From positions 23,156-87,155 of IMG/VR virus record IMGVR_UViG_2654587547_000001: DNA of 64,000 nucleotides. The stretch is one strand, 5' to 3'. The position numbers and the translations under genes were made by a program. This stretch comes from a virus (lineage: Duplodnaviria; Caudoviricetes). The notes beneath the pieces are model-generated. The model was given only the letters and a program-made list of their open reading frames with translations, searched no databases and was not told the DNA's origin. Numbering within the stretch: position 1 is the stretch's first letter; every line of letters begins with the position of its first letter. Shown here piece after piece: positions 1 through 64,000 of this stretch.

Positions 1-1
1 G

Positions 2-388
2 TTCGATTCCAGCCAGAACCGCTACCGCGCCTACGCCGACCTGTTCGAGTGGAAGTGCGGCCTGGTGGTCAAGGACTGGCGCTACATCTCGCGCATCGCG
101 AACCTGGACGTGTCCGACGCCACAGCTGGCTCCGGCACGATGGCCAACCAGAAGCTGATCGAGCTGATGATCCAGGCCAAGAACAAGTTGCCGACGCTGC
201 AAGGCGCGGTTCGCCCGGTGTTCTACGTGAACCGCACGATCAAGTCTGCGCTGGAAGTGATGGCGCTGAACAAGTCGAACGCGGCGCTGTCGATCCGCGA
301 GGCGGCTGGGCAGTTTGAAACCAACTTCCTGGGGATCCCGATCCGCCTGGCCGATCAACTGCTGAACACCGAGGCCGTCGTCTCGTAA
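2..388 (+). CDS. Major capsid protein, C-terminal part (5' truncated by window; Bbp17-like)
   Basis: Frame open from base 2; FEWKCGLVVKDWRY...IANLD and FLGIPIR..D.LLNTE typical of BPP-1-like capsids. Confidence 0.85.
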   Translation, partial: FDSSQNRYRAYADLFEWKCGLVVKDWRYISRIANLDVSDATAGSGTMANQKLIELMIQAKNKLPTLQGAVRPVFYVNRTIKSALEVMALNKSNAALSIREAAGQFETNFLGIPIRLADQLLNTEAVVS

Positions 389-438
389 TCGAGCAGGGCG
401 CCCACGCGGCGCCCGCTTCAGCCTTCACGGAGAGCAAC

Positions 439-882
439 ATGATTCTCGACAAAACGAACGAGTTCTCGGATAGCCAGGCGGTCACCGCCACCGCGATCTC
501 GACCAACGTCATTGACCACAACCCCGCAGCCAAGAACTCGCTGATCGATATCGGCGCGGGCGAACCGGTGTACTTGGTGGTGCAGGTGGATCAGGCCGCT
601 ACTGCGGGTGGTGCGGCCACCGTCACCATCACGCTTGAATCCAGCGATGCGGCCGGCATGACCTCGCCCACGGTGCACTTCACCACGGCCGCCTTCGCCC
701 TGGCCGACATGACCCAGGGCAAGGAGCTTGTCCGTGTCCGCCTGCCCAGCGCCGACTACAAGCGCTACTTGGGCTTGCGCTACACGGTCGGCACTGGTCC
801 GCTGACGGCTGGTCAGTTCTCGGCCTTCCTGGTCAAGGACGCGCAGACCAAGCAGGCGTACAAGTCCGGCTACACGGTGTAA
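439..882 (+). CDS. Capsid cement protein (Bbp16-like)
   Basis: MILDK...FSDSQAVTATAISTNVID start, RYLGLRYTV motif, follows capsid, GGAG RBS. Confidence 0.8.
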   Translation: MILDKTNEFSDSQAVTATAISTNVIDHNPAAKNSLIDIGAGEPVYLVVQVDQAATAGGAATVTITLESSDAAGMTSPTVHFTTAAFALADMTQGKELVRVRLPSADYKRYLGLRYTVGTGPLTAGQFSAFLVKDAQTKQAYKSGYTV

Positions 883-885
883 GCC

Positions 886-1176
886 ATGGCCCGATACATC
901 GCACTGGAGCGGGGCCAGATCCCCGCCAAAACGCGCGCTACCAAGCGTGCCGATGCCCCCGACGACCGGCCGGTCAATCGCATGATCGAGCCGGGCGAGG
1001 TATTCGAGTTCGATGGTCCGCGCGGCAAGTGGATGGAACCCTACGACGGCCCGGTTACGGATTCCGAGGGAAACGCCGAAGGCCAGTCGAATGCGACGAC
1101 GACCGGCCAGACGGTTCGGGGTGGGTCGCGAGCGCAGACCGGGCGCGGCGCTCAGACCGGCAGCGGTACGCAGTAA
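886..1176 (+). CDS. Hypothetical phage protein
   Basis: 96-aa ORF tightly packed in the structural operon. Confidence 0.65.
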   Translation: MARYIALERGQIPAKTRATKRADAPDDRPVNRMIEPGEVFEFDGPRGKWMEPYDGPVTDSEGNAEGQSNATTTGQTVRGGSRAQTGRGAQTGSGTQ

Positions 1177-1186
1177 CGGAGTAGCC

Positions 1187-1771
1187 GTGACGTCTCAGGT
1201 AGACATCGCCAACCGCGCTCTCACCAAACTCGGTGAGACGCGGATTATCGACCTGGAGGATCCCCGCAAGCCGGCCAGCACGATCAACTCGATGTACGAG
1301 ATCGTGCTGGCCGCTGAGCTTCGGGCGCACCTCTGGGCGTTCTCCAAGGCGCGAGCGCAGTTGCCCGCGCTGTCCGAGAAACCGGCGTTTGGGTACGCAG
1401 AGCAGTTCACGCTGCCTGCGGATTTCGTGCGCCTGATCAAGGTGGCAAATTTCTGGGTCTACCCGAAGCCGACGACCAAGGGTCTGTTCTCCATAGAGGG
1501 CCGGCGCCTGCTGATCGACACGGAAGGGCCGCTCAACATCGAGTACGTCCGGCTGGTCACCGACCCGAACGAATACGACGCGCTGTTTGTGGAATTGTTC
1601 GCTTGCCGCCTGGCGATGGAAGCGTGCGAGACGATCACTCAGAGCGAAACCAAATTCAACCGAATCGCGAACATGTACCGCCAGGCGCTCTCTGACGGCT
1701 TGCGCGCTGGCGCCGTCGAGCGCCCCGCTGCGGCTGTACAGGACGACAGCTGGATGGAAAGCCGGAGGTAG
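1187..1771 (+). CDS. Tail tubular protein A / head-tail adaptor
   Basis: GTG start after GGAG; TSQVDIANRALTKLG...WAFSKAR...FTLPADF...LFACRLA pattern of podoviral adaptors. Confidence 0.8.
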   Translation: MTSQVDIANRALTKLGETRIIDLEDPRKPASTINSMYEIVLAAELRAHLWAFSKARAQLPALSEKPAFGYAEQFTLPADFVRLIKVANFWVYPKPTTKGLFSIEGRRLLIDTEGPLNIEYVRLVTDPNEYDALFVELFACRLAMEACETITQSETKFNRIANMYRQALSDGLRAGAVERPAAAVQDDSWMESRR

Positions 1772-1773
1772 GC

Positions 1774-4083
1774 ATGGGCAAGGCATCCCCCGCCCTCGTG
1801 ACGTTCGACGCGGGGCTGCTTTCCCCAATGCTCGGCGCACGCATTGACCAGGCCAAGTACCAAAGCGGGTGCTCGGATCTGAAGAACTTCATCCCCAAGG
1901 TGCAAGGCCCGGCGGTTCGCCGCGGCGGCACTCGCTATGTCAGCCCGGTAAAGAACGGTGACCGGCGGACGTGGCTGGTCAAGTTCCAGGTGTCTGAGAC
2001 GATCACCTACATGCTCGAGTTCGGGCACCTGTATATCCGCTTTTACGCCAACCGTGGCCAGCTTGTGAGCGGCGGCGTACCGGTCGAGATCGCTTCTCCC
2101 TACACGTCGGCGGATCTGACCGCAGAGGACGGCACCTGCCGCATTCGCGTGGCGCAGAGCGCGGACACGATGTATATCTTCCACCGCAGCTACAAGCCTC
2201 GCAAGTTGCTGCGTCAGGGGCCGACGTCGTTCTCGCTGCAAATGATCGAGCTGACAGGCGGCCCGTTCCAAGAGACGAACACCAACAAGAGTCTGGTGAT
2301 CAACGTTTCGGGTGAGGCCGGAAGCGGCGCGATGTCGTCCAACTTCGATATCTTCACGCCGCAGCACGTTGGCTCGCTGTTCTACCTGGAGACGCAAGAC
2401 CTATCGTCGGTCAAGCCCTGGGCGGTCCACCAGCGCGCCGAGGTGAACTTCATGCGTCGAGTGGACAACCGGGTGTATGAGTGTACGGCTGTGGGTACTG
2501 GCACCGATCCTGGCCCGGTGACGGGCAATGTGACGCCCACGCACACAGAGGGGAAGGCATGGGACGGGGATGGGTTCGATATTGCCGACGACCAGCTTGG
2601 ACCTATTGGGGTCGAGTGGCGGTACTTGCACTCCGGTTACGGAGTGGTGCTGATCACCGGCTTTACCGATGGGCAGCACGTCAGCATCACGGTGATGGAC
2701 CGCATCCCGGCTGACGTCGTGAACAACGGCACCTATAAATGGTCCGAGGGAGTGTTCTCGGATCTGGACGGGTGGCCTGAACATGGCGCGTTCTGGCGTG
2801 AGCGTCTGGTATTGGCCCGCGACCGGCGCGTCACTATGTCGGTTTCTAGCGATTTCGAAAACTTCAGCCCGAAGATCGGTGGCGAGGTGACGGCTGATTC
2901 CGGAATCGTGCTGACCCTGAATGCGCGCCGGATCAACCGCATCCTCTGGCTGGTGGAGTCCGACGACCTGATCATTGGCACCAATGGGGACGAGTGGATT
3001 GTTGGTCCGACGCAATCGACCCAGCCACTTGGGCCGGCCAACATCCGGGCAGCCAAGCGCACGGACTACGGGTCAAAATCCATTCAGCCGGCCGAGGTAG
3101 GCGGGCGGATCCTGTTTGCCCAGGCCAGCGGCAAGAAACTGCGGGATTACCAGTACGACTACGCCCAGGATAACTACCAGTCTTCGGACACGACCAAGCT
3201 GTCGGACAACATTACCGTGGGAGCGCGCACCGAGACGCCGACCGGTGGCCCGACAACCGTCATGTCGGGTCTTATCGACCTGACGTACAGCCAAGAGCCG
3301 GATTCTGTCATCTGGGCGGCGCGCGCTGACGGCACGCTGCTCGGGCTGACCTACGACCGCGAACCCGAGCGCAGCGACGTCGGGGCGTGGCATCCGCACC
3401 CGCTTGTGAACGGAATGGTGGAATCGGTCGAGAGCATGCCATCGCCGGACGGCACTGAGGATGATCTGTGGATGATTGTGCGGCGGGTGATTGATGGCGA
3501 AGTCGTGCGCTATGTCGAATATCTGCGTCAGCCGCTGGGTTACAGCGAAGCGGCGGTTGAGGCGTTCTATGTCGATTGCGGTCTTACCTATCGCGGCACT
3601 CCGGCAACGACGATATCGGGCCTCGCGCATCTTGAGGGCGAGGTGGTGGACGTGCTGGTCGACGGCGCCACGCATCCTCAGCAAACCGTCGCGGGGGGGC
3701 AGATCACGCTACAGAACGCCGGCTCAATCGTGCACGTCGGGTTGCCGGCCCCCTGCGCGCTGGAAACCATGCGGCTGGAGGCTGGCGCTGCGGACGGCAC
3801 GGCCCAAGGTAAGACCAAGCGCATCACGAATGTTGTTCTGCGGTTCCATAGATCGCTGGGTGGCAAGGCGGGCACGTCGGATAGCTACCTGGCGGACATC
3901 GAAATCCGCACGCCGCAGGACGCAATGGACGAGGCTGTACCTTTGCTCAGCGGCGACACAGAGCCAATTTCCTGGGAGGGCGGTTACGGCACGAGCGGCA
4001 TGATGCGCTACGAGAACAACCAGCCGCTGCCGGTGGCGCTGCTGGGCATCTTCCCGATCGTGCATACGCAGGATGACCGATGA
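1774..4083 (+). CDS. Tail tubular protein B / nozzle
   Basis: 769 aa; F.AG.LSP...GPAVRRGGT.YV start, AQSADTMYIFH, WPEHGAFWRERLVL. Confidence 0.85.
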   Translation: MGKASPALVTFDAGLLSPMLGARIDQAKYQSGCSDLKNFIPKVQGPAVRRGGTRYVSPVKNGDRRTWLVKFQVSETITYMLEFGHLYIRFYANRGQLVSGGVPVEIASPYTSADLTAEDGTCRIRVAQSADTMYIFHRSYKPRKLLRQGPTSFSLQMIELTGGPFQETNTNKSLVINVSGEAGSGAMSSNFDIFTPQHVGSLFYLETQDLSSVKPWAVHQRAEVNFMRRVDNRVYECTAVGTGTDPGPVTGNVTPTHTEGKAWDGDGFDIADDQLGPIGVEWRYLHSGYGVVLITGFTDGQHVSITVMDRIPADVVNNGTYKWSEGVFSDLDGWPEHGAFWRERLVLARDRRVTMSVSSDFENFSPKIGGEVTADSGIVLTLNARRINRILWLVESDDLIIGTNGDEWIVGPTQSTQPLGPANIRAAKRTDYGSKSIQPAEVGGRILFAQASGKKLRDYQYDYAQDNYQSSDTTKLSDNITVGARTETPTGGPTTVMSGLIDLTYSQEPDSVIWAARADGTLLGLTYDREPERSDVGAWHPHPLVNGMVESVESMPSPDGTEDDLWMIVRRVIDGEVVRYVEYLRQPLGYSEAAVEAFYVDCGLTYRGTPATTISGLAHLEGEVVDVLVDGATHPQQTVAGGQITLQNAGSIVHVGLPAPCALETMRLEAGAADGTAQGKTKRITNVVLRFHRSLGGKAGTSDSYLADIEIRTPQDAMDEAVPLLSGDTEPISWEGGYGTSGMMRYENNQPLPVALLGIFPIVHTQDDR

Positions 4084-4511
4084 GAATCGATATCGAAAAG
4101 CTTCGACCTGACCATATCCGGGATATTCAGTTGCAGGATCCGCAGTCGTTCCTGCAATCGGCGCTCACCCCTGAATATGCCGCAGAACTCTGCGCGCAGA
4201 CCGGTGTAGCGTGGGCGGCAGTGGCTGACGGGCGCACGATTGCGTGTGCTGGGCTGCTGGAAATGTGGCCTGGCCGCGCGCAGGGGTGGGCGCTTTTCTC
4301 GCCGGCAGCGTTGGGCAATTTCGTGGGCATTCACCGTATGGCCAAACGGGTGTTGTGTGATTGTGCTTGGCAGCGCGTCGAGGTGATGGTGGATGCTAAC
4401 CACGCGGCTGGTGTGCGCTGGGCCGAGCGTCTGGGTTTCACGCTTGAAGGGCGCATGCGCAAATACACCTCAGATGGCCGTGACTGCCTGATTTACGCGA
4501 GGGTCGAATAA
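4080..4511 (+). CDS. GNAT-fold virion assembly protein
   Basis: WAERLGFTLEGRMRKY GNAT-like C-terminus; position between nozzle and ejection genes; ATGA overlap. Confidence 0.7.
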   Translation: MRIDIEKLRPDHIRDIQLQDPQSFLQSALTPEYAAELCAQTGVAWAAVADGRTIACAGLLEMWPGRAQGWALFSPAALGNFVGIHRMAKRVLCDCAWQRVEVMVDANHAAGVRWAERLGFTLEGRMRKYTSDGRDCLIYARVE

Positions 4512-5503
4512 TGAACGCTGCTGGATTTGGTGCTATCGCCCAGGTTGGCGGGACTCTGGTTAACGGGATGGCTGGTAGTGCATCGGCCGCCAGCCAGCAA
4601 GATGCGCTCGCCTATAACGAGACGATGGCCCGTTATAACGCGCAGCAAGCCCGGGATGCTGCATTGCAGGACGAACTTAGCTCGCGTCGGCAAGCATCGC
4701 AGATTAAGGGCCAACAGCGGGCGGCGATTGCGGAGTCCGGAGTTGACCCTAATGCCGGCAGCGCTCTCGAAGTGCAAATGGATAGTGCAAGAAATGCCGA
4801 GTTGGCGGCTTTGCAGCAGCGCTACCAAGGCACTCTGCGCGGCTACGCCTTGGACAGCCAGGCATCTCAATTTGCGTGGGAACGCGAGGCGGTAGGTGGC
4901 TCGCGTCGATCCGGTCTCTTGGGGACCGGCCTGAGTATGGCGAGCCAACTTCTATCAAGCGCCGGCAACGGCTCCTTCGGTGGGATGGGGGGTGGCGGTG
5001 GCTTGGGTGGAATCCTGGGCGGCGGGTCATCTGCGGCGGGAGGTGCTGGCGCCGCAGGGGTAACGGCATCCTCTGCATTCACGTCGGCGGGCGCGGCAAC
5101 ATCTGGAGTTGGCGCCGGCGGCAGCCTTGGGACATTCGCTGGCGGGGCGTCAAGCGCTGCGGGAGGCGCTTCGGGCGCAGCCGGCGGCGCAGGCGGTTTA
5201 GGTTCGCTCGGGTCGTTGGGTCCGTGGGGCGCTCTTGCCGCTGTGATCGTAGGAAATGAGAGTTACGCAAAGAGCAACGGCTACCGGCGCGAAGGGACCG
5301 ATTACTACAAAGACTTGGCAACCGGCAGGGTCTTGAGCCAAGACGTAGACAACCGCTGGTCCCCGATGCTGTTTGGTAAGAGCGATCGATTCGGACTCGG
5401 AAAGGATATGTCTTTCGCTGCCGATCTTGGGTCGTTCCAGTTCGGGAAAGCCTGGAAGGATCTGCGCCAAGGCTCGCTCGGAAAATTGTTCAAGCTTTTC
5501 TAG
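4511..5503 (+). CDS. Internal virion (ejection) protein with Gly/Ala-rich extension
   Basis: GQQRAAIAESGVD..GSALEV motif of small podoviral ejection proteins. Confidence 0.7.
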   Translation: MNAAGFGAIAQVGGTLVNGMAGSASAASQQDALAYNETMARYNAQQARDAALQDELSSRRQASQIKGQQRAAIAESGVDPNAGSALEVQMDSARNAELAALQQRYQGTLRGYALDSQASQFAWEREAVGGSRRSGLLGTGLSMASQLLSSAGNGSFGGMGGGGGLGGILGGGSSAAGGAGAAGVTASSAFTSAGAATSGVGAGGSLGTFAGGASSAAGGASGAAGGAGGLGSLGSLGPWGALAAVIVGNESYAKSNGYRREGTDYYKDLATGRVLSQDVDNRWSPMLFGKSDRFGLGKDMSFAADLGSFQFGKAWKDLRQGSLGKLFKLF

Positions 5504-5510
5504 GACGTCA

Positions 5511-7637
5511 ATGGCAACGCGTATTCCTATCCCCACAATCGGGCCGGCAGGTGGAAGTGTTCCTACCGGCGGTGGTCCGTACCTATCCGGCGGCGTTCCC
5601 GTAAGCAATGCGGTAGGCGCGGGTCTTCAAGACCTGGGCGCGGCCATCACTGGTATTGCGCAGGAAGATGCGCGGGCGTGGGCATCCAAGGCCGCGAGCG
5701 ACGACCAACTGAAGTGGATGCAGAAGCTGGAGGAAATGAAGGGCCAGGCGGGGCCTGGTGCGCCAGACTTTTCACAGGGTGTTCTGACGTCGTTTGACGA
5801 CTACGCGAACCAGGCGCGCGCTGCCGCGCCGGCGTATGCCAAGCGGTTCTACGACATGGAGTTGAATCGCCTGCGAGACTACGTGGGCCGAAACTCTCTC
5901 GGTTGGCAGGCCCAGCAGCACCGGGCCAACACGGTAGACCAGTACCAATCTGGCCTACAGGCCGACGCAGTGTCCATCTCGCTGGACCCGACCCTGTACG
6001 ACGAGAAGCGTGCCGCCCGCATGGCGATTCTGTCCGAGTCCAACTTGCCGCCCGATGTGCGCAACGACTTGCTGTCGCGCTCGGAAGCTGAGATGGCCAC
6101 GGCCGCCGGAGCGGCCCGCATCGATCAGGATCCCAAGGGTGCGCTGAACGCTTTCGGCGCAGCTGCTACGGGAAAGATCGAGCCGGGTTACGAATGGATA
6201 GCACGTCTGAATGCGGATCGAGTACAGCAGCTTCGCACGCGCGCGCAAACGCAATCTGACCGCCAAGACAACCGGATGCGCATCGAACAGGACCGAGCGT
6301 TCGCGATGGGCGAACGTGCGCTCAAGGAGATGGACAACCAGCTCACTAGCCCTTATCCGGCTCGACCGTCTGATGTGATGCGGTGGGGATCCATGGTCGC
6401 TGGATCGCCGTTTGAAAACTCCTACCGTGAGCGCGTCGAGGAATTGAACGCGTTCCAGGAGCTTATGCAGCGCCCAGTTGGCGAGCAGGTTGGATTCGTG
6501 GAGGGCGTGCGGCGCAAGTTGATGACCGAGGGCGGGACGCCTCAAGATGCTGCCCGCGCGGAGCGTTTGAGCGCGACGGTGCAGGCCAACATCAAGGCGC
6601 TGAGTACCGCACCCGTGGAATGGGCCGCGAATCGAACGGGCGAGATGGTGCAGCCGCTGGCCTTGGATGCCATCGGTACAGAGGATGGTGCTGCGATCAT
6701 TGGGGCGCAGGTACGGGCGCGCGCTGACGTGGTGCGCGGACTACAAGCTGCAAACCCGCCTGGAATGGTGCGCATGCATCCCTTGTTGCCGGGGGAGGCT
6801 GAGGGCCTATCTCGCGTCCTGTCTCAGGGATCGGCGCAGCAGAAGCGCCAGGTACTCAGCACGCTGTATCAGGCAGCCGGCGCAGACGACACGTACCGCG
6901 GCATGATGGATCAGCTCAAGGGCGTGTCTCCGTTTGCCGCCCGCATGGGCGTGCTGGCCGCCAGCTACGACAGCGCCAAGACCACGAACAACTGGTTCAG
7001 CGAGGACACTGTGCAAGCGGCCGGCGACGTGGCAGCTATTGCGCTGCACGGCGACGAGATCTTGCGCAGCGGTGGCAAGGACAACGAGACCAAGTGGCCG
7101 GTGCCCAAAGAGCAGGAGTTCGTCGCGGCGTTCCAGGACCGCTTCCAGAACCTGTATCGCGGTGGCGGCCCCGGCGAGAGTGGCGCGCAGCAGTTCCAGC
7201 AGGATATGCAGGCGGTCAAAGCCTACTACGTGGGGCGCGCTGCGCAGGATGGTGACCTGTCGAGCGAGATCGACAGCAACCGCCTGGATCAGGCATTCCG
7301 CGCGGTAATGGGCGAGCCGGTCGACTTCCACGGTAACGGCCAGGTGCTGGCTCCGTGGGGGATGAACAAGGAAGATTTCCAGCGGCGCGCCAACAACGCG
7401 GTGCTGGAGCAGTTTCAACAGGCCGGCATCCAAGACAAGGTTGGCCGGTACATGGGCAACGTGGGGCTGATCGGTGTAGGTGGCGGTATGTACTTCGCCA
7501 CGCTGGCGGGTCAGCCGGTTGCAGATGATCGTGGGCAGCCCATCACCATCCTGCTTACACCTGATTCTGCGTCCGCGCGGGATAGCTACGGGCGCCTGCT
7601 GAGCCGTCAGATTCCCACGACGGAGGCCACGCAATGA
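5511..7637 (+). CDS. Internal virion (ejection) protein
   Basis: About 708 aa, helical; ATG after AGGA at 5511; position in ejection cluster. Confidence 0.7.
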   Translation: MATRIPIPTIGPAGGSVPTGGGPYLSGGVPVSNAVGAGLQDLGAAITGIAQEDARAWASKAASDDQLKWMQKLEEMKGQAGPGAPDFSQGVLTSFDDYANQARAAAPAYAKRFYDMELNRLRDYVGRNSLGWQAQQHRANTVDQYQSGLQADAVSISLDPTLYDEKRAARMAILSESNLPPDVRNDLLSRSEAEMATAAGAARIDQDPKGALNAFGAAATGKIEPGYEWIARLNADRVQQLRTRAQTQSDRQDNRMRIEQDRAFAMGERALKEMDNQLTSPYPARPSDVMRWGSMVAGSPFENSYRERVEELNAFQELMQRPVGEQVGFVEGVRRKLMTEGGTPQDAARAERLSATVQANIKALSTAPVEWAANRTGEMVQPLALDAIGTEDGAAIIGAQVRARADVVRGLQAANPPGMVRMHPLLPGEAEGLSRVLSQGSAQQKRQVLSTLYQAAGADDTYRGMMDQLKGVSPFAARMGVLAASYDSAKTTNNWFSEDTVQAAGDVAAIALHGDEILRSGGKDNETKWPVPKEQEFVAAFQDRFQNLYRGGGPGESGAQQFQQDMQAVKAYYVGRAAQDGDLSSEIDSNRLDQAFRAVMGEPVDFHGNGQVLAPWGMNKEDFQRRANNAVLEQFQQAGIQDKVGRYMGNVGLIGVGGGMYFATLAGQPVADDRGQPITILLTPDSASARDSYGRLLSRQIPTTEATQ

Positions 7638-10126
7638 CGCAGATCGATGAGCGCCGGGTTGCGGCTCTGGCTGCCGCATCCAAGCCTGTCGGGCAGATCG
7701 TCGGGGAGGCCGAACCTAGCGCTTTTGCTGGTGTGGCGTCCGAGGTTCCTCGCGGGGTAGCTCTCGGCTCGTACCGTGCAATTGGCGCCGTGGCGGATCT
7801 GGCCGCGTCCGCCTATCAGCCGTTGCTGACCGGATTGGAGCGGGCGACTGGCGTCGAGGCGATGAACCCGTTTTCTGAGGTCGCGCGCTCGGCGGACCAG
7901 TTCGCCCGGGTGTACATGCCCGACCCGCTCACTACTGGCATGGCTGGGCAGCTGGTCAACGGCGTGGCGAGCGTCATTACCCAGGTGGGCTTGGGTGCGG
8001 GTGCGGCGCTGGCGTCCGGCGGCACAGGCATTGGTGCCATGTGGGCCGGGTCGGCTACCGCTGGTGGCGCGACGGGCCGCGGCACCTACCAGGAAATGAC
8101 CGAGCGAGGCGTTGATGCAAATACCGCACTGAATGCCGCATTCGTAGATGCGGTGGCCACAGGCGGCGGTGCGCTGCTACCTGGCGCCATTGGCTACGCC
8201 GGCGCGGCCGCACCTTTCGCCGCGGCGGGCGTCGGCGTCGGGCGTGCCGGATTCGTCGGCCTGAATGCGGCCTATGGCGCGGCCAGCAACATGGCGCTTG
8301 GGATTGCGCAGCGCGGGTCTATCCATAACCTCCTGAAGGCGGGCGGTTACGACACCATGGCAGAGCAGTACAAGCCCATGGACGCTGCAGCGTTGGCCGC
8401 CGAGGGCATTCTTGGTGGGGTGTTCGCAGCGGGCGGCGCGGCTGCCGGGCTGTCATGGCGCGCGCAAGGTACGGTCGACGCAGCGCTTGCGGCGCGCGAT
8501 TCGGCGCATGCCAACGTCGCCACGGCCCCAGGCATTCCCACGGAACCGGGCGATGCAACGGCGCACCGATCCGCTATGGATAGCGCGGTTACGGCGCTCG
8601 CCCAGGGGCGAGAAGTGGACATGCGCGGCACCGGGGTGGACGCCGCGGCTTTCCTCCCGCGCGCCAGTGACCCGACTCCAGCGCGCATGGCACTAGGCTA
8701 TTACGCCGACGAACTGCCCGCGTCACAGCGCTACTTCCCTTCCCGGCAGTTGACCGGCGTTGCCGTTGAGCAGCGTCGAACCTTGCGCTATGACGCCGCC
8801 GAACTCAATGAGTACGCGGCGCACATCGAACAAGAATACGAGCTGCCTGCGGGGCTGATCAACGCGCTCAAGAATGCCGGCGAGCGCAGCAACAGCAACC
8901 AGACAAGCCCGGCCGGCGCGCGCGGCGTAATGCAGTTCATGCCGGAGAACCTGCGCAAGTATGGGGTGACGGACGCCACGGACCCAGTGCAGATGATCGA
9001 CGCGGCGGGGCGCTATCTGCGCGACACCATGCGTCAGTACGGCGGGAACGTCGATGCCATGATTGCCGACTACAACGGCGGCCCGCGACAAGCGCGCGAG
9101 GTGCTTGCCGGGCGCCAGCCCAAGGCGAAGGAGACGCGGGATTATCTCGCGCGCGTGCGGGAATGGATGGGCCGCGATTCGTTCTCAGAACGGGGCCAGC
9201 CCACGGAAACGCTACCGCGCTTCCCGGCAGAGCAAGCGCGCGCCGCGGCGGCTATTGATCAGGAAGTGATCCGCCTGGAGGGAGCGCGCGCCGAGATGCT
9301 GGCGACTGGAGCCAACGAGGCTGAGCTAGGGCAAGTCGCGCGGATGCGGGATGAGCTGGCCGAGGTAACGCAGATGCGCCAGGGCATGGGCGAAGAACCC
9401 GCCATCCGGGCGCGCGCCAAGGAGATCCAGGGTTCAGAATCCCGGGTCAGTTACAAACAGGCCCTATCGCGCGCCCGCAAGCAGATCAGCCAGGAAGTTG
9501 GCGACGTTGATGCGCGCATCCAGCGGCTTGAGGCATCGCTTGAGCAGAACCGAGACGCGGCACAGGCGCTGCAACGGCTGGGCGAGATCGATGCGCGGCT
9601 TGCTGACCTGCGGGAAACCCGCGCGGCGATTGACGCGCCAGCAGCCGCACGCACGCCTATCTCGGCAGCGATCGAGGATGTTACGACGGCTCCAGCCCGT
9701 TCCGCCGAGGTGCAGCCCATAGTGACGGCTGGGGGTCAGGCCGAAAGCGCGCCTGTGCGCCTGCCGGGGGAGTCCGCGGACGTGCAACCGGCTGGGGTGC
9801 CGCGCGCGAATGCCGCAGCAGCTGGGGTCGCGCCAGTTCGCCAGGGACCAGCGGTAGAGCCTGCTCAGCCCAGCGCCATGCGTGCTGAACCGACCGCTCA
9901 AGATGGTGGTCGGGCTTCCGGCGGACAGACCGATATCGAAACCCAAGCGGGTTTGGCGCTGCTGGACGAGCAGGGTGATATCCGCGTGCTGGTCGAAGAT
10001 GAAAACGGCGGCACCCGAGAGGTGTCGTTGCGCGAGGAACTTCGGGCCGCCGAGGCTGAACTGGAATACGGCACGCCCGAGGCGTTGAATGCCGCGGTGA
10101 TGTGCGCACTGATGAGGGGGGGGTAA
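7634..10126 (+). CDS. Internal virion protein with lytic transglycosylase (SLT) domain
   Basis: GERS...SPAGARGVMQFMP...DAAGRYLR...IADYNGGP...ETRDYL SLT motifs plus coiled coil. Confidence 0.85.
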   Translation: MTQIDERRVAALAAASKPVGQIVGEAEPSAFAGVASEVPRGVALGSYRAIGAVADLAASAYQPLLTGLERATGVEAMNPFSEVARSADQFARVYMPDPLTTGMAGQLVNGVASVITQVGLGAGAALASGGTGIGAMWAGSATAGGATGRGTYQEMTERGVDANTALNAAFVDAVATGGGALLPGAIGYAGAAAPFAAAGVGVGRAGFVGLNAAYGAASNMALGIAQRGSIHNLLKAGGYDTMAEQYKPMDAAALAAEGILGGVFAAGGAAAGLSWRAQGTVDAALAARDSAHANVATAPGIPTEPGDATAHRSAMDSAVTALAQGREVDMRGTGVDAAAFLPRASDPTPARMALGYYADELPASQRYFPSRQLTGVAVEQRRTLRYDAAELNEYAAHIEQEYELPAGLINALKNAGERSNSNQTSPAGARGVMQFMPENLRKYGVTDATDPVQMIDAAGRYLRDTMRQYGGNVDAMIADYNGGPRQAREVLAGRQPKAKETRDYLARVREWMGRDSFSERGQPTETLPRFPAEQARAAAAIDQEVIRLEGARAEMLATGANEAELGQVARMRDELAEVTQMRQGMGEEPAIRARAKEIQGSESRVSYKQALSRARKQISQEVGDVDARIQRLEASLEQNRDAAQALQRLGEIDARLADLRETRAAIDAPAAARTPISAAIEDVTTAPARSAEVQPIVTAGGQAESAPVRLPGESADVQPAGVPRANAAAAGVAPVRQGPAVEPAQPSAMRAEPTAQDGGRASGGQTDIETQAGLALLDEQGDIRVLVEDENGGTREVSLREELRAAEAELEYGTPEALNAAVMCALMRGG

Positions 10127-12705
10127 TGCGCCAGGAATGTATTGAAGCGGTATCGCGTGCGCTTGGCGGACGGTCGCTTACTCAGGCGGAAGTCACTAAC
10201 ATTGAGAACCGCATTGCCATGGCCATGCGAAAGATGGCTGCAGAAGACATTACGGCCTGGCGCGGCATGAGCGAGGCTGATCGGATGGTGACCGCCGCAG
10301 ATCGCGCCGCCCGGGATATCGCAGCCGACGCCGCGCTTAAGCGACGGCGCGTGGCGCTCACTGCCCTACGCCATGACGCCATAAAGAATTACCTCGAGCG
10401 TCCTGGGCAAAAGGATCCGCTTGAGGCGCTTTCTCGCTCGCTCATGTTCTATTCGGACGGTAAGAGCGGCACGCTCTCAGTTGAGAGCATCGCGCAGGGC
10501 ATTCGCAATGAAGCCATGGGGCAGATGTTGGACGTGTTCGACAGTGTGAAGGGTGGAATGCTCGGCCTGATCACGGACGAGACGAAGGTGCTTAACATGG
10601 TGCGCGAGCTGCGCGGTCAGCAGACGGGCGACGCCGACGCGGCCAAGGCGGCGCGCGCGTATGGCGAGGTGTCGGAGCGGCTGCGAGACAGGTTCAACCG
10701 TGCCGGCGGCAACATCGGCCGGCTGGAAAATTGGGGTTTCCCCCAGGCGCACAGCCAGCGACTGGTTGCCACGGGCGGTGGCGACATGAAGGGCGCAGAG
10801 GCCCGGGCGGCGTGGGTTGAGGACGCCATGGGCGGCCTGGACCGTGGGCAGTATGTGAACGAGGACGGCTCGCTCATGAACGACACTCAGGTGCGCGAGT
10901 TGCTGGGTGCGGCCTGGGAGACGCTGGCTACGAACGGAGCCAACAAGATCGAGCCGGGGCGCGGCGGTCCTGCCAGCGGCATGGTGGCAAACCACGGCAG
11001 CGCCGAGCGGATCTTGCATTTCAAGGACGCCGAGAGCTGGATTGCCTACGCGCAAAAGTACAGTGATACGTCGATTCTGGAAACGATGCTGCGCCACGTC
11101 GACGGAATGGCACGGGATATCTCGTTGACGGAGACGTTCGGTCCGAACCCACACCTTCAGTTTCGTTTCTGGCGGGAGTGGGGCGTGAAGGAGATGAGCC
11201 TGCGCAACCCTGAGAACGCCGAGAAGATCACGGCACGCGCGCGATGGCTGGACACCGTGTACCAGAACACGGCCGGCACGAAGGAGCCGCCCGTGAATGC
11301 CGCGTTCGCTGAGGGTATGGACACGTACCGCGCGCTGAACACCGCCGCCCGCCTTGGGTCGGCTGCTCTGACTGCTGCGGTGACTGACCCTGCGACCAAC
11401 GCCATGACAGCCATCTATAACGGACTGCCGGTCATGCAGGTCATGACCAACGAACTGCGCGCACTGAACCCGGCCAATGTGGCTGACCGACGCGCGGCGC
11501 TGCGCGCTGGCCTTGGCATCAACCAGTACCTCGGCGCCATGAACCGCTGGGGCATAGATGGCATGGCTCGCGACTCCCAGGTGTCTGGGAGGATGGCACG
11601 CTATGCTACGGGTGCGGCGAGCGCGGTCATGAAGTTTTCCGGCATGAATGCGGTGACGCGTGCCGGCCAGCAGGCTTTTGGCTCCGTGCTGCTGGATACG
11701 CTGGGCGACATGACGCGCGCCGCCGGCGGTCTGGACGCAGCCCCGAACGCGCGCCTGGCGCAGCGGCTAAAACAGTCCGGGATCACCGATGATGTTTACG
11801 GCGTGTGGAAGTTGGCACAGCCCGAGGACTGGCGCGGCATGGGAGATACGGTACTCACGCCAGAGAGCATCTACCGGATCGCGGATGCCGATCTCGCTGG
11901 CGCGGCGGAGGCTGCGCAAACGACCCCGCAGCGTCTTCGCGAACAAGCGGCTACCCAGCTCGCCGCATTCCTGGACAGCGAAACCAACATGGCCATCATC
12001 GAGCCTGGCGTGCGCGAACGGTCGTTCATGTACCGGGGCACGCGCCGAGGCACGCTCGGCGGCGAGTTGCTGCGCGGCGCGCTGCAATTCAAGGCATTCC
12101 CGATTGCTATCCTCATGCGTCACGGTTATCGGGCTATGTCGACTCCCGGAGGGTGGGGCAAAGGCGCTTACATCGCAGGCTTGATGGGCCTAACAACGGT
12201 ATTGGGCGGCATTGCGTTGCAGCTTGGCGAGGTCGTATCAGGTCGGGATCCGCAAAACATGGAACCCTTCACCAACAATTTCTGGACGCGCAGCCTGTTG
12301 AAGGGCGGCGGTCTCGGCATCTTTGGTGATCTGATGTTCCAGGATTACACCCGCTACGGCACGTCGATAGGCGGCCTGATGGGCGGCCCGCTCGGCGGCG
12401 ATGTGGAAGACATGGCAAAGCTTGTCCTTGGCAACGTCCAACGTGGCGCCGAGGGTAAGGAGACGGATGTGGGCGCTCGCGCCGTGCGCATGCTGAAAGG
12501 CAAGATCCCGTTCGCCAACCTCTGGTACACAAAAGCGGCGACGGATCGCATGATCTTCAACCAGTTGCAGGAGTTGGTATCGCCAGGCTACCTGCGCCGG
12601 ATGGAGGATCGCGCGCGCAAGGAATTTGGGCAGCAGTATTACTGGCGCCCGGGTGAGGCCACGCCACGGCGCGGCCCCGACCTGGAGCGTGCGCTGCCTC
12701 AGTAG
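10126..12705 (+). CDS. Large internal virion protein (Bbp7-like)
   Basis: TAATG coupling; MRQECIEAV start; LQFKAFPI, GGGLGIFGD, PFANLWYTKAATDR motifs. Confidence 0.8.
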   Translation: MRQECIEAVSRALGGRSLTQAEVTNIENRIAMAMRKMAAEDITAWRGMSEADRMVTAADRAARDIAADAALKRRRVALTALRHDAIKNYLERPGQKDPLEALSRSLMFYSDGKSGTLSVESIAQGIRNEAMGQMLDVFDSVKGGMLGLITDETKVLNMVRELRGQQTGDADAAKAARAYGEVSERLRDRFNRAGGNIGRLENWGFPQAHSQRLVATGGGDMKGAEARAAWVEDAMGGLDRGQYVNEDGSLMNDTQVRELLGAAWETLATNGANKIEPGRGGPASGMVANHGSAERILHFKDAESWIAYAQKYSDTSILETMLRHVDGMARDISLTETFGPNPHLQFRFWREWGVKEMSLRNPENAEKITARARWLDTVYQNTAGTKEPPVNAAFAEGMDTYRALNTAARLGSAALTAAVTDPATNAMTAIYNGLPVMQVMTNELRALNPANVADRRAALRAGLGINQYLGAMNRWGIDGMARDSQVSGRMARYATGAASAVMKFSGMNAVTRAGQQAFGSVLLDTLGDMTRAAGGLDAAPNARLAQRLKQSGITDDVYGVWKLAQPEDWRGMGDTVLTPESIYRIADADLAGAAEAAQTTPQRLREQAATQLAAFLDSETNMAIIEPGVRERSFMYRGTRRGTLGGELLRGALQFKAFPIAILMRHGYRAMSTPGGWGKGAYIAGLMGLTTVLGGIALQLGEVVSGRDPQNMEPFTNNFWTRSLLKGGGLGIFGDLMFQDYTRYGTSIGGLMGGPLGGDVEDMAKLVLGNVQRGAEGKETDVGARAVRMLKGKIPFANLWYTKAATDRMIFNQLQELVSPGYLRRMEDRARKEFGQQYYWRPGEATPRRGPDLERALPQ

Positions 12706-12727
12706 GGCGCCGGGCAGCGCGGGAAGG

Positions 12728-14377
12728 TCACCGATGCGCGGTCTGGACCGTGGGGTTGCCGAGCCAGATTTTGCTGGTGGCCCCCACCGTCGTCTTGAAG
12801 TCGAGGCGCACGAACTTACCCGCATTCAAGTCGAGATCCCCGCCATGGGCCGGGATTGTGCCGGCTGGGGTCCAAGTCAGGAGGTCATCGCTGTAGGAAG
12901 CCTTGAAGTCGCCTTTGCCGTCTTGGGCAGCATCGATGTACAGCTTTGCCTCGGCAAACTCGCGGGGGAGAATGATCCAACCGTCGCACCGAGGCGCCAC
13001 CGGGGAGCCGCCCGCGAAGCCGAGGACGGGGTGCGGAATGATACGGCGGAAGGTGGCGTTGCATTCGTTCATGACCGCGCCGTAATGCGGCACATCGCGC
13101 AGGATCATCATCATCTTGATCGCCAATACATCCTTTCCGCTCGTGTCCTCGAACGTGGCAATCACCTTGTCCGCTTCAATCGGTTGCGGGAACATGATGT
13201 CGAGGTGGCGCAATTGGTTGTTCGTGATGATCTTTTCAGCCACCTTTGTGCCGTTTTTCCAGGCCGTCACGCTGAAATTGACCGGACGTTCGATCATTAG
13301 ATTGGCATCGATAGCCACGCCCTTCACGCGGTCGGCCGCTGGCATGTTAATGATTAAGTCGGCGGGGAAGGTGCCGGTGGACCAATAGTGATCACCGTAG
13401 AGCGCTTTCACACCTTCCGGACCATGCGCAACGGGGTCAATTGAGTTGCTGGCTGAGTACTTGTCTTGGTTCGCATCGTAGGCGTGGAACCGCATAGCCC
13501 ATTCCAAGAACGTCGGATCCTTGAACTCCTCGTACATCCAGATCAACTGACCGACGTGGTGCGCGTTGTACTCCAGTCGGGGCGCGATTGGGCGCTCGGT
13601 GCTGGGCATCTTCAGCGAGTAGTAGGATGAAAATCCAGCGTCGAAGAGGTGTACGTCGCGCTTCACTGCGGCCACCGTTTTGGCGATCAGGGCCTTCCAT
13701 TTCTGCTCACGTGTGACCGCGTAGTAATCCATGATGCCGGCCAGGCCCGTCACATGGCCGTTCAGCACCTTGAAGCTGTTGCCCTTGGGATCGGCCATTT
13801 CTTCTATCCAGGCCACATCACCATCGAAGGTCATGACGCCGCCCTCAGAAATAGGGTGTTCATAGGCTGCCATGGCCTTCTTGGCGGCATCCTGGTACTT
13901 CTGCTCGCCCGTCATTGCGTGCGCGCGAACCAGGACGCCGGCCATGCGAGACTGGCCAATGCCGGACACCCAACCCGGATCCAGTTGGAAATTCGGATCG
14001 GAAAAGGGGTATTCCCAAACCAGCATTTCACCGCGCGCCTTGCCTTCCTGGATCATCCAGTCAGCGACGCGGAGAAATTTCTTGCGCAGTTTCTCGTCCT
14101 TGCACTGCGTATCCAGATAGTCGCGGTAGAGCGCTAGAGCATAGTTGGTGTTGAAGTACGGATCAGCCCACTTGCCAAGATTGTTAAAGGCCTTGCCGTA
14201 ATCGAAAAGCACAATCCCATCTTCGCGCAGGCTGAAGCCGTTGGTGGTCGCGTAAGTTTCACCGCTGATGAACAGCGTGCGTTGAGCAGGCGGGATAGCC
14301 GGGCACTCGGCCGAGACGGCTGCTGCGCAGGCAGAACCAAGCGCGAGCGCGAAAATGTACTTGCCAATGAAACGCAC
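12728..14377 (-). CDS. Secreted D-glucuronyl C5-epimerase-family protein with C-terminal discoidin/CBM-like region (moron)
   Basis: WVSGIGQ...LVRAH..TG...Y, WIEE, VLNGH, FDAG.SSYYSL, EYNAHHV.QL motifs match the C5-epimerase C-terminal domain. N-terminal signal peptide. GTG at 14377 follows GGAG (alternative TTG 14389). Confidence 0.8.
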   Translation of the reverse strand: MRFIGKYIFALALGSACAAAVSAECPAIPPAQRTLFISGETYATTNGFSLREDGIVLFDYGKAFNNLGKWADPYFNTNYALALYRDYLDTQCKDEKLRKKFLRVADWMIQEGKARGEMLVWEYPFSDPNFQLDPGWVSGIGQSRMAGVLVRAHAMTGEQKYQDAAKKAMAAYEHPISEGGVMTFDGDVAWIEEMADPKGNSFKVLNGHVTGLAGIMDYYAVTREQKWKALIAKTVAAVKRDVHLFDAGFSSYYSLKMPSTERPIAPRLEYNAHHVGQLIWMYEEFKDPTFLEWAMRFHAYDANQDKYSASNSIDPVAHGPEGVKALYGDHYWSTGTFPADLIINMPAADRVKGVAIDANLMIERPVNFSVTAWKNGTKVAEKIITNNQLRHLDIMFPQPIEADKVIATFEDTSGKDVLAIKMMMILRDVPHYGAVMNECNATFRRIIPHPVLGFAGGSPVAPRCDGWIILPREFAEAKLYIDAAQDGKGDFKASYSDDLLTWTPAGTIPAHGGDLDLNAGKFVRLDFKTTVGATSKIWLGNPTVQTAHR

Positions 14378-14508
14378 GATTGTCTCCAATTATTACTATG
14401 TACGGGCGCGAGTTTATCACCCTGACCTCTTGCTGAATGCTAGGAAACGCAGAACTCTACAGGCAGGTCGCAACATCCTGTAGCGCAGTTCCTCAAAGGC
14501 CCTGCGCT

Positions 14509-16950
14509 ATGACCGTTCAAACCGAGATCTCCACCGTCACGCACGATTGTGATGGCGTCACCATCGCGTTCCCCGTCCCGTATCGCTTTCTGACGAATAC
14601 CGATCTGGTAGTAACTCGGATAGAACCGGGGGGCGACGAAGACGTCCGCACTGTCCTGACGCTTGGTACTGATTACATGGTGACCGGCGCGGGTGCTGAT
14701 GCTGGTGGAACCATCACTACAGCGGTCGACTACCCGGTCGGTGACAAGCTGGAAGTTGAGCGCGACGTGCCGATGACGCAGCTCACTGAATACCAGCCCA
14801 GCGGGCCGTTCCCAGCGAAGTCGCACGAGCGTGCGCTGGACAAGCTGACGATGGTGGACCAGCAACTTGAACGCCGCATCTTGCAAAACGAGAGCAATAT
14901 CCAGGATCTTGAAGAGTTCGACGCCAGCATCGGCGGTCTAGTCGAACAAGCCGCGAGTAGCGCTGCTGCTGCTCAAGCTGCAGCGCAGGCCTCTCAAGAG
15001 GCGCTATACGAGTTCCGAGGCGTGTACCTCGGTGCTCAGTCTTCAGACCCCACGCTTGACTTGAACGGGAACCCTGTCACCGAGGGGGACTTCTATTTCA
15101 ATATCGTCAGCAAGCGTATTCGAATTTACGACGGTAGCGCGTGGTCGGATGGCGTTGACGGCGTGACGGAGGCGCAACTGGCAGCAGCCGGAGGCGCCGA
15201 ACTGATCGGATATCAGAATCCTGCGGCGGGTTCGGTTGTAGAAACCCTCGCCAGTGTGGCCGACCGCCAGCTTACGGCCTTCACGTTTGGCGCGGTGGGC
15301 GACGGCGTAGCGGATGACACTGAGGCGCTGCAAGCCCTGGCGGATGCCCCTATCGGATTCAAGCGTATCCCGGCGGGCACCTACCGGGTAACGAACACGA
15401 TTCAATTTCAGCCGGGCGATACGGTTGTTGGCGACGGCCGTAACACCGTGATCGCGCCGGACCCGACGGGGTGGGGCACCAAATCTGTCATGGCCGTATC
15501 CGGCGAATTGGTCGCGATGCCCAACTTGGCGGCCAACGTAGCGCAAGGTTCTGCCAATCTCACGGCAGCAAGTGCGCCTAATTTTGCGTCCGGTGACGTG
15601 GGCCTGATTTTCCACCCCAGCGATTCATCATTTTCGACGTGGCGCACTTACTACAAGGCGGGCGAATTTTTCCGCGTGAGCAGCGTTACCGGCACCGCTA
15701 TCAGCACGATGGGGGTTACCTATGCTCCGTATGCGTTCGCCAATGTTGTGGTGTACAAGCTGGTCGGCAAGTCTACGGTTTTCCGCGACTTTCACATCCA
15801 GCAGCCGTCCACACAAAACGTCGGTCTTCGCGTTTCGCTGATCGATGGCCCCATTATTTCCAACGTCACCACGGGCGGAAGCACGTACTGCGGCATCGAG
15901 ATTGACCGCTGCTATGACATTCGAGTGGAATCCACTGTGTTCCAGGCGTCCCCCGCCGTGGACGATGAGTACGGTTTGTTGATCTCCAACAGCCAGGGCG
16001 GCGTCATCAACGGGTCTTTTTACGGCGGGCGGCATGCGGTCGCTTTCGGAGGTGGCTCAGGCGTCGGGTGCGTGTCGTGCCGAGGCATTACGGTTACGGC
16101 TGCGAACATGGGCGGCAGCGGCAATATCGGATCGCACGACCTGCACGGCAACACCGAAGACATCCGATTTTTCGGCGGCACGTTCGCCAACGGCGGCACG
16201 CTGGCCGGCAAGAATCACACGTTCAACGGTTGCAGGTTCATGGGGAACCGCAATAGCGGCATAGCCCTGTACGGCGGCGAGATCGTGGGCGGTACGCACC
16301 ATTTCGTGGATTGCCATTTTGAATCGACCATCATTAACCCGAACGCGGCTGGCTTCGGTTTGCTGGACTTCACTCAGCTGAGCGCCAACGTAACCCAGCT
16401 TACCTACATCAAGTTCAACAATTGCACGTTCTACGCGCCGTCCGGTTGCACGTATGTCGTAGCGGCGGCCCTCACCGGCACGCCCAATGACATCAGCCTG
16501 ATGTTCGATTCTCCCTCGGTTGTCTTTGCCCCAAGCGTTACGCAATTCTTGCGCATAAGCAAATCGAGCGGCGCGGGGCGTTTCGATACGCTCCAAATTA
16601 AAGACATTACCGGAATGCCTGGGACGGGGGCCTCTTACGTGGTATCGGCCAGCGGTTCCCCGGCGGTGTTGCACTATCGCATGCCTACTCAAACCGGCTC
16701 AGCTCCGGTGACGATATCGACCGGTGCGTCTGCGGCATCCACCACGGTAACTTTTCCTGTCGCGTACCCGAAAACCCCTGCCATCGTGTCATCGTTGACG
16801 CTCAACACGGTTGGGGGGGATCGCAGCATTTGTGCGCCTGTCTCCCCAAGCGCGACCGGCTTTTCGGCAACCGTCGCAACTGCTGACGGCGGTAACTTCG
16901 CTGCGGCTGATACGGCCACGGTCATGTGGCACGCGGGTCTTGATGAGTAG
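14509..16950 (+). CDS. Tailspike / receptor-binding protein, probable polysaccharide depolymerase
   Basis: T7-tail-fibre-type N-terminus (DGVTIAFPVPYRFL..TDLVV); FGAVGDGVADDTEALQA pectate-lyase-3 entry motif followed by beta-helix-like sequence. Confidence 0.85.
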   Translation: MTVQTEISTVTHDCDGVTIAFPVPYRFLTNTDLVVTRIEPGGDEDVRTVLTLGTDYMVTGAGADAGGTITTAVDYPVGDKLEVERDVPMTQLTEYQPSGPFPAKSHERALDKLTMVDQQLERRILQNESNIQDLEEFDASIGGLVEQAASSAAAAQAAAQASQEALYEFRGVYLGAQSSDPTLDLNGNPVTEGDFYFNIVSKRIRIYDGSAWSDGVDGVTEAQLAAAGGAELIGYQNPAAGSVVETLASVADRQLTAFTFGAVGDGVADDTEALQALADAPIGFKRIPAGTYRVTNTIQFQPGDTVVGDGRNTVIAPDPTGWGTKSVMAVSGELVAMPNLAANVAQGSANLTAASAPNFASGDVGLIFHPSDSSFSTWRTYYKAGEFFRVSSVTGTAISTMGVTYAPYAFANVVVYKLVGKSTVFRDFHIQQPSTQNVGLRVSLIDGPIISNVTTGGSTYCGIEIDRCYDIRVESTVFQASPAVDDEYGLLISNSQGGVINGSFYGGRHAVAFGGGSGVGCVSCRGITVTAANMGGSGNIGSHDLHGNTEDIRFFGGTFANGGTLAGKNHTFNGCRFMGNRNSGIALYGGEIVGGTHHFVDCHFESTIINPNAAGFGLLDFTQLSANVTQLTYIKFNNCTFYAPSGCTYVVAAALTGTPNDISLMFDSPSVVFAPSVTQFLRISKSSGAGRFDTLQIKDITGMPGTGASYVVSASGSPAVLHYRMPTQTGSAPVTISTGASAASTTVTFPVAYPKTPAIVSSLTLNTVGGDRSICAPVSPSATGFSATVATADGGNFAAADTATVMWHAGLDE

Positions 16951-17073
16951 CACCAGGCCCGGGGTTTCGATCCAGGCCTGGCCTTGAACTTTAGGCCTTA
17001 TGCAAATGGCGGATCCCCACATCACCGACGCAGCAATTAAATCCAGCGACGCACGCATCACTGGGGCCTGCTC

Positions 17074-17414
17074 GGCGGCTTTTTTTACGTCTATATGGGA
17101 CGCGATGTTGTCGCTTCAAAGGAAAGGCCATGGCTGACGAACATCTGTCCGATGCGTTCATCAAGTCACTGCACGCGCGCGTCGTGCAAATGGAGCAAGA
17201 CATGGCACACAATGCGGAAGCCACCGCGCGGAATACCGATTCAATCGAGACAATCCGCCGGAACACGCAGGACATCGTTGACACGTTCCAAGCGCTGGCG
17301 GGCGGGTTCAAGGTACTGCAAGGGCTGGGCCGGCTGGCAAAGCCGCTTGCGTATATCGTTGGCTTCGTCACTGCTGTTATCACTGCCTACTCGGCGTGGC
17401 GGGGTATCAAATGA
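17074..17414 (+). repeat. Direct repeat copy 1 (holin gene plus leader), paired with 61680-62020
   Basis: Leaders nearly identical (TTTTTTACGTCTATA.GGGACGCGATGTTGTCGCTTCAAAGGAAAGGCCATG); proteins differ at 6 of 94 aa. Confidence 0.95.
17130..17414 (+). CDS. Putative holin
   Basis: 94 aa, C-terminal hydrophobic segment, ATGA overlap with endolysin. Confidence 0.7.
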   Translation: MADEHLSDAFIKSLHARVVQMEQDMAHNAEATARNTDSIETIRRNTQDIVDTFQALAGGFKVLQGLGRLAKPLAYIVGFVTAVITAYSAWRGIK

Positions 17415-17965
17415 AGCTTGGAACCAAGATCGCGGGAGGTGCCGCTGCCCTCGTTGCTTCTGGCGCTTTGACGCTGTTCTCGCCAACGCTGCAATCCTTC
17501 CTTGGCAAGTGGGAGGGCGACGGGCAAAACGTTGTCTACGCCGACAAGCTGGCCCGCGGCCTGCCTACGGTATGCAAGGGCATCACCAAGCACACCAGCC
17601 CTGAGCCATTGGTGGTGGGCGACTACTGGTCGCCGGAGCGCTGCGAGCAGATTGAGCGCCTGGTGGTGAGCAAGGGTCAATTGAAGCTGGCGGACTGCAT
17701 CGACGTGGTGATCAGTCAGCCGATCTTTGACGCCCTGAGCAGCCATGGCCACAACTTCGGCACGCCCAGCACCTGCGCGAGCCGCGCGGTGGGCCTTATC
17801 AATGCCGGCCGGCTGCGAGAAGGTTGCAATGCCCTGGCTCATGCGCCGAACGGGTCTCCAGTCTGGTCCTACGTCACTGATGCCAAGGGCGCTAAGGTCT
17901 TTGTGCAGGGCCTGTACAACCGGCGTCTGGATGAGGAGCGGCTATGTCTCTCGGGGCTGGGCTGA
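17411..17965 (+). CDS. SAR-type endolysin (GH24 lysozyme)
   Basis: Ala/Gly-rich N-terminal anchor; WEG...YADKLA.GLPTVC.G catalytic region; GLYNRR..E. Confidence 0.85.
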   Translation: MKLGTKIAGGAAALVASGALTLFSPTLQSFLGKWEGDGQNVVYADKLARGLPTVCKGITKHTSPEPLVVGDYWSPERCEQIERLVVSKGQLKLADCIDVVISQPIFDALSSHGHNFGTPSTCASRAVGLINAGRLREGCNALAHAPNGSPVWSYVTDAKGAKVFVQGLYNRRLDEERLCLSGLG

Positions 17966-18495
17966 TCGGCTGGAAAGGATACGCGGTGGCCAGCATCGTA
18001 GGCGCGGCACTGTTGGGCGGCGCGATACTTGAGCGCCACTGGTACGGCGCCAGTCAATACCGGGCCGGAGCCGACGCCAAGCAAGCCGAAATCGAGAAAC
18101 GCCAAGCGGCCATCGAGCACGCATGGCAGGAGGAAAGGGATCGTGCTGATGCCAAACACCGCGGCGCCGTCTTGGCGCGCGAACAAATCGAATCGAAGCT
18201 GGCGCAGGCTGAGCGCGATCGTGATGCCGCTTTTGCTCGCATTGCCGGGCTGCGCAAGCAGCTTGCCAGCCGGGGCGCCGCGGCTACCGACGCCGGCGGC
18301 GGATCTGATAGCCCCGGCCCCGACTGGATCGGCCTATTTGGAGAGTGTCTCGGTCGAGCTCAAAGCCTTGGACGACGACTTGGCGAGGTGGGAAAGGATG
18401 CTGCAGGATGGGCTGACCAAGTGAATGGGTTACAGGGTTATATTCAAGGCCTGCGCGGCGCACAGAGGATAAAGGCGCCGGAGCAGATACCCTAA
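17944..18495 (+). CDS. Rz: Inner-membrane spanin
   Basis: N-terminal TM segment plus coiled coil after endolysin; contains embedded lipoprotein ORF. Confidence 0.75.
   Translation: MSLGAGLIGWKGYAVASIVGAALLGGAILERHWYGASQYRAGADAKQAEIEKRQAAIEHAWQEERDRADAKHRGAVLAREQIESKLAQAERDRDAAFARIAGLRKQLASRGAAATDAGGGSDSPGPDWIGLFGECLGRAQSLGRRLGEVGKDAAGWADQVNGLQGYIQGLRGAQRIKAPEQIP
18149..18424 (+). CDS. Rz1: Outer-membrane spanin lipoprotein, embedded in Rz (+1 frame)
   Basis: RBS AGGAAAGG, lipobox LLALPG-C, Pro-rich mature part. Confidence 0.7.
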   Translation: MPNTAAPSWRANKSNRSWRRLSAIVMPLLLALPGCASSLPAGAPRLPTPAADLIAPAPTGSAYLESVSVELKALDDDLARWERMLQDGLTK

Positions 18496-18521
18496 ATTAC
18501 CTATAAGGCTTGGAGCCCGTA

Positions 18522-18797
18522 ATGAAACTGAGATTCGAGAGAATCAAGTCCGTTTACTTCGATCTACCTGCTGTAGGAGCTCAAGTGGCTTTTGCCGTCT
18601 TATCGGACAATCTCACTCCCAATTTGGGTCGAGCGTTCAGTGGAGAGCTGATGGTGAATTTGAAGTTTCAATCGCAAGCGGATTTTGATGCCGTCACCCA
18701 ATCGGATCTCATCAACACTGCCTTTGCCAAGATCGCTCAAGAATTGCCTGAAGCAATGTTGCTTACTGGTGCTGAGTGGCAGCAGTTGATGAACTAG
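18522..18797 (+). CDS. Hypothetical moron protein (lower GC)
   Basis: GGAG RBS, 91 aa, AT-richer than flanks. Confidence 0.55.
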   Translation: MKLRFERIKSVYFDLPAVGAQVAFAVLSDNLTPNLGRAFSGELMVNLKFQSQADFDAVTQSDLINTAFAKIAQELPEAMLLTGAEWQQLMN

Positions 18798-18817
18798 CTA
18801 TCTTCTTCCACAGACGA

Positions 18818-19042
18818 TTAGCCATCCTGCGGCCCGCGCTGCCTGGACAGCTGGATCTCGTCATCCGCCCCGATCTCGCGCAGCCATGCGCCACAGCCCT
18901 CGTCTGGGTAGACAGGGGCTATACGGTGGTCAGGATCTCGGCGGCAATACGGCCTGCGCCCCTGGTCGGTTGTTTCGCCGTGCCAGTGGGTACAGGTCCA
19001 GCACCCGCCGAGCTTTGGGGGCATGGGCTTGAAGTAGGACAT
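18818..19042 (-). CDS. Small Cys-rich protein, probably SOS-regulated
   Basis: 74 aa, CWTCTHW...C...GCGAW; LexA box 2 nt upstream of ATG. Confidence 0.7.
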   Translation of the reverse strand: MSYFKPMPPKLGGCWTCTHWHGETTDQGRRPYCRRDPDHRIAPVYPDEGCGAWLREIGADDEIQLSRQRGPQDG

Positions 19043-19044
19043 TG

Positions 19045-19060
19045 CTGGACAAATATACAG
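19045..19060 (-). promoter_or_regulatory. LexA (SOS) box
   Basis: CTGTATATTTGTCCAG on minus strand fits CTG-N10-CAG. Confidence 0.8.
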
Positions 19061-19180
19061 CAAGGTATGTGGGGGATTTATTGGCAAAGTAGGCGCAATC
19101 CGGCGTAATCGTCGCGGTGGGCGCGAAGCCAAAGCCCAGCAAAATCAACGCCCTAGGGCTATGCGCCTATCGCGTCCGTT

Positions 19181-19227
19181 GACTCATAATCCGTTGGTGC
19201 CGAGTTCGACTCTCGGGGGGCCTACCA
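19181..19227 (+). other. att core: 3' fragment of a tRNA(CAT) (Ile2/Met) at the prophage junction
   Basis: GACTCATAATCCGTTGGTGCCGAGTTCGACTCTCGGGGGGCCTACCA has anticodon loop, T arm and CCA; upstream sequence cannot form the acceptor, D or full anticodon stem. Confidence 0.9.
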
Positions 19228-19235
19228 ATAGATAT

Positions 19236-19270
19236 GCGGGTCTTGGAGCAATCCAAGGCCCGCTTTCTTT
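19236..19270 (+). terminator. Rho-independent terminator after the tRNA fragment
   Basis: GCGGGTCTTGGA-GCAA-TCCAAGGCCCGC then TTTCTTT. Confidence 0.85.
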
Positions 19271-19326
19271 TCCGCAATCGGGTTAAATTTCCGCAAATCC
19301 ATTTTTTGATTTTGGGGGCATCCAGA

Positions 19327-20076
19327 GTGAATCGTGAGTATTTCAGACGAGATATTTTTGATCGAAGCTTCCCCAAGTGGCCATGTCCACACTGTCGCAG
19401 GGGTGAATTGCACCCGATTGCCGAACCGGGCTACGACAGGCCTACTGCTGAGACATTGCGATATGTGCACGATCCAGATCGTGAAGCGGGATGGGTGAGG
19501 CGGCGCTTTTTTCTCCAGTTCAGTTGCCCCTCATGTCCAGAAGGAATGCTTCTGGTTGGTGAGGCGACGGATGATGCTTATCACTATTTTGATGAGAACA
19601 CAGGCGAGGAGGAGCACGGACACTTTGAGGTGGTCTACCCCAAGTACCTTTACCCGGCAGTGAGCTTAATAAACGTACCTGATGCTGCGCCGGCGACGAT
19701 CCGGCAAGCACTTGATGAGGCGGCCGAATTGTTTTGGGTGTCTGGCCAGGCAACGGTGAATGCACTTCGCAAGGCCGTCGAGTGCCTAATGACGGACCAA
19801 GGAATTCCTGGTTTTGGCGCCGACAAAAAATTTGTGCCTCTGCACGATCGAATTGTTGAGTTTTCGAAAGCTCACCCGGACTTCAAGAACTTGCTAACGG
19901 CGGTAAAACTGCTTGGGAATGCAGGAAGTCACGAGGACGTTCCGGATGATCTCGACGGTATGTTGTTCGACGCGCTCGAAATCGTTGAGTTTGTGTTGGT
20001 GAATCTTTATGACAAGCCCATTCTAAAAATGGATGCACTCGCGCAGCGTATCGAGGCACGCTTGAAGCCTCATTGA
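19327..20076 (+). CDS. DUF4145 (HEPN-like) protein with N-terminal Zn ribbon
   Basis: CPHC and CPSC pairs; LRKAVE...L.DRI...KLLGNAGSH; lower GC. GTG 19327 preferred because the 19234 start runs through the terminator. Confidence 0.75.
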   Translation: MNREYFRRDIFDRSFPKWPCPHCRRGELHPIAEPGYDRPTAETLRYVHDPDREAGWVRRRFFLQFSCPSCPEGMLLVGEATDDAYHYFDENTGEEEHGHFEVVYPKYLYPAVSLINVPDAAPATIRQALDEAAELFWVSGQATVNALRKAVECLMTDQGIPGFGADKKFVPLHDRIVEFSKAHPDFKNLLTAVKLLGNAGSHEDVPDDLDGMLFDALEIVEFVLVNLYDKPILKMDALAQRIEARLKPH

Positions 20077-20084
20077 ACATGAGG

Positions 20085-21173
20085 TCATCGTGTGGGTCCC
20101 GCCTTGTCGCCTTTGCGGTGCCGTACATATCGCTCGGTGGTTGATACCGAGCCGTGGCCGAGCTGTTTTTGGGCCTGGCGAATGTCGCCGGCCGATTCGG
20201 TTTTGTCTGTGCCGGCCTTGGCGCGCAGGTCGCGGAACTGGAATTCGGCCTTGGGGACGCCGGCTATTTCCCTGGCCTTGTCGAACCGGTCGCGCAGCGC
20301 ACCTGCGGTCAGCGGCAAGCCGGATTCGTTCATCACCAGGTACAGGCTGACCACCTTGTTCTCAGCGCGGTAGAGCGTCTTTCTTGCCTTGATCCGGTCG
20401 ATCACCTGGGCGAGCTCTCCCGTAATCTCGATCCGTAGTTTCTGGTCTGTCTTGCCCTGGCGCACGTGCAAGAAGCCGTCGCGCATGTCGGTCTCCAGAA
20501 AGCGCAGGGTGTCAGCCGGCCGCTGGCCCGCCAGATAGGCAAGGTCCATGGCGTCCCGTAGCGGCTCGTCAGCGGCCTTCCAGACCTGAGCATAGGTGTT
20601 GTCCTCGACGTAGGTGTCGCGCCCGCGCTCCTTGTTCTTTCGCACGCCTTGAGCCGGGTTTGGTGCGTCGGTCAGACCGATCTCGCGGGCATAGTTGAAA
20701 ATGGCGCTGAACAGCGCGATTTCACGGTTGGCGCGCACGTGGCCGGCATCCGGCGGCACAGGCCGGCCCTTCTCGCGGAACCAGTCCGCCGCTTTCCCCA
20801 TGCGCCAGCGGATGTATCGGGTGACGTGGACAGGCTTGATCAACTCCAGCACCACCGGCGGCTTGTCGAAGATCTCGCACAGGAATTCGAGTTCGATCTG
20901 GTTCCCGTCCTGCGTGCGCGGAGCCTTCGTCGGCACAATGTCGGCGAAGTACCGGTTGGCCGCCTGCCGGAAGGTGACTTGACTGGCGGCGCCCACCGAC
21001 TGCTGCGTCAGTTGCCCCCAGCGGCGCATGGCCTCGACGAAGTCAGACCCCAACGGCTCTTCCTTGCGGGGCTTCCCGCCCAGATCAAAGTAGTAGTAGG
21101 TCTTGGCGCCGCGGTGGCGCGCGCGCATGCCTGGCGGCAGGCGATTGCGGGTAGGCTTGCGCCCCATGCTCAT
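20085..21173 (-). CDS. int: Tyrosine integrase
   Basis: GQRPAD (R), QGKT (K), FRDLRAK, LGH and TERY motifs; near att core. Confidence 0.95.
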   Translation of the reverse strand: MSMGRKPTRNRLPPGMRARHRGAKTYYYFDLGGKPRKEEPLGSDFVEAMRRWGQLTQQSVGAASQVTFRQAANRYFADIVPTKAPRTQDGNQIELEFLCEIFDKPPVVLELIKPVHVTRYIRWRMGKAADWFREKGRPVPPDAGHVRANREIALFSAIFNYAREIGLTDAPNPAQGVRKNKERGRDTYVEDNTYAQVWKAADEPLRDAMDLAYLAGQRPADTLRFLETDMRDGFLHVRQGKTDQKLRIEITGELAQVIDRIKARKTLYRAENKVVSLYLVMNESGLPLTAGALRDRFDKAREIAGVPKAEFQFRDLRAKAGTDKTESAGDIRQAQKQLGHGSVSTTERYVRHRKGDKAGPTR

Positions 21174-21421
21174 GCCCTCCAGGCGTCAGGCGTCCATTCG
21201 GTATTGGCCGGCTCGGCGGCGCGCGGGCGCTGCCCTTCCACGGCGCTGCGCGCGACTATAGCCCGACCCGCGCGGTTGACGTGCGCCGGGTAGCCGTGGG
21301 CCAGCAACCATTCCACCTGCAAGACGGGATAGGGCTTGCCTTTGGTACCGCGGCGGATGCCCGTCATGTCCGCGACCTCGGTTGGGCTTAGGAATGTGTC
21401 CGACGTTTCACGCTCGGTCAT
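21170..21421 (-). CDS. Excisionase-like protein (DUF4224-like)
   Basis: FLSPTEVADMTG...Q.EWL...G......NRAGR.IV; overlaps int start. Confidence 0.75.
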   Translation of the reverse strand: MTERETSDTFLSPTEVADMTGIRRGTKGKPYPVLQVEWLLAHGYPAHVNRAGRAIVARSAVEGQRPRAAEPANTEWTPDAWRA

Positions 21422-21648
21422 CGCGATACCTCATCAGGTTGAACTTGCAGGACGCGCGCGGCGACCGCGTTGCGGATGGCGGGCATGTCGCTGAGCGCCC
21501 AATAGACGCCCAGCAGCGTGCGCTGGACAGGTTGGATACCCAGCGCCAGCAGCGAGTCCACGGACGGCTTCAGACCCAGCCGCTCGCCGACTTCGGTGGT
21601 GGTCAGCACGGGCATGCCGCGCTGGATCTCTACTTTCTCGCGTCGCAT
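21418..21648 (-). CDS. Hypothetical small DNA-binding protein
   Basis: GGAG RBS; LTTTEVGERLGL HTH-like segment; coupled to downstream gene. Confidence 0.55.
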   Translation of the reverse strand: MRREKVEIQRGMPVLTTTEVGERLGLKPSVDSLLALGIQPVQRTLLGVYWALSDMPAIRNAVAARVLQVQPDEVSR

Positions 21649-21701
21649 CAGTGCTCCTTCGGCGCCGCGGCCGGTGCCTGGTGTTGGGCTGCGTGTGCCA
21701 T

Positions 21702-22217
21702 TTATTGCTCCTTGGTGTCGGTGATGGCGGGCTTCATGAAGGTCAGCCAGTGGGTTCGGTTCAGGCGCCCGACGCGGTGCCCAAATAGGGGCTTGTGGTC
21801 GGTGCAGGCCAGAATCTCGCGCAGCGGGATCTGTGTTTCGTTCCATTTGAAAACCAGCACCCCGAGAGGGCGCAGGACGCGGAAGCATTCCGCCAAGCCC
21901 TGGCGCATGTCATCCTGCCAGTCGGCGCCCAGCTTTCCGTACTTCGCCGCCATCCAGCTACGGGGGCCTGCGCGCACAAGGTGCGGGGGATCGAACGCCA
22001 CCAGGGCAAAGGATTCATCAGGAAATGGCAGCGCGCGGAAGTCCATCTGTGCGTCAGGATGCACATGCACCACGCGGGTGCCGTCATCGCGGTGAGTGCG
22101 GTCAGTTACCGTGATGGTTTCGTCGCGCAGGTCGCCGAACAAAACTCGCTGGTCTGTCGGGTCGAACCACATCATGCGGCCACCGCAGCAGGGATCAAGA
22201 ATCGTCGCTTCACTCAC
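21702..22217 (-). CDS. Class I SAM-dependent (amino-DNA) methyltransferase
   Basis: ILDPCCGGRM motif I, FDPPH catalytic motif, ECFRVL..G.LVFKW. Confidence 0.85.
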   Translation of the reverse strand: MSEATILDPCCGGRMMWFDPTDQRVLFGDLRDETITVTDRTHRDDGTRVVHVHPDAQMDFRALPFPDESFALVAFDPPHLVRAGPRSWMAAKYGKLGADWQDDMRQGLAECFRVLRPLGVLVFKWNETQIPLREILACTDHKPLFGHRVGRLNRTHWLTFMKPAITDTKEQ

Positions 22218-22830
22218 GTCCGCCTCCGTCCGTGCGGGGGTGCTGGGGATTGCCCGCCTGCATGGCACGTTCGCGCTTGCGCTCGGCCTCGATAAGGCTC
22301 TGCGCGGCCTCGCGGATATCGCCCGCCACGCTGCCTGCCCACCAGCGGACCATGCACGACAGCACATCGTTGTCGTACTGCGTCGGCGAGTAGACCCGGC
22401 GCCAATCCACCGCGTGCGCGACCGTCTGATGCAGACGCGGTACGCCACCGGGGGTCAGCATCGCTTCCGTCAGGATGATTCCGCTGTTGACGCCGTAGTT
22501 CCGCAGGTTCGCGATAGCCCATGCCGCCACGAACGCCTCTTCGCGGCGCAAGTAGCCTTCGTACTTGGCCAGTCGTTCAGCGACATACGTAAAGGACTGG
22601 CCTGCGTTGCAACCCATCCAGACCATGAACGACGCTGCCACGCGCGCACCGCGCTGGTCTAAAGGCTCGCACAAGTCGCCGAATACCTCGCGCAGTGCGT
22701 TCCGGTTTGCGCCCAGGTACTCGCGCCACAGGTCGAGGTAAATCCGTTCACCGTGGAAGCCGGCGCGCGGCAGGTTGACGGGTATGTGCCGCAGCTCACG
22801 CCGGCCGGCTACAGGTGTCGGTTCACGCAT
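22210..22830 (-). CDS. Hypothetical phage protein
   Basis: 206 aa, overlaps both neighbours in early operon. Confidence 0.65.
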   Translation of the reverse strand: MREPTPVAGRRELRHIPVNLPRAGFHGERIYLDLWREYLGANRNALREVFGDLCEPLDQRGARVAASFMVWMGCNAGQSFTYVAERLAKYEGYLRREEAFVAAWAIANLRNYGVNSGIILTEAMLTPGGVPRLHQTVAHAVDWRRVYSPTQYDNDVLSCMVRWWAGSVAGDIREAAQSLIEAERKRERAMQAGNPQHPRTDGGGRE

Positions 22831-24424
22831 CGCTCTCTCCTTTCTCGCCCGTCTGTGTAGCTGTCAAGGATTGCTTGACTACTGAATGCTGGTCAGCGGT
22901 TCCCCACTTCGCGCGGGTAGCGTTGAAACAGTCGGGCGCGCGTCGATTCGGGTGGTTGGGGTCTTTCGACCCGCAGCACAGCCAGTACTTCTGCTGGCCA
23001 TCCCCCGCACCCTTCGCGCAATCCCCGCCGTCCAGAACATCGGCCATGGCTCGACCGCCGAAGCTGCGAGCGATGGCGGCAGCCTCCTTGCATTGCGCTT
23101 CGGTCGGGCCGCCGACCTTGTCAGCCTGGGTTTTGAGGGCGCGTTCGAGTTCGTCGTATGCCTGACGGATACGGGCTACTTCGTCCATGACCGGCGACCG
23201 ATAGATCAGTTCCTGGTCATCTGACTTTCGCGTGTCCGGCCCATCAGCCCTAGCGATGTCGGCAAGTGCCTTGATAACCTTCGATCCGCAAGTCTTGATT
23301 GCCTGGCGCGTAGCGTCCGCCTCGCTGGCCTGGGGCGCGGCACAGGCGCGTGGGTGTAGACGGTCGTATTCCGTCTTAGCTGCTGCGAACGCGGCTTCTC
23401 GATTCGGCCATTCTTTGTTGAACGCCTCACCGCACGCCTTGAACGTGCTGACAGGGGCGTAGCCATTGCCGTCCGTCAGGTACTGGTCTGCGAAGTCGCC
23501 AAAGGCGTCATTGGCGTCGTCGGTATGCGCCTCCCCGGATACAGGGGCGCTTGCCAGCCGTGCTTTCAGTCGCTCCACGGCGTCCATCTGCGCAATGGCG
23601 GCATCGCCGGGGACGCCTGCCATGTTCAGGGCCATGTCCAGATCGTCGTCGCCCGTATTCCAGGTTTCCCGCTCGTCGGCTACAGGGGCGCTTGCCGGCA
23701 GTCGCCGAATGCCAAGCTCCCATTCTTCCAATTCCTCATCCAGGACATTTATGTGCCGCTTAACGTCTTCCACGGAAGTCGCGTAGACCTCGTGACCCAT
23801 GCCGTCGTCACCCGGGACAACTTCCAGCAGGATCGACGTAACAGACTGCTCCCCGACTACAGGGGCGCTTGCCAGGGCGGCGAGTTCTGCTGCAATTCGG
23901 GTTTCCACATTGCGGCGAGCAATCGAACGAACGGACAGCAAGGTGCTGGACACCATGCTTTCGCCGTATTCGCTGACGTGTTCCAGAATTCGTTCCAAGG
24001 GCGAACCCTCGGCGTCCGCAGACTTGCGCCAAAGCTGCGCAGCCAGGAATGGGTCCTTCGCCAGTTGTTCAACCGAAACCCCTTGAGGGTTGCAGGCGCT
24101 GCACGGAATCGACTCCGGGTATCCAGTGGTGTGGCTGGTGTACCAGCCGGGTCCGCCGCATCGCTTGCACCGCTCATCGGCCACCGGCTCGCCCGCCTGC
24201 ACGCCCTCCGCGCGCAGCTTGGACAGCGCATTGACTACGGCGTTGACCATGTTTTTGCGAATATCGAAGGCGACAGACACCGGAGAGGCTACCGGCTCGC
24301 GGCCTTCACGGGCGGCTATGCGGGTCATCGTGTCGTAACACTCTGCGTAGATTTCTAGAGCGCGGCGCACCGCTTCGATTTCGTCATCCGTCAGCCCAGG
24401 CTGGGCGGCGTTGTTCTCAGTCAT
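22823..24424 (-). CDS. Modular early protein with repeated ASAPV linkers and a Zn-finger module
   Basis: ATG at 24424 overlaps upstream stop; CKRCGGPG...CSAC; three exact 16-bp repeats. Confidence 0.75.
   Translation of the reverse strand: MTENNAAQPGLTDDEIEAVRRALEIYAECYDTMTRIAAREGREPVASPVSVAFDIRKNMVNAVVNALSKLRAEGVQAGEPVADERCKRCGGPGWYTSHTTGYPESIPCSACNPQGVSVEQLAKDPFLAAQLWRKSADAEGSPLERILEHVSEYGESMVSSTLLSVRSIARRNVETRIAAELAALASAPVVGEQSVTSILLEVVPGDDGMGHEVYATSVEDVKRHINVLDEELEEWELGIRRLPASAPVADERETWNTGDDDLDMALNMAGVPGDAAIAQMDAVERLKARLASAPVSGEAHTDDANDAFGDFADQYLTDGNGYAPVSTFKACGEAFNKEWPNREAAFAAAKTEYDRLHPRACAAPQASEADATRQAIKTCGSKVIKALADIARADGPDTRKSDDQELIYRSPVMDEVARIRQAYDELERALKTQADKVGGPTEAQCKEAAAIARSFGGRAMADVLDGGDCAKGAGDGQQKYWLCCGSKDPNHPNRRAPDCFNATRAKWGTADQHSVVKQSLTATQTGEKGESDA
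23540..23873. repeat. Three exact 16-bp direct repeats TACAGGGGCGCTTGCC
   Basis: At 23540, 23681 and 23858 (spacings 141 and 177 bp, both multiples of 3); encode ASAPV on minus strand. Confidence 0.92.
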
Positions 24425-25179
24425 GCGGTGTACTCCAGTTCGGCCGTCTCGCAGAAGAATGAGCAGGACGGCAGCAATTCGTTGCGGCGTGCGGGGCCAT
24501 CCGGCAGATCGCGTAAGGAATAGCGCTCGCCGGTCTTGCGGTTGCGGAACAGGTGGGAACCGGGGCCAATTTCGTCCTGCACCTGGCACAGCGTTTCGAA
24601 TTCGGCGGGGAAGTCCTGGCGGATCGCGCGGAAGTAGCCCTCGCCGCCTTTCACGCATCCGATGCAATTCGCGTTGTCGTAGCCCAGGCGGTACATGTAA
24701 GGCAGTTCGATGCCGGCCCGTTCGATCATGGCCTTGCAGTCGTCTTTGCTAAGGCCGCGCTCGATGAGGGGAGCAAGGACCGGGCGGTCCGGATTGCGCT
24801 CGCGGAAGTCGTCGAGACGGTCGGATTCTTCAGCCGTGTAGCCGAACACCATCACATCGCCGGGGAGTGCGAACGTATCCAGCAGCCGGCGCTTCAATTC
24901 GCGCGAGCAGGGAGCGCCGTGCGGGCCTTTCATGAACTGCTTTCGCCGAAATACTTGGATGATGTCCGCCCCGTACTTCAGATCGCGTAGGATGGTAACT
25001 TCGCGCCCGAACCAGGCTTTGCAATCACTCAGAAAACGGCTGTTGTCCGCATGCTCGTTCACCAGGAAGGCGTTGATGATGTGCACTTCATGAGTGTCGC
25101 CGTACTGGGCCAGCGCCAGCTTGGTGGCGACGGCGGAAGCAGCACCGCAGGAAAACTGGCAGACGATGCGTTCCATCAC
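24421..25179 (-). CDS. PAPS-reductase-family (PP-loop) protein
   Basis: FSCGAASA PP-loop, CSRELK, NANCIGCVKGG and C-terminal CSFFC. Confidence 0.8.
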   Translation of the reverse strand: MMERIVCQFSCGAASAVATKLALAQYGDTHEVHIINAFLVNEHADNSRFLSDCKAWFGREVTILRDLKYGADIIQVFRRKQFMKGPHGAPCSRELKRRLLDTFALPGDVMVFGYTAEESDRLDDFRERNPDRPVLAPLIERGLSKDDCKAMIERAGIELPYMYRLGYDNANCIGCVKGGEGYFRAIRQDFPAEFETLCQVQDEIGPGSHLFRNRKTGERYSLRDLPDGPARRNELLPSCSFFCETAELEYTA

Positions 25180-26303
25180 GCCTCCTTCCGCTGGGACTGC
25201 TGGGCAATGGCGGCGGCTTCTGCTGCGGATCGGATATGGTCCATGTACGCCCAGGCGACAACGCGGCTAGGGTCCATTCCTGAACGCCATGCCCCATTGA
25301 ATCGAGCGGCTTCCAGTGCTTCCTTGTCAGAGCTAGGGAGAACCAATTGGCTTGCTTCGATATTTCCCCGAGCAGTGATCACGGCGCACCACTTGGATGA
25401 CCACTGGCCCGCATAGCTGGGTGAGTATTCAACGAGATCCGGCAGACCCTCCGAAACCGGGGTGAACCTGATATTTAGAAGGCTGGCTGCATCCAGCGCA
25501 TCGCCAGCAGCGGGAGCGCTGACCTTGGCGGCAATGGCTTCTTCCAGCGACACCAGATCGCGGCGGAAATGAACCTGGTCATGGCCGTAGCCGAAGCGCG
25601 CGCACAGACTGCGGTGGAAATTCTTGTACTCGCCGTAGATCTGCAAATGCTGCATCCGCTCGCTCTGCAATGCTCTAGCGAGGTTCTTGGCAGCGTCTGC
25701 CGCGCTACCGGAGCCGTCGCAATGCGTGCAGTCGATGTCCACGTCATGGGCATCGGGGCTGTTGTCGCTCAGAACGCTTATGCGACCGCCGCCATCACAT
25801 TCCGGGCAGTAGGGCGACATGCCGGAGCGGTCCTGTTCCTCCCCCGTCGCTCCGGTGGGTATAGGGTGCGAGGTAGGGGCGGGACGTGCTGGCGGATATG
25901 CTTCGGCGGTCATGGCCTGCTCAAGAGCAGTGCGGAGGTTTTCGTTCCAGTCCTCACCGATGACGCGCTCTTGCGGTTTCTCCATGAAGTGAGCCACGAT
26001 TTCAATGCCGATGTTGTAATCACCAGCGTCACCATTCGACGACGACAGGAAGCGCACATCCCAACAACCGTCTTGGATGGCTTCCAGCAATTTGCTATCG
26101 CGCTTCCATTTTTCAATTTCCTTTTTGTCGAGAGATTCATCCGATGCCGATTCGGCAAGCATGCTCTGCCTAGCGCTGTACAGTGCGAGCCGGACGCTTT
26201 CAGCTTCATGGACGCCATTCAGCTTCCACAGCAGGGTTTCCAAGTCTCCAGACCGTATCAATTCATGGATCGAACTCGGGACTAGCTTCCATTCTGTGTT
26301 CAT
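25176..26303 (-). CDS. Modular early protein with DnaJ-like Zn finger
   Basis: CPECDGGG...CTHCDGSG; Pro/Ala linkers separate segments. Confidence 0.7.
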   Translation of the reverse strand: MNTEWKLVPSSIHELIRSGDLETLLWKLNGVHEAESVRLALYSARQSMLAESASDESLDKKEIEKWKRDSKLLEAIQDGCWDVRFLSSSNGDAGDYNIGIEIVAHFMEKPQERVIGEDWNENLRTALEQAMTAEAYPPARPAPTSHPIPTGATGEEQDRSGMSPYCPECDGGGRISVLSDNSPDAHDVDIDCTHCDGSGSAADAAKNLARALQSERMQHLQIYGEYKNFHRSLCARFGYGHDQVHFRRDLVSLEEAIAAKVSAPAAGDALDAASLLNIRFTPVSEGLPDLVEYSPSYAGQWSSKWCAVITARGNIEASQLVLPSSDKEALEAARFNGAWRSGMDPSRVVAWAYMDHIRSAAEAAAIAQQSQRKEA

Positions 26304-26307
26304 GCTC

Positions 26308-26463
26308 TCAGGCTCCGAAGAAGAAATTGCCTACGGCTCGCCATAGGGCGTAAAGGACCACGTACACGGCACTCAGGCCAGCAACAAAGCCCACAAGCCC
26401 CGCACGGATTAGCAGGCGCTCAACGAAGTCATATTCAGGTTCGGGTACGTCGCTGCTATCCAT
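26308..26463 (-). CDS. Small membrane protein (51 aa, not in ORF track)
   Basis: GGAG RBS; MDSSDVPEPEYDFVERLLIRAGLVGFVAGLSAVYVVLYALWRAVGNFFFGA. Confidence 0.55.
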   Translation of the reverse strand: MDSSDVPEPEYDFVERLLIRAGLVGFVAGLSAVYVVLYALWRAVGNFFFGA

Positions 26464-26535
26464 TTCGGATGCTCCAGGCAATAGAAGGGCAGCCCCGGAC
26501 AGACGGCGGGGTACGGGGCTGCGGGGGTAGGGGAG

Positions 26536-27285
26536 TTACGCGGCCAAGCGCTGGAAGGTCATGCGGCGGTGTGCTTCGCGGGCCTTGTGAACGTCGTCAG
26601 CGCAGTACGCGATCAGTTCGGCAATGCGTCCGGCTTTCCAGTAGTCGTAGACCTGGCTGCCGTCGATCTCGCCCTTACCGGGGAGGCCCAGGGCGGTGCA
26701 GAGGTTGTCCAGCGAGATACGGTTGCCGTGTCCGGCCCATTGGGTCATGGTGTCGAAAACAGAATCGTCCCAGGGACGAGCGCAGAAGGGGATAGCCAGC
26801 GGCGGCTGCACGCCCGTGATGACTGCACGCTGGTATATGAACCGAAGGTCAAAGCCGGTGACGTTGTGGCCGATGAACACCGGGCGGCGGTTCGGGTCGA
26901 TGCCCTGGCGGATCATGTCGAACGCGACGGACAGCGTTTCCGCCTCGGTCGACGCATGCGCAACCACCGGGTCTGCGTCATCAAATGCGAGGCCGATCAT
27001 CAGGACTTGGCCAGATGCACCGTTCAGCGCCGTTTTGCGCCATTCCTGCTCAGCAAGTTCCGGCCCCTTCGATTCTTTGAAGTTGTTCACCCATTGAGCA
27101 ATCATGGCGTCTTTGCTGGTGAACTTGATCTGATCCTTGTCCGTCAGGCCCAGGTCAGCCGCTGCTTGCTCCTTCGTCAGCGTGGACGGCGCCTTGAAGT
27201 TCTCCTTGGCGTCGTCAATGAAAGCTTGCAGCGCGCCTTCACGCATGTCCGGCAAGGTTTCGATATCGAGGTAGACGTGGGTCAT
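26536..27285 (-). CDS. 3'-5' exonuclease (DEDD, RNase H fold)
   Basis: LDIET, GHNVTGFD, YCADDV motifs. Confidence 0.85.
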   Translation of the reverse strand: MTHVYLDIETLPDMREGALQAFIDDAKENFKAPSTLTKEQAAADLGLTDKDQIKFTSKDAMIAQWVNNFKESKGPELAEQEWRKTALNGASGQVLMIGLAFDDADPVVAHASTEAETLSVAFDMIRQGIDPNRRPVFIGHNVTGFDLRFIYQRAVITGVQPPLAIPFCARPWDDSVFDTMTQWAGHGNRISLDNLCTALGLPGKGEIDGSQVYDYWKAGRIAELIAYCADDVHKAREAHRRMTFQRLAA

Positions 27286-27608
27286 TGGCTGTCCTTCGAT
27301 CCAAGCATCTGCATTTGATCCGCGATGATCTCGGTGACGTATCGCTTGGTACCGTCCTTCTCGTATTCACGAGTTTGCATGTGGCCCTGGATGAACACCT
27401 GCTTCCCTTTCTTCAGGTACTCACCGCAAATTTCGGCAAGCTTGCCAAAGGCGGTGACGCGGACCCATTCCGTCCCTTCCTTGCTGCTGGTCTTCCAGCC
27501 GCAGGCAAGCGAGAAGTTGGCGACGGCGGCCCCCTCAGGGGAATACCGCATTTCCACATCCTTGCCGAGACGGCCGATAAATTGGCATTGGTTCAGGTCG
27601 TTGCTCAT
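27282..27608 (-). CDS. ssb: Single-stranded DNA-binding protein
   Basis: IGRLGKD.E.RY...TEW.RV..FGKLAEI..EYLKKG. Confidence 0.92.
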   Translation of the reverse strand: MSNDLNQCQFIGRLGKDVEMRYSPEGAAVANFSLACGWKTSSKEGTEWVRVTAFGKLAEICGEYLKKGKQVFIQGHMQTREYEKDGTKRYVTEIIADQMQMLGSKDSQ

Positions 27609-28222
27609 TACGCTGCCTTCTTGAGTTCGCTCATGCGCTGGTTGAAATGGGCCGTGGCTGCGCGCTTTTGGTCGGCAGTCAGGCCGTTCATGATCTTTAC
27701 GAGGTCCGGTACAGACGCCGCCGCATTCATCTGCGCGGTGACTTCAGCGTCCATTTCGGCGGGTGCCGCTGGGCTGTCGTCATTCGCGGATGCGACTTGG
27801 TGGGTATGCCCGTCCGCGTCGTTGTCGCCCTCGGTGGGGATGCAGAACGCTTGGAACGCGGCGTACTTGTAGGCGGCTGACATTGCCTTGTTGGTGGCCT
27901 TGTCGCCGCTGTCCATCGCCTCGCCAAACGTCTTGACCGTGTGCTTGCTGCCGTCTGCGGTAGACACGAAGTCGAATTCGGCCTCTACCGTGATGTAGAA
28001 CAGCGCACCACCTTGCTTGCTGACGCGCTCCACCGACTCCCGGGAAAGCACACGCGGCAGGATGCACAGCCCCTTGTCGGCCAACAGCGGCGCCAGGGCG
28101 TTGTAGATGTCGTCAATGCCCCGGAAGTTGTACCCGGAGCCCTGCGTGTTCCTGCGGTCCTTGCTGATGCCGATCTTGGCGAGTTCCGCCTGCACGGCAT
28201 TGATTGCCTTGTAGACTTCCAT
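27608..28222 (-). CDS. erf: ERF-family single-strand annealing protein
   Basis: YNFRGIDD, GEAMDSGDKATNKAMSAAYKYA, DNDAD. Confidence 0.9.
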   Translation of the reverse strand: MEVYKAINAVQAELAKIGISKDRRNTQGSGYNFRGIDDIYNALAPLLADKGLCILPRVLSRESVERVSKQGGALFYITVEAEFDFVSTADGSKHTVKTFGEAMDSGDKATNKAMSAAYKYAAFQAFCIPTEGDNDADGHTHQVASANDDSPAAPAEMDAEVTAQMNAAASVPDLVKIMNGLTADQKRAATAHFNQRMSELKKAA

Positions 28223-28296
28223 GGTCTTGCTCCTGATGTTCGAGTTCTTGCTGGTAGGCCATCGCGGCGGATTCGTCGTCGTGGCTCATGGCGTCC

Positions 28297-29394
28297 TCAG
28301 TATGAAATTTTGATTGCGGGGATTTCCCCCTTGGCGATCAGCGTGACGGCCAACTTGGCGCACTCTTCGGTCATGCCGCCTTGCACGAAGGCCGACAGCG
28401 CGGCGCGGTTGACCTTGCCCTTGTGGGCTTTGTCGGCCTCACGACTGGCGGCTTCGGCCTCTTCCGCTGCCTTCGCGTCGGCCTGGCGCTTGATTTCTGC
28501 CTGGCGCGCAGCTTCGGCGGCTTGCTTCTCGCGCTCAAAGCCGGCGATACGATCCTGCTCGGCGCGTTGCTCGGCGGCGATCCTGTCCGCCTTGGCCTGG
28601 GCGGCTGCTTTTTCTGCCTGCTCGGCTTGCAGCTTCAGTTCAAGTTCGCGGCGGTCAGCTGCGGCTTTGGCTTCCTGCTCGCGGCGGATCACGGCCTCGC
28701 GTTCGGCCTGGGCGCGGGCTTCGGCTTCGCGCTGGGCTTGCTCGGCGGCTTCGCGGGCAATGCGCTCTTCGCGCTCTTTCTGCTCGCGGGCAGCTACCTC
28801 GGCACGCAAGCGGGCCAGTTCGGCCTGCTCGGCGTCGTACTTTTCGCGGGCCACCAAACGGTCACGAAGGCCGGACAGCGCCTTGTCCTTAGCTCGGGCG
28901 GCTTCCGCTTCGAATTCTTCCCATTCGGGACCGATGGCGATGGCTTCCACGGCGGCGAGGGCGGCGCGCAGTGATTCTGCGGATTCATTGCAGTTGACGA
29001 CCAGAGACGCAATGCCCTCGACTGCATCCTTGTGACGCTGTACGCGGTCTTCTTCGGCCTGCTCCCACTCCGTCAGCGGCCGGCGCACGTCGTCAGCCAG
29101 GGCGTCCAGCGTGTCGCGCATACGCTTGCGCTCGGCGTCGATGCGCTTCGGCACATCTTTCAGGTCATCCACCAACTGTTTGCCAATCCCGTCCAGGGCG
29201 GTCTTGACCTTGCGTACCTTGAAAGCCAGGCTGGCAATAGCCTCGCGGCCCTTCTTGGTCTTGAGGTCAGGCACATGCCCAGTCACCTCGGCGCGGATCT
29301 TCTCCAGCCAAGGCTCCAGGCCGCTGGGCTTGGAGTACACGGCCAGCGCGGATTCCTTCGGCGGCAGTTCCGCAAGTTCGGTCGTCTCGGTCAT
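28297..29394 (-). CDS. Coiled-coil phage protein (TolA-like repeats)
   Basis: GREAIASLAFKV...PKRIDAERKR.RD.LD.L...VRRPLTEWE; Ala/Glu/Arg-rich. Confidence 0.8.
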   Translation of the reverse strand: MTETTELAELPPKESALAVYSKPSGLEPWLEKIRAEVTGHVPDLKTKKGREAIASLAFKVRKVKTALDGIGKQLVDDLKDVPKRIDAERKRMRDTLDALADDVRRPLTEWEQAEEDRVQRHKDAVEGIASLVVNCNESAESLRAALAAVEAIAIGPEWEEFEAEAARAKDKALSGLRDRLVAREKYDAEQAELARLRAEVAAREQKEREERIAREAAEQAQREAEARAQAEREAVIRREQEAKAAADRRELELKLQAEQAEKAAAQAKADRIAAEQRAEQDRIAGFEREKQAAEAARQAEIKRQADAKAAEEAEAASREADKAHKGKVNRAALSAFVQGGMTEECAKLAVTLIAKGEIPAIKISY

Positions 29395-29556
29395 GTCAGT
29401 CCTTTGCGGCGTATGCGGTTTTGCTGCCGCCGTCCTGGGTGGTGAGGGTGGGGGATTGGGCGTCAAGCGTCGGGCCCAGTACGCAGGACATGAAGACGCC
29501 GGCGCAGAGGGCAGCGGCACCGATCAGAAGGTCGCCGTGGGCGCGCAGGAGGCGGA

Positions 29557-30186
29557 TCATTGCTGCTCTCCCTTGGCCTTGTTGATCGTGGCGCGCGCAT
29601 GGTCGACGGCGTCTTGCAGAACCTTCCGTTCGCCCGCGTGAGGAACACCGACAGCGCAGGCGCCGATGAGCATGATTTCCAGCGCTTCCAGCAAATCAGG
29701 CGCGGCGCGGCCTCGTGTCTCGCGGCGGATGCGCTCGATTTCGAGCGGGTTATTCAACGTGGGCGTTTCGCCCCAGGCGCAGCAGACAAATTTCCAGGAG
29801 TTGAGCTGCCACGGGACCGGATTGCAGATCACGCCGCCATGCGGGTGTACTTGGTGCGCAGTGATGCCCGGGACCTTTCCGCAGCGCGAGCAGGGTGAAA
29901 TCTCAAGGCCTTCAATGCCCAGCACCGCCGGTGTGCGCTGGTACTTGCCCGGCACAAAGGCCGTCGGGCGCCATTCGACTTCGCACTGCACGAGCACGCG
30001 ATAGCCGTCCCAATAGTCGAATTCCGGCGAAAGCACATCCGTGCCCCCAGCGCCGCGCATCCGCATTTTGGCGGCCACGATCAAGACCATGCCCGGCACA
30101 GTGCTGCTAGGTACGCGCCATTCGTACATGCCCGCCTCGGTAGGCACTTGATCCTTGAGGCGGACCCAGGCGTTATTCGTCGTCAT
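29557..30186 (-). CDS. Hypothetical phage protein
   Basis: 209 aa; C-terminal AAPDLLEAL module common in phage early genes. Confidence 0.65.
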   Translation of the reverse strand: MTTNNAWVRLKDQVPTEAGMYEWRVPSSTVPGMVLIVAAKMRMRGAGGTDVLSPEFDYWDGYRVLVQCEVEWRPTAFVPGKYQRTPAVLGIEGLEISPCSRCGKVPGITAHQVHPHGGVICNPVPWQLNSWKFVCCAWGETPTLNNPLEIERIRRETRGRAAPDLLEALEIMLIGACAVGVPHAGERKVLQDAVDHARATINKAKGEQQ

Positions 30187-30521
30187 GCTTCACCTCGCGC
30201 GGCCAGCATGGCTTTGCTGGTCAGCCACGCCTGATCAAAGGCGCGCATCGCGGCGTCAGGCGTGTCACCGAAGCCGCACACGCCGTCCTGCAAGTTATCG
30301 CCGTACAGCGCGCACCATTGATTGCCGTCCATGCTGATCGCGGGGCGGAAGACAGCGGCGGGGCGCTGCATTTCGTTGGTGATTTCCTGCGCGGCGCAAT
30401 GAATGATGTGGTTGGCGTTGCCGAAGGCATCGCGCATGGCGCTTTCCACGGCTTGGCCAATGTCGGCGTTGCCGATGCGGCTGCGCACTGCGTCAAATAC
30501 GGGTTGGTAGGTATCGCTCAT
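30183..30521 (-). CDS. Hypothetical phage protein
   Basis: DGNQWCALYGDNLQDGVCGFGDTP motif; ATGA overlap. Confidence 0.7.
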   Translation of the reverse strand: MSDTYQPVFDAVRSRIGNADIGQAVESAMRDAFGNANHIIHCAAQEITNEMQRPAAVFRPAISMDGNQWCALYGDNLQDGVCGFGDTPDAAMRAFDQAWLTSKAMLAARGEA

Positions 30522-30627
30522 GCTTCGCTCCACGGATCGAGGCGGACGTGCAGGCGCGAAAGGAAGTCGCCCACACGGCCCAAGGGGTACGCGGCGATCA
30601 GGCCGCACAGGATGAAAAGGGCGAGGG

Positions 30628-30993
30628 TCATTTGCGCGGCGCCAGTTCAAACCGGACGTCAAGCTGGCGCTCGGGGTCTTCGATCGCGTCCGCCACCGTC
30701 TCCACGTAATGCGCGCACGCGCCGTCCATGAACCGGGTGAACAGTTCGCCAATCCGGCCGAACGTGTCACCCATGGCGTAAGCCTTGGCCACGCTCTCAA
30801 AGGCTTCCGTCAGCGACTTGTCGCCAATGCTGTCCTCGTAGATCGCGTGCGCCACCGTCGTGCGGTTGGGCTCGGCCACCGCGTAAGTGATGACCTCTTG
30901 CATGCAGTCGCGCAGGGCTGCGCGCACGTCGCCGGCCAAGTCCATGCGAAGCTCTTGCTCGGGCGAAATCTTGAAATCGGGGCGGGCGTTCAT
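30628..30993 (-). CDS. Hypothetical phage protein
   Basis: 121 aa in early-left operon. Confidence 0.6.
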   Translation of the reverse strand: MNARPDFKISPEQELRMDLAGDVRAALRDCMQEVITYAVAEPNRTTVAHAIYEDSIGDKSLTEAFESVAKAYAMGDTFGRIGELFTRFMDGACAHYVETVADAIEDPERQLDVRFELAPRK

Positions 30994-30994
30994 C

Positions 30995-31396
30995 TCAGTT
31001 CCGCCCTTCACGGTCGATCAGGTCGGCCAACTCGCCGTAGTGCGCGGCAGCGCGAGCCCGCTCCATGTGCCGGTTCTCAGCCAGCACGCGGTAATAGCCC
31101 GGCAGCACAGCGGCACGGAAAGCCAGATAGTCGGAGCCCACGTTGCACGCCACACGCAGCGCCGTGCGCGCCGCAAGGCTGGCCGGCTGGCTGAACTGAT
31201 CGCCGAACCAAAACTTGCGCGACTGAAAAACCTTGTCCTGCGCGCTGGGGCGATTTGCCGGGTTCAGGCGATAGCCCACGATGCGGTCCCGAGTGAAGTC
31301 GCGCACCATCGAGCGCAGGGCCGACAGGTTCAGGAGGTATTCCGTTCCCTGGGCACCGATGCGCGCGGCGCGCCGTTGGATGCGATTGCGGTTCAT
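30995..31396 (-). CDS. Hypothetical phage protein
   Basis: AGGAG RBS, 133 aa. Confidence 0.6.
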   Translation of the reverse strand: MNRNRIQRRAARIGAQGTEYLLNLSALRSMVRDFTRDRIVGYRLNPANRPSAQDKVFQSRKFWFGDQFSQPASLAARTALRVACNVGSDYLAFRAAVLPGYYRVLAENRHMERARAAAHYGELADLIDREGRN

Positions 31397-31437
31397 GGTG
31401 GTCTCCTAGCCCCTACCGGGGCGGGTGGGGGGAAGGA

Positions 31438-31674
31438 TCAGCCGCGATGGGCGCGCTTGTTGCGGATCCGGTTGCGCTGCTTGGCGGCGGCGCGCTTCGC
31501 TTGGGCGACGGAACCGCTGGCGCTTTTGCGGGTGCCGTAGAACATGAGCGGCGCGCCAGGCTCGATAGCGACATTGCGGCTGCGCGAGGTCGCCGGGGTG
31601 GCACCCGCGGCACCGGTGGCGTTGGCCAGCCCAGCCATCAGAGCGGCGGCCAAAAGTCGTGAACGTCCCAACAT
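31438..31674 (-). CDS. First gene of PL operon; small basic protein with hydrophobic N-terminus
   Basis: GGGAG RBS, Arg/Lys-rich C-terminus. Confidence 0.55.
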   Translation of the reverse strand: MLGRSRLLAAALMAGLANATGAAGATPATSRSRNVAIEPGAPLMFYGTRKSASGSVAQAKRAAAKQRNRIRNKRAHRG

Positions 31675-31719
31675 CCTGTATCTCCCTGGTTGCTCACGGG
31701 TTGTGAGTGCATGGGAGTA

Positions 31720-31771
31720 ATCTTAGACGCCTAAGATTTGGTGTGTCAACAAAAACTTAGAGGACTAAGAT
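31720..31771 (-). promoter_or_regulatory. PL promoter with two operators
   Basis: Minus-strand TTGACA-18-TAAGAT; operators ATCTTAGACGCCTAAGAT (31720) and AACTTAGAGGACTAAGAT (31754). Confidence 0.85.
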
Positions 31772-31781
31772 TGATGTGCGT

Positions 31782-31805
31782 AAAAAAGCCCGCTGATTGC
31801 GGGCT
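31782..31805 (-). terminator. cI terminator
   Basis: Minus strand AGCCCGC-AATCA-GCGGGC followed by TTTTTT. Confidence 0.8.
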
Positions 31806-31818
31806 GCACTATGCGGCG

Positions 31819-32934
31819 TTACGAGCGACGCCACTGCCCTGATTCATCATCGCGTAGGCGGGAACCCGCCCAAACTACCTGGCCAAGCACGCGCACCGGG
31901 TGCCCGTTCTCAAGCGGAATATCTGGATAAGCTGGATTGAAGGACCGCGCAACCCAATGGTGGGTAAGCTTGTCGCGCGCGACGGTCTTCACGATCATCT
32001 TGCCGTCATAGTTGATCGCATAGACGCCACCAGCGGCCAAGTCGCGGATCGTCAGTTCCTCATTCGGCACGACCAGTAGGGCAGCGCCATCCCTGATGAC
32101 GGGTTCCATACTGTCGCCTTTTGCATAAACCACCCGTGCTTTGCCAGAGTCGGCCCCAACTTCCCGCAGGAACGAGCGGCGAAATTGGATCACGCCAGTT
32201 TGCAGTTCGTCCTGGTTTTCGATCCCGTCGCCTGCTGCTAAGCGCACCTCGGCCAATTCGGGGACTTTTTCGAACTTGTCGTTTGCCGCGTGCGGCTCGC
32301 CTGGCGCCACATTCGCGACCACGCCCACCTGCGTGCTGAGCCGAATCTTAGGATCACGTTCAGCTTGGGCCGTAGTCCTACCGCCTTCCCACGCGGCAGG
32401 CAAGCCCGGAATTCGCATAGGGAATGCATCGTCAGCATGGTCCATATCGATCAAACCGCCTGGCGTGTGCGTGCGCAGGCTCGCCGGGGCGGCTTTCAGC
32501 ACAGGGGCGGGGGTGGGGGTGGGTGCCACATTGACGCCCAACCGAAGCTGCGCGATTGCCAAGGCTAGCGCGCCCTGCAACGCGCTTAACTGCGCTGGAG
32601 GCAAGGCACGCACTTGCTCTTCAGGAATGTCGGGAAACGGCCAAGGGGCTGGCGCGGGGGAGGGGGCCGGCGCGTCTCCAGGCTGACCAACACCTTTGCG
32701 TTTTGGCCCAACGCCGTCATACAGCCACTGCGCGTTGACCCGCAGCAACGGTGCGACCTTCATGCAGGTCGCCATGTCCATGCCATTGGATCCGTTGAAC
32801 CAATGCGTCGCCGCCCCAGATGAAGCGTCTGCTGCCTTCCAAATATCCGTTTTCGTAAGGCGCGGCTCGCCCGCGTCCGAGCGACGGGCCGCTTCTTCCT
32901 CGAAGGCCTGCTTGATTCTTTCCTGAAAAGTCAT
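31819..32934 (-). CDS. cI: CI-like repressor (HTH plus S24 peptidase)
   Basis: N-terminal HTH, LAAG cleavage site, GDSMEP (Ser) and IVK (Lys); divergent from cro. Confidence 0.93.
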   Translation of the reverse strand: MTFQERIKQAFEEEAARRSDAGEPRLTKTDIWKAADASSGAATHWFNGSNGMDMATCMKVAPLLRVNAQWLYDGVGPKRKGVGQPGDAPAPSPAPAPWPFPDIPEEQVRALPPAQLSALQGALALAIAQLRLGVNVAPTPTPAPVLKAAPASLRTHTPGGLIDMDHADDAFPMRIPGLPAAWEGGRTTAQAERDPKIRLSTQVGVVANVAPGEPHAANDKFEKVPELAEVRLAAGDGIENQDELQTGVIQFRRSFLREVGADSGKARVVYAKGDSMEPVIRDGAALLVVPNEELTIRDLAAGGVYAINYDGKMIVKTVARDKLTHHWVARSFNPAYPDIPLENGHPVRVLGQVVWAGSRLRDDESGQWRRS

Positions 32935-32997
32935 CTTAGGATGCTAAACAAAAATGTTCTTAGATGGCTTGCATTTAGAATCTTAGACAACTAAGAT
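32933..32997. promoter_or_regulatory. OR region: three operators, PR and PRM
   Basis: ATCTTAGGATGCTAAACA (32933), TTCTTAGATGGCTTGCAT (32957), ATCTTAGACAACTAAGAT (32980); PR = TTGCAT-17-TAAGAT. Confidence 0.85.
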
Positions 32998-33004
32998 CCT
33001 ATGC

Positions 33005-33226
33005 ATGAGCGAACACAACCCTGACTCCAAATTGATCGATGCCTTCGGCGGTACTTCCAAGGTTGCGGCCATGTGCGGCCTGACCACGGGTGCTGTTTCC
33101 CAATGGCGAACCAACGGAATTCCCAAGGCGTGGCGTGAGTTCCTGCGCGTGTCCAAGCCGAAGGTGTTCAGAGAATGGGCATCGCAGCAGGCTAGCGCCG
33201 CGCCGGCGCAGCAGGAGGCGGCATGA
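33005..33226 (+). CDS. cro: Cro-like repressor
   Basis: IDAFGGTSKVAAMCGLTTGAVSQWRTNGIP HTH. Confidence 0.88.
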   Translation: MSEHNPDSKLIDAFGGTSKVAAMCGLTTGAVSQWRTNGIPKAWREFLRVSKPKVFREWASQQASAAPAQQEAA

Positions 33227-33231
33227 CCGCA

Positions 33232-33396
33232 TCAATGCACCGTCGCGCTTTCGCGCCCGTCAGTCGCCCACGCCGTGCGGTCACGCTCGGCGCGCAGCTC
33301 GTCAAAGATATCCAGCACGGCCTTTTCGCTCGGGTCCACGAAGGTGCGGCGGGCGATGTCTTGGGCGTGCTGCAGAAGCTTTTCGGTTTCGGTCAT
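33232..33396 (-). CDS. Small antisense gene (54 aa, not in ORF track)
   Basis: MTETEKLLQHAQDIARRTFVDPSEKAVLDIFDELRAERDRTAWATDGRESATVH; host-like codon usage. Confidence 0.55.
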   Translation of the reverse strand: MTETEKLLQHAQDIARRTFVDPSEKAVLDIFDELRAERDRTAWATDGRESATVH

Positions 33397-33481
33397 TTCG
33401 GGGCGCGTCGTGTTGTTGATGCGAAAAATTTTGGCCCGAAGCCACCCTGTAATTCATCTTGTAACTCCATTGGATTTTTCA

Positions 33482-33931
33482 ATGAGCTATCCCGTTGAAC
33501 AGCGGCGCTACCGCGAGCAATTCCGAATGCAACGCACGAGTGCGAGGGCGCGGGGACTGGCCTGGAATCTCACCTTTGATGAATGGCTCGAAATCTGGCA
33601 GTCATCCGGAAAGCTTGAGCAGCGCGGGCGCGGCAAGGGCAAGTACGTCATGAGCAGGAACGGGGACATCGGGCCCTACTGCGTCGGCAACGTCTCCATT
33701 CAGTTGTTTGAACAGAACATCAGTGACGCTTACCGCAACGTTCCGGAGAAATGCGCGCCGGCGCGACTTCGCGGTCGTGGCCGTGGCTGGACTTACCAGC
33801 GGGGCGCAAAGAAACCCTTCGTGGTTGTCTCTTGCGGCAAATACATCGGCTCGTTCATCACGGAAATCGAGGCAGTTGACGCCTACCGGCGAGCCACCGA
33901 AGCGGCCATCGCGGCCGCCTTTCCCTACTAA
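33482..33931 (+). CDS. HNH-like endonuclease with AP2-like C-terminus
   Basis: ARARGLAWNLTFDEW, MSRNGDIGPY..GNV.I....QN, YIGSF.TE.EA..AY. Confidence 0.65.
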   Translation: MSYPVEQRRYREQFRMQRTSARARGLAWNLTFDEWLEIWQSSGKLEQRGRGKGKYVMSRNGDIGPYCVGNVSIQLFEQNISDAYRNVPEKCAPARLRGRGRGWTYQRGAKKPFVVVSCGKYIGSFITEIEAVDAYRRATEAAIAAAFPY

Positions 33932-33941
33932 GCGAAGAGAA

Positions 33942-34316
33942 ATGCACACCCATCCCGCAGTTGTTTATGGCGCCAGTACCCCGACGGCGCCCGCCGGAAA
34001 GAGGTTCCTGCCGCCGTCGACGGTTGCCGCGTGCAGGACTTTCCGCGAAGCCGTGCGCCTCGCCTGGGACCATCGGACCCGCCCGAACATGACGCAGCGC
34101 AGCCTGGCCGAAGAGTGCGACCTGTACGCGCCTCACGTCAGCAGCTACCTGCACCCCGAACCCTTCGACGAGAAGAACCGGCCCCGGCTGAACCTTCCCG
34201 CCGACCGCATCGATGCCTTCGAAGAGGCCGTGGGCAACCACGCCATTCGCCAGTACCTCAACCATTTGGGCCGGCTGACGATTATGGAAGAAGTCATCGC
34301 CCAGAGGGCCGCATGA
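33942..34316 (+). CDS. CII-like HTH regulator
   Basis: MTQRSLAEECDLYAPHVSSYL HTH; between cro and replication genes. Confidence 0.65.
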   Translation: MHTHPAVVYGASTPTAPAGKRFLPPSTVAACRTFREAVRLAWDHRTRPNMTQRSLAEECDLYAPHVSSYLHPEPFDEKNRPRLNLPADRIDAFEEAVGNHAIRQYLNHLGRLTIMEEVIAQRAA

Positions 34317-34492
34317 CATATGAGCAAGCCCTTGCGATTGCCAAGCGCGCCTTTGAAGAAGAGTTGCGCCGGCACAACTGGGACCGCGCAAAGGCGTACG
34401 AAGAAATGATGCTGCGCGAAGACCGGGACCCACAACTCCGTGAAGCCTTCCGTGTGGCGGGCCTGCACTACGTATTTGCCACGAGACACTGA
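34313..34492 (+). CDS. Hypothetical protein
   Basis: ATGA overlap, 59 aa. Confidence 0.55.
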   Translation: MTYEQALAIAKRAFEEELRRHNWDRAKAYEEMMLREDRDPQLREAFRVAGLHYVFATRH

Positions 34493-34493
34493 C

Positions 34494-34904
34494 ATGCAGC
34501 GCTATCCCTTGAATCACCGCACGCGCCAGCGCGCCCACCGCGACATCGACGCGGCGCCGGACGGTCATTTGTTCATGCCGCCTGCTGAACCAACCGCCTC
34601 CGATGCGACCAAGCGAAAGATGTGGGCCATGCTTGGCGACATCGCGCGGCAAAAGCTGTGGCCCGTCAACGGCACGCCGCGGCGCCTGAAGGACAAGCAG
34701 TGGAAGGACATCTTCACCGCTGCACTGTCCCAAGAAAGCCTGACGGCCGAGGGCCTGTACGGCGGCGAAGTCCTGCTGGGTGAACACACCAGCGGCATGA
34801 GCCAGCGCAAGATGGGCGACCTGATCGAACTCATGTACGCCTGGGGCGCCAACAACGGCGTCGTCTGGTCCGAGAAGATCGACGTGCCGGAATGGGTGCG
34901 CTGA
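34494..34904 (+). CDS. ninB: NinB-family recombination protein
   Basis: KMWAMLGDIARQ..W....WKDIF...TSGMS..KM.DLIE...AWGA..GV.WS. Confidence 0.85.
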   Translation: MQRYPLNHRTRQRAHRDIDAAPDGHLFMPPAEPTASDATKRKMWAMLGDIARQKLWPVNGTPRRLKDKQWKDIFTAALSQESLTAEGLYGGEVLLGEHTSGMSQRKMGDLIELMYAWGANNGVVWSEKIDVPEWVR

Positions 34905-35302
34905 TGCTGCGCCGCTCCGAACTCAAGCGCAAGACGCCCATGTCAAGGGTGTCGCGGGTGTCGACCCCCCTGTCGAGGTCCCCCATCAAGCGCCGCTCGC
35001 CCAAGAAGCGCGCCGGCCACGAACCCAAGTACCTGGCCGCGTGCAAAGGCGAATGCTGCTACCTGCGCTTCCCCGGCTGCCGCAGCTATCCCGAAGACCC
35101 CACGGTCGTGCCCGCCCATCAGAACGAAGGGAAGGGCATGGGCCTGAAGGTCCACGACCGCTTTTCCGTTCCTGCCTGCCACTTCTGCCACGCGCTCTAC
35201 GACCAGAGCGGGACCGACCGAGAAATCAAGCGCGCCACGTTCGACTGGGCATACACCCGGTGGGTGCCCGTGCGCGCCAGCAAATTGCAGGAGGCCGCGT
35301 AA
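34904..35302 (+). CDS. DUF1364-like nuclease
   Basis: C.LR.PGC...TVVPAH...GMGLK.HD....ACHFCH. Confidence 0.75.
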   Translation: MLRRSELKRKTPMSRVSRVSTPLSRSPIKRRSPKKRAGHEPKYLAACKGECCYLRFPGCRSYPEDPTVVPAHQNEGKGMGLKVHDRFSVPACHFCHALYDQSGTDREIKRATFDWAYTRWVPVRASKLQEAA

Positions 35303-36003
35303 TGGCTGGCGATTGGATCAAGATGCGCGTCGACCTTCCGACGCATCCGAAAGTTGTCCGCATGGCGTCCGCTTGCAAAGCGGACAGATTGCGCGTCGTT
35401 GGCGGACTTTTGTCCGCTTGGAGTCTTTTCGATGTCCATTCCGTTGGTGGACAGCTTGAAGGTTACAGCCCGGAAGTTCTGGACGAGACGATCGGATTCC
35501 CCGGATTTGCGCACGCCATGATTGCCGTCGGCTGGCTCGAATTTGACGGTTCTTCCCTATGGATGCCTCGCTTTGAAGAGCATAACGGCCAGTCTGCCAA
35601 GAAGCGCGCACAGGACGCAGACAGGAAGCGAAACGACCGAAATTCGTCCGCTCCAGAAGCGGACAAAAAGCGGACTAGAGAAGAGAAGAGAAGAGAAGAA
35701 GAAAAGAACCCCCATAACCCCCGTTCCGGGGCAGAGGGCTGGTCGCTGCCGGACTGGGTTCCTGCTGAACCCTGGGGGCAATTCGAAGAAATGCGGCGGC
35801 GGAAGAAAAAGCCGATGACCGACGCGGCCCGCAAACTGGCCGTGACCAAGCTGGACACCCTGCGCAGTGCTGGCCACGACGTGGCAACGATGCTCGACCA
35901 GACCATCCTGCACGCCTGGGACACGTTCTATGCCCCGAAGACGAACGACGGGCCGTCGCAAGGCGCCTTGGGCAGTGACCAACCGTGGACGGGGGCAGTG
36001 TGA
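35302..36003 (+). CDS. Replication initiation protein
   Basis: MAGDWIKMR.DL.THPKV start; TREEKRREE linker; LPDWVP.E.W..F..MR. Confidence 0.8.
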   Translation: MAGDWIKMRVDLPTHPKVVRMASACKADRLRVVGGLLSAWSLFDVHSVGGQLEGYSPEVLDETIGFPGFAHAMIAVGWLEFDGSSLWMPRFEEHNGQSAKKRAQDADRKRNDRNSSAPEADKKRTREEKRREEEKNPHNPRSGAEGWSLPDWVPAEPWGQFEEMRRRKKKPMTDAARKLAVTKLDTLRSAGHDVATMLDQTILHAWDTFYAPKTNDGPSQGALGSDQPWTGAV

Positions 36004-36371
36004 TCGGCCATCAATCGCTCATCGCTGCCCGCATGTCGGGCTTCCAGCCTGCCGACGTCTGGCTGACCTGCGTGTCGTCCGAACCCGCCTACGGCAGCTT
36101 CACCCACCCAGAGGCGCAGCTTGGCCGCATGGTCAACGGGCGGTGGGTCGGCTTCCCCGAAATCCACGTGCGCGACGACGAGAACGCCATGGCGCTGGAC
36201 CTGCGCGTCTGCGTCGGCCTGGTGGTCCACGTCATGGCGCCGAGCCGCCGCCGCGCGCTGCAACTGATGCGCCGGGTGTCGGAGTGCGATCCGGCCAAGA
36301 TCATCGCATCCGGCCCGTGGGGCCTGGTCATCTGGCACCCGGCGCAAGAAACCCAGGAGTTCCCCGCATGA
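36000..36371 (+). CDS. Hypothetical protein
   Basis: GTGA and ATGA overlaps with both neighbours. Confidence 0.6.
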   Translation: MIGHQSLIAARMSGFQPADVWLTCVSSEPAYGSFTHPEAQLGRMVNGRWVGFPEIHVRDDENAMALDLRVCVGLVVHVMAPSRRRALQLMRRVSECDPAKIIASGPWGLVIWHPAQETQEFPA

Positions 36372-37309
36372 GCCAGATCCTTTCCGCTGACGACATCGAC
36401 TTTCAGGCGTACATGGAGGCCACCGAGCCGCAGGCCAAGGTGCTGGCGGCCGAGGCATGGCGCGACGATCTGGCGCGCGCCGTCGAACACGGCGAGCAGA
36501 TCACCGGGGCCAAGTTGCCATGGGCCAAGACGCACGACCTGCTGCGTTTCCGGGCCGGCGAGGTCACGCTGTGGCAGGGCATCAATGGCCACGGAAAAAG
36601 CGAACTGCTGGGCCAGGCCTGCATAGGCTTCGCCACCCAGGACGAGCGCGTGTGCATCGCCTCGTTCGAAATGAAACCGCAGTCCACGCTCAAGCGCATG
36701 TTGCGCCAAACCGCGATGAACGCCCGCCCCAGCGTTCAGGCGGTAGACCGGCTCATCGATTGGTCGCGTGATCGCCTCTGGTTGTACGACCAGCAGGGCA
36801 CCGTCAAGCCCGCGATGCTCTACGCCGTGGCGCGGTACTGCGCAGACCGCCTGAAGGTCCGCCACATGGTCATCGACAGCCTCATGAAATGCGTGCGTGG
36901 CGAGGATGACTACAACGGCCAGAAGGATTTCGTGGACACGCTCTGCACGCTGGCGCGCGACCTGGGCATGCACATCCACTTGGTGCACCACGCCAAGAAG
37001 GGCGAGAACGAAGACGCCGTGCCGGGCAAGTTCTCCGCCAAGGGCTCGGGCGCCATCGTCGACCAGGTAGACCAGATGCTGACCGTGTGGCGCAACAAAA
37101 AAAAGGAACGCATGGTTGAAGCCGAACTGCGCCTGAACGGCGAGGCCTCTGCCGAACTGCTGGACCTGCCCGACGCAATGCTCATCTGCGACAAGAACCG
37201 ACACGGCGAGTGGGAAGGGCGCATCAACCTCTGGCGCCACGCCGACAGCCTGCAATTCACCAGCGACAAACGTCGCCAACCCATTGACATGATCGGAGCA
37301 TTGGCATGA
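36368..37309 (+). CDS. DnaB/SF4-like replicative helicase
   Basis: Walker A GINGHGKS, SFEM, VIDSL, LVHH, KGSG, KNRHG. Confidence 0.9.
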   Translation: MSQILSADDIDFQAYMEATEPQAKVLAAEAWRDDLARAVEHGEQITGAKLPWAKTHDLLRFRAGEVTLWQGINGHGKSELLGQACIGFATQDERVCIASFEMKPQSTLKRMLRQTAMNARPSVQAVDRLIDWSRDRLWLYDQQGTVKPAMLYAVARYCADRLKVRHMVIDSLMKCVRGEDDYNGQKDFVDTLCTLARDLGMHIHLVHHAKKGENEDAVPGKFSAKGSGAIVDQVDQMLTVWRNKKKERMVEAELRLNGEASAELLDLPDAMLICDKNRHGEWEGRINLWRHADSLQFTSDKRRQPIDMIGALA

Positions 37310-38019
37310 CTACACCGAACTTGACCGCCCAGGCCGACGTGGCGATTGACCCGATGGCTGGAACATTGCAAACAGGGCGCATCGCCTACTCGCCGGATTT
37401 CCAATCCGAGCAGCGAAATATTCACGGTTCCATTCAGGCGGCAGACACTTACGCGCGCGCTCCGGACCCTTGGGCACGGGGTGGTGCTGAAGCGGCCCCC
37501 GATGCCTCGCCACGCCGCGCCGATGCTGGCTCTACGGTGGTGCCGGAGCCGGGCGTGAACGTCTGCATCCTGGCCCTGGACCTGGGCACAAAGCTGGGCT
37601 GGGCAGTCCGGGCGCGCGACGGCCGGATCGTGCACGGCACCGAAGCGTTCACGCCGCGCAAGTCTTGGACGCCGGGGCAGCGCTGGCTGCGCGCCCGATC
37701 GTTCCTGACTGACGTCATCGTCCGCCACCAGGTGCATGCCATCGCCTACGAGGACGTAAAGCGCCACGCCGGCACGGACGCCGCGCACGCCTATGGCGCG
37801 TTCCTGTGCCTGGTGCAGATGGTGGCCGACAGCCACCGCACGGCACTGCTGCCCGTAGGCGTGGGCACGATCAAAAAGCATTGGACCGGCAAAGGGAACG
37901 CCGACAAGGACGCGATGAAGGCGCAGGCGAAGGTGCGCGGCTTCAGCGTGGTGGACGACAACGACGCCGACGCCCTGGCAATCCTGCACTGGGCGGTCGC
38001 ACAGGAGCGTGCAGCATGA
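37306..38019 (+). CDS. RuvC-like Holliday junction resolvase
   Basis: ILALDLGT..GWA, IAYE, IKK..TGKGNADK, DDNDADALA. Confidence 0.85.
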   Translation: MTTPNLTAQADVAIDPMAGTLQTGRIAYSPDFQSEQRNIHGSIQAADTYARAPDPWARGGAEAAPDASPRRADAGSTVVPEPGVNVCILALDLGTKLGWAVRARDGRIVHGTEAFTPRKSWTPGQRWLRARSFLTDVIVRHQVHAIAYEDVKRHAGTDAAHAYGAFLCLVQMVADSHRTALLPVGVGTIKKHWTGKGNADKDAMKAQAKVRGFSVVDDNDADALAILHWAVAQERAA

Positions 38020-38408
38020 GCAACCCGAACCAGGGCGCCGCCACCCGCGCGCGCAACGAAGAAATCGAACGCCGGCTGACGGCTGGCGAGTCGGGCCCGG
38101 CACTGGCGCGCGAGTTTGGCGTCACCCAGCCGCGCGTGCACCAAATCGCCCGTGCTGTGCGCGAAGCACGCGGAGTTCTGAAGCCGCGCACGGGCCCGGC
38201 GCAGGTCAAGGCGACGGCCGCCACCCGCATCCAAGACCCCCGGCCGGCGCCCGCAGTCTATTTCGGGCCCGTAACCGTTGTGGCTGGCACACAGGTGGCG
38301 CCGCGCCCGTTTGCCATGTCGCCGAGCATGGCATATGCCGCGGCGCGGGCCCGCCAAGAGCAGAGACCCGTGCCCTCGCTGGCGGGCAGCCGGGAGCGCG
38401 CCGTATGA
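38016..38408 (+). CDS. HTH DNA-binding protein
   Basis: RNEEI...GES...LAREFGVTQPRVHQI. Confidence 0.65.
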   Translation: MSNPNQGAATRARNEEIERRLTAGESGPALAREFGVTQPRVHQIARAVREARGVLKPRTGPAQVKATAATRIQDPRPAPAVYFGPVTVVAGTQVAPRPFAMSPSMAYAAARARQEQRPVPSLAGSRERAV

Positions 38409-38413
38409 ACAGC

Positions 38414-38653
38414 CTAGACGTACTTGTCCGGGTCGATCGAGATCACCAACTGCTTGGCGTCTTCCATGGCCTCGCCCTCAGTCCGTCGAACCGTGCCGGT
38501 ATAGACGCTGCGGGTGCGAACGGCATCGGGGCGATTAGCGGTCAGGCAAACGTAGCCTTCAAAGCCGTCGGCGTGCTCTTCGACGCCAGGCTCACGGCTG
38601 ATCAGGTCTTCATTGTTGGAACCACCGGTGAAGATCGAAACGGGAACGGTCAT
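38414..38653 (-). CDS. Hypothetical antisense moron
   Basis: 79 aa, AGGTG upstream, fills gap in rightward operon. Confidence 0.5.
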   Translation of the reverse strand: MTVPVSIFTGGSNNEDLISREPGVEEHADGFEGYVCLTANRPDAVRTRSVYTGTVRRTEGEAMEDAKQLVISIDPDKYV

Positions 38654-38712
38654 GTTGCACCTATGAACAAGTTGGGCTTTCCATCTTACCCGTGCGCAAG
38701 GGGCGTATCTCG

Positions 38713-38919
38713 ATGACCTGGGCCCGCCAATCTGAGCGCGGCGACCCGGCCAAGCTGCTGGAGCGCCGCCAAGAACCGCCGCCTGCGCGCACCTGCGCCG
38801 GCTGCAAGGAAATCCGGCTGATCACCAGCCCATTCGGCGGCCGGCGCGTGCTGCGCTGCGCCGTGGGTGAAGAGGTCGGCCAACGTTGTTCGAAGTACGA
38901 GGAGCGCACCGCGCCATGA
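38713..38919 (+). CDS. Small Cys-rich protein
   Basis: GDPAK.LE...CAGC...C...C..Y; overlaps next gene. Confidence 0.6.
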   Translation: MTWARQSERGDPAKLLERRQEPPPARTCAGCKEIRLITSPFGGRRVLRCAVGEEVGQRCSKYEERTAP

Positions 38920-39353
38920 GCATTCCCAACCTGCTGCTGTACCGCCTCCCGGCCGATTTCCATGAACGCCTTGAAAACTGGGGCGACGTGATGCGGTCCA
39001 GCGGCGGCTATGGCGTCTCGCCGACCTACGAAATCTGCCGGATGCTGGCCAGGAAGGCCGGCAAGCTACCGCGCGGCGAAGAGCCGGAGAAGGAACTGAA
39101 CGAGGACGACGCCAAGTTTATCGAGGCCGCCTGGCGCAACTCCGTCTACCGCATGCTGCACCAGCACCGCGAGATCCTGCGCGCCCACTACGTCCAGAAA
39201 TCCTACTGGAAGGCGACATGCCGCGCGCAGGGCATCCGGTTGCGCGAGTACGACGACACCTTGGTGCGCGCCGTCGGCAACTTCGAAGATTTTGTTGCGC
39301 AGTACGCAATGCGGGTGCATAATCGGCGCCAAGACAACCTGACTACCGTCTAA
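38916..39353 (+). CDS. Putative late antiterminator (Q-like)
   Basis: ERLENWG start, ILRAHYV; last early gene before late promoter and terminators. Confidence 0.65.
   Translation: MSIPNLLLYRLPADFHERLENWGDVMRSSGGYGVSPTYEICRMLARKAGKLPRGEEPEKELNEDDAKFIEAAWRNSVYRMLHQHREILRAHYVQKSYWKATCRAQGIRLREYDDTLVRAVGNFEDFVAQYAMRVHNRRQDNLTTV
39295..39323 (+). promoter_or_regulatory. Putative late promoter (PR'-like)
   Basis: TTGCGC-17-CATAAT inside the 3' end of the Q-like gene, about 80 nt upstream of a terminator. Confidence 0.6.
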
Positions 39354-39401
39354 CGACGTGACCCGATGCCCATGGCGGGCGTCGTGCGTCCGCAAGAAAC
39401 G

Positions 39402-39429
39402 AGCCCCGTGCGAAAGCCGGGGCTTTTTC
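39402..39429 (+). terminator. tR'-like terminator
   Basis: AGCCCCG...CGGGGCT followed by T tract. Confidence 0.75.
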
Positions 39430-39475
39430 ATGGGCGGTTTGATATCGTGTCGCTTCCATTTACGGGAGCATGTTC

Positions 39476-39652
39476 ATGTCGAGAGAAATCGTTCAAATCG
39501 CGACCGCCTCGCAGGGCGACGACAGCGCCACGATCGTCGTGCTGTGCAACGATCAAACCATGTGGAAAATCCACACGCACCCCGATGCACCGCCGTCATC
39601 GTGGATCGCTTTGCCACCCATCCCGCAGCAGCCGGGTGCGCAACGAGGATAA
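39476..39652 (+). CDS. Small moron protein
   Basis: GGGAG RBS, 58 aa, flanked by two terminators. Confidence 0.6.
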   Translation: MSREIVQIATASQGDDSATIVVLCNDQTMWKIHTHPDAPPSSWIALPPIPQQPGAQRG

Positions 39653-39656
39653 AAGC

Positions 39657-39680
39657 AAGCCGCCTTCGGGCGGCTTTTTT
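39657..39680 (+). terminator. Rho-independent terminator
   Basis: GCCGCC-TTCG-GGCGGC-TTTTTT. Confidence 0.88.
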
Positions 39681-40080
39681 GTTCCCACAGAGCAGGGGCC
39701 AGAGAGAACCGTCCGCCGGGCCGCATGGGCACCGGCAGGCAGACGTCACGCTCCGGCCTCTGCTCTGTGGGAACAGCCGCCGCAATCGACCAGCCCGCAG
39801 CGCGTCAATGGCCAACGCTGCACTCGGGGATAGCCCCGTACCTCTGGCTCCGACCGGCGCCGCCCGTTAAGCCCCTATCGGTCCAACCAGCGCACACACA
39901 GGTGCGCCAAGGGGTGGGCCCCACAACCTACAAGTACCCCCATGAGTCGCCTGAGCAGGCCTGGCGCCCGCGCAGGGGCAAATGCGCGGGACACTTCTTC
40001 CGGTCTTGTCGCCGGTGGCCAGCACGACGAGAACCGCCGCACCCAGCCCGCTGTGGCGGGTAGTCGAATGGGGGCAACCA
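39680..40080 (+). ncRNA. Candidate structured RNA region
   Basis: 24-bp inverted repeat (39681-39704 / 39751-39774) plus several more hairpins; no convincing ORF. Confidence 0.4.
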
Positions 40081-40093
40081 CACCGAGATTCGT

Positions 40094-40774
40094 ATGACAC
40101 AGCCCAAGAAGGCGCTACCCGACTGGGAGCGCATCGAGGCGGGCTACCGCGCGGGCGTCATGTCCCTGCGCGAGCTCGCCACCCTGCACGGAATCACCGA
40201 GGGTGCCATTCGTAAGCGTGCCAAGCGCGACGAATGGCCCCGTGACCTGGCCGCCAAGGTCCAGGCGAAGGCCGACGATCTGGTACGCAAGGAAGAGGTA
40301 CGCAAACAGGTACGCGACGAAACGATTGCGTACCGTGAGAGCGAAGCTGTGGCCATCGGTGCAAAGCTGGTGGCCGAGGTCAAGCTGTCGCACAAGACGT
40401 CACTGACGCGCATGCGCACCCTCTGCGACGCCCTGATGAACGAAATCGAGGCCGAGACGAACAATCCCGGCCTTTTCCATGAACTGGGCGAGTTCCTGCG
40501 TGGGGAGGATGACGCGGCTGCTGATAAGCGGGCCGAAGTTTACCGGCGCGCCATATCGAGCGCGGCGCGGCTGGACGGCGCCAAGAAGCTGGCCGACATG
40601 CTGAAGGTGCTGATCCCGCTGGAGCGCGAGGCCTACGGCATTCTGCCGACGCCCCAGCAGATCAACCTGAAAACGACGCCGCGGAAGGCCGATGACCTCA
40701 CCGACGAAGAGCTACTTACCCTCGCCACAGGAAGCCGCCCGCGAGCTGCTGATTCGGAGGCGGGCGAGGGCTGA
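40094..40774 (+). CDS. terS: Terminase small subunit
   Basis: PDWERIE..YRAG..SLRELA..HGI.EGAIRKRAKR..W; precedes terL. Confidence 0.85.
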   Translation: MTQPKKALPDWERIEAGYRAGVMSLRELATLHGITEGAIRKRAKRDEWPRDLAAKVQAKADDLVRKEEVRKQVRDETIAYRESEAVAIGAKLVAEVKLSHKTSLTRMRTLCDALMNEIEAETNNPGLFHELGEFLRGEDDAAADKRAEVYRRAISSAARLDGAKKLADMLKVLIPLEREAYGILPTPQQINLKTTPRKADDLTDEELLTLATGSRPRAADSEAGEG

Positions 40775-42173
40775 CATCCTCCAGTACGCCAATGCGATCG
40801 AGGTGCCCGGCCGGCCTGTGGACGAGGAAGACCCGGACACGGAGTTTTTCGAGTCCATCGAAACAACGATGGCGACGCATCACCGCCTGCTGCTGTCGAA
40901 GCTGGAAGAAACCAGCCAGCGGCGCCACGGCCGGATGATCGTGTGCATGCCGCCTGGCAGCGCGAAATCGACGTATGCGTCGGTCGTGTTCCCTTCCAAG
41001 TATCTGGGGGCCACGGCGGGGCGCCGGGTGATCCTGGCCAGCTACGGCGACGACCTCGCGCGCAAGATGGGGCGCCGCACACGCGCGATTATCAAGCAGC
41101 CGCGCTACCGGAATATCTGGGGCGCCGCGCTGGTATCGGATTCAAACGCCGCCCAGGAATTCGCGCTGTCAAACGGCAGCGAGTACATGGCCTGCGGCAT
41201 CCTTTCCGGCATCACCGGCAACCGGGCGCACGGCATCATCATCGACGACCCGATCAAGGGCCGCGAGCAGGCGAACTCCGACACGATTCGGAACAAGACG
41301 TGGGACGCCTATGAAGACGACCTGAAGACGCGCCTGATCCCGGGCGGATGGATTGTCCTGATCACCACGCGGTGGCACGAAGACGACCTGGCCGGCCGGA
41401 TCCTGCCGGAGACCTGGAAAGGCGAAAGCGGCCTGATCCGCTGCAAGGATGGAAACGACTGGGAGGTGCTGTGCATCCAGGCGCGCTGCGAGGTCGACAG
41501 CGACCCGCTCGGGCGGGCCCGGGGCGAATACCTCTGGCCGGAGTGGTTTGATCGCCAGCACTGGGCGCAGTTCGAAACCAACTCACGCACCTGGTCGTCG
41601 CTCTACCAGCAACTGCCGACGCCGCTCGATGGTGACCTGTTCAAGCCTGACCAGATTCAGGTCATCGACGCGCTTCCTGCTGGCCGCATCGACTGGGTGC
41701 GGGGCTGGGACTTCGCCAGCACGGACGGCGCTGGCGACTTCACTGCCGGCCCGAAGCTTGGCCGCCTGCCTTCCGGTCAGTACGTGATTGGCGACATGGT
41801 GCGGGGCCAGTGGGGGCCTGACCGTCGCGACAAGGCGTTGGAGAACACTGCCGCGCTCGACGGCCGCGACGTCCGCATCAGTATCCCTCAAGACCCAGGC
41901 CAGGCCGGCAAGACGCAGGTGTTGTATCTGACGCGGAGCATCCCCGGCTATCGCATCGTGAGCAGTCCGGAAAGCGGCGACAAGGTGGTGCGCGCCGAGC
42001 CTTTCGCCGCACAAGTGAACGTCGGCAATGTGCTGATGCTTCGCGGCGATTGGAACAAGGCGCTGATAGACGAGCTGCGGACCTTTCCCAACGGCAAACA
42101 TGACGACCAGGTTGACGGGCTCTCACGCGCGTTCGCCGACCTGATCTCAGCAAAACGCGGATTCTTCGGATGA
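40692..42173 (+). CDS. terL: Terminase large subunit
   Basis: MPPGSAKS Walker A, IIIDDP Walker B, TRWH.DDL, WDFA, HDDQVD. Confidence 0.95.
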   Translation: MTSPTKSYLPSPQEAARELLIRRRARADILQYANAIEVPGRPVDEEDPDTEFFESIETTMATHHRLLLSKLEETSQRRHGRMIVCMPPGSAKSTYASVVFPSKYLGATAGRRVILASYGDDLARKMGRRTRAIIKQPRYRNIWGAALVSDSNAAQEFALSNGSEYMACGILSGITGNRAHGIIIDDPIKGREQANSDTIRNKTWDAYEDDLKTRLIPGGWIVLITTRWHEDDLAGRILPETWKGESGLIRCKDGNDWEVLCIQARCEVDSDPLGRARGEYLWPEWFDRQHWAQFETNSRTWSSLYQQLPTPLDGDLFKPDQIQVIDALPAGRIDWVRGWDFASTDGAGDFTAGPKLGRLPSGQYVIGDMVRGQWGPDRRDKALENTAALDGRDVRISIPQDPGQAGKTQVLYLTRSIPGYRIVSSPESGDKVVRAEPFAAQVNVGNVLMLRGDWNKALIDELRTFPNGKHDDQVDGLSRAFADLISAKRGFFG

Positions 42174-43684
42174 ATTTCTTTCGCAAACTGTTCGGTCCGC
42201 GCCAAGAGACCGCGCCCGCGGCAAAGGCGCGCGGCCTGTTCTCTACGCATCGGCATCCGCTGGGCGACAAGGTCGAATCGCGTTTCGAGATGCCTGCCTT
42301 CGAACAGCCCACCGGCGCGCCCACGGTCGCGTCCGACAACGGCTACATCGGCGAGCGCCCGACGCCCAAGACGGCCAGCTTCACGCCGGTCAATGAGGCG
42401 CAGCTCGGCTTCTACGCCGCAGGCAGCATCTTCATCGGCTACCAGGCCTGCGCGATGCTGGCCACGAACTGGCTGATCGACAAGGCGTGCAACATGCCCG
42501 CGCGTGACGCGGTGCGCAATGGCTACCTGCTGACGTGCGGATCGGACGACACTTCGGCCCGCCTGATGGCCGGCGACAAGAAGTATGCGGTCAAGCGCCA
42601 CCTACGCGAGCTGGTGCACTTCGGGCGCGTCTACGGCGGCCGGATCGTGCTGTTCGATGTCGAGGCGGCCAACCCGGAGGAGTATTACAAAGCTCCGTTC
42701 AATCTGGACGGGGTGCAGGCGGGCACGTACCGGGGCATGTCGCAGATCGATCCGAACTGGGTCACGCCGGTGCTGACTGAGGACAACCTGAACGACCCGG
42801 CCAGCCAGAGCTACTACGAGCCGACGTTCTGGAAGATCAAGGACCGGGTCTATCACAAGTCGCATCTGCGGATCTTCGTGCCTTACCCGGTTCCGGACTA
42901 CCTGAAGCCGCATTACCGCTATCTGGGCGTGAGCGTGCCTCAGCGCATGATGGAGCGGGCCTATGCGGCCGAGCGCAGCGCCAACGAAGGGCCGCAGCTG
43001 CTGATGACGAAGCGGCTGACGTCGCTGAACGTCGGCGATGCCGCCCTGAACAACCGCGAGGTGCTGGAAAAGAACCTCGCGGAGTGGGTCGCCTTCCGCG
43101 ACAACTACGGCGTGCGCGTCGGCGGGGCCGAGGAGACGATCCAGCAGTTTGACACCGCGCTGGGCGACGTGGACACGGTCATCATGACCCAGTACCAGCT
43201 GGCGGCGTCGGTGGCGAACGTGCCGGCGACGAAGCTGCTGGGCACGCAGCCCAAGGGCTTCAACGCCACCGGCGACTACGAGCAGTCGGTTTACCGGGAA
43301 GACCTGGAGAGCATCCAGTCCAACGACATGACGCCGCTGCTGGAGACGCATTACCGGCTGCTGGCAAAGTCCGAGGGCATTGCGCTGCCGGCCGAGATCG
43401 CCATCCAGTGGATGCCGGTTGACAGTCCGACCGCCAAGGAATGGGCCGAGATCGACAAGATCAAGGCTGACCGGGACGGCGTGCTGTTCAACACGGGCGC
43501 GATCGATGCGGAGGACATCCGCGGCCGCCTGCGCGAAGACCGCGAGGGCGATTACCACAACCTTGAAGACGCCGAGTTCGTTGATGCCGAAGAAAATGGT
43601 CACGAAACGCCGGCAGCAGTGGGGCCAGCAGCAGCAGGCCAGCCAGTTCAAGGGCTCGGCGCTGGCGTACCCGGTCGCAGTTGA
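42170..43684 (+). CDS. Portal protein (DUF1073-like)
   Basis: Follows terL; VPATKLLG.QPKGFNATG motif. Confidence 0.88.
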   Translation: MNFFRKLFGPRQETAPAAKARGLFSTHRHPLGDKVESRFEMPAFEQPTGAPTVASDNGYIGERPTPKTASFTPVNEAQLGFYAAGSIFIGYQACAMLATNWLIDKACNMPARDAVRNGYLLTCGSDDTSARLMAGDKKYAVKRHLRELVHFGRVYGGRIVLFDVEAANPEEYYKAPFNLDGVQAGTYRGMSQIDPNWVTPVLTEDNLNDPASQSYYEPTFWKIKDRVYHKSHLRIFVPYPVPDYLKPHYRYLGVSVPQRMMERAYAAERSANEGPQLLMTKRLTSLNVGDAALNNREVLEKNLAEWVAFRDNYGVRVGGAEETIQQFDTALGDVDTVIMTQYQLAASVANVPATKLLGTQPKGFNATGDYEQSVYREDLESIQSNDMTPLLETHYRLLAKSEGIALPAEIAIQWMPVDSPTAKEWAEIDKIKADRDGVLFNTGAIDAEDIRGRLREDREGDYHNLEDAEFVDAEENGHETPAAVGPAAAGQPVQGLGAGVPGRS

Positions 43685-44456
43685 GGGCCGGTACCGGGCC
43701 AGCATGGAGTCGCTGATTGACGGCATGCTGGCCGAGTACGACACCGCGCTGCGGGGGCTGTACCGAGGAAATCCTGAGGTCACGCAGGACGAGAGCGTCA
43801 CCACCCAGGCGCGGCGCATCCTGGGCGAGTTGGGGCGCAAGTGGAGCAAGGTCTTTGCCGAGAAGGCCGGGCCGCTGGCGAACCGCACGATCAGCCAAGT
43901 CGACAAGTTCGCGAAGCAGAACCTGGGCGCCTCGCTGCGGGACATGTCGGGCGGATTGACGATCAAGACGTTCCAGATGCCCGCATCGCTGTATGACAAG
44001 GTCCTGGCCAGCACTGCCGAGAACGTCGGGTTGATCAAGAGCATCCCGGCGCAGTTCCAAGAGCGGATACAGGGCATCGTCATGCGGTCGATCCAGTCGG
44101 GTGGCCAGGGCTCTGGTCAGATCTTCGACGAGATCAAGAGCCTGAACCAGGTCACCCGCAACCGCGCCAAGCTGATCGCCGTGGACCAGACGCGCAAGAT
44201 CACGTCCGCCATGAACGAGGAGCGGATGAAGGCCGCCGGCGTCAAGCAGTTCGAATGGATCCATAGCGGCGGTGGGGCTGAACCACGATCGCTGCACGTC
44301 CAGTACGACGGGCAGACGTTCAGCATGGACAACCCGCCCGTCATCGATAAGCGGACGGGGCAGCGCGGCTTCCCCGGCGAGCTGATCAACTGCCGGTGCC
44401 GCATGCGCCCGGTCATCGACTTTACCGAGTACCTCGATGAGCAACCGACAAACTGA
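43584..44456 (+). CDS. Minor head morphogenesis protein (MuF/SPP1 gp7-like)
   Basis: RAKLIA.DQT.K, W.HS, R..H, PG..INCRC. Confidence 0.88.
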   Translation: MPKKMVTKRRQQWGQQQQASQFKGSALAYPVAVEGRYRASMESLIDGMLAEYDTALRGLYRGNPEVTQDESVTTQARRILGELGRKWSKVFAEKAGPLANRTISQVDKFAKQNLGASLRDMSGGLTIKTFQMPASLYDKVLASTAENVGLIKSIPAQFQERIQGIVMRSIQSGGQGSGQIFDEIKSLNQVTRNRAKLIAVDQTRKITSAMNEERMKAAGVKQFEWIHSGGGAEPRSLHVQYDGQTFSMDNPPVIDKRTGQRGFPGELINCRCRMRPVIDFTEYLDEQPTN

Positions 44457-45693
44457 CGTCAATGGCTATTTGCTGGTGCGCGACAACCCGATCACCAAGG
44501 TGGGGGTGTTCCCGTACCTTGGCAGCGAGATTGGCGCGCCCGAGCCTGATCGTATCTACCAGGTGTACCGGCCGCAGGAAGAGCTGGAGAAGCCAGACAC
44601 GATCGCCTCGGCCAACCTGGTGCCCTGGATCGATGAACACGAGTTCCTGGGCAAGGACGGGACGCCGCCCGAAAAGAAGGGCGTGCAGGGCACCACGGGC
44701 GAGACGGCGCGATTCGAATACCCATACCTGCGCAACAGCATCCGGGCTTACTCCGGGTTCATGCAGAACCTGATCGACCGCGGCAAGGTGGAGTTATCGC
44801 CCAGCTACCGCTGTCGATACGAATTTACCGAAGGCGTGTTCGACGGCAAGCAGTACCACGCCATCCAGCGCGACATTCGCTTCAATCATCTGGCATCCGT
44901 GAAAGAGGGCAGGACGGGGCCGGACGTGGCTGTACAGGACTGCCTCACAATCACCTACGACTCAGCGGAGTTCATCAATATGGAAATCACCCCCGAAATG
45001 GAACAAGCATTCCGGGCGTTGATCGAGAAGATCTTGGCGGAAAAAGCTGCCGCTGTCTCGGACAACGACCCCAACAAGGAAGCTGTCACGGACGCGGAAC
45101 CGCCGGTAGCCCCGGCTGCCGCCGTCTCGCCGGCCGAGAAGGACGCAGTCGAGCAGACCGCCGCCGCTGCCGAACAGGCCGCTGGCGCTGTCGAATCGGC
45201 CACGGCGGCAATCGAGGAAGTGCAAACCGCCCTCGAGGAAGTCCAGGCCGCTGCCGAGGCGGTGAAGACTGCGCCGACCGCGGATAGCAAGAAGGCCCTG
45301 GACGCAGCCATGGCCAAGCTGGGCGCAGCGAAGAACAAGATCGCCGCGCGCGCTGCGGACGCCCAGGTGATGGGCATGATCGGCACGCTGCAGACCCAGG
45401 TCAAGGCCAACGACGCCGGCGCGGTGATCAAGCAGATCGCCGACCGCGACGCGCTGGTCAAGCGCGTGACGCCGTTCATCGGCGCCTTCGACAGCGCGCT
45501 GCTGGTGTCGGCCGACCACGTTGCCAAGTACGCCGTCAAGAAGCTGGGCCTTCAGGCGCAGGACGGCGCCGAGCTCGCAGTGCTGCAAGGCTACTTGCAG
45601 GCCGCCAAATCCGACGCCGACAAGATCGTCAGCGATTCCAAAACCGTGCGCGCCGAAGACACGGCCGCCAAAGTCTGGGGCGAAAAGCAATGA
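44437..45693 (+). CDS. Prohead protease/scaffold (DUF2213-like)
   Basis: NPITKVGVFPYLG.EI, ELS..Y.C, NHLA.V..GR.G. Confidence 0.85.
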   Translation: MSNRQTDVNGYLLVRDNPITKVGVFPYLGSEIGAPEPDRIYQVYRPQEELEKPDTIASANLVPWIDEHEFLGKDGTPPEKKGVQGTTGETARFEYPYLRNSIRAYSGFMQNLIDRGKVELSPSYRCRYEFTEGVFDGKQYHAIQRDIRFNHLASVKEGRTGPDVAVQDCLTITYDSAEFINMEITPEMEQAFRALIEKILAEKAAAVSDNDPNKEAVTDAEPPVAPAAAVSPAEKDAVEQTAAAAEQAAGAVESATAAIEEVQTALEEVQAAAEAVKTAPTADSKKALDAAMAKLGAAKNKIAARAADAQVMGMIGTLQTQVKANDAGAVIKQIADRDALVKRVTPFIGAFDSALLVSADHVAKYAVKKLGLQAQDGAELAVLQGYLQAAKSDADKIVSDSKTVRAEDTAAKVWGEKQ

Positions 45694-46169
45694 TCCCGAA
45701 CACCGCACGAACCTACCTGCTGTCCGGCATCCCGGGCAACATCAGCCATGACGGCCCGACCCGCGCCGCCTCGGCCGTGATCGACTCCGCCACGGAAGCG
45801 AACAACATCTTCGGCCGCGCCTTCACTTACAAGGCCGGCACGGACGACGTCGAGGTCGGCGGCGCCGGCGCCTTCGCCGGCATCCTGATCAACCCCAAGG
45901 CGTACGCGATCGATGTCACGTACGCTCGCAACGCCACGGTCGGCGAGTTCCTGACCATGGGCGAGGTCTACGTCCAGCTGGGCAACGACGGCAACATCGG
46001 CGACCCGGTGTCGTTCAACACCACCACCGGTGTGATCTCCGCCGGCGAGACCGGAACCGTCATCCCCGGCGCGCACATCGCCCGCCACGAACCCAGCGCC
46101 GAGACCCCGCGTCTGGCGGTGATCGCCCTCAATGGCCTGGTGGTCCTGCCCACCCCGGCCGGCGCCTGA
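45690..46169 (+). CDS. Head decoration/cement protein
   Basis: Between scaffold and capsid; FGRA...FAGIL.NP...G.V.V. Confidence 0.7.
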   Translation: MIPNTARTYLLSGIPGNISHDGPTRAASAVIDSATEANNIFGRAFTYKAGTDDVEVGGAGAFAGILINPKAYAIDVTYARNATVGEFLTMGEVYVQLGNDGNIGDPVSFNTTTGVISAGETGTVIPGAHIARHEPSAETPRLAVIALNGLVVLPTPAGA

Positions 46170-46189
46170 TCGGAAAGGAACCAGAAATC

Positions 46190-47272
46190 ATGGCAAAAAC
46201 TCAATCCAAGGTGCATATGCACATGAGCGGCCGCCTGGCCCTCGCGCGCGGCGCCGTCAAGCTGGGCAGCGATGCCAAAATCGGCTTCGAAGACCTGGAG
46301 AACCTGGGCGTCGGCGTGCGCGCGATGGACTCGGCCCTGACCGGCCCGGCCGTCACGAACGGCGCGATGCTCTCGCACATGCTCCAGACTTGGCTGCCCG
46401 GCACGCTGCGCGTCGTCACCCAGGTGCGCAACATCGACGAGATCGCGGGCATCACGACCGTCGGCCGCTGGGAAGACGATCTGATCAGCCTGCGCGTCGC
46501 CGAGCCCGCGGCCAAGGCCGAGCTGTACGGTGACACCACCAACATCCCGCTGGCCGACTACCGCCAGTCCATCGAATCGCGCGGCATCGTGCGCTTCGAG
46601 CAGGGCTTCCAGGTCGGCAAGCTGGAAGGCGCCCGCCAGGCCGCCATCGGCTATCAGGCGGCGGACGAAAAGCGCCGCGCCGCGACCGAGTCGCTGGACA
46701 TCAGCCGCAACCAAGTCGGCTTCTACGGCTTCAACCAGCCCGACACGAACGTGTATGGCCTGCTGAACGATCCCAGCCTGCCAGCCTTCGTGTCCGCCAC
46801 CACGCCCTGGCTGACCGCGAACTTCGACCAACTGGTCTCGGAATTCACGGGCATGTACAACCAGCTCGAAACCCAGATGGGTGGCGAGCTCAAGGATACG
46901 GCCAAGCTGGTGCTGGTGCTGCCGACCGGCTATCGCTCGATCTTCAGCGTGTACAGCCCCGCAGCCTCGGGCATGACGTTCCGCCAATGGCTGAACGAGA
47001 ACTTCCCGAACGTGCGCGTGGTGACGACGGCCGAATTCAAGGACGCCAACGGCGGCCTGGACGTGGCCTACCTGTTCGTCGAAAACGCGGCCGATCAGGA
47101 CGAGTCGGACATCACCGGCGCCAGCCTGATCCAAGCCGTTCCGGTGCGCTACCAGGTGCTGGGCAGCGAAAACCGCATCAAGGGCTACATCGAAGACGCC
47201 ATAAACGCCACGGCGGGCATCTTCGTGCTGCGCCCCTGGGCGTTCGCCCGCAAGACCATCAGCGCGTCCTGA
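46190..47272 (+). CDS. Major capsid protein (DUF2184-like)
   Basis: 360 aa; RN.VGFYG, YGLLNDP.LP, ATAG....RPWA; followed by terminator. Confidence 0.9.
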   Translation: MAKTQSKVHMHMSGRLALARGAVKLGSDAKIGFEDLENLGVGVRAMDSALTGPAVTNGAMLSHMLQTWLPGTLRVVTQVRNIDEIAGITTVGRWEDDLISLRVAEPAAKAELYGDTTNIPLADYRQSIESRGIVRFEQGFQVGKLEGARQAAIGYQAADEKRRAATESLDISRNQVGFYGFNQPDTNVYGLLNDPSLPAFVSATTPWLTANFDQLVSEFTGMYNQLETQMGGELKDTAKLVLVLPTGYRSIFSVYSPAASGMTFRQWLNENFPNVRVVTTAEFKDANGGLDVAYLFVENAADQDESDITGASLIQAVPVRYQVLGSENRIKGYIEDAINATAGIFVLRPWAFARKTISAS

Positions 47273-47291
47273 TCGTCTCGCGCCGCATAGA

Positions 47292-47316
47292 GGGCCGGGG
47301 AAACCCGGCCTTTTTC
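47292..47316 (+). terminator. Terminator after capsid gene
   Basis: GGCCGGG-GAAA-CCCGGCC-TTTTT. Confidence 0.85.
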
Positions 47317-47331
47317 ATTTCTGGAGTCGAA

Positions 47332-47682
47332 ATGTCTCGCATCTATATCTACAGCACGCTCAGCAACGATCAGCTCTACCAGCTCAAGAATGGCCATTCG
47401 GTCCTGATCGCCGGCAAGGCGAACGTGGCGAACAAGCAGTTGGTGACGCCCAAGGGCAAGGCCACCCCCATCACCGAAGACGAGTTCAACCTGCTGCAGG
47501 AGAACATCGTGTTCAAGGCACACTTCAAGAACGGGTTCGTGGCGGCCAGCCATGAAAAGTCGGACGCGGAAGCGTTCGCCGCACGCGAGCTGGCCCCCAC
47601 GGACAAGTCGGCCCAGGACACCCCGGAAACGGCCAAGAAGCGCAACGCCGGCGGCGCCAAGGTCAAAGACGCCGAGGCCTGA
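47332..47682 (+). CDS. Hypothetical virion-associated protein
   Basis: GGAG RBS; position after capsid. Confidence 0.7.
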   Translation: MSRIYIYSTLSNDQLYQLKNGHSVLIAGKANVANKQLVTPKGKATPITEDEFNLLQENIVFKAHFKNGFVAASHEKSDAEAFAARELAPTDKSAQDTPETAKKRNAGGAKVKDAEA

Positions 47683-47683
47683 C

Positions 47684-48112
47684 ATGGACTTCCCGCTGGC
47701 GAAGTTCCGGATCCTGTTCCCCATGTTCAGCGCCGTCCCGGATGAGGTGGTGCTGTCCGTGGCGGAATGGGCGCAGTGCTACACCAGCGGGCGCGGCTGT
47801 CAGTGCAACGAGCAGCTGTGGATGCTGATCACGGCCCACTTGCTGCAACTGCGGCTGAATGCCGAGGCGGGCAACGGCGGCGCACCTGGCGCGCTGGCCT
47901 CGGCCACCATCGACAAGGTGAGCGTGTCGTTTCAGGCGCCGCCCGCGACCGACTCCTGGTCGCATTGGCTGAACCTGACGCCCTACGGCCAGCAGTTCCT
48001 GGCGCTGTCCAAGATCTGCGCGGCCGGCGGGGTGTACGTGGGCGGCCTGCCCGAACGCGCGGCGTTTCGCAATGTGGGCGGCCTGTCCATCCGCGGGGGA
48101 AGGTTCCGATGA
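47684..48112 (+). CDS. Head-tail adaptor (DUF4054-like)
   Basis: FR..FP.F, L.TAHLL, VSVSF, TPYGQQF. Confidence 0.85.
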   Translation: MDFPLAKFRILFPMFSAVPDEVVLSVAEWAQCYTSGRGCQCNEQLWMLITAHLLQLRLNAEAGNGGAPGALASATIDKVSVSFQAPPATDSWSHWLNLTPYGQQFLALSKICAAGGVYVGGLPERAAFRNVGGLSIRGGRFR

Positions 48113-48585
48113 AGGTGGTGCGCAAGGGCGGCACGGAAAAGCTGCACGCGACGCTGAAAGACGTCGGCGGCAAGCAGATCCGGGTGGGCTTCTTTCCCGA
48201 GGCCAAGTATCCGGACGGCACGCCCGTCGCCTACGTGGCCGCCATTCAGGAATACGGCTATCCACAGGGGAACATACCGGCCCGGCCGTTCATGCGCCCC
48301 ACTGCGGAACAGAAGAAGGCCGAATGGGGCCGGCAGATCGCCGGGGCGGTGCGTGGCGCTATCGATGGCAAGGTCGATGTCGGCCAGGCCTTCGAAGCGC
48401 TTGGCGCGCGGTCGGCCGGCGACATCGCCCGGACGATTTCCCTGGTGACCACGCCGCCGCTAAAGAAGACGACGCTGGAAGCCCGACAAGCCCGGAAGAA
48501 GACGCCCGGGGTGTCCAAGAAGCCCCTGGTCGACACCGGCCAGATGATCCAGTCCGTCAGCCACGTCGTGGAGGATAAATCGTGA
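48109..48585 (+). CDS. Tail completion / neck protein
   Basis: VG....KYPDG..VA.VA.I.EYG....IPARPF.R; KPLVDTG.M. Confidence 0.8.
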   Translation: MKVVRKGGTEKLHATLKDVGGKQIRVGFFPEAKYPDGTPVAYVAAIQEYGYPQGNIPARPFMRPTAEQKKAEWGRQIAGAVRGAIDGKVDVGQAFEALGARSAGDIARTISLVTTPPLKKTTLEARQARKKTPGVSKKPLVDTGQMIQSVSHVVEDKS

Positions 48586-48950
48586 TTCCAGGAATCAACC
48601 TGCTCGGCATCGCCGCCGGCGTGATCGCGCAACAGGCGCCGGTTTGGCTGAGGTTCAAGACGCGCACGCAGAACGAGCGTGGGCAATGGGTCAACGAGTA
48701 CGAGGCACCGCAGCCGATCCAGGGGTCCTGGCAGCCAGTGGGCGAGTCGACAATCCGCGACTTGGGCCTGGACACGGCTAAGCGCTACCACAACCTCTAT
48801 ACGTCGCACCCTGTCGAGAACGTGCAGCGGGGCGCGGCGCCGGACCAGTTGATCTACGACGGCCGGCGCCATGACGTGGTGGGCGGTGCCGACTGGTATA
48901 CCCAGGACGGCTGGCGCGGCATCCTTTGTGTCGACGTGGGGCCAGCATGA
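48582..48950 (+). CDS. Head closure / collar protein
   Basis: Position in neck cluster, overlapping neighbours. Confidence 0.7.
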   Translation: MIPGINLLGIAAGVIAQQAPVWLRFKTRTQNERGQWVNEYEAPQPIQGSWQPVGESTIRDLGLDTAKRYHNLYTSHPVENVQRGAAPDQLIYDGRRHDVVGGADWYTQDGWRGILCVDVGPA

Positions 48951-49474
48951 AGCAGAAGCAGCTTGAGGCCACCGTCCGCGCGGCGCTGCTGCAGCTGCTG
49001 GCCGAGCAGGGAATCACTCTGCCGGTGCTGGCGGCCTTCCAGCCGACGAAGCAGGGCCGCGTCGACGACGGTATCTACTTCTTTCCGGTCGGCCGGGGGA
49101 AGCGTGGCTGGCAGTCGCGCAAGTACCACGATGACGGCGCTGCGCTCACAGCGACGGAATCCCAGATCAACGAGTCGATGTACCAGTTCCAGGCCTTCGT
49201 CGAGGACGACCTGAGCGCGCCGGATCAGCTTCTGGCCTCGGACATCCTTTCCATTGTCCGCGGCCTGTTGCAGTCCATGAGGTTCACGCAGGCCATGACA
49301 GCGGCGGGAATCGGCGTGCAGCGCGCGACGGACATCGTCACGCCGGCATTCGTGAACGACCGTGACAACTTTGACTTCAACCCGAACTTCACCGTCATCT
49401 TTACCCACCACCGCAACATCACCCAGGCCACGGCGCACATCGAACAGGTTGTGTCGGGCATCCATCGCATTTGA
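48947..49474 (+). CDS. Tail terminator-like protein
   Basis: Immediately upstream of sheath. Confidence 0.7.
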   Translation: MKQKQLEATVRAALLQLLAEQGITLPVLAAFQPTKQGRVDDGIYFFPVGRGKRGWQSRKYHDDGAALTATESQINESMYQFQAFVEDDLSAPDQLLASDILSIVRGLLQSMRFTQAMTAAGIGVQRATDIVTPAFVNDRDNFDFNPNFTVIFTHHRNITQATAHIEQVVSGIHRI

Positions 49475-49484
49475 GGAAAAAGAC

Positions 49485-50993
49485 ATGTCCATCAAGATGA
49501 CTCGCTACGTCCGGATCATCAGTGCGGTGATCGGCGCCAATGCCGTCGCCCAGCAGCAACTGACCGGCCGGCGCTTCACCACTGACCCGCGCGTGCCTGT
49601 CGGGCAGATCGTTTCGGTGCGCCCGGGCGGCGCCGACGACTACTTCGGCTCGGAGTCGCCCGAGGCGGCGTTCGCCCGCCAGTATTTCTCCTACGTCAGC
49701 CCGGCGCCCGCCTCACAGGCGCCCGAGCTTCAATTCGCGGCATATCCCGACGTCGCCCGCCCCGGCCGTTTGTACGGCTACCGGATCTCGGCCAGCCTGG
49801 CCGCCTTCCAGGCAGTCACCGCCGGCGCCATGAACGTCAAGGTCGGCGAGTTCGCCTACGCCCTGACCGATGTTGACCTCTCGGGCGCCACCAGCCTGAC
49901 GAACGTCGCACAGCTGGTCACCGCGGCGATTGCCACGGCTGCCACGGCTCAAACGGGAACCGCCGCAACCGTAACCTACGACGCCATCGCCGGCTCATTT
50001 ACGGTGGCGTCGGCCGCGTCGGGCCCGGGCGCAGTCGTCGTGTCGCCGGCCACTGGCAGCGATATCGGCGCGATGCTGGCGCTGCAGGGTGCCCAGGCGA
50101 TCAGTTCCCCGGGATCGGTCGCCACGACGCCGCTGGAAGCCTTCCGCGCGGCGGAGAACGTCACCGACTCGTTTGGCTCGGCTTCGTTCGGCGCTGCGGT
50201 GGACCTGGAAGACGCGATTCCCCTGGCGGAGTATGTCTCCGGCGAGAACGTGAAGTACCAGATGTACTGGTCGGTGGATTCCGTAACGGCCGATGCCTGG
50301 AATGCGGCCATGATTGGCACCGCTTCCAACGGCCTCGTCCTGAACGGCACGGCCGGCGAGTACAAGGAAGCCCTGCCGATGGCGGTGATGGCGGCCACGG
50401 ACTACGACCGTACCAACGCCACCATCAACTACATGTTCCGGCAGTCCGGAGTGACGCTCACCTCCGACGTGACTGACGACCAAATGGCCGACTTCTACGA
50501 CGCGCGCCGGGTCAATTACTACGGCCAGACGGCCAGCGCCGGCCAGAAGATCTCGTTCTTTCAGCGGGGCTACCTCATGGGCGGCGCGACGGCTCCGCTG
50601 GATATGTCGGTGCACGCCAACGAGCAATGGTTGAAGGCGTACATGACGGCCCAGCTTATGAGCCTGCTGCTGACCACGAACAAGATCCCGGCCAACAACG
50701 ACGGCCGCGGCATGGTCATGGCGATCATCCAGGGCGGGGTCAACAAGGCGCTGAACAACGGCACGATCCTGATCGGCAAGACGCTGACCGAGTTGCAGAA
50801 GGTCGCGGTGACGCAACTGACCAACGACCCGCTGGCCTGGCACGACGTGCAGGACAACGGCTACTGGTGCAACGTCAGTATCGAGCAGGAAACGGGCGAA
50901 TCGGGTGTGACCGAGTACACGGCCAAGTACACGCTGGTCTATTCGAAGGGCGACATGGTCCGGAAGGTGGACGGCTCGCACAACCTGGTCTGA
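49485..50993 (+). CDS. Tail sheath protein (DUF3383-like)
   Basis: About 502 aa; RVNYYG.T, NE.WLK, ALNNG.I, V.G...LV end. Confidence 0.88.
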   Translation: MSIKMTRYVRIISAVIGANAVAQQQLTGRRFTTDPRVPVGQIVSVRPGGADDYFGSESPEAAFARQYFSYVSPAPASQAPELQFAAYPDVARPGRLYGYRISASLAAFQAVTAGAMNVKVGEFAYALTDVDLSGATSLTNVAQLVTAAIATAATAQTGTAATVTYDAIAGSFTVASAASGPGAVVVSPATGSDIGAMLALQGAQAISSPGSVATTPLEAFRAAENVTDSFGSASFGAAVDLEDAIPLAEYVSGENVKYQMYWSVDSVTADAWNAAMIGTASNGLVLNGTAGEYKEALPMAVMAATDYDRTNATINYMFRQSGVTLTSDVTDDQMADFYDARRVNYYGQTASAGQKISFFQRGYLMGGATAPLDMSVHANEQWLKAYMTAQLMSLLLTTNKIPANNDGRGMVMAIIQGGVNKALNNGTILIGKTLTELQKVAVTQLTNDPLAWHDVQDNGYWCNVSIEQETGESGVTEYTAKYTLVYSKGDMVRKVDGSHNLV

Positions 50994-51012
50994 CCGGGCA
51001 GTTAACACTTCG

Positions 51013-51038
51013 GGCGGCCTGCGGGCCGTCTTTCTTTT
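51013..51038 (+). terminator. Terminator-like hairpin between sheath and tube
   Basis: GGCGGCC-TGCG-GGCCGTC-TTTCTTTT. Confidence 0.6.
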
Positions 51039-51049
51039 GAGGATCAGAC

Positions 51050-51499
51050 ATGTACGATATTTCCGCTATCGGGGTTGCGCTGCGCTGCGTGGCTAGCGAG
51101 TCCTTCCCGTCCGGCTTCACGATCACCGAATTCGCCGACGACGCGGATCCGTTCGACCTCCCTGCCATCGATATCGCGACGCCGGCGATGACGGTCAACG
51201 GTGACCTGGTGACTTTCAGCGCGCCGACGCCCATCGCCATCACCTTAAACGTCATCCCGGGCAGCGAGGCGGACAACAATCTCGCCGTCATTTTCGAGGC
51301 CAACCGCGCCGCCAAGAACAAGCGCCACGCTCGTGACGAGATCACGCTGGTGGGCACCTATCCCGACGGTGCAAGCCTGACGCTCAGCGAAGGCAAGATG
51401 ACCAACGGCATGCCCGGCAACTCGCCGGCGTCCGCCGGCCGCCTCAAGTCGAAGTCCTACACCTTCGCCTTCCAGAACCTCTCGCGCACCCGCGCATAA
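51050..51499 (+). CDS. Tail tube protein
   Basis: 149 aa after sheath; FPSGF.IT.FADD.DP. Confidence 0.82.
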   Translation: MYDISAIGVALRCVASESFPSGFTITEFADDADPFDLPAIDIATPAMTVNGDLVTFSAPTPIAITLNVIPGSEADNNLAVIFEANRAAKNKRHARDEITLVGTYPDGASLTLSEGKMTNGMPGNSPASAGRLKSKSYTFAFQNLSRTRA

Positions 51500-51508
51500 G
51501 GGCCCGTC

Positions 51509-51964
51509 ATGGCAGACCTGATCAAACCCCGCGTCGTCATGGTCAAGAACCGTGACGGCGTGGAGAAGGCGTTCACCATTTCCCGCCTACCGGCAACGGT
51601 GGCGCGGGAGGTGATCGCCAAATACCCGCTTTCGAACATTCCCAAGCTGGGCGACTACGCGACCTCGGAAGAGGTCATGAAGAAGCTGATGTGCTACGTG
51701 GCGGTGGATCTGGACGGTCGCGAGCAGTGCCTGACAACCCAGGCGCTCATCGACAACCACGTTGACGACGGCATCCAGCTCATGAAGCTGGAGGTCGAGA
51801 TGATCGAGGAAAACACCGGTTTTTTCGGACTCGGCGGGCAGCGCGGTTTCCTCGATTGCCTGCTGGAAAAGTTCCTCCTATCGATTACGCCAATGCTGAC
51901 CCCTTTATTGGAGCAATTGTCAGCTCCGGCCTCGCCCGACTCGCCGAGCTCAAAACCGAAATAG
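51509..51964 (+). CDS. Tail assembly chaperone
   Basis: Between tube and tape measure; contains slippery T TTT TTC at 51820. Confidence 0.8.
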   Translation: MADLIKPRVVMVKNRDGVEKAFTISRLPATVAREVIAKYPLSNIPKLGDYATSEEVMKKLMCYVAVDLDGREQCLTTQALIDNHVDDGIQLMKLEVEMIEENTGFFGLGGQRGFLDCLLEKFLLSITPMLTPLLEQLSAPASPDSPSSKPK

Positions 51965-52053
51965 ACCTGGAGGAGGCGATGGACCTCTGGGAAATCGCCA
52001 CGACCAACAAGGTCAACGAGATCCGCGCGATGGAAGCGGAAAAAAGGAAGTGA
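51820..52053 (+). CDS. -1 frameshift extension of tail assembly chaperone (gpGT-like)
   Basis: -1 frame open from 51820 to TGA 52053, ending one base before the tape measure ATG. Confidence 0.7.
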   Translation, partial: FFRTRRAARFPRLPAGKVPPIDYANADPFIGAIVSSGLARLAELKTEIDLEEAMDLWEIATTNKVNEIRAMEAEKRK

Positions 52054-52054
52054 C

Positions 52055-53671
52055 ATGGCCTTGCTGGATGCTCTGACCTACATCATCGACGCGGACAACT
52101 CCAAGCTGAACAAGGAGATCGACAAGTCTGAGAAGAAGACCGACGAGTTCGGAAAGTCGATGCTGACGGCCGAGGGCCGTGCCGGTTTGATGGAACAGAA
52201 GATCAAGGGGGCTTTTACCCGGATCGGAGCTGCCATCCTGGCGACCGTTGCTGCGTCCAAGGCCCTGGAGACGTTCAACAACCATGTGCAGACGGTCGAG
52301 CAGATCCGCAATACCAGCGATGCCCTGGGGGTTGCGATCGAGGATGTCGACGCATTCGGCAAGGCAATCGAGCGGATGGGCGGGGACGCTCAGGGCGCGC
52401 GCGACTCCCTGACGGACATGGCCGAGTCCATCGGCGAGGCGCTTCAGGACGTAGAATCCGGCCGCGCCAAGACCTTCAAGGCGCTTGGCATAAGTCTCAA
52501 GGACGTCAATGGCAACGCCAAGAATGCCGTGCAGGGCATGGTGGAATTGGCCGGCGCCGTCGAAGGGATGGGCCGCGAGCAGGCGGTCTTTCGCATCAAG
52601 GAGCTGGGCATCACCGACAACCGGTCGGTGGAGCTGCTGCTGAAAGGGCGCCAGGAAGTAGAGCGCATGCTGCGCGTGCAGAAAGAGCAAGGCGTCGTAA
52701 CCAAGGAGTCTGCCGAGCGTGTCCGCGTCTACTCGGAAGGCTTAGCCAAGCTGAAGCAAAGCGCGGGCGTGGCGACGAGCGGCATTGTGGACTGGATCCT
52801 CCCGGCCATTACCTGGTTCATCCAAAAGTTGGACGCCGTCGTGAGCTGGATGAACCGGCACGACACTTTCGTGAAGGGCTTCTTCATCGGCCTGACGACG
52901 ATCCTGACGGCGATGTTCCTGCCTGCGGTGATATCGGCCACCGCTGCGGTGTGGGCGCTGATCGCCCCGTTCCTGGCTGTTGCGGTGCCAATCGCAGCTG
53001 TGGTGGCGCTGTTCGCGCTGCTGTACGACGACGTGATGAACTTCCTCGATGGGAACGATTCGCTGATCGGGCAGATCTCGGAGAAGTATCCGATCGTCGG
53101 CGAGACGGTCAAGGCGATGGCGGAGGCTGTGAAGGCGGCGTTCAAGTGGGTCGTGGATGCTATCGACGGGGCCTGGGAGACCATCAAGGGGTTCCCTACC
53201 AAGGCTGTCGGGGCGTTTGCCGCGATGGGCGCCAGCATCAGCAATATCTTCGATGCCATCGTGAAGGTGGTTAAAAGCGCCTGGTCCTACGTGGGCAGCG
53301 TTTTCGACAGTGTGTCGTCGGTCATCAAGAAAATCGGAAAGTGGCTTGGATTCGGTGGTGGTGATGACATTGAAGTTTCGTCGTCGGCAGTTTCCAAGGG
53401 CGTGTCCGATGCCGAGGCCAAGGCGGCCGACAACATGAAGGCAGCCCAGGCCCAGCTTGATCAAGCATCGGCGAACCCCATGAATTCGGTGACGTCGAAT
53501 GCGATTTCGAACGCGAGCAACAGCCACACGGAAACCAACGTCCAAGTCGGTCAAGTAAATGTCCAGACGCAGGCAACCGACGCTCAGGGCATCAGCCGGG
53601 ATATCGGCGGTGGATTGAAGGACGAACTAAAGAATCTGCAGGCTGATTCCGCCAGTGGAGTGAAACGGTAA
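52055..53671 (+). CDS. Tape measure protein
   Basis: 538 aa, helical, hydrophobic central segment, Trp/Phe-spaced repeats. Confidence 0.88.
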   Translation: MALLDALTYIIDADNSKLNKEIDKSEKKTDEFGKSMLTAEGRAGLMEQKIKGAFTRIGAAILATVAASKALETFNNHVQTVEQIRNTSDALGVAIEDVDAFGKAIERMGGDAQGARDSLTDMAESIGEALQDVESGRAKTFKALGISLKDVNGNAKNAVQGMVELAGAVEGMGREQAVFRIKELGITDNRSVELLLKGRQEVERMLRVQKEQGVVTKESAERVRVYSEGLAKLKQSAGVATSGIVDWILPAITWFIQKLDAVVSWMNRHDTFVKGFFIGLTTILTAMFLPAVISATAAVWALIAPFLAVAVPIAAVVALFALLYDDVMNFLDGNDSLIGQISEKYPIVGETVKAMAEAVKAAFKWVVDAIDGAWETIKGFPTKAVGAFAAMGASISNIFDAIVKVVKSAWSYVGSVFDSVSSVIKKIGKWLGFGGGDDIEVSSSAVSKGVSDAEAKAADNMKAAQAQLDQASANPMNSVTSNAISNASNSHTETNVQVGQVNVQTQATDAQGISRDIGGGLKDELKNLQADSASGVKR

Positions 53672-54213
53672 TGCAGCTATCAGACAGCCTTTCGACGTCC
53701 ACGCAGCAACAGGTGGCCATCCTCGATGCTGAGAGCTTTGAGACCCTATTTGCGTCTGCCCATCCCATGCGGGTGTCGGTGATGGAAGCGAAGCGGGCCA
53801 CCAAGTTTGCGGTCGAGGACGGCACCGAACGGTCTGACCATGTCGTGCGTGAGCTGATAGAGATCCAGATCGACTTCCTGCTGGCCGACGACACGCGCAA
53901 TCAGTTCGAGTCGCTGCGGCAGGCGTTCGAGCAGAACAAGCTGCTGGCGGTCCAGACGAAGGTCAGGTCCTACGAAAGCATGCTGATCGTAGCAATGCCT
54001 CATGACGAGGCGGCCGAGCTTGGCATGGCCGTCAACGTCCCGATACGGATGCAAGAATGGATCGAGGTAAAGCCGGAGTTCGGCGAGCTGCCGCCGACGA
54101 AGGTGGAGAACAAAAGCCAGTCCAGCACCGTGAAGCGCGGCCAGCAGACCACAGAAGAATCGGGTGAAGGCAAGAAGCGGCAGGGCAGCGTACTGAGCGG
54201 GGTGTTTAAGTGA
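53671..54213 (+). CDS. Baseplate / tube initiator protein
   Basis: T.FAVEDG...SDH motif; follows tape measure. Confidence 0.75.
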   Translation: MQLSDSLSTSTQQQVAILDAESFETLFASAHPMRVSVMEAKRATKFAVEDGTERSDHVVRELIEIQIDFLLADDTRNQFESLRQAFEQNKLLAVQTKVRSYESMLIVAMPHDEAAELGMAVNVPIRMQEWIEVKPEFGELPPTKVENKSQSSTVKRGQQTTEESGEGKKRQGSVLSGVFK

Positions 54214-54518
54214 GAGACGTGAATCTCTTGGCGCTGCCGAATCAGTCTTTCTCCGTCACGATCAACGGCGTGCTGTGGGAGCTGGCTGTCAAAGTGGCGC
54301 GCGGGACAATGCTGGCCGACGTGAAGCGGGATGGCGTGGACCTGGTGCTGGGCCAGCGGATCGTGGCCGAGTGTCCCATCCTGCCGTACCGATACCTGAG
54401 CCACCAGGGCAACTTCGTCATCTTGACGCGCGACGGCGAGCTGCCGTGGTGGGAGGAGTTCGGGCGATCGCAGTCCCTGGTCTACCTGGAACCGACGGAG
54501 GTTGGAATCGATGATTGA
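54210..54518 (+). CDS. Baseplate plug-like protein
   Basis: PNQSFSV.I; overlaps neighbours. Confidence 0.7.
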   Translation: MRDVNLLALPNQSFSVTINGVLWELAVKVARGTMLADVKRDGVDLVLGQRIVAECPILPYRYLSHQGNFVILTRDGELPWWEEFGRSQSLVYLEPTEVGIDD

Positions 54519-55335
54519 CCTACGCGCCATCCGGATCGGGATCGAGGTGTCCGGCCGGACGAACTACTACAGCGCACAGGACGGGATGCGGATCAAGGCC
54601 AGCGGCACGAAGTACGCCAACGCCACTCAGAACGAGTGCAGCGTGACGATCTCGAACCTGCGGCGCGAGACGCGCGATTTCCTGCTGACAGAGACAAGCC
54701 CCTTCAACCAGAACCGCACGCCGAAGCGCCTGGTTGTCGAGGTTGGCCGCGTCTCCACAGGGCTGTTCAAGGTCTACACGGGGGACATCATCAGCGCGGA
54801 GCCCAGCAGCCCGCCGGACGTGGACATCGTCTTGAAGTCCAAGACTGGCAACGCGGCGAACGGTGCAGTCGTGTCGAAGAGCGCCCAGGCCACGTCCAAG
54901 CTGTCGGCAATTGCCGCGGCGATTGCCACCGACATCGGCGCCACCTTGGACTTCCAGGCCCTGGACAAGCTGATCGCCAACTACACCTACACCGGCGGCG
55001 CGCTGGGCCAGGTCAATCGCCTGGCGGAAGCGGGCGGGGTTCGGGCATTCGTGGATGACACCCGGCTGATCGTGCAGGACTTCGACAAGGCCGTGAGAGG
55101 CCGCGTCAAGATCCTGAACATGAACAGCGGCATGGTGGGCATCCCCAAGGCAACGGAGAAGGGCGTGGAGGTGACCTATCTGATCGACGGAGAGTCGGTC
55201 TTGGGCGGCACGCTGCGCCTGGATAGCAAGTTCAACAAGTCTCTCAACGGCGACTACAAGATCGATCAACTGAAGTTCGACGTGGCAAGCCACGAAGATC
55301 CATTTTTCTATCAAGCGACATGCAGCCGACTGTAG
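54511..55335 (+). CDS. Baseplate hub protein
   Basis: I.NL....R, GDI, SGMVGIP, NG.Y.I..L. Confidence 0.78.
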   Translation: MIDLRAIRIGIEVSGRTNYYSAQDGMRIKASGTKYANATQNECSVTISNLRRETRDFLLTETSPFNQNRTPKRLVVEVGRVSTGLFKVYTGDIISAEPSSPPDVDIVLKSKTGNAANGAVVSKSAQATSKLSAIAAAIATDIGATLDFQALDKLIANYTYTGGALGQVNRLAEAGGVRAFVDDTRLIVQDFDKAVRGRVKILNMNSGMVGIPKATEKGVEVTYLIDGESVLGGTLRLDSKFNKSLNGDYKIDQLKFDVASHEDPFFYQATCSRL

Positions 55336-56027
55336 CCCCCGATATCGACGGCGCCGACGATGGGAGCCTCCCAGGCGTCCTGAAGTCATGGATCCGCTCG
55401 TTCATTCGCGAGAACCTGGACGACATGCTTCCGGCGCAGGTCGTGTCCTATGACGACACGTCAAATCGGGCCGTCATTAAGCCGCTGATCATGGTGGGCA
55501 CGACGGATGGGCAGAAGATATCTCGGGGCAGTATCCCCAATATTCCGGTTTTCCGGTTCGGCGGCGGCGGCTTCTTCATGCGGTTCCCCATCAAGCAAGG
55601 GGACTTCGGTTGGCTGAAGGCGAACGACCGCGACGTGTCCCTGATGTTCCAGCGTGGGGGCAGGGAGGACTGGCCGAACACCGAGCGGCTGCATTCGTTC
55701 TCCGACGCGATGTTCTTCCCGGACACGATCAAGGATTGGGCGATCGAGGGCGAAAACGCGGACGCGCTGGTCCTGCAGTCGATGGACGGTTCGGTCTGCA
55801 TCTCGCTGCACGCGGGCGAGGTTCGGATTAAGGCGCCCAAGGCGACAGTGGAAATACCCGAGACGGAATGGATCGGGAACATCGAATTCAAGGGCAACGT
55901 CGCTACCAGCGGCGGGAACGTGGTTATGTCTGGCGGCACCATATCGCACGACGGCAAGAACATTGGAAGCACCCACAATCACAGCGGGGTGCAGCCGGGC
56001 AGCGGCAACTCAGGAGGCCCAAATTGA
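55320..56027 (+). CDS. Baseplate central spike (Gp138-like)
   Basis: OB-fold N-terminus, R.HSFSDA, C-terminal THNHSGV iron-binding tip. Confidence 0.85.
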   Translation: MQPTVAPDIDGADDGSLPGVLKSWIRSFIRENLDDMLPAQVVSYDDTSNRAVIKPLIMVGTTDGQKISRGSIPNIPVFRFGGGGFFMRFPIKQGDFGWLKANDRDVSLMFQRGGREDWPNTERLHSFSDAMFFPDTIKDWAIEGENADALVLQSMDGSVCISLHAGEVRIKAPKATVEIPETEWIGNIEFKGNVATSGGNVVMSGGTISHDGKNIGSTHNHSGVQPGSGNSGGPN

Positions 56028-56368
56028 TCTCGTTTCAGACCGACGACAACAACGACTTCGTGACGCTGCCCAACGGCAACCTGGCGATGGTTTCGGATGC
56101 GCAGGCGGTGGCGCAGGAGGCCCAGCATTTCGCAGCCACGACGCGCGAGGAAATGATCCACGCCTACGACGAGGGCATCCCGTTCCTGCGCGAGGCGTTC
56201 AGCAAGCAGCCGAACCTGGCGCAGTTCGAGGCTTCTTTGCGCCGGCGCCTGCTCGACACGCCGGACGTCACCGGCATCGTGAGCCTCGTCACACAGATTG
56301 AGGGCGAGTCGCTGAAGTACACGGCGACGCTACAAACCACCTACGGCACGGTAACGATCAATGGCTGA
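56024..56368 (+). CDS. Baseplate wedge protein (gp25-like)
   Basis: TTG after AGGAGG; E......GIP, TPDVTGI, T.YG. Confidence 0.7.
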   Translation: MISFQTDDNNDFVTLPNGNLAMVSDAQAVAQEAQHFAATTREEMIHAYDEGIPFLREAFSKQPNLAQFEASLRRRLLDTPDVTGIVSLVTQIEGESLKYTATLQTTYGTVTING

Positions 56369-57551
56369 TTACAGTTTCATCGCAAATCGCGGCGTCATCG
56401 TTGCGGACACGGCCACGACGCGCGCGCAGGTGGAGGCCGAATTCCGGGCCGTCTTCGGCGACGATATGCCTACCGACCCGGCGACGCCGCAAGGCATGCT
56501 GATCACCCGCATCGTTGAGGAGCGCGACGCGATCGCGCGGAACAATGCCGAGCTGGCCAACCAGATCAATCCGGCGCTCGCCGGCGGCGTGTTCCTCGAC
56601 TCGCTCATGGCGCTGACGGGCGGCCGGCGGCGCAGCAGCGTCCGATCGTTGATTGTGGGCGCCGTCCTGGGCGGCGTTCCCGGTACCAATGTCCCCGCCG
56701 GCTCGATCGCGGAGACTGCACTGGGCGAGCAGTTCGAGCTGGTGACGACAGTCGTGCTGAACTCGGCCGGCGCTGCAACGGGCAATCTGCGCGCGCTGCA
56801 GGACGGGGAAATTGTCGTCCCGCCGGGCGGCCTGGATACGGTGGCCTCCAGCGTCCTGGGGTGGGAGACGATCACCAACCCGGCCGCGGCGATCCCAGGC
56901 CAGCTGGAAGAGAACGACGTCCTCTTGCGCCGGCGACGCGCGCAGACCCTGGCGCTGCAGACGACATCGATCAACGAGGCGATCGTTTCACGGCTGTATG
57001 ACATCGAGGCCGTTCGCTCCTGCTACTACCTGGAGAACTACGCCGACATCGACCAGGTAATCGACGGCATCCCCATGCGCAAGCACAGCATCTGGGCGTG
57101 CGTGGAGGGCGGCACCGATCAGGACGTCGCTCAGGCGCTATTCGAGACCAAGACCGTCGGCGGCGGGTACAACGGGGCGGTCGTGGTCAACGTGCCGGAT
57201 CCGGTGAACGGCCGGCTGTACGAAGTGAAGTTCGACCGGCCGGAGGAGATTGCGCTCCTCATCCGCGTCACGGTCAAGGCGAGTTCGCTGGACGTCCAGC
57301 AGCTGGTCCCGGACCTGATCATGAACTACGTCGATGGGGACATCGAAGGAGACGTCAGTTTCGTGATCGGCAGCGACGTTTCGACGTTTGAGCTCGCCAG
57401 CGCCATAAACCAGCAGGAGCCGACGATCTTCGTCAAGAAGGTTGAACTGTCGGTGGTCGGCTCCGGAACCTGGTCGGCTGACACGATGGAGATCGCACCC
57501 AACCAGATCGCGCGCACCCAGCGCAGTTCAATCCAGGTGGTGATCGCATGA
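56361..57551 (+). CDS. Baseplate J-like protein
   Basis: TPQG.LI, A.G.FLD, G...E.D..LR.RR, HSI...VEGG. Confidence 0.88.
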   Translation: MADYSFIANRGVIVADTATTRAQVEAEFRAVFGDDMPTDPATPQGMLITRIVEERDAIARNNAELANQINPALAGGVFLDSLMALTGGRRRSSVRSLIVGAVLGGVPGTNVPAGSIAETALGEQFELVTTVVLNSAGAATGNLRALQDGEIVVPPGGLDTVASSVLGWETITNPAAAIPGQLEENDVLLRRRRAQTLALQTTSINEAIVSRLYDIEAVRSCYYLENYADIDQVIDGIPMRKHSIWACVEGGTDQDVAQALFETKTVGGGYNGAVVVNVPDPVNGRLYEVKFDRPEEIALLIRVTVKASSLDVQQLVPDLIMNYVDGDIEGDVSFVIGSDVSTFELASAINQQEPTIFVKKVELSVVGSGTWSADTMEIAPNQIARTQRSSIQVVIA

Positions 57552-58198
57552 GCGGGACCCAGCAATTCGACTTCTCGGTCGATCTGATGCGGTCGATCCT
57601 TTGGCAGTACGAAGGCGCCCCGCGCGCTGTTGCGCTGGCGCGGAACGACCAGGCGTGGATCGACGCCCACCAATCCGAGTTTTGGCGCAACTGGCACCGA
57701 GACGTTTTCGACCTGGATACGGCCAACGAATTCGGGCTCTCGGTCTGGGCTCGGATCCTCGGCGTGTCGCTGGAGATCGGTGCACCGCGGCGCGTTGAAG
57801 GCGTGTTCGGGTTTGGCGTCAACAACGCCAATTTTGAGAACGGAAACTACGGCCGCGCCAGCGACGGCCAGGTGAGCCTAGACATCGAATCGGCGCGCAA
57901 GCTGCTGAAGCTGCGCTGGTTTCAGCTGACGATGCGGCCGACCGCCCCGAACATTAACCGCGCGCTGGAAAGCGTCTTTGGGGCGGGGAAGGCCTCCGTG
58001 TTCGACAACTACGACATGACGACAGTCACGTTCCTGTTTTCTAGCACGCCCGACTACAGGCTGCGGCGCCTGCTGGAAAAGACCGACATTCTGCCCCGGC
58101 CTTCGACGGTCGGCATCAAGTGGGCCGTGCAGGTGCGCCCCTCGTGGGGCTTCGGCCCGAACCACCTCAATTTCGAAAACGGAAACTTTGGAGCGTAA
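57548..58198 (+). CDS. Baseplate wedge protein (DUF2612-like)
   Basis: WQY, FDLDTA..FGL.VW.RI, LPRP..V. Confidence 0.82.
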   Translation: MSGTQQFDFSVDLMRSILWQYEGAPRAVALARNDQAWIDAHQSEFWRNWHRDVFDLDTANEFGLSVWARILGVSLEIGAPRRVEGVFGFGVNNANFENGNYGRASDGQVSLDIESARKLLKLRWFQLTMRPTAPNINRALESVFGAGKASVFDNYDMTTVTFLFSSTPDYRLRRLLEKTDILPRPSTVGIKWAVQVRPSWGFGPNHLNFENGNFGA

Positions 58199-59212
58199 AT
58201 GGCTACCAGGATCTACAAGACGCCGTTCGCGGCGACGGGCGACAAAGAGGCTCTGGCCGCTGCGGACCAACCCGATGGAAAGGTGTCGCTGCAAGCAGGC
58301 TGGACGCCCGATTACGAACTGCCCAACGACAACGCCAACTATCGCCCGGTGGGCCGGTCCGAGATGAACGGCATTCTCAATGAAGTCACCGAAAGTCTCG
58401 GCGAGATTCAGTTGAACGGCTTCGCCAAATGGCAGGAGGTTGACGGCGGATGGCCTTTGGGCGCTTCTGCATTTCACAATGGTGTGGTTTACCAATCGAC
58501 GTCAGACAACAACACAAGCACTCCAGGTGAAGTGGGAGCTAACTGGGTCAAGTCTCAGGCAGGAAGGCTGCTGAATGTCCGTCTATTTTCAACCCCCGGC
58601 AGTTCTACTTACACGCCCACGACGGGAACGAAAGCCGTCCGCGTGCGGGTCGTCGGCGGCGGCGGCGGTGGTGGCGGTATCTCGGGGGCCGCAGCTGGCG
58701 CTTGGACGGCAGCATCCGGTGGCGCGGCTGGCGCTTATTGCGAATCTTTCCTTACGTCGTCGTTTGCGGGCCAAACCGTCACTGTTGGTAATGGTGGCGC
58801 TGGCGCTCCCGCTGGCGCAAACGAAGGATCAGCCGGTGGCACATCTTCTTTCGGAGCCATCATGTCCGCAACAGGCGGAGGAGGTGGCCTGGGGAATGCA
58901 GCTAGCACGGGTGTAACTTCAATTGGTGGCGGGGCAGGGGGAGATGCTACGGGCGGCCAAATAAATGCCAGAGGAAACGGAGGTGGGACGGCAATTGTTA
59001 CGGCCTCAAGCAACTATCAATCCGGTATCGGTGCGGGTTCTGTTTTTGGTGGCGGCGCGAACTCTCGTCGTTCTGGAAACCAAGGCGCTGGAATTAATGG
59101 TGTCGGACCCGGTTCTGGCGGTTCCGGTGCAGCGGCCGGTTCGGGGCTTGCCGGCAACTTCGCGGGCGGCTCTGGCGCGGTAGGCATCGTAATTATCGAG
59201 GAATACAGCTGA
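58199..59212 (+). CDS. Tail fibre protein with Gly-rich C-terminal domain
   Basis: PFA.TGD...VS...GW..DY N-terminus; VVGGGGGGG...GSGA.GIVIIEEY. Confidence 0.82.
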   Translation: MATRIYKTPFAATGDKEALAAADQPDGKVSLQAGWTPDYELPNDNANYRPVGRSEMNGILNEVTESLGEIQLNGFAKWQEVDGGWPLGASAFHNGVVYQSTSDNNTSTPGEVGANWVKSQAGRLLNVRLFSTPGSSTYTPTTGTKAVRVRVVGGGGGGGGISGAAAGAWTAASGGAAGAYCESFLTSSFAGQTVTVGNGGAGAPAGANEGSAGGTSSFGAIMSATGGGGGLGNAASTGVTSIGGGAGGDATGGQINARGNGGGTAIVTASSNYQSGIGAGSVFGGGANSRRSGNQGAGINGVGPGSGGSGAAAGSGLAGNFAGGSGAVGIVIIEEYS

Positions 59213-59679
59213 TGAAAACTTACGCTCGAATTTACAACGGCGCCGTCGCTGAACTGTTCGAAACGCGTGGCGACATTGCGGAAATGTTTCACCCTTCGCT
59301 TGTGTGGGTTGAGGCGCCACAAGGCGTTGAAATTGGATACCTGTACGATGAAGGTGTTTTCTCGGCGCCCGAAACGGCGTTGACGGCCGCCGAAATCGAG
59401 GCGCGGAAGGTGGCGCTTGTTCAATCGTTCATGGACGCGGCGGCGCGCTCCTTGCGTTATGACTCCATCGCAAATGCCATCACCTACGCCGACGAACCGG
59501 CGGTGCCGAAGTTCCAATCAGAAGGGCAGGCGTTCCGCGCGTGGCGCAGCCTGGTGTGGGCGCGCTGTTACGAGATCCTCGCCGATGTCGAGGCTGGCGA
59601 GCGCGACGTTCCGTCTGACGGCGAACTTATAGACCAGTTGCCGCGATTGCAATTGCCAGGAAGCGGCGCTGGGAATTAG
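59212..59679 (+). CDS. Tail fibre assembly / chaperone protein
   Basis: MKTYARI..G.V.E; D.AA....YD.I..A.TY....F..EG.AF.AWRS.VW. Confidence 0.72.
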   Translation: MKTYARIYNGAVAELFETRGDIAEMFHPSLVWVEAPQGVEIGYLYDEGVFSAPETALTAAEIEARKVALVQSFMDAAARSLRYDSIANAITYADEPAVPKFQSEGQAFRAWRSLVWARCYEILADVEAGERDVPSDGELIDQLPRLQLPGSGAGN

Positions 59680-59700
59680 GAGCGGCAGCGGTAATGGTGG

Positions 59701-61614
59701 CTAGTCAAGCGGTATCGACTTCGCCACCACCTTCGCCCCGTCGGTGGTTAGGTGCCCGTCATCCCAAGTGGTAAAGCTCGTCGGGCTATCGTTCGTCCTA
59801 ACAAGGCAGCCGTCGTTGTTGCATAAGCTGTCGAAGGCAGAAACATAGGTGATTCTTTCGGCTTTCGCGATTTTGCGAAAGGTCGAATCAATACTCCGGA
59901 TCATCGGGCTTAGGGGTGTTTGGAGGCGGGTCGGAGCTTCTTGCGAAATGGCCCCACTTTTCCAGGTCTTCAGTACCAGGCTGGGCAAATTCTCGGGCCA
60001 ACGTGGCGCGGGGCCAACAAGTATCACGTTTTTCACACCCGCAGCTTTGACTGAGCGAATTGTCAGAATCAAGGCATCTCGTTCGTCTGACTGCTTTTCC
60101 CAGTCTTTGGTGTATTGATCCCAGACAGCGAACATCAAGACCGTGGCGTTCGGATGTTGTTTGATCAATGACAGGGTGAATGCGTTACCGGCCTTGCAGG
60201 TGTCGTATTGGCTATCCAGCATGGGAGGACAACTATTGCGGGTCGTCTGGGCGATTGAATATCGGTCGCCCAAGGTTGCCAATACCCCGGGGTAGAGCCG
60301 GGCAGCAAACGAATCACCCCAAACAATCAGCGATTTCCCGCCTGATCGATCCAGGTTCTCGAAGCACTCTGGAGCAAATGCGGAGCCGGATGCCTTGGCA
60401 TTCAGCCAGCATATGGATCCTCTTGCATCGCCTTTGAATTGGTAGTTATAGGTGGCTACCGCCTGCATCGCTTCGGGCAGACGCGAAGGGACCCCCTGAC
60501 TGGCGACGGCCTGAGCGCCCAGCGCGCCTGCAATAACGAGCGTGCCCCCCAGCGCTGGTATGGCGATCCGCGGCCGCATGGACATACGCAAGGGTTTTTC
60601 AATGAAATGGTAGGTGAGAGCAGCAAGAGGGACGCTCGCCAATGCCAGTGCGATCCTTGTCCCCTGTTGTAGGTCTGGATCCAGTAGCTTCCCGAACGAA
60701 ATAAGCGGCCAGTGCCAGAGGTAGAGCGGGTAGCTGATCAGACCGATGTAGACGAGAACACGGTTGCCGAGAATGCTCCGTCCCAGCGTAGATCGATTGG
60801 CGGTAGCCAGAAGAAGCACCGCTCCGGAAACGGGGATTAGCGCCCACCATCCCGGGAATGCGCGATGGCTATCGAGAAGCACTGCGGCGCCCACGATAAG
60901 GACCAGGCCGAGCGCCGTTGCCAAATTGCTGATGGCGCCAGACATGCGATGCAGGATTGTGTCGGGACGCAGCATCAGGTAGGCAATGGCTGCGCCAGAG
61001 AGAAGTTCCCAGAATCGAGTGTGTGGCAAGAAGAAAACCTCAACCGGGTGCCCTTGAATGCGCCCGACGTTGAGCAGAAACGAAATTATCGCGATGGCCG
61101 CTATCGTCGGGAGACATTTGTTCTTTCTGAAAGCGAACAACAAGATAGCCGGATAGATCAGGTAGAACTGCTCTTCGATTCCCAACGACCATAGGTGCAT
61201 CAGCGGCTTCAGTTCCGAGGCCGTATTGAAGTAGCCGTCCTGCTGCCACAGTACGAAGTTCTGAAGGAAAGTTGCTCCTCCGATTATCTGAATGCCAAGC
61301 TGACTAAATTCCTGTGGCATCAGAAGTATCCAGCCAGCAGCATATGTCGCAACCAGCACTGTCACCAGCGCGGGTAGCAGTCTCCGGGTCCGGGATAAGT
61401 AAAACCCCGCAAAGCTGAACGTGCCTTGATGAAGCTTCCGGAAGATTATGGAAGAAATCAAGAAGCCGGATATGACGAAGAAAACGTCCACGCCAACGAA
61501 GCCGCCGGTAAATAGGTCGGGTAGCGCGTGGTAAATGACGACGGAAATTATCGCGACAGCTCTAAGGCCATCTATGTCTGGTCGATAAGAAATCCCGTGG
61601 CTGGCGTTTTTCAT
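59701..61614 (-). CDS. Acyltransferase_3 plus SGNH O-acyltransferase (OafA-like moron)
   Basis: YRPDIDGLRAVA, GVDVFFVISGFLI, HLWSLGIEEQFY, ISYPLYLWHWP, then GDS and DDGH SGNH motifs; lower GC. Confidence 0.93.
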   Translation of the reverse strand: MKNASHGISYRPDIDGLRAVAIISVVIYHALPDLFTGGFVGVDVFFVISGFLISSIIFRKLHQGTFSFAGFYLSRTRRLLPALVTVLVATYAAGWILLMPQEFSQLGIQIIGGATFLQNFVLWQQDGYFNTASELKPLMHLWSLGIEEQFYLIYPAILLFAFRKNKCLPTIAAIAIISFLLNVGRIQGHPVEVFFLPHTRFWELLSGAAIAYLMLRPDTILHRMSGAISNLATALGLVLIVGAAVLLDSHRAFPGWWALIPVSGAVLLLATANRSTLGRSILGNRVLVYIGLISYPLYLWHWPLISFGKLLDPDLQQGTRIALALASVPLAALTYHFIEKPLRMSMRPRIAIPALGGTLVIAGALGAQAVASQGVPSRLPEAMQAVATYNYQFKGDARGSICWLNAKASGSAFAPECFENLDRSGGKSLIVWGDSFAARLYPGVLATLGDRYSIAQTTRNSCPPMLDSQYDTCKAGNAFTLSLIKQHPNATVLMFAVWDQYTKDWEKQSDERDALILTIRSVKAAGVKNVILVGPAPRWPENLPSLVLKTWKSGAISQEAPTRLQTPLSPMIRSIDSTFRKIAKAERITYVSAFDSLCNNDGCLVRTNDSPTSFTTWDDGHLTTDGAKVVAKSIPLD

Positions 61615-61670
61615 TCAAGTCATCCGGTGGTTGCGGCAGCATCATACGACACGATAAGAGGTTACATATC

Positions 61671-61692
61671 GCCCGCTTCGGCGGGCTTTTTT
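61671..61692 (+). terminator. Terminator upstream of lysis cassette
   Basis: GCCCGC-TTCG-GCGGGC-TTTTTT. Confidence 0.88.
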
Positions 61693-62020
61693 ACGTCTAT
61701 AGGGGACGCGATGTTGTCGCTTCAAAGGAAAGGCCATGGCTGACGAACATCTGTCCGACGCCTTCATCAAGTCACTGCACGCGCGTGTCGTGCAAATGGA
61801 GCAAGACATGGCCCATAACGCGGAAGCCACCGCGCGGAACACGTCATCAATTGAGACGATTCGACAGAACACGCAGGACATTGTGGACACCTTCCAAGCT
61901 TTGGCGGGTGGCTTCAAGGTCCTCCAGGGGCTGGGGCGAGTCGCCAAGCCACTGGCGTACATCGTGGGCCTAGGGACGGCAATCATCACTGCATATTCTG
62001 CATGGCGAGGGATCAAATGA
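61680..62020 (+). repeat. Direct repeat copy 2 (holin gene plus leader), paired with 17074-17414
   Basis: Near-identical to copy 1. Confidence 0.95.
61736..62020 (+). CDS. Putative holin
   Basis: 88/94 aa identical to 17130-17414; ATGA overlap with endolysin. Confidence 0.7.
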   Translation: MADEHLSDAFIKSLHARVVQMEQDMAHNAEATARNTSSIETIRQNTQDIVDTFQALAGGFKVLQGLGRVAKPLAYIVGLGTAIITAYSAWRGIK

Positions 62021-62511
62021 TCGCAGAAGGATTGAAGCGGAAATTGCTGGCGGCTTCCGGCGCTGGCGCGCTCGCTATCGCGGGTGTGCTGGTCTCTTAC
62101 TTCGAGCCGGGCAAAATTCGGGGCAAGCCGTACATCGACCCGGTGGGCGTGCTCACGGTGTGCGACGGGCACACAGGCTCGGACATCGACCCGAAGCGGG
62201 TCTATACCGACGCCGAGTGCGATGCGTGGCGAGACGCCGATCTGGCCATTGCTGACCGGGCGGTGCGCCGTCTGATCACCGTGCCGCTGAATGACTGGCA
62301 ACGCGCGGCCCTGATCGACTTCACCTACAACCTGGGGGCCAGCAACCTGGCCGAGTCGACCATGCGCCGCAAGTTCAATGCGGGCGATTACGCGGGTGGC
62401 TGTGCCGAATTGGACCGCTGGGTGAAAGGGCGGGTGGGCGGTGTGCTGGTGACGCTGCCGGGGCTCGTTACGCGCAGGGAGGTGGACACGTGGATCTGTC
62501 TACAGCACTGA
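62017..62511 (+). CDS. SAR-type endolysin (GH24 lysozyme)
   Basis: Ala/Gly anchor; FE...PYIDPVGVLTVCDGHTG; FTYNLG; LPGLVTRR. Confidence 0.9.
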   Translation: MIAEGLKRKLLAASGAGALAIAGVLVSYFEPGKIRGKPYIDPVGVLTVCDGHTGSDIDPKRVYTDAECDAWRDADLAIADRAVRRLITVPLNDWQRAALIDFTYNLGASNLAESTMRRKFNAGDYAGGCAELDRWVKGRVGGVLVTLPGLVTRREVDTWICLQH

Positions 62512-62996
62512 TCGGATGGAAGGGGTACGCCGCGGCTCTGGTGGTGGGCGCCATCGTGGCGGGTGGCGCGGCCTGGAAGGTGCAGAGCTGGCGTTACGGC
62601 GCCGAGATATCCGCAATGAAGGCCGATCAGTCGGCCGTCGTCGCCGAGTCACAGCGCCAGGCACGCGAGATTCTTGAGCGGCGCGTGGCCAAAGTCGGCC
62701 AGATCAACGAACGGAATGCCAAGGCCGAATGGGCCGCTTATGGAGGGATGCGCAATGCGCAAGTACAGGACGACGGCCTGCGGGCTGATGTTGATTCTGG
62801 GCGCCAGCGGCTGCACGTCGCTGCCACCTGCCCCGCCGCCGGCGGTGGAGTGCCCAAAGCCGGAGCCGGCGCCCGCGTGGGTGATGGAGCCCGCGCCGAA
62901 CTTGATCCCGCTGCTCGATCGGATTATTTCGCCCTCCGGGCTGGGATCCGGCGAGTGACGGCGCAGCTTGAGGCGTGTCAGGCGCGCTTACCCTAG
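62490..62996 (+). CDS. Rz: Inner-membrane spanin
   Basis: TM segment, LRADV.SG..RL.V.A.C, DYFALR..I....QL. Confidence 0.85.
   Translation: MDLSTALIGWKGYAAALVVGAIVAGGAAWKVQSWRYGAEISAMKADQSAVVAESQRQAREILERRVAKVGQINERNAKAEWAAYGGMRNAQVQDDGLRADVDSGRQRLHVAATCPAAGGGVPKAGAGARVGDGARAELDPAARSDYFALRAGIRRVTAQLEACQARLP
62755..62958 (+). CDS. Rz1: Outer-membrane spanin lipoprotein, embedded in Rz
   Basis: GGAGG RBS, lipobox GASG-C, CP.PEPAPAWVM. Confidence 0.82.
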   Translation: MRKYRTTACGLMLILGASGCTSLPPAPPPAVECPKPEPAPAWVMEPAPNLIPLLDRIISPSGLGSGE

Positions 62997-63286
62997 CGCG
63001 GCGCCATGCCCTTGCGAAGCTTGTCCGGTGTTTCCATCAGATCCCGCACGTCCTGGTCGCGCTCGATCACACAGGGCTCTGCGCGCAGCGCTTCCATGAA
63101 TTCGTCGTACAGGTCACCGGTGACCCCGGCGGGGCGCTTGAAGTCGTCCGATAGCTGGTAGGCGCGCAGCAGGCTGGCGCGTAAGCGCTTGACCTCCCAC
63201 AGCAGGGCGATCACATCGGTGTTCCATGGCTGCCGCTCACGGATGGCGCGCAGGTCGTTGTGGGAGAGGGGCGGTTTGAACGGCAT
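62993..63286 (-). CDS. Hypothetical protein, probably SOS-regulated
   Basis: 97 aa; DV.ALLWEVKRLR; LexA box 11 nt upstream. Confidence 0.72.
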   Translation of the reverse strand: MPFKPPLSHNDLRAIRERQPWNTDVIALLWEVKRLRASLLRAYQLSDDFKRPAGVTGDLYDEFMEALRAEPCVIERDQDVRDLMETPDKLRKGMAPR

Positions 63287-63297
63287 GGCTGAAAACA

Positions 63298-63313
63298 CTG
63301 GTTGAGCATCCAG
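63298..63313 (-). promoter_or_regulatory. LexA (SOS) box
   Basis: TA-CTGGATGCTCAACCAG-T on minus strand, overlapping a TATACT -10. Confidence 0.78.
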
Positions 63314-63334
63314 TATATTCCAGCGATATCGGGG

Positions 63335-64000
63335 TCACTTCATCGGGGTCGCGACGAGGTTAACGGGGGGGAACGGCACCAGGAAGTCCCGGCTGTCGGC
63401 TGCTGGTGCAGTGAGCCAGTCGCCATAGGCGCCTTCGGGCAGGATGACGACCATCCGCTTTTCCTTCCCCGCCTGGTGGTAGTCCCGGAATAGCGGATCC
63501 TCGTCCGCATTGATGGTCAGCATGGTGTAGCTCTCTTGCCACTGGCCGGCCGCGTCCCGGTACCGATCCCAGAGGCCGGCAATGCCGAGCGGTCCACCAT
63601 CGGCCCGCGTGAAGCGAGTGGGCACCGCTTTCCCCGAGCGCCAATCAGGTTCAAAGATCGCATCCGCTGGGATGACGCAGTGCTGCGCACGGCGCCAGGC
63701 GTTGCGGAACGTGAAGGCGTTGGCCACGCGGTCGTCGCGGGCATTGAACGTGGATAGCTTCTCAGCGGCGGCTAGGCCGTCCGGGCCGGTTGAACCTGAG
63801 ATAAGACCCCATCGGCCAAGCGTCACTTCCCGGTCGGGTACCGCTTCGTCGCCCGCGTCATGCTCCATCGGCCGGCGCACGAACACGCCCTGGTAGCGCG
63901 GCCACATGTCGTACTTTCCGATCTCGGCTGTCTTGTCGCGCACGCCAAACTTCTTGAGCAGTAGCTCGGCGTCCTTCAGGGTCTGGTAGTGGCTGCACAT
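63335..64000 (-). CDS. SOS response-associated peptidase (SRAP/HMCES family)
   Basis: N-terminal MC, RWGL, FNAR, C.IPA....E, AGLW, T.LT.NA, R..VIL. Confidence 0.92.
   Translation of the reverse strand: MCSHYQTLKDAELLLKKFGVRDKTAEIGKYDMWPRYQGVFVRRPMEHDAGDEAVPDREVTLGRWGLISGSTGPDGLAAAEKLSTFNARDDRVANAFTFRNAWRRAQHCVIPADAIFEPDWRSGKAVPTRFTRADGGPLGIAGLWDRYRDAAGQWQESYTMLTINADEDPLFRDYHQAGKEKRMVVILPEGAYGDWLTAPAADSRDFLVPFPPVNLVATPMK

What the first reader, a model, noticed from the sequence alone, without database searches (positions are those of the whole stretch)
12728..16950. Prophage-encoded exported uronic-acid C5-epimerase-like enzyme divergently paired with a depolymerase tailspike
Seen: an antisense gene with a signal peptide, its own candidate -10 (TAAACT), recognisable C5-epimerase motifs and a C-terminal carbohydrate-binding-like region, head-to-head with the tailspike. 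Known: the D-glucuronyl C5-epimerase (GLCE) family converts GlcA to IdoA on polymers. The phage serotype-conversion genes I know are glucosyltransferases, acetyltransferases and Wzy variants, not epimerases. From recalled alignment, the Glu and two Tyr positions are retained but WYEEY reads WIEEM, suggesting a different substrate or chemistry. Inference: a new lysogenic conversion or superinfection-exclusion system that epimerises or cleaves the surface glycan recognised by the phage's own tailspike.
Basis: partly seen in the sequence, partly recalled or inferred. Interest (0 to 1): 0.85.

Follow-up and report, generated by a model that had tools for sequence, protein, structure and literature searches.

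The report
Prophage cassette encoding surface-sugar C5-epimerase
A dormant virus in a bacterial genome carries a self-contained extra gene for an exported enzyme that most likely flips one chemical centre in the acidic sugars of the host's surface coat, probably so that the virus's own tail enzyme can no longer cut that coat, a way of changing bacterial serotype that I did not find described.

Summary
Window 12728-14377(-) encodes a 549-aa secreted protein. Its catalytic domain is a GLCE-type C5-epimerase (Pfam C5-epim_C E 1.6e-33; fold Z 28.6 to zebrafish GLCE, next hit 15.1), followed by two CBM32/discoidin-like domains. It lies head-to-head with a tailspike homologous to the phage LKA1 gp49 O-antigen lyase (4RU4, E 1.8e-67).

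New here:
1. The gene is a 1,746-nt cargo cassette (12699-14444). Contigs of a related phage join 12698 directly to 14445.
2. Chromosomal relatives sit in Wzx/Wzy O-antigen clusters of the P. aeruginosa wbp type. In two genomes they are fused to a Wzy polymerase.
3. In D3-like P. aeruginosa prophages a homolog lies next to iap-wzy-beta, the proven serotype-converting unit. All 27 phage records with a D3-type tailspike carry either wzy-beta (12) or this gene (15).
4. The proposed acid/base pair (Glu499/Tyr578 equivalents) is invariant. Tyr500 is replaced, and a new invariant His appears.

Best reading (about 0.55): a periplasmic O-antigen uronic-acid C5-epimerase used for lysogenic conversion. 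It inverts the carbon that the lyase tailspike attacks.

Epimerase and tailspike alleles do not co-vary. Activity, expression and host are untested. The family may explain the unexplained manno/gulo serotype pairs of P. aeruginosa.

The parts
12699..14444 (.). Cargo cassette: the epimerase gene plus 29 nt downstream and 67 nt upstream, which carry the ribosome-binding site and the -10 candidate. GC is 0.578, against 0.656 for the upstream virion genes.
   Evidence: Contigs in two runs of one study (X5, X7; 90-95% alike) join 12698 to 14445. They skip 1,746 nt and have 6 other letters in their place. GC.
12728..14377 (-). Gene for the exported GLCE-family C5-epimerase-like protein (549 aa from GTG 14377; the open frame reaches TTG 14389).
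14309..14377 (-). Signal peptide, residues 1-23, with predicted cleavage after V-S-A. It is followed by the family-conserved Cys-Pro-x-Ile...Ala-Pro-Arg-Thr motif.
   Evidence: Judged by eye; no predictor was run. 34 of 40 family members have a similar N-terminus by my count.
13463..14308 (-). Catalytic (alpha/alpha)4-type barrel, residues 24-305. It holds E193, N206, H208, Y253, Y270, H274 and Q277.
   Evidence: Domain model pLDDT 93.8. VIA-align to 4pw2_A: Z 28.6, rmsd 3.5 A, 264 residues aligned; next hit Z 15.1. Column conservation.
12731..13462 (-). Two C-terminal beta-sandwich domains of CBM32/discoidin type, residues 306-549.
   Evidence: PDB profile hits to CBM32 entries 2jd9, 5zu6 and 2v72 (E 6e-4 to 5e-3). 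Foldseek matches to tandem discoidin domains and to CBM32 2v72. Homologs carry Pfam F5_F8_type_C.
14411..14419 (-). Candidate extended -10 (TGATAAACT on the minus strand), inside the cassette. Shine-Dalgarno GGAGA at 14383-14387.
   Evidence: Read. Not supported by the consensus scan. No transcript data.
14509..16950 (+). Tailspike. It has a T7-type N-terminal adaptor (about 14509-14868), then an LKA1 gp49-type beta-helix lyase module with an Ig-like insertion and a C-terminal domain (about 15232-16944). The ORF is open from ATG 14437.
   Evidence: Pfam Gp49_Pectate_lyase_like E 2e-32 and TSP_Ig-like E 7e-13. phrog_13768 E 1.8e-93 and phrog_1640 E 7.9e-38. 4RU4 E 1.8e-67 over residues 266-836.
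10102..12705 (+). Internal virion protein (phrog_684) whose stop abuts the cassette. In the cassette-less relative it ends three residues after the joint.
17396..18495 (+). Endolysin and Rz-like spanin: the lysis module at the right end of the podovirus-type prophage.
19179..19227 (+). Partial tRNA 3' end (anticodon loop with CAT, T-arm, CCA). It is probably the att site between the two tandem prophages.
   Evidence: ARAGORN finds no whole tRNA. There is no second copy in the 87-kb record.

Best explanation
The antisense gene is a self-contained cargo cassette ('moron') of a temperate T7-type podovirus. Its product is exported to the periplasm.

There, a GLCE-type barrel with a Tyr/Glu two-base site abstracts the C5 proton of a hexuronic-acid residue in the host's Wzy-dependent surface polysaccharide and puts it back on the other face. 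The substrate is most likely an O-antigen with 2,3-diacetamido-mannuronic-type sugars. The reaction turns a D-manno residue into an L-gulo residue at the level of the O-unit or the polymer. The two CBM32-like domains hold the glycan.

The lysogen therefore displays a converted O-antigen. The phage's own tailspike is an LKA1 gp49-type lyase, whose beta-elimination starts at that same C5 proton. The converted glycan should then no longer be bound or cut, which would exclude superinfection by the same and related phages.

Shown here: homology, fold, conserved acid/base pair, cassette nature, and the genomic company that relatives keep. Inferred: export, substrate, direction of the reaction, expression in the lysogen, and the effect on the tailspike.
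For: (1) Family and fold.
- Pfam C5-epim_C E 1.6e-33.
- Family profile against GLCE structures, E 1.7e-26.
- Catalytic-domain model: Z 28.6 to 4pw2_A, next hit 15.1.

(2) Catalytic residues.
- GLCE catalytic residues are given as E499, Y500, N510, Y560 and Y578 (PMC13308652, passages).
- Tyr578 is described as the base and Glu499 as the re-protonating acid (PMC12834895, passage).
- Their equivalents here: E193 in 40/40 sequences, N206 in 40/40, Y253 in 39/40, Y270 in 40/40.

(3) Export. A Sec-type N-terminus, by eye, in 34/40 members.

(4) Cargo.
- Related-phage contigs join 12698 to 14445 and skip exactly this gene.
- The gene has lower GC (0.578 against 0.656) and is antisense to the late operon.

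(5) Company kept by chromosomal relatives, 11 loci examined.
- WecB/WbpI-type 2-epimerase in 8/11 loci.
- WbuX amidotransferase in 6/11.
- Wzx, Wzz, initiating transferases and GT4 glycosyltransferases are also present.
- L012 has the dehydrogenase, oxidase, aminotransferase and acetyltransferase set.
- L011 and L012 encode Wzy_C::C5-epim_C::F5_F8_type_C fusion proteins of 1489 and 1502 aa.
- In L005 the neighbouring gene is a Wzy-like protein.

(6) Company kept in phages.
- In L029/L030 the order is epimerase, a 31-aa iap-like ORF, wzy-beta (90% identical to D3 wzy-beta), then a convergent gp49-type tailspike.
- The 27 phage records with a D3-type tailspike (at least 80% identity) split into 12 with wzy-beta and 15 with this gene. 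None has neither.

(7) Tailspike chemistry.
- LKA1 gp49 cleaves O5 O-antigen by beta-elimination and leaves a 4,5-unsaturated diacetamido-hexuronic acid (PMC5701251, passages).
- The window tailspike matches 4RU4 at E 1.8e-67.
- It keeps the residues aligned to the putative active-site D497, H499, R329 and R459.

(8) A second prophage in the window carries an O-antigen acetylase in the equivalent cargo position.
Against: - No activity, expression or glycan data exist. No RNA run is on record, and no consensus promoter or significant terminator was found.
- The host and its O-antigen are unknown. The record is an 87-kb provirus from a metagenome.
- The Tyr500 equivalent is absent: M 18, A 14, V 7, Y 1 of 40. 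The chemistry may therefore differ.
- Alleles do not co-vary. Tailspikes 87% identical pair with epimerases 45% identical (L001 against L029). An identical epimerase pairs with unrelated tail proteins (L029 against L028).
- The nearest relatives, in Achromobacter myovirus-type prophages, lie beside ordinary tail-fibre genes, not gp49-type spikes.
- 3 of the 11 chromosomal loci showed no WecB-type gene among the ORFs scanned.
- The 15 epimerase-bearing phage records are near-identical isolates of one study, so the 27/27 pattern rests on few independent lineages.
Confidence: 0.55

Rival explanations
1. It is a real periplasmic or secreted uronic-acid C5-epimerase, but its substrate is another polymer (capsule, exopolysaccharide or alginate-like matrix). 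Its benefit goes to the host, for example in biofilm or desiccation, and has nothing to do with the phage receptor. Its place beside the tailspike then only reflects a common insertion hot spot for cargo.
For: - Alleles do not co-vary with tailspikes.
- In Achromobacter prophages the gene sits after the lysis genes, away from gp49-type spikes.
- Wzx/Wzy clusters also make capsules and exopolysaccharides, and some chromosomal loci (L008, L009, L014) are not wbp-like.
- The best CBM match, YeCBM32, is a CBM32 entry. That it binds polygalacturonate is recalled, not checked.
Against: - Adjacency to iap and wzy-beta, which act on O-antigen.
- Fusion to Wzy_C, and neighbours that include Wzz and heptosyltransferase I.
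- The either-or pattern with wzy-beta among phages with D3-type tailspikes.
Confidence: 0.2
2. It is a polysaccharide lyase or depolymerase that evolved from the epimerase scaffold. With Tyr500 lost and an invariant His gained, proton abstraction at C5 would be followed by beta-elimination. The enzyme would then trim or destroy the receptor glycan, or clear stray polymer from the periplasm as AlgL does.
For: - Epimerases and lyases of uronic acids share the first step (established chemistry).
- The Tyr500 equivalent is non-Tyr in 39/40 members, and His208 is invariant where GLCE has Phe.
Against: - Both residues of the proposed two-base pair (Tyr578 and Glu499 equivalents) are invariant.
- GLCE is by far the nearest solved fold. 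The best lyase (PL10, 1gxm) has Z 13.2, within the generic alpha/alpha-toroid background.
- A lyase fused to the polymerase Wzy would undo its product.
- Gulo/manno epimer pairs with identical gene clusters are known chemistry that lacks an enzyme (PMC4815439; PMC12004945).
Confidence: 0.1
3. It is a catalytically dead glycan-binding protein, a lectin-like decoy or shield. It would coat the surface glycan and block adsorption without changing it.
For: - Two CBM32-like domains.
- One canonical catalytic Tyr is missing.
Against: - Twenty columns are invariant across 40 sequences down to 28% identity, and they are concentrated in the GLCE active-site motifs.
- Chromosomal copies lie inside biosynthetic clusters.
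Confidence: 0.05

Closest known systems
Animal heparan-sulfate D-glucuronyl C5-epimerase (GLCE; zebrafish 4PW2/4PXQ, human 6HZZ)
   Same: - Homologous catalytic alpha-helical barrel: Pfam PF06662, Z 28.6, 22-26% identity.
- The equivalents of E499, N510, Y560 and Y578 are conserved.
- It acts on uronic acid already built into a glycan.
   Different: [quoted passage not shown]
- It has a signal peptide and two C-terminal CBM32-like domains instead.
- Tyr500 is replaced, and an invariant His follows the Asn (LNGH against LNGF).
- The predicted substrate is a bacterial O-antigen, not heparosan.
Bermanella marisrubri RED65 GlcA C5-epimerase (Raedts 2013)
   Same: It is a bacterial member of the GLCE family. 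[quoted passage not shown]
   Different: - It was assayed on desulfated heparin, and its natural substrate is unknown.
- No phage or O-antigen context is reported in the passages I read.
Mannuronan C5-epimerases AlgG / AlgE
   Same: - The same net reaction proposed here: D-manno to L-gulo uronic acid, at polymer level, outside the cytoplasm.
- The same interplay with M- or G-specific lyases (established knowledge; abstracts listed).
   Different: - A different fold: right-handed beta-helix against the alpha/alpha barrel found here.
- They belong to a synthase-dependent alginate pathway, not a Wzy-dependent O-antigen pathway.
- They are not phage-borne.
Phage D3 / phi297 serotype-converting unit (iap, wzy-beta, O-acetylase)
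   Same: - Cargo of temperate phages, placed between the lysis genes and a gp49-type tailspike.
- It changes the O5-type O-antigen that the phage uses as receptor (PMC4815439, passages).
- In L029/L030 the epimerase homolog lies in this very module.
   Different: - D3 changes the linkage between O-units (alpha to beta) and adds acetyl groups. The gene here would invert C5 of a uronic acid.
- D3, phi297 and PMG1 lack the epimerase.
Phage O-antigen acetylases and Gtr glucosylation clusters (P22, Sf6, SfV and others; recalled)
   Same: - The same logic and the same genomic position: cargo next to tail-fibre or tailspike and att.
- The window's second prophage carries such an acetylase at 59701-61614.
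   Different: They add a substituent using a membrane-bound transferase. This enzyme would be a soluble periplasmic isomerase needing no donor.
LKA1 gp49 O-specific polysaccharide lyase (4RU4)
   Same: - The window's tailspike is homologous over the whole catalytic and C-terminal part (E 1.8e-67).
- The residues aligned to D497, H499, R329 and R459 are the same.
   Different: - About 30% identity.
- It sits on a temperate phage of another, unknown host, so its substrate is unknown.

Membership tests
D-glucuronyl C5-epimerase family (Pfam PF06662, GLCE) | Sequence matches the family HMM above the curated cut-off. | tested here: met
   116.3 bits against a cut-off of 23.3, E 1.6e-33, profile positions 4-186 of 188. 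The genome search gave 119.5 bits.
D-glucuronyl C5-epimerase family (Pfam PF06662, GLCE) | Alpha-helical barrel catalytic domain that superposes on solved GLCE. | tested here: met
   Domain model pLDDT 93.8. 4pw2_A: Z 28.6, rmsd 3.5 A, 264 of 281 residues aligned; next hit Z 15.1. Foldseek E 4e-9.
D-glucuronyl C5-epimerase family (Pfam PF06662, GLCE) | Two-base pair: Tyr578 (base) and Glu499 (acid). | tested here: met
   Y270 and E193 are each present in 40/40 family sequences. Their roles are taken from PMC12834895 (passage).
D-glucuronyl C5-epimerase family (Pfam PF06662, GLCE) | Further catalytic residues Tyr500, Asn510 and Tyr560. | tested here: inconclusive
   N206 is present in 40/40 and Y253 in 39/40, so these are met. 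The Tyr500 position is M here and non-Tyr in 39/40, so it is not met. Residue list from PMC13308652.
D-glucuronyl C5-epimerase family (Pfam PF06662, GLCE) | Animal three-domain architecture: N-terminal beta-hairpin for the dimer, beta-sandwich, barrel. | tested here: not met
   The mature protein starts about 30 residues before the barrel and continues into two CBM32-like domains. Architecture of GLCE from PMC13308652.
D-glucuronyl C5-epimerase family (Pfam PF06662, GLCE) | Measured C5 epimerisation of a polymer-bound uronic acid. | not testable with these tools
   Needs an enzyme assay (NMR or deuterium exchange).
Phage lysogenic-conversion (serotype-converting) cargo | Carried by a temperate phage, dispensable, and absent from close relatives. 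| tested here: met
   The record is a provirus with integrase, repressor and virion genes. Related contigs lack exactly 12699-14444.
Phage lysogenic-conversion (serotype-converting) cargo | Relatives are physically linked to proven O-antigen-converting genes. | tested here: met
   L029/L030 carry epimerase, an iap-like ORF and wzy-beta. The wzy-beta is 90% identical to that of D3 and 96% to that of phi297.
Phage lysogenic-conversion (serotype-converting) cargo | Own promoter, and expression in the lysogen. | tested here: inconclusive
   There is an extended -10 candidate inside the cassette, but no consensus promoter. No RNA run was listed.
Phage lysogenic-conversion (serotype-converting) cargo | Changes the O-antigen structure and blocks adsorption. 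| not testable with these tools
   Needs a lysogen and cured strain, LPS chemistry and adsorption assays.
Mannuronan C5-epimerases (AlgG/AlgE) | Right-handed beta-helix catalytic module. | tested here: not met
   The catalytic domain has eight long helices (DSSP). The best structural matches are alpha/alpha barrels.
Polysaccharide lyases with alpha/alpha-toroid fold | Closest structural or sequence relatives are lyases. | tested here: inconclusive
   PL10 1gxm has Z 13.2 and pectate lyase 1r76 has Z 11.9, within the generic toroid background and far below GLCE. No lyase family appeared in Pfam at E 0.01 or better.
LKA1 gp49-type tailspike lyase (the neighbouring gene) | Gp49 pectin-lyase-like beta-helix with an Ig-like insertion, and conserved putative active-site Asp/His/Arg/Arg. 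| tested here: met
   PF22442 E 2e-32 and PF20745 E 7e-13. 4RU4 E 1.8e-67. P0002 residues D568, H570, R403 and R532 align to D497, H499, R329 and R459.

The most novel reading that the evidence does not exclude
This secreted GLCE-like family would be the missing O-antigen uronic-acid C5-epimerase of Wzy-dependent pathways. When phages carry it, it would act as a fourth enzymatic route of serotype conversion, beside glucosylation, acetylation and polymerase replacement.

In P. aeruginosa its two prophage-borne clades would generate the L-gulo residues that separate serotypes O18/O20 from O5 and O2 from O16.
- The P0029-type clade sits next to iap and wzy-beta.
- The P0014-type clade occurs without them.

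These serotype pairs have identical O-antigen clusters and identical Wzy. A 2025 review still calls their origin unexplained. On this reading the window's gene does the same job in an unrelated, probably Alcaligenaceae-like host. It would disarm lyase-type tailspikes by inverting the very carbon they deprotonate.
Probability: 0.4. Interest if true: 0.85.

Novelty: new variant of a known kind. Interest (0 to 1): 0.75.

Why it matters
Lysogenic conversion of O-antigens is a classic theme, but in what I know and could search the known phage tools add groups or swap the polymerase. An epimerase would change the stereochemistry of a sugar already in the chain. It needs no donor substrate. It would be the most direct countermeasure to lyase-type tailspikes, since both enzymes act on the same C5 proton.

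The comparative data also suggest a natural role for many bacterial GLCE homologs. The profile search found 5,138 representative clusters at E 0.001 or better.

The data also make an old question testable: why P. aeruginosa serotypes with identical O-antigen gene clusters differ by manno or gulo uronic acids (PMC4815439; PMC12004945). That bears on in-silico serotyping, on the host range of therapeutic phages and depolymerases, and on O-antigen vaccine design.

Tried and rejected
Across 10 loci there is no coupling.
- **Shared glycan-binding module.** The epimerase C-terminal region against the tailspike gives no similarity (E 3.8).
- **Terminator after the gene.** The hairpin at 12691-12721 folds no better than shuffles (z -0.28) and has no T-run.
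- **Sigma-70 promoter scan.** None found.
- **RNA evidence.** No RNA holder is listed. Runs X5 and X7 are only guessed to be RNA, and they carry the cassette-less form, so they say nothing on expression.
- **Host genome.** The record is an 87-kb provirus.
- **att repeat.** The 49-nt tRNA fragment occurs once in the record.
- **Defence-system libraries.** PADLOC has no hit for the epimerase, the acetylase or three neighbours. PHROGs has no family for the epimerase.
- **ORF 16991-17383(-).** Its composition looks spurious and it has no family.
- **Topology of the Wzy fusions.** A crude hydropathy scan gives 8-9 segments and cannot place the C-terminus.
- **Literature.** Ten full-text searches found no report of a phage-borne or O-antigen GLCE-type epimerase. 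The library lacks most subscription journals. Four wanted papers were not held: Lam 2011, Kaluzny 2007, and Debarnot 2019 tried under two ids. No supplements were read.
- **Earlier findings of this scan.** None.

Full report
**What is there.** The window is the right-hand 64 kb of an 87-kb provirus record and holds two tandem prophages.
- The first is a T7-type podovirus. It has tail tubular protein phrog_376, internal virion proteins including an SLT-domain protein and phrog_684, a tailspike with a T7-type N-terminal adaptor, an endolysin and a spanin.
- It ends near a 49-nt tRNA 3' fragment at 19179-19227. No whole tRNA is present.
- The second is a myovirus-type prophage. It has an integrase at 20085-21173, a repressor, terminase, sheath and baseplate.

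Between the last internal virion gene (stop at 12705) and the tailspike lies one antisense gene, 12728-14389(-).

- The antisense protein matches Pfam C5-epim_C at E 1.6e-33, 116 bits against a cut-off of 23.
- Its likely start is GTG 14377, behind a GGAGA, giving 549 aa.
- The N-terminus looks like a Sec signal peptide. This was judged by eye; no predictor was run.
- A 40-sequence alignment (A1) gave an AlphaFold model with mean pLDDT 89.9. Its best Foldseek matches are zebrafish and human GLCE (E 4e-9, 218 columns).
- The C-terminal 240 residues form two beta-sandwiches that match CBM32/discoidin domains.
- The catalytic domain modelled alone (pLDDT 93.8) aligns to 4pw2_A with Z 28.6, rmsd 3.5 A and 264 residues. 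The next chain among 48,161 scores 15.1.
WIEEM stands opposite WYEEY of GLCE, and the Glu and two Tyr are kept.

**Active site.** A 2026 paper lists the GLCE catalytic residues as E499, Y500, N510, Y560 and Y578, after Debarnot 2019 (PMC13308652, passages). A 2026 review describes Tyr578 as the base that removes H5 and Glu499 as the acid that re-protonates the opposite face (PMC12834895, passage). I could not read Debarnot 2019 itself. In the family alignment the equivalents are as follows.

| GLCE residue | Equivalent here | Conservation in 40 sequences |
|---|---|---|
| E499 | E193 | 40/40 |
| Y500 | M194 | M 18, A 14, V 7, Y 1 |
| N510 | N206 | 40/40 |
| Y560 | Y253 | 39/40 |
| Y578 | Y270 | 40/40 |

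An extra invariant His208 follows the Asn, where GLCE has Phe. The proposed two-base epimerase machinery is therefore intact, with a family-specific variation around it.

**The gene is a cassette.**
- Contigs from two runs of one study (X5, X7; 90-95% alike to the window) run from the internal virion gene straight into the tailspike. They join 12698 to 14445, skip 1,746 nt, and have six other letters in their place.
- The skipped stretch, 12699-14444, is the gene with its ribosome-binding site and the TGATAAACT extended -10 candidate.
- Two other runs (X2, X3) hold the gene at 95-99% likeness.
- The cassette has 57.8% GC, against 65.6% for the virion genes upstream.
- A close relative thus makes the same virion without this gene, which is what one expects of cargo.
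- The promoter remains a candidate only. The consensus scan found none, and no RNA run is listed.

**The tailspike.**
- P0002 matches the solved LKA1 gp49 catalytic fragment (4RU4) at E 1.8e-67 over residues 266-836, and 4RU5 at E 2.8e-56.
- Pfam gives Gp49_Pectate_lyase_like at E 2e-32 and TSP_Ig-like at E 7e-13.
- Olszak et al. 2017 (PMC5701251; passages read) showed that gp49 is an O-specific polysaccharide lyase. It cleaves the P. aeruginosa O5 antigen by beta-elimination. The 2,3-diacetamido-mannuronic acid residue becomes a 4,5-unsaturated acid.
- They name Asp497 as critical, with His499, Arg329 and Arg459 nearby.
- In the alignment these fall on D568, H570, R403 and R532 of P0002. The offset between chain index and residue number was checked on five residue types.
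- The neighbour is therefore very probably an active lyase for a uronic-acid glycan.

**Where relatives live: chromosomes.** A word-indexed search found 40 relatives. They are named, where named, 'D-glucuronyl C5-epimerase family protein', from Achromobacter (56-62% identity), Pseudomonas including P. aeruginosa (42-45%), and others. A full profile search found 5,138 representative clusters at E 0.001 or better and 644 at E 1e-30 or better. Locus fetches gave 14 genomic and 16 viral loci. Eleven chromosomal loci were examined. Not every ORF was scanned in both libraries.
- The gene sits in Wzx/Wzy polysaccharide clusters.
- A WecB-type 2-epimerase is present in 8/11 loci.
- A WbuX-type amidotransferase is present in 6/11, with HisH/HisF-like partners in 4.
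- Wzx, Wzz, initiating transferases and GT4 glycosyltransferases are also present.
- L012 adds an NDP-sugar 6-dehydrogenase, a 3-dehydrogenase, an aminotransferase and an acetyltransferase.
- From my knowledge of the P. aeruginosa O5 wbp cluster (recalled), this is the gene set for 2,3-diacetamido-mannuronic acid and its acetamidino form.
- In L011 and L012 the epimerase and CBM are the C-terminal part of a single 1,489- or 1,502-aa protein. Its N-terminal part is a polytopic Wzy_C polymerase (hydropathy).
- L013 has three epimerase modules in one protein.
- L006 has two tandem paralogs.
- In L005 the next gene is Wzy-like.
- Three loci (L008, L009, L014) are not of this type.

**Where relatives live: phages.** All 16 matching records of the phage collection are temperate phages: 15 near-identical P. 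aeruginosa phages of one study and one Bradyrhizobium phage. Across 14 non-redundant phage contexts the gene always lies at the tail-fibre or lysis end of the prophage. L022-L026 and L030 were judged the same as L021 and L029 from their ORF maps only.
- A Pfam-level gp49-type tailspike is adjacent or one gene away in 5 contexts: the window, L001, L020, L029 and L032.
- A phrog_13768-only spike is adjacent in 2 more: L027 and L031.
- T7-type fibres without that module are found in L004 and L028.
- Other fibres are found in L002, the L021 group and the three Achromobacter myovirus-type prophages. In the Achromobacter prophages the gene lies between the spanin and a phrog_1599 gene.
- The window's own second prophage has an O-antigen acetylase after its tail-fibre assembly gene (59701-61614(-), phrog_6705, E 3e-159). 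Its spanin-to-phrog_1599 slot is otherwise empty.
- The epimerase therefore occupies the kind of slot that known serotype-converting cargo occupies.

**The D3 link.**
- In L029 and L030 the order is endolysin, epimerase (98.5% identical to cluster P0029, named for P. aeruginosa, 169 members), a 31-aa ORF, a 384-aa membrane protein, then a convergent gp49-type tailspike.
- The 384-aa protein is 90% identical to D3 wzy-beta and 96% identical to that of phi297.
- From 8805 onward L029 is 95.9% identical to phi297, including the 31-aa ORF. By size and position I take that ORF to be iap.
- The D3 unit is the experimentally proven O5-to-O16 converting module (PMC4815439, passages).
- The phage collection holds 27 records with a D3-type tailspike, at 80% identity or more over 84% or more of its length.
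  - The 12 that carry wzy-beta are exactly D3, phi_D3, PMG1, phi297, Marin, PP9W, Fyn8, FBPa19 and FBPa42, with their duplicates.
  - The other 15 carry the epimerase and no wzy-beta.
  - None has neither.
  - The 15 are one lineage, so this is suggestive rather than statistical.

**What does not fit a tight 'pair'.**
- Alleles do not co-vary. L001 and L029 tailspikes are 87% identical while their epimerases are 45% identical. L029 and L028 have identical epimerases but unrelated tail proteins.
- A tree of 23 catalytic domains was built. Left out were L015, the duplicates L017, L019, L022-26, L028 and L030, the truncated L032, and second HSPs. It places the window with the Achromobacter myovirus-prophage copies (support 100/99, 74% identity). 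It also mixes phage and chromosomal copies in one 99/99 clade.
- The gene therefore follows the host lineage and moves between phage types. It is a mobile conversion cassette, not a co-evolving partner of one spike.

**Mechanism proposed.** The exported enzyme meets the O-unit or nascent chain on the periplasmic face, where Wzy works; the fusions argue for this. It inverts C5 of a mannuronic-type residue. Because the gp49-type lyase begins by removing that same proton, a gulo residue at its cleavage subsite should block cleavage. M- and G-specific alginate lyases discriminate in this way (established knowledge). The outcome would be seroconversion and superinfection exclusion. Every step after 'homologous fold with intact acid/base pair' is inference. 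I put 0.55 on the whole statement. I put about 0.9 on 'exported GLCE-type enzyme acting on a uronic-acid glycan', and about 0.75 on 'the target is a Wzy-dependent surface polysaccharide'.

**An open question this touches.**
- Taylor et al. 2016 state that the O2-serogroup serotypes have identical biosynthesis clusters, so the genes for their differences must lie elsewhere. Their figure legend lists guluronic and mannuronic residues (PMC4815439).
- A 2025 review says that O5 against O18/O20, and O16 against O2, have identical Wzy and differ by epimeric D-manno and L-gulo residues. It adds that the mechanism needs further investigation (PMC12004945, passage).
- Two prophage-borne clades of this family are common in P. 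aeruginosa assemblies. One is near cluster P0014 (258 member sequences) and one near P0029 (169). Only the P0029-type was found beside wzy-beta.
- This fits O2 as beta-linkage plus gulo, and O18/O20 as alpha-linkage plus gulo. I had no serotype labels, so it is untested.
- Ten full-text searches found no paper that makes this link. The library misses most subscription journals. I could not read Lam 2011 or Kaluzny 2007.

**Verdict.** This is a real, well-delimited feature. It is a known enzyme family in a role I did not find described, supported by several independent lines of comparative evidence but by no experiment.

Noticed in passing
window 59701-61614 (-): The second (myovirus-type) prophage carries a 637-aa O-antigen acetylase (phrog_6705, E 2.8e-159), antisense, directly after its tail-fibre and assembly genes. 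One record therefore holds two different predicted O-antigen-modifying cargo genes.
   Followed up: partly
window 19179-19227: A 49-nt tRNA 3' fragment (CAT anticodon loop, T-arm, CCA) lies between the two prophages. It is 100% identical to a stretch of Bordetella phage vB_BaM-IFTN8. It is probably a shared att core. There is no second copy in the 87-kb record.
   Followed up: partly
L011 5142-9611 and L012 5094-9602: Single proteins of 1489 and 1502 aa fuse a Wzy_C O-antigen polymerase to C5-epim_C and an F5_F8_type_C domain. They come from MAGs of two phyla (Planctomycetota and Bacillota). About 500 residues between the membrane part and the epimerase are unassigned.
   Followed up: partly
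L013 4272-9476: A 1734-aa protein with three C5-epim_C stretches and two discoidin domains, next to a WecB-type 2-epimerase (Thermoanaerobaculia MAG).
   Followed up: no
L006 7950-9617 and 9713-11377: Two tandem paralogs of the epimerase in the Allopusillimonas O-antigen cluster. This might mean two residues of one repeat unit are epimerised.
   Followed up: no
L029 about 8800-8905 and L034 about 4020-4120: A conserved 31-aa ORF lies just upstream of wzy-beta in the L029 prophage and in phi297. By size and position it is the iap peptide. A GC-rich hairpin with a T-rich tail follows the epimerase stop in L029.
   Followed up: partly
window 19234-20076 (+): A DUF4145 protein (phrog_1305 'DNA binding protein') sits alone between the att fragment and the integrase of the second prophage. 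It has no PADLOC match.
   Followed up: partly
window 12125-12280: In runs X3 and X5 about 150 nt inside the phrog_684 internal virion gene are replaced by about 146-148 other letters. This is a small mosaic patch between related phages.
   Followed up: no
L032 7929-9633: The epimerase homolog in this prophage is split into two overlapping ORFs (189 and 401 aa), so it may be frameshifted or mis-assembled.
   Followed up: no
L020 9614-10576 (-): A 320-aa protein with weak Kelch-repeat matches lies between the gp49-type tailspike and the epimerase homolog.
   Followed up: no

What the first reader, a model, noticed from the sequence alone, without database searches (positions are those of the whole stretch)
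17074..62020. Near-identical holin repeat in two unrelated prophages could loop out a 44.6-kb chimeric phage with a hybrid attP
Seen: a ~340-bp direct repeat shared by a podovirus and a myovirus, with start codons 44,606 bp apart and 88/94 aa identity. Inference: recombination between the copies would excise a circle holding the prophage 1 endolysin and spanins, the att junction (phage arms on both sides, so attP-like) and all of prophage 2 from integrase to acyltransferase. That is an integrase-independent route to a complete mosaic genome, leaving prophage 1 with the other lysis module. Prophage 2 encodes ERF, SSB, NinB and a resolvase that could promote it.
Basis: partly seen in the sequence, partly recalled or inferred. 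Interest (0 to 1): 0.7.

Follow-up and report, generated by a model that had tools for sequence, protein, structure and literature searches.

The report
Shared lysis gene in tandem prophages
Two different prophages sitting side by side at one tRNA gene each carry a copy of the same small lysis gene, which is an ordinary trace of phage gene shuffling and not a special route to a new hybrid virus.

Summary
The repeat is real. Window 17072-17414 and 61678-62020 match at 291 of 343 nt (84.8%). The two 94-aa ORFs match at 88 of 94 residues, with starts 44,606 bp apart. It consists of a conserved lysis-operon leader plus a putative holin gene. The hosts are a BcepC6B/BPP-1-like podovirus and an E217/IFTN-like myovirus, integrated in tandem at one Achromobacter-type tRNA-Met.

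Prophage 1's P arm, a 47-nt tRNA-Met 3' block and prophage 2's P' arm abut at 19066-19300.

Four points weaken the interpretation:
- The prophages are not unrelated. They share at least 9 collinear direct repeats, and two are better recombination substrates: 379 bp at 98.7% and 1129 bp at 88%.
- The hybrid attP lacks both P-arm TTCCGCAA motifs found in 3 of 3 native Int2-type attR sites. I therefore predict the chimera cannot integrate.
- The two copies are not each other's nearest relatives.
- No recombinant junction and no natural example of the predicted junction was found.

The mechanism itself is already documented (PMC3945230). This is ordinary lysis-module mosaicism, of low to moderate interest.

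The parts
17063..17082 (+). Terminator-like hairpin plus T run upstream of lysis cassette 1. Homology with copy 2 begins in its 3' arm.
   Evidence: alignment
17072..17129 (+). Leader, copy 1: T run, a conserved CGTCTATA.GGGACGCGATG block and a short upstream reading frame. It matches copy 2 at 55/58.
17130..17414 (+). 94-aa putative holin, copy 1. It has one weakly hydrophobic C-terminal segment.
17411..17965 (+). Endolysin 1 (GH24 Phage_lysozyme) with an N-terminus that I read as SAR-like. Its start overlaps the holin stop (ATGA).
17944..18495 (+). Spanin 1 (i-spanin). A frame with a lipobox is embedded at 18029-18424 and is probably the o-spanin.
18510..19132 (.). Small uncharacterised ORFs at the right end of prophage 1. 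A homologue of the 18776-19108 frame lies near the att end of L003.
19066..19180 (+). P arm of prophage 1 (Int1 type). It is conserved with the attR of L019, L024 and L090.
19181..19227 (+). 3' 47 nt of tRNA-Met(CAT), running from two bases before the anticodon loop to CCA. This is the att core shared by both prophages.
19229..19300 (+). P' arm of prophage 2 (Int2 type): hairpin at 19236-19263 and two TTCCGCAA motifs at 19270-19277 and 19289-19296.
19234..20076 (+). DUF4145 gene, whose true start is probably near 19328. It is an insertion of about 790 bp between the P' arm and the int2 stop.
20085..21173 (-). Integrase 2 (tyrosine recombinase). Its homologues at 90-95% identity lie about 80 bp from an intact tRNA-Met in Achromobacter genomes.
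21170..21421 (-). Excisionase 2.
23849..24227 (+). Window copy of a 379-bp direct repeat shared with prophage 1 (contig 3222-3600). Identity is 98.7%, with perfect tracts of 147, 103 and 95 bp.
27282..28222 (-). SSB (27282-27608) and ERF recombinase (27608-28222) of prophage 2.
28286..29414 (+). Window copy of a 1129-bp direct repeat shared with prophage 1 (contig 7333-8461). Identity is 88.2%. It lies in a phrog_1376 gene.
31831..32479 (+). Window copy of a 649-bp direct repeat at 78%, in the S24 repressor genes.
59701..61614 (-). AT3+SGNH O-acyltransferase. It is the last prophage 2 gene inside the predicted circle.
61671..61686 (+). Terminator hairpin upstream of lysis cassette 2.
61678..61735 (+). 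Leader, copy 2. Its 41-bp core (61672-61712) is also conserved in prophage 2 backbone relatives that carry a different holin.
61736..62020 (+). 94-aa putative holin, copy 2.
62017..62511 (+). Endolysin 2 (GH24) with an N-terminus that I read as SAR-like.
62490..62996 (+). Rz-like i-spanin 2, with an embedded Rz1-like o-spanin at 62674-62958.

Best explanation
The repeat is one shared module in two mosaic temperate phages that lie in tandem at a single tRNA-Met gene of an Achromobacter-type host. The module is the conserved 5' leader of the lysis operon plus a 94-aa putative holin gene. This module circulates among Alcaligenaceae phages. It is found with two endolysin types, two spanin types and at least three virion backbones. 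Its left edge, the leader, and its right edge, the holin stop overlapping the endolysin start, are recurrent exchange points. Its presence in both prophages reflects acquisition from that common pool.

Shown:
- the repeat itself;
- the tandem att architecture;
- the module's mosaic distribution;
- the other, better repeats between the two prophages.

Inferred:
- Homologous or homeologous recombination between the copies, by host RecA or by the ERF recombinase that each prophage encodes, could loop out a 44,606-bp circle able to grow lytically. That circle would carry the prophage 2 replication, packaging and virion genes, plus the endolysin and spanins of prophage 1.
- This event is only one of at least nine possible loop-outs, and not the most likely.
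- Its product carries a mismatched attP, with an Int1-type P arm and an Int2-type P' arm, so it should not integrate by Int2.
For: Repeat.

Backbones: window; left half of prophage 1: int1, ERF, YqaJ, SSB, repressor, NinB, DnaB, TerS, portal, capsid. The closest cultured phages are the Bordetella avium vB_BaM-IFTN phages (sheath 74%) and Burkholderia BcepC6B, KL4 and E332 (portal 52-53%).

Tandem att site:
- The 47-nt block at 19181-19227 is identical to the 3' part of tRNA-Met genes that ARAGORN calls next to int2 homologues in A. insuavis, A. deleyi, A. marplatensis, one metagenome-assembled genome and A. piechaudii.
- The left flank matches the attR of L019, L024 and L090.
- The right flank matches the int2-adjacent arm.
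- int1 and int2 are unrelated.
- A. insuavis itself has a tandem array, with 3 copies of the block 45.4 and 43.6 kb apart.

Module mobility:
- 32 viral-contig loci hold the gene. An endo2-type gene follows in 22, an endo1-type in 5, and neither in 5.
- The loci span podovirus and two myovirus backbones.
- Among prophage 2 backbone loci with at least 3.5 kb downstream, 0 of 32 hold it (48 examined).
- Among prophage 1 backbone loci with at least 3 kb downstream, 2 of 42 hold it (57 examined).
- The leader precedes the 94-aa gene in some loci. In prophage 2 backbone relatives it precedes a 102-aa phrog_2359 holin. L016 has both leaders.

Other repeats.

att motifs.

Literature:
- In PMC3945230 (passages and sections 6-7 read), lambda recombined with the Rac prophage (88% over 703 bp, longest perfect tract 49 bp) at about 2e-6.
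- In the same paper, an Erf/Exo pair from phage D3 was as efficient as lambda Red on 78%-identical substrates.
- The abstract of PMC2327257 reports that the lambda Red/Gam pathway recombines genes that are 22% diverged.
Against: The module is rare in both backbones (0 of 32 and 2 of 42), yet it is in both neighbours. This is somewhat unexpected if the two acquisitions were independent, and it could hint at local exchange that I did not resolve.

The holin function is not demonstrated. No holin family model matches. All 64 homologue clusters that carry a name are called 'hypothetical protein'. The hydrophobic segment scores 1.54 and 1.39 on a 19-residue Kyte-Doolittle window, below the customary threshold of 1.6.

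The prediction that the hybrid attP is non-functional rests on the lambda paradigm, which I recalled and did not test for these integrases.

The contig comes from a metagenome, and the linkage across the 47-nt core could not be checked independently.
Confidence: 0.75

Rival explanations
1. The holin repeat is a functionally significant, integrase-independent excision route. It yields a complete mosaic phage that can also lysogenise through its hybrid attP.
For: The geometry and gene content are correct. The hybrid attP is real. Both prophages encode ERF. The repeat (84.8%, longest tract 56 bp) lies within the range where lambda-Rac recombinants were obtained (PMC3945230, sections 6-7). Natural pairings of this holin with either endolysin type exist, so a hybrid cassette should lyse.
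Against: Better repeats exist elsewhere in the same array. The P arm of the junction has 0 TTCCGCAA motifs, against 2 in 3 of 3 native Int2-type attR sites. The predicted junction appears in 0 of 32 holin loci, 0 of 48 prophage 2 backbone loci and 0 of 69 acyltransferase loci. The two copies rank only 5th to 19th among each other's relatives in the coding segments.
Confidence: 0.1
2. Assembly artefact. The two prophages sit at the same tRNA-Met in different cells of the sample, and the assembler joined them across the shared 47-nt core. No intramolecular loop-out would then be possible.
For: The source is a metagenome. The core bin has depth 58 against about 8 in the flanks. Independent k-mer contigs of the probable source run end inside the core (records 7 and 8), and other contexts of the core are present in the sample.
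Against: Depth is similar on the two sides: 8.4-9.7 against 7.8. The exact holin 1 protein is recorded on a 172-kb contig. Tandem arrays at this very tRNA-Met exist in an isolate genome. The repeat itself, at 85% identity, cannot be a collapsed duplicate.
Confidence: 0.1
3. The repeat records a recent direct transfer or gene conversion between these two co-resident prophages.
For: The module is rare in both backbones but present in both neighbours. The leader segment ties for best match at 55/58. Early regions hold blocks of 97-100% identity, so the two elements or their ancestors have exchanged DNA.
Against: In the three coding segments, the other copy ranks 7th, 19th and 17th for copy 1, and 5th, 6th and 11th for copy 2, among 32 other sequences. 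The 5'-to-3' decline in identity is family-wide. Overall divergence is 15%.
Confidence: 0.05

Closest known systems
Homeologous recombination between temperate phages and resident prophages by Rad52-like recombinases (De Paepe et al. 2014, PMC3945230; Martinsohn et al. 2008, PMC2327257)
   Same: The substrates are diverged direct homologies of a few hundred bp with short perfect tracts. The phages encode an ERF-family recombinase with SSB. Lysis genes are among the exchanged modules: lambda-Dlp12 recombinants that replaced R and Rz were viable (PMC3945230, section 7).
   Different: Here no recombinant has been observed. The partners are two adjacent prophages on one molecule, so a single crossover excises a circle instead of swapping a marker.
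Modular lysis cassettes of lambdoid and other temperate phages (holin, endolysin, spanins); named from recall
   Same: The gene order is the same, start and stop codons overlap, and the modules exchange independently.
   Different: The first gene is an unannotated 94-aa family. It is absent as a full-length match from 50,697 deposited phage records, where only 2 partial hits at 39-40% identity appear.
Tandem prophage arrays at tRNA genes, for example the A. insuavis LMG 26845 array found here (G001)
   Same: The same tRNA-Met is used, the same 47-nt block appears at each junction, and an Int2-type phage is one member of the array.
   Different: The order is reversed. In A. insuavis the Int2-type phage lies next to the intact tRNA, and its partner is a third phage type.
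Bordetella avium phages vB_BaM-IFTN1-8 (prophage 2 backbone) and Burkholderia phages BcepC6B, KL4 and E332 (prophage 1 backbone)
   Same: Sheath 74% identical, and portal 52-53% identical. The IFTN phages carry a lysozyme 67% identical in DNA to endolysin 1.
   Different: None of them carries the 94-aa gene.

Membership tests
Holin (functional class) | Small protein with at least one transmembrane domain | tested here: inconclusive
   There is one C-terminal hydrophobic segment at residues 69-87. Its 19-residue Kyte-Doolittle score is 1.54 (copy 1) and 1.39 (copy 2), below the customary 1.6.
Holin (functional class) | Gene immediately upstream of the endolysin in a lysis cassette | tested here: met
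   The stop overlaps the endolysin start in both cassettes. An endo1- or endo2-type gene follows in 27 of 32 related loci.
Holin (functional class) | Match to a described holin family model | tested here: not met
   Pfam gives only DUF7760, below its cut-off. PHROGs gives no holin family. All named homologues are called 'hypothetical protein'.
Holin (functional class) | Occupies the slot of a recognised holin | tested here: met
   In prophage 2 backbone relatives, the same leader precedes a 102-aa phrog_2359 holin.
Holin (functional class) | Forms membrane lesions that time lysis | not testable with these tools
   This needs expression and lysis assays.
Hybrid attP from tandem integration at a tRNA gene | A partial 3' tRNA copy at the junction, with no complete tRNA there | tested here: met
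   ARAGORN finds no tRNA in the window. The 47 nt at 19181-19227 are identical to the 3' part of tRNA-Met genes called in L046-L049 and L058.
Hybrid attP from tandem integration at a tRNA gene | Left flank is a phage P arm, and right flank is the P' arm of the second phage | tested here: met
   The left flank is conserved with the attR of L019, L024 and L090. The right flank is conserved with the int2-adjacent arms of 4 genomes.
Hybrid attP from tandem integration at a tRNA gene | An intact tRNA at the outer left end and a second fragment at the outer right end | not testable with these tools
   The contig starts at the int1 stop codon and ends at the SRAP start codon. The flanks are not held.
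Functional attP for Int2 (lambda-type, arm sites on both arms; the requirement is recalled) | Candidate arm-type motif TTCCGCAA on the P' arm | tested here: met
   There are 2 copies, as in all 4 int2-adjacent arms examined.
Functional attP for Int2 (lambda-type, arm sites on both arms; the requirement is recalled) | Candidate arm-type motif on the P arm | tested here: not met
   There are 0 copies in the 260 nt left of the core. Native Int2-type attR sites carry 2 (one on each strand) in 3 of 3 cases.
Substrate for Rad52-like homeologous recombination | Direct homology of at least 100 bp at more than 70% identity, with a phage-encoded Rad52-like recombinase | tested here: met
   The repeat is 343 bp at 84.8%. 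ERF (PF04404) is present in both prophages.
Substrate for Rad52-like homeologous recombination | Recombinant junction observed | tested here: inconclusive
   Only contigs are held for the runs. No joints were reported, and contigs break at the 56-nt identical tract.

The most novel reading that the evidence does not exclude
A tandem array of two mosaic prophages at one tRNA-Met, with nine collinear homeologous repeats and two ERF recombinases, acts as a standing generator of hybrid phages on induction. The 44.6-kb holin-junction chimera would be one viable product. Its mixed attP would still work, because both unrelated integrases use the same 47-nt tRNA block.
Probability: 0.1. Interest if true: 0.55.

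Novelty: new member of a known kind. Interest (0 to 1): 0.25.

Why it matters
If such arrays do throw off hybrids at measurable rates, they would offer a natural, culturable setting for measuring how phage mosaics arise. A. insuavis LMG 26845 has a similar array and could serve. As it stands, the finding documents routine module sharing. The by-products may be more useful than the predicted chimera: an unannotated candidate holin family restricted to Alcaligenaceae prophages, a conserved lysis-operon leader that marks exchange boundaries, and a tRNA-Met hot-spot used by two unrelated integrases.

Tried and rejected
I used the search for related loci instead, as the message advised.
- att repeat inside the contig: there is no exact repeat of 10 nt or more between 18400-20200 and 62900-64000. 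A 12-mer shared with contig position 25 is within chance expectation, about 2.5 by my arithmetic. The outer att sites lie outside the contig.
- Reads: the runs that hold the stretch are kept as contigs only. Laid on 16500-20300, they show no joints. They break inside the 47-nt core and inside the 56-nt identical tract, so they can neither show nor exclude recombinant molecules or the linkage across the core. Run X2 left parts of the stretch uncovered at depth 3-4, which says nothing.
- The exact 68-nt hybrid junction gave 0 matches in viral contigs and 0 in metagenome contigs. Exact matching is strict and the window's own record is left out, so this is weak.
- Gene conversion between the two copies: rejected.
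- Rfam on 18900-19500 gave no tRNA hit for the fragment, only sub-threshold matches.
- PADLOC on the junction genes gave no hit for DUF4145, the small ORFs, phrog_32761 or SRAP.
- The ESM Atlas returned only 'hypothetical protein' clusters and holds no structure.
- Earlier findings of this scan: none on record.
- I did not fold the 94-aa protein or run a complex prediction, because neither would decide the question.


Full report
**Observation.** The repeat is present as described. The repeat finder gives 17072-17371 against 61678-61977, 300 nt at 86%, start-to-start 44,606. Counted without gaps over the whole shared block, 17072-17414 against 61678-62020, identity is 291/343 (84.8%). It drops to 23/72 immediately upstream and 23/86 immediately downstream. 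Chance is excluded: the binomial probability of 258/300 matches is about 1e-101. The ORFs 17130-17414 and 61736-62020 are each 94 aa and 88/94 identical. 'Near-identical' holds for the proteins only. The longest perfect DNA tracts are 56 bp (17097-17152), then 26, 23, 20, 15 and 15 bp.

**Setting.** The 'genome' held for this window is one 87,155-bp virus record, and the window is its last 64 kb.
- The record begins at the stop codon of a 331-aa integrase and ends at the start codon of an SRAP gene. It therefore looks trimmed at gene boundaries, and the outer att sites are not held.
- Prophage 1 runs from contig position 1 to window 19227. It is a complete temperate podovirus with int1, ERF, YqaJ exonuclease, SSB, S24 repressor, NinB, DnaB, Sf6-type TerS, portal, GP7 capsid, Bbp16, nozzle, SLT protein and tailspike. 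Its portal is 52-53% identical to those of Burkholderia phages BcepC6B, KL4 and E332.
- Prophage 2 runs from window 19229 past 64000. It is a temperate myovirus with int2, xis, methyltransferase, exonuclease, SSB, ERF, S24 repressor, Cro, NinB, an HNH/YbcO-like nuclease, replication initiator, DnaB-like helicase, TerS, TerL, portal, and E217-type capsid, sheath, tube and baseplate proteins. Its sheath is 74% identical to those of Bordetella avium phages vB_BaM-IFTN1-8.
- I found no RusA- or RuvC-type resolvase.

**The junction.**
- Window 19181-19227 is a 47-nt block running from two bases before the anticodon loop of tRNA-Met(CAT) to the CCA end. ARAGORN finds no complete tRNA in the window.
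- The same 47 nt form the 3' part of complete tRNA-Met genes lying about 80 bp beyond the stop of int2 homologues (90-95% identical) in A. insuavis, A. deleyi, A. marplatensis and one metagenome-assembled genome, and next to a partial homologue in A. piechaudii.
- Right of the block, the window has a hairpin (19236-19263) and two TTCCGCAA motifs. This sequence matches the one between the tRNA and int2 in those genomes, and it is identical to A. marplatensis through 'CCGCAATCGG'.
- Left of the block, 19066-19180 is conserved with the attR of three other viral contigs, L019, L024 and L090.
- The two integrases are unrelated: 25% identity over 60 residues.
- So both phages target the same tRNA-Met, and the junction is P arm (phage 1), core, P' arm (phage 2).
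- The DUF4145 gene (to 20076) is an insertion of about 790 bp between the P' arm and the int2 stop. A 51%-identical version sits in the same place in L035.
- Tandem arrays at this site are natural. A. insuavis has three copies of the block, 45.4 and 43.6 kb apart. A. deleyi has two copies 43.4 kb apart, bounding a single prophage with the prophage 2 backbone.

**What the repeated unit is.** Homology starts in the 3' arm and T run of a terminator-like hairpin and ends exactly at the holin stop, which overlaps the endolysin start.
- The leader (a G+C-rich arm, a T run, then CGTCTATAGGGGACGCGATG) occurs 30 times in the loci fetched up to then.
- In loci of the 94-aa family, the gene starts 23 nt after the leader.
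- In prophage 2 backbone relatives (L066, L070-L074, L076, L078-L080, L083, L085, L095), the leader's own ATG starts a 102-aa protein that matches phrog_2359 'holin'. In L077 the leader is followed by a different 96-aa protein.
- L016 carries both leaders 1.2 kb apart, the first followed by a degenerate copy of the 102-aa gene.
- So the 94-aa gene occupies a holin slot.
- Otherwise the holin call is weak. There is no holin model hit. Named homologues among the 64 clusters, from Achromobacter, Alcaligenes, Bordetella and one Methylobacterium record, are all called 'hypothetical protein'. The single hydrophobic segment scores just under the usual threshold.
- Both endolysins are GH24 enzymes with hydrophobic, Gly/Ala-rich N-termini. 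I read these as SAR-type. That label is recalled and was not tested.

**Distribution.**
- The 94-aa gene was found in 32 viral-contig loci. An endo2-type gene follows in 22, an endo1-type in 5, and neither in 5, of which three are truncated.
- The backbones include prophage 1-like podoviruses (L017/L121: virion protein 75%, holin 80%, endo2 91%, span1 63%) and a second myovirus lineage whose baseplate J is only about 25% identical to that of prophage 2.
- Of 48 loci with the prophage 2 backbone, 32 extend at least 3.5 kb downstream, and 0 of those hold the gene, even at E 1e-3 with no coverage filter. Five carry an endo1-type gene at 57-61% identity.
- Of 57 loci with the prophage 1 backbone, 42 extend at least 3 kb downstream, and 2 hold the gene.
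- Against its closest backbone relatives, prophage 2 loses DNA homology at 58464, in the tail fibre. Homology returns only in the 41-bp leader (61672-61712) and, for some relatives, in the spanin or SRAP region.
- A distant lineage (L176, L177) has the same order: tfa, acyltransferase, holin, endo2, spanin, SRAP. Prophage 2's right arm therefore looks imported as a block.
- No deposited phage genome carries the gene. Of 50,697 records, 2 give partial hits at 39-40% identity.

**No recent exchange between the two copies.** I compared segment by segment against 32 other sequences: the other copy plus 31 of the 32 holin loci, with L032 left out. The other copy ranks 1st (tied, 55/58) only in the leader. 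In the three coding segments it ranks 7th, 19th and 17th for copy 1, and 5th, 6th and 11th for copy 2. The decline in identity from 5' to 3' is a property of the whole family.

**The holin repeat is not the only one, nor the best.** BLAST of prophage 1 against prophage 2 over the whole contig gives 17 direct, collinear matches. Nine were realigned:

| Repeat | Length | Identity | Longest perfect tracts |
|---|---|---|---|
| contig 7333-8461 / window 28286-29414 | 1129 bp | 88.2% | 82, 70, 45 |
| contig 3222-3600 / window 23849-24227 | 379 bp | 98.7% | 147, 103, 95 |
| repressor genes | 649 bp | 78.1% | 32 |
| holin block | 343 bp | 84.8% | 56 |
| window 33217-33396 | 180 bp | 80.6% | 18 |
| four short blocks | 44-65 bp | 97-100% | 44-55 |

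A single crossover at any of them would also release a circle of 42.9-44.6 kb. 'Two unrelated prophages' is therefore an overstatement.

**The predicted product (inference).**
- A crossover in the holin block gives a 44,606-bp circle. It would hold the leader of copy 2, a holin that is mostly copy 1, endolysin 1, spanins 1, the small ORFs, the hybrid attP, DUF4145, and int2 through the acyltransferase.
- It would have prophage 2's replication, packaging and virion genes and a complete lysis cassette. It is no larger than prophage 2 itself, which is at least 44,772 bp in the contig. Lytic viability is plausible.
- Lysogeny is doubtful. TTCCGCAA occurs twice on every int2-adjacent arm (4 of 4) and twice on the P arm of every native Int2-type attR (3 of 3: A. 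deleyi, the A. insuavis junction, A. marplatensis). It occurs 0 times in the 260 nt of prophage 1's P arm.
- In the lambda paradigm (recalled), integrase needs arm sites on both arms.
- The reciprocal product would leave prophage 1 between an Int1-type attL and an Int2-type attR, and probably unable to excise.

**Direct tests.**
- The stretch is held by a probable source run and a few others, all from metagenomes and kept as contigs only.
- Laid on 16500-20300, the contigs show no joints and break at the two short repeats. This test could not decide. It does give similar depth on the two sides of the junction: 8.4-9.7 against 7.8.
- The predicted acyltransferase-holin-endolysin 1 junction occurs in 0 of 32 holin loci, 0 of 48 prophage 2 backbone loci and 0 of 69 acyltransferase loci, whose best identity to the window's enzyme is only 49%.
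- The exact 68-nt hybrid junction was not found in viral or metagenome contigs.

**Literature.**
- From PMC3945230 I read the search listing, matched passages, and sections 6 and 7. Lambda recombined with the Rac prophage (88% over 703 bp, longest perfect tract 49 bp) at about 2e-6. Recombinants that took lysis genes from Dlp12 were viable. A D3 Erf/Exo pair matched lambda Red on 78%-identical substrates.
- From PMC2327257 I read the outline and abstract. The lambda Red/Gam pathway recombines genes that are 22% diverged, about 100-fold better than host RecABCD.
- The proposed mechanism is therefore established in kind. What is specific here is only the particular pair of substrates.

**Verdict.** The feature is a routine mosaic module in a tandem prophage array. 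The loop-out is possible but unobserved, not privileged among the possible crossovers, and predicted to give a phage that cannot integrate.

Noticed in passing
window 17072-17129 and 61678-61735; loci L003-L095: A conserved lysis-operon leader (terminator 3' arm, T run, CGTCTATAGGGGACGCGATG) precedes two unrelated first genes in different phages. In the window, its ATG opens a 10-codon mini-ORF that overlaps the start of the 94-aa gene. I read it as a recurrent module boundary.
   Followed up: partly
L016:3337-4900: Two copies of the leader lie 1.2 kb apart. The first is followed by a degenerate 102-aa-type holin, the second by the 94-aa gene and an endo2-type endolysin. This looks like a footprint of cassette replacement.
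   Followed up: no
G001:C2:40373-129441 (loci L060, L063, L065, L067-L069): A. insuavis LMG 26845 carries two prophages in tandem (45.4 and 43.6 kb) at the same tRNA-Met, giving three copies of the 47-nt block. Its second prophage pairs an endo1-type endolysin (92%) with a span2-type spanin (68%) and has no 94-aa gene.
   Followed up: partly
window 19181-19227: Two unrelated tyrosine integrases (int1, int2) use att sites whose identity to tRNA-Met starts at the same base.
   Followed up: partly
window 19234-20076: A DUF4145 / phrog_1305 'DNA binding protein' gene with lower G+C is inserted between the P' arm and int2. A 51%-identical version is in L035. It has no PADLOC hit.
   Followed up: partly
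window 58465-63300: Compared with its closest backbone relatives, prophage 2 has a replaced right arm: the fibre C-terminus, tfa, acyltransferase and the lysis cassette. A similar gene order occurs in L176 and L177, on a different myovirus backbone.
   Followed up: partly
window 23522-23879: Three 40-nt direct repeats (68-78% identical, spaced 141 and 177 nt) lie inside the 614-aa ORF 22823-24667. This region also holds short blocks shared with prophage 1. Unexplained.
   Followed up: no
window 21702-22448 and 24421-25179: Prophage 2 carries a type II / orphan DNA methyltransferase (PADLOC PDLC03288, E 2e-77) and a PAPS-reductase-like protein (phrog_424, with a weak SspD match).
   Followed up: no
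contig ends (contig position 1; window 64000): The record starts at a stop codon and ends at a start codon, so it appears trimmed at gene boundaries. L010/L035, a related record, ends at the same SRAP start codon.
   Followed up: partly
window 12728-14389: A D-glucuronyl C5-epimerase-like gene lies on the opposite strand between virion genes and the tailspike of prophage 1. Homologues at 57-58% follow the lysis cassette in L025 and L026.
   Followed up: no
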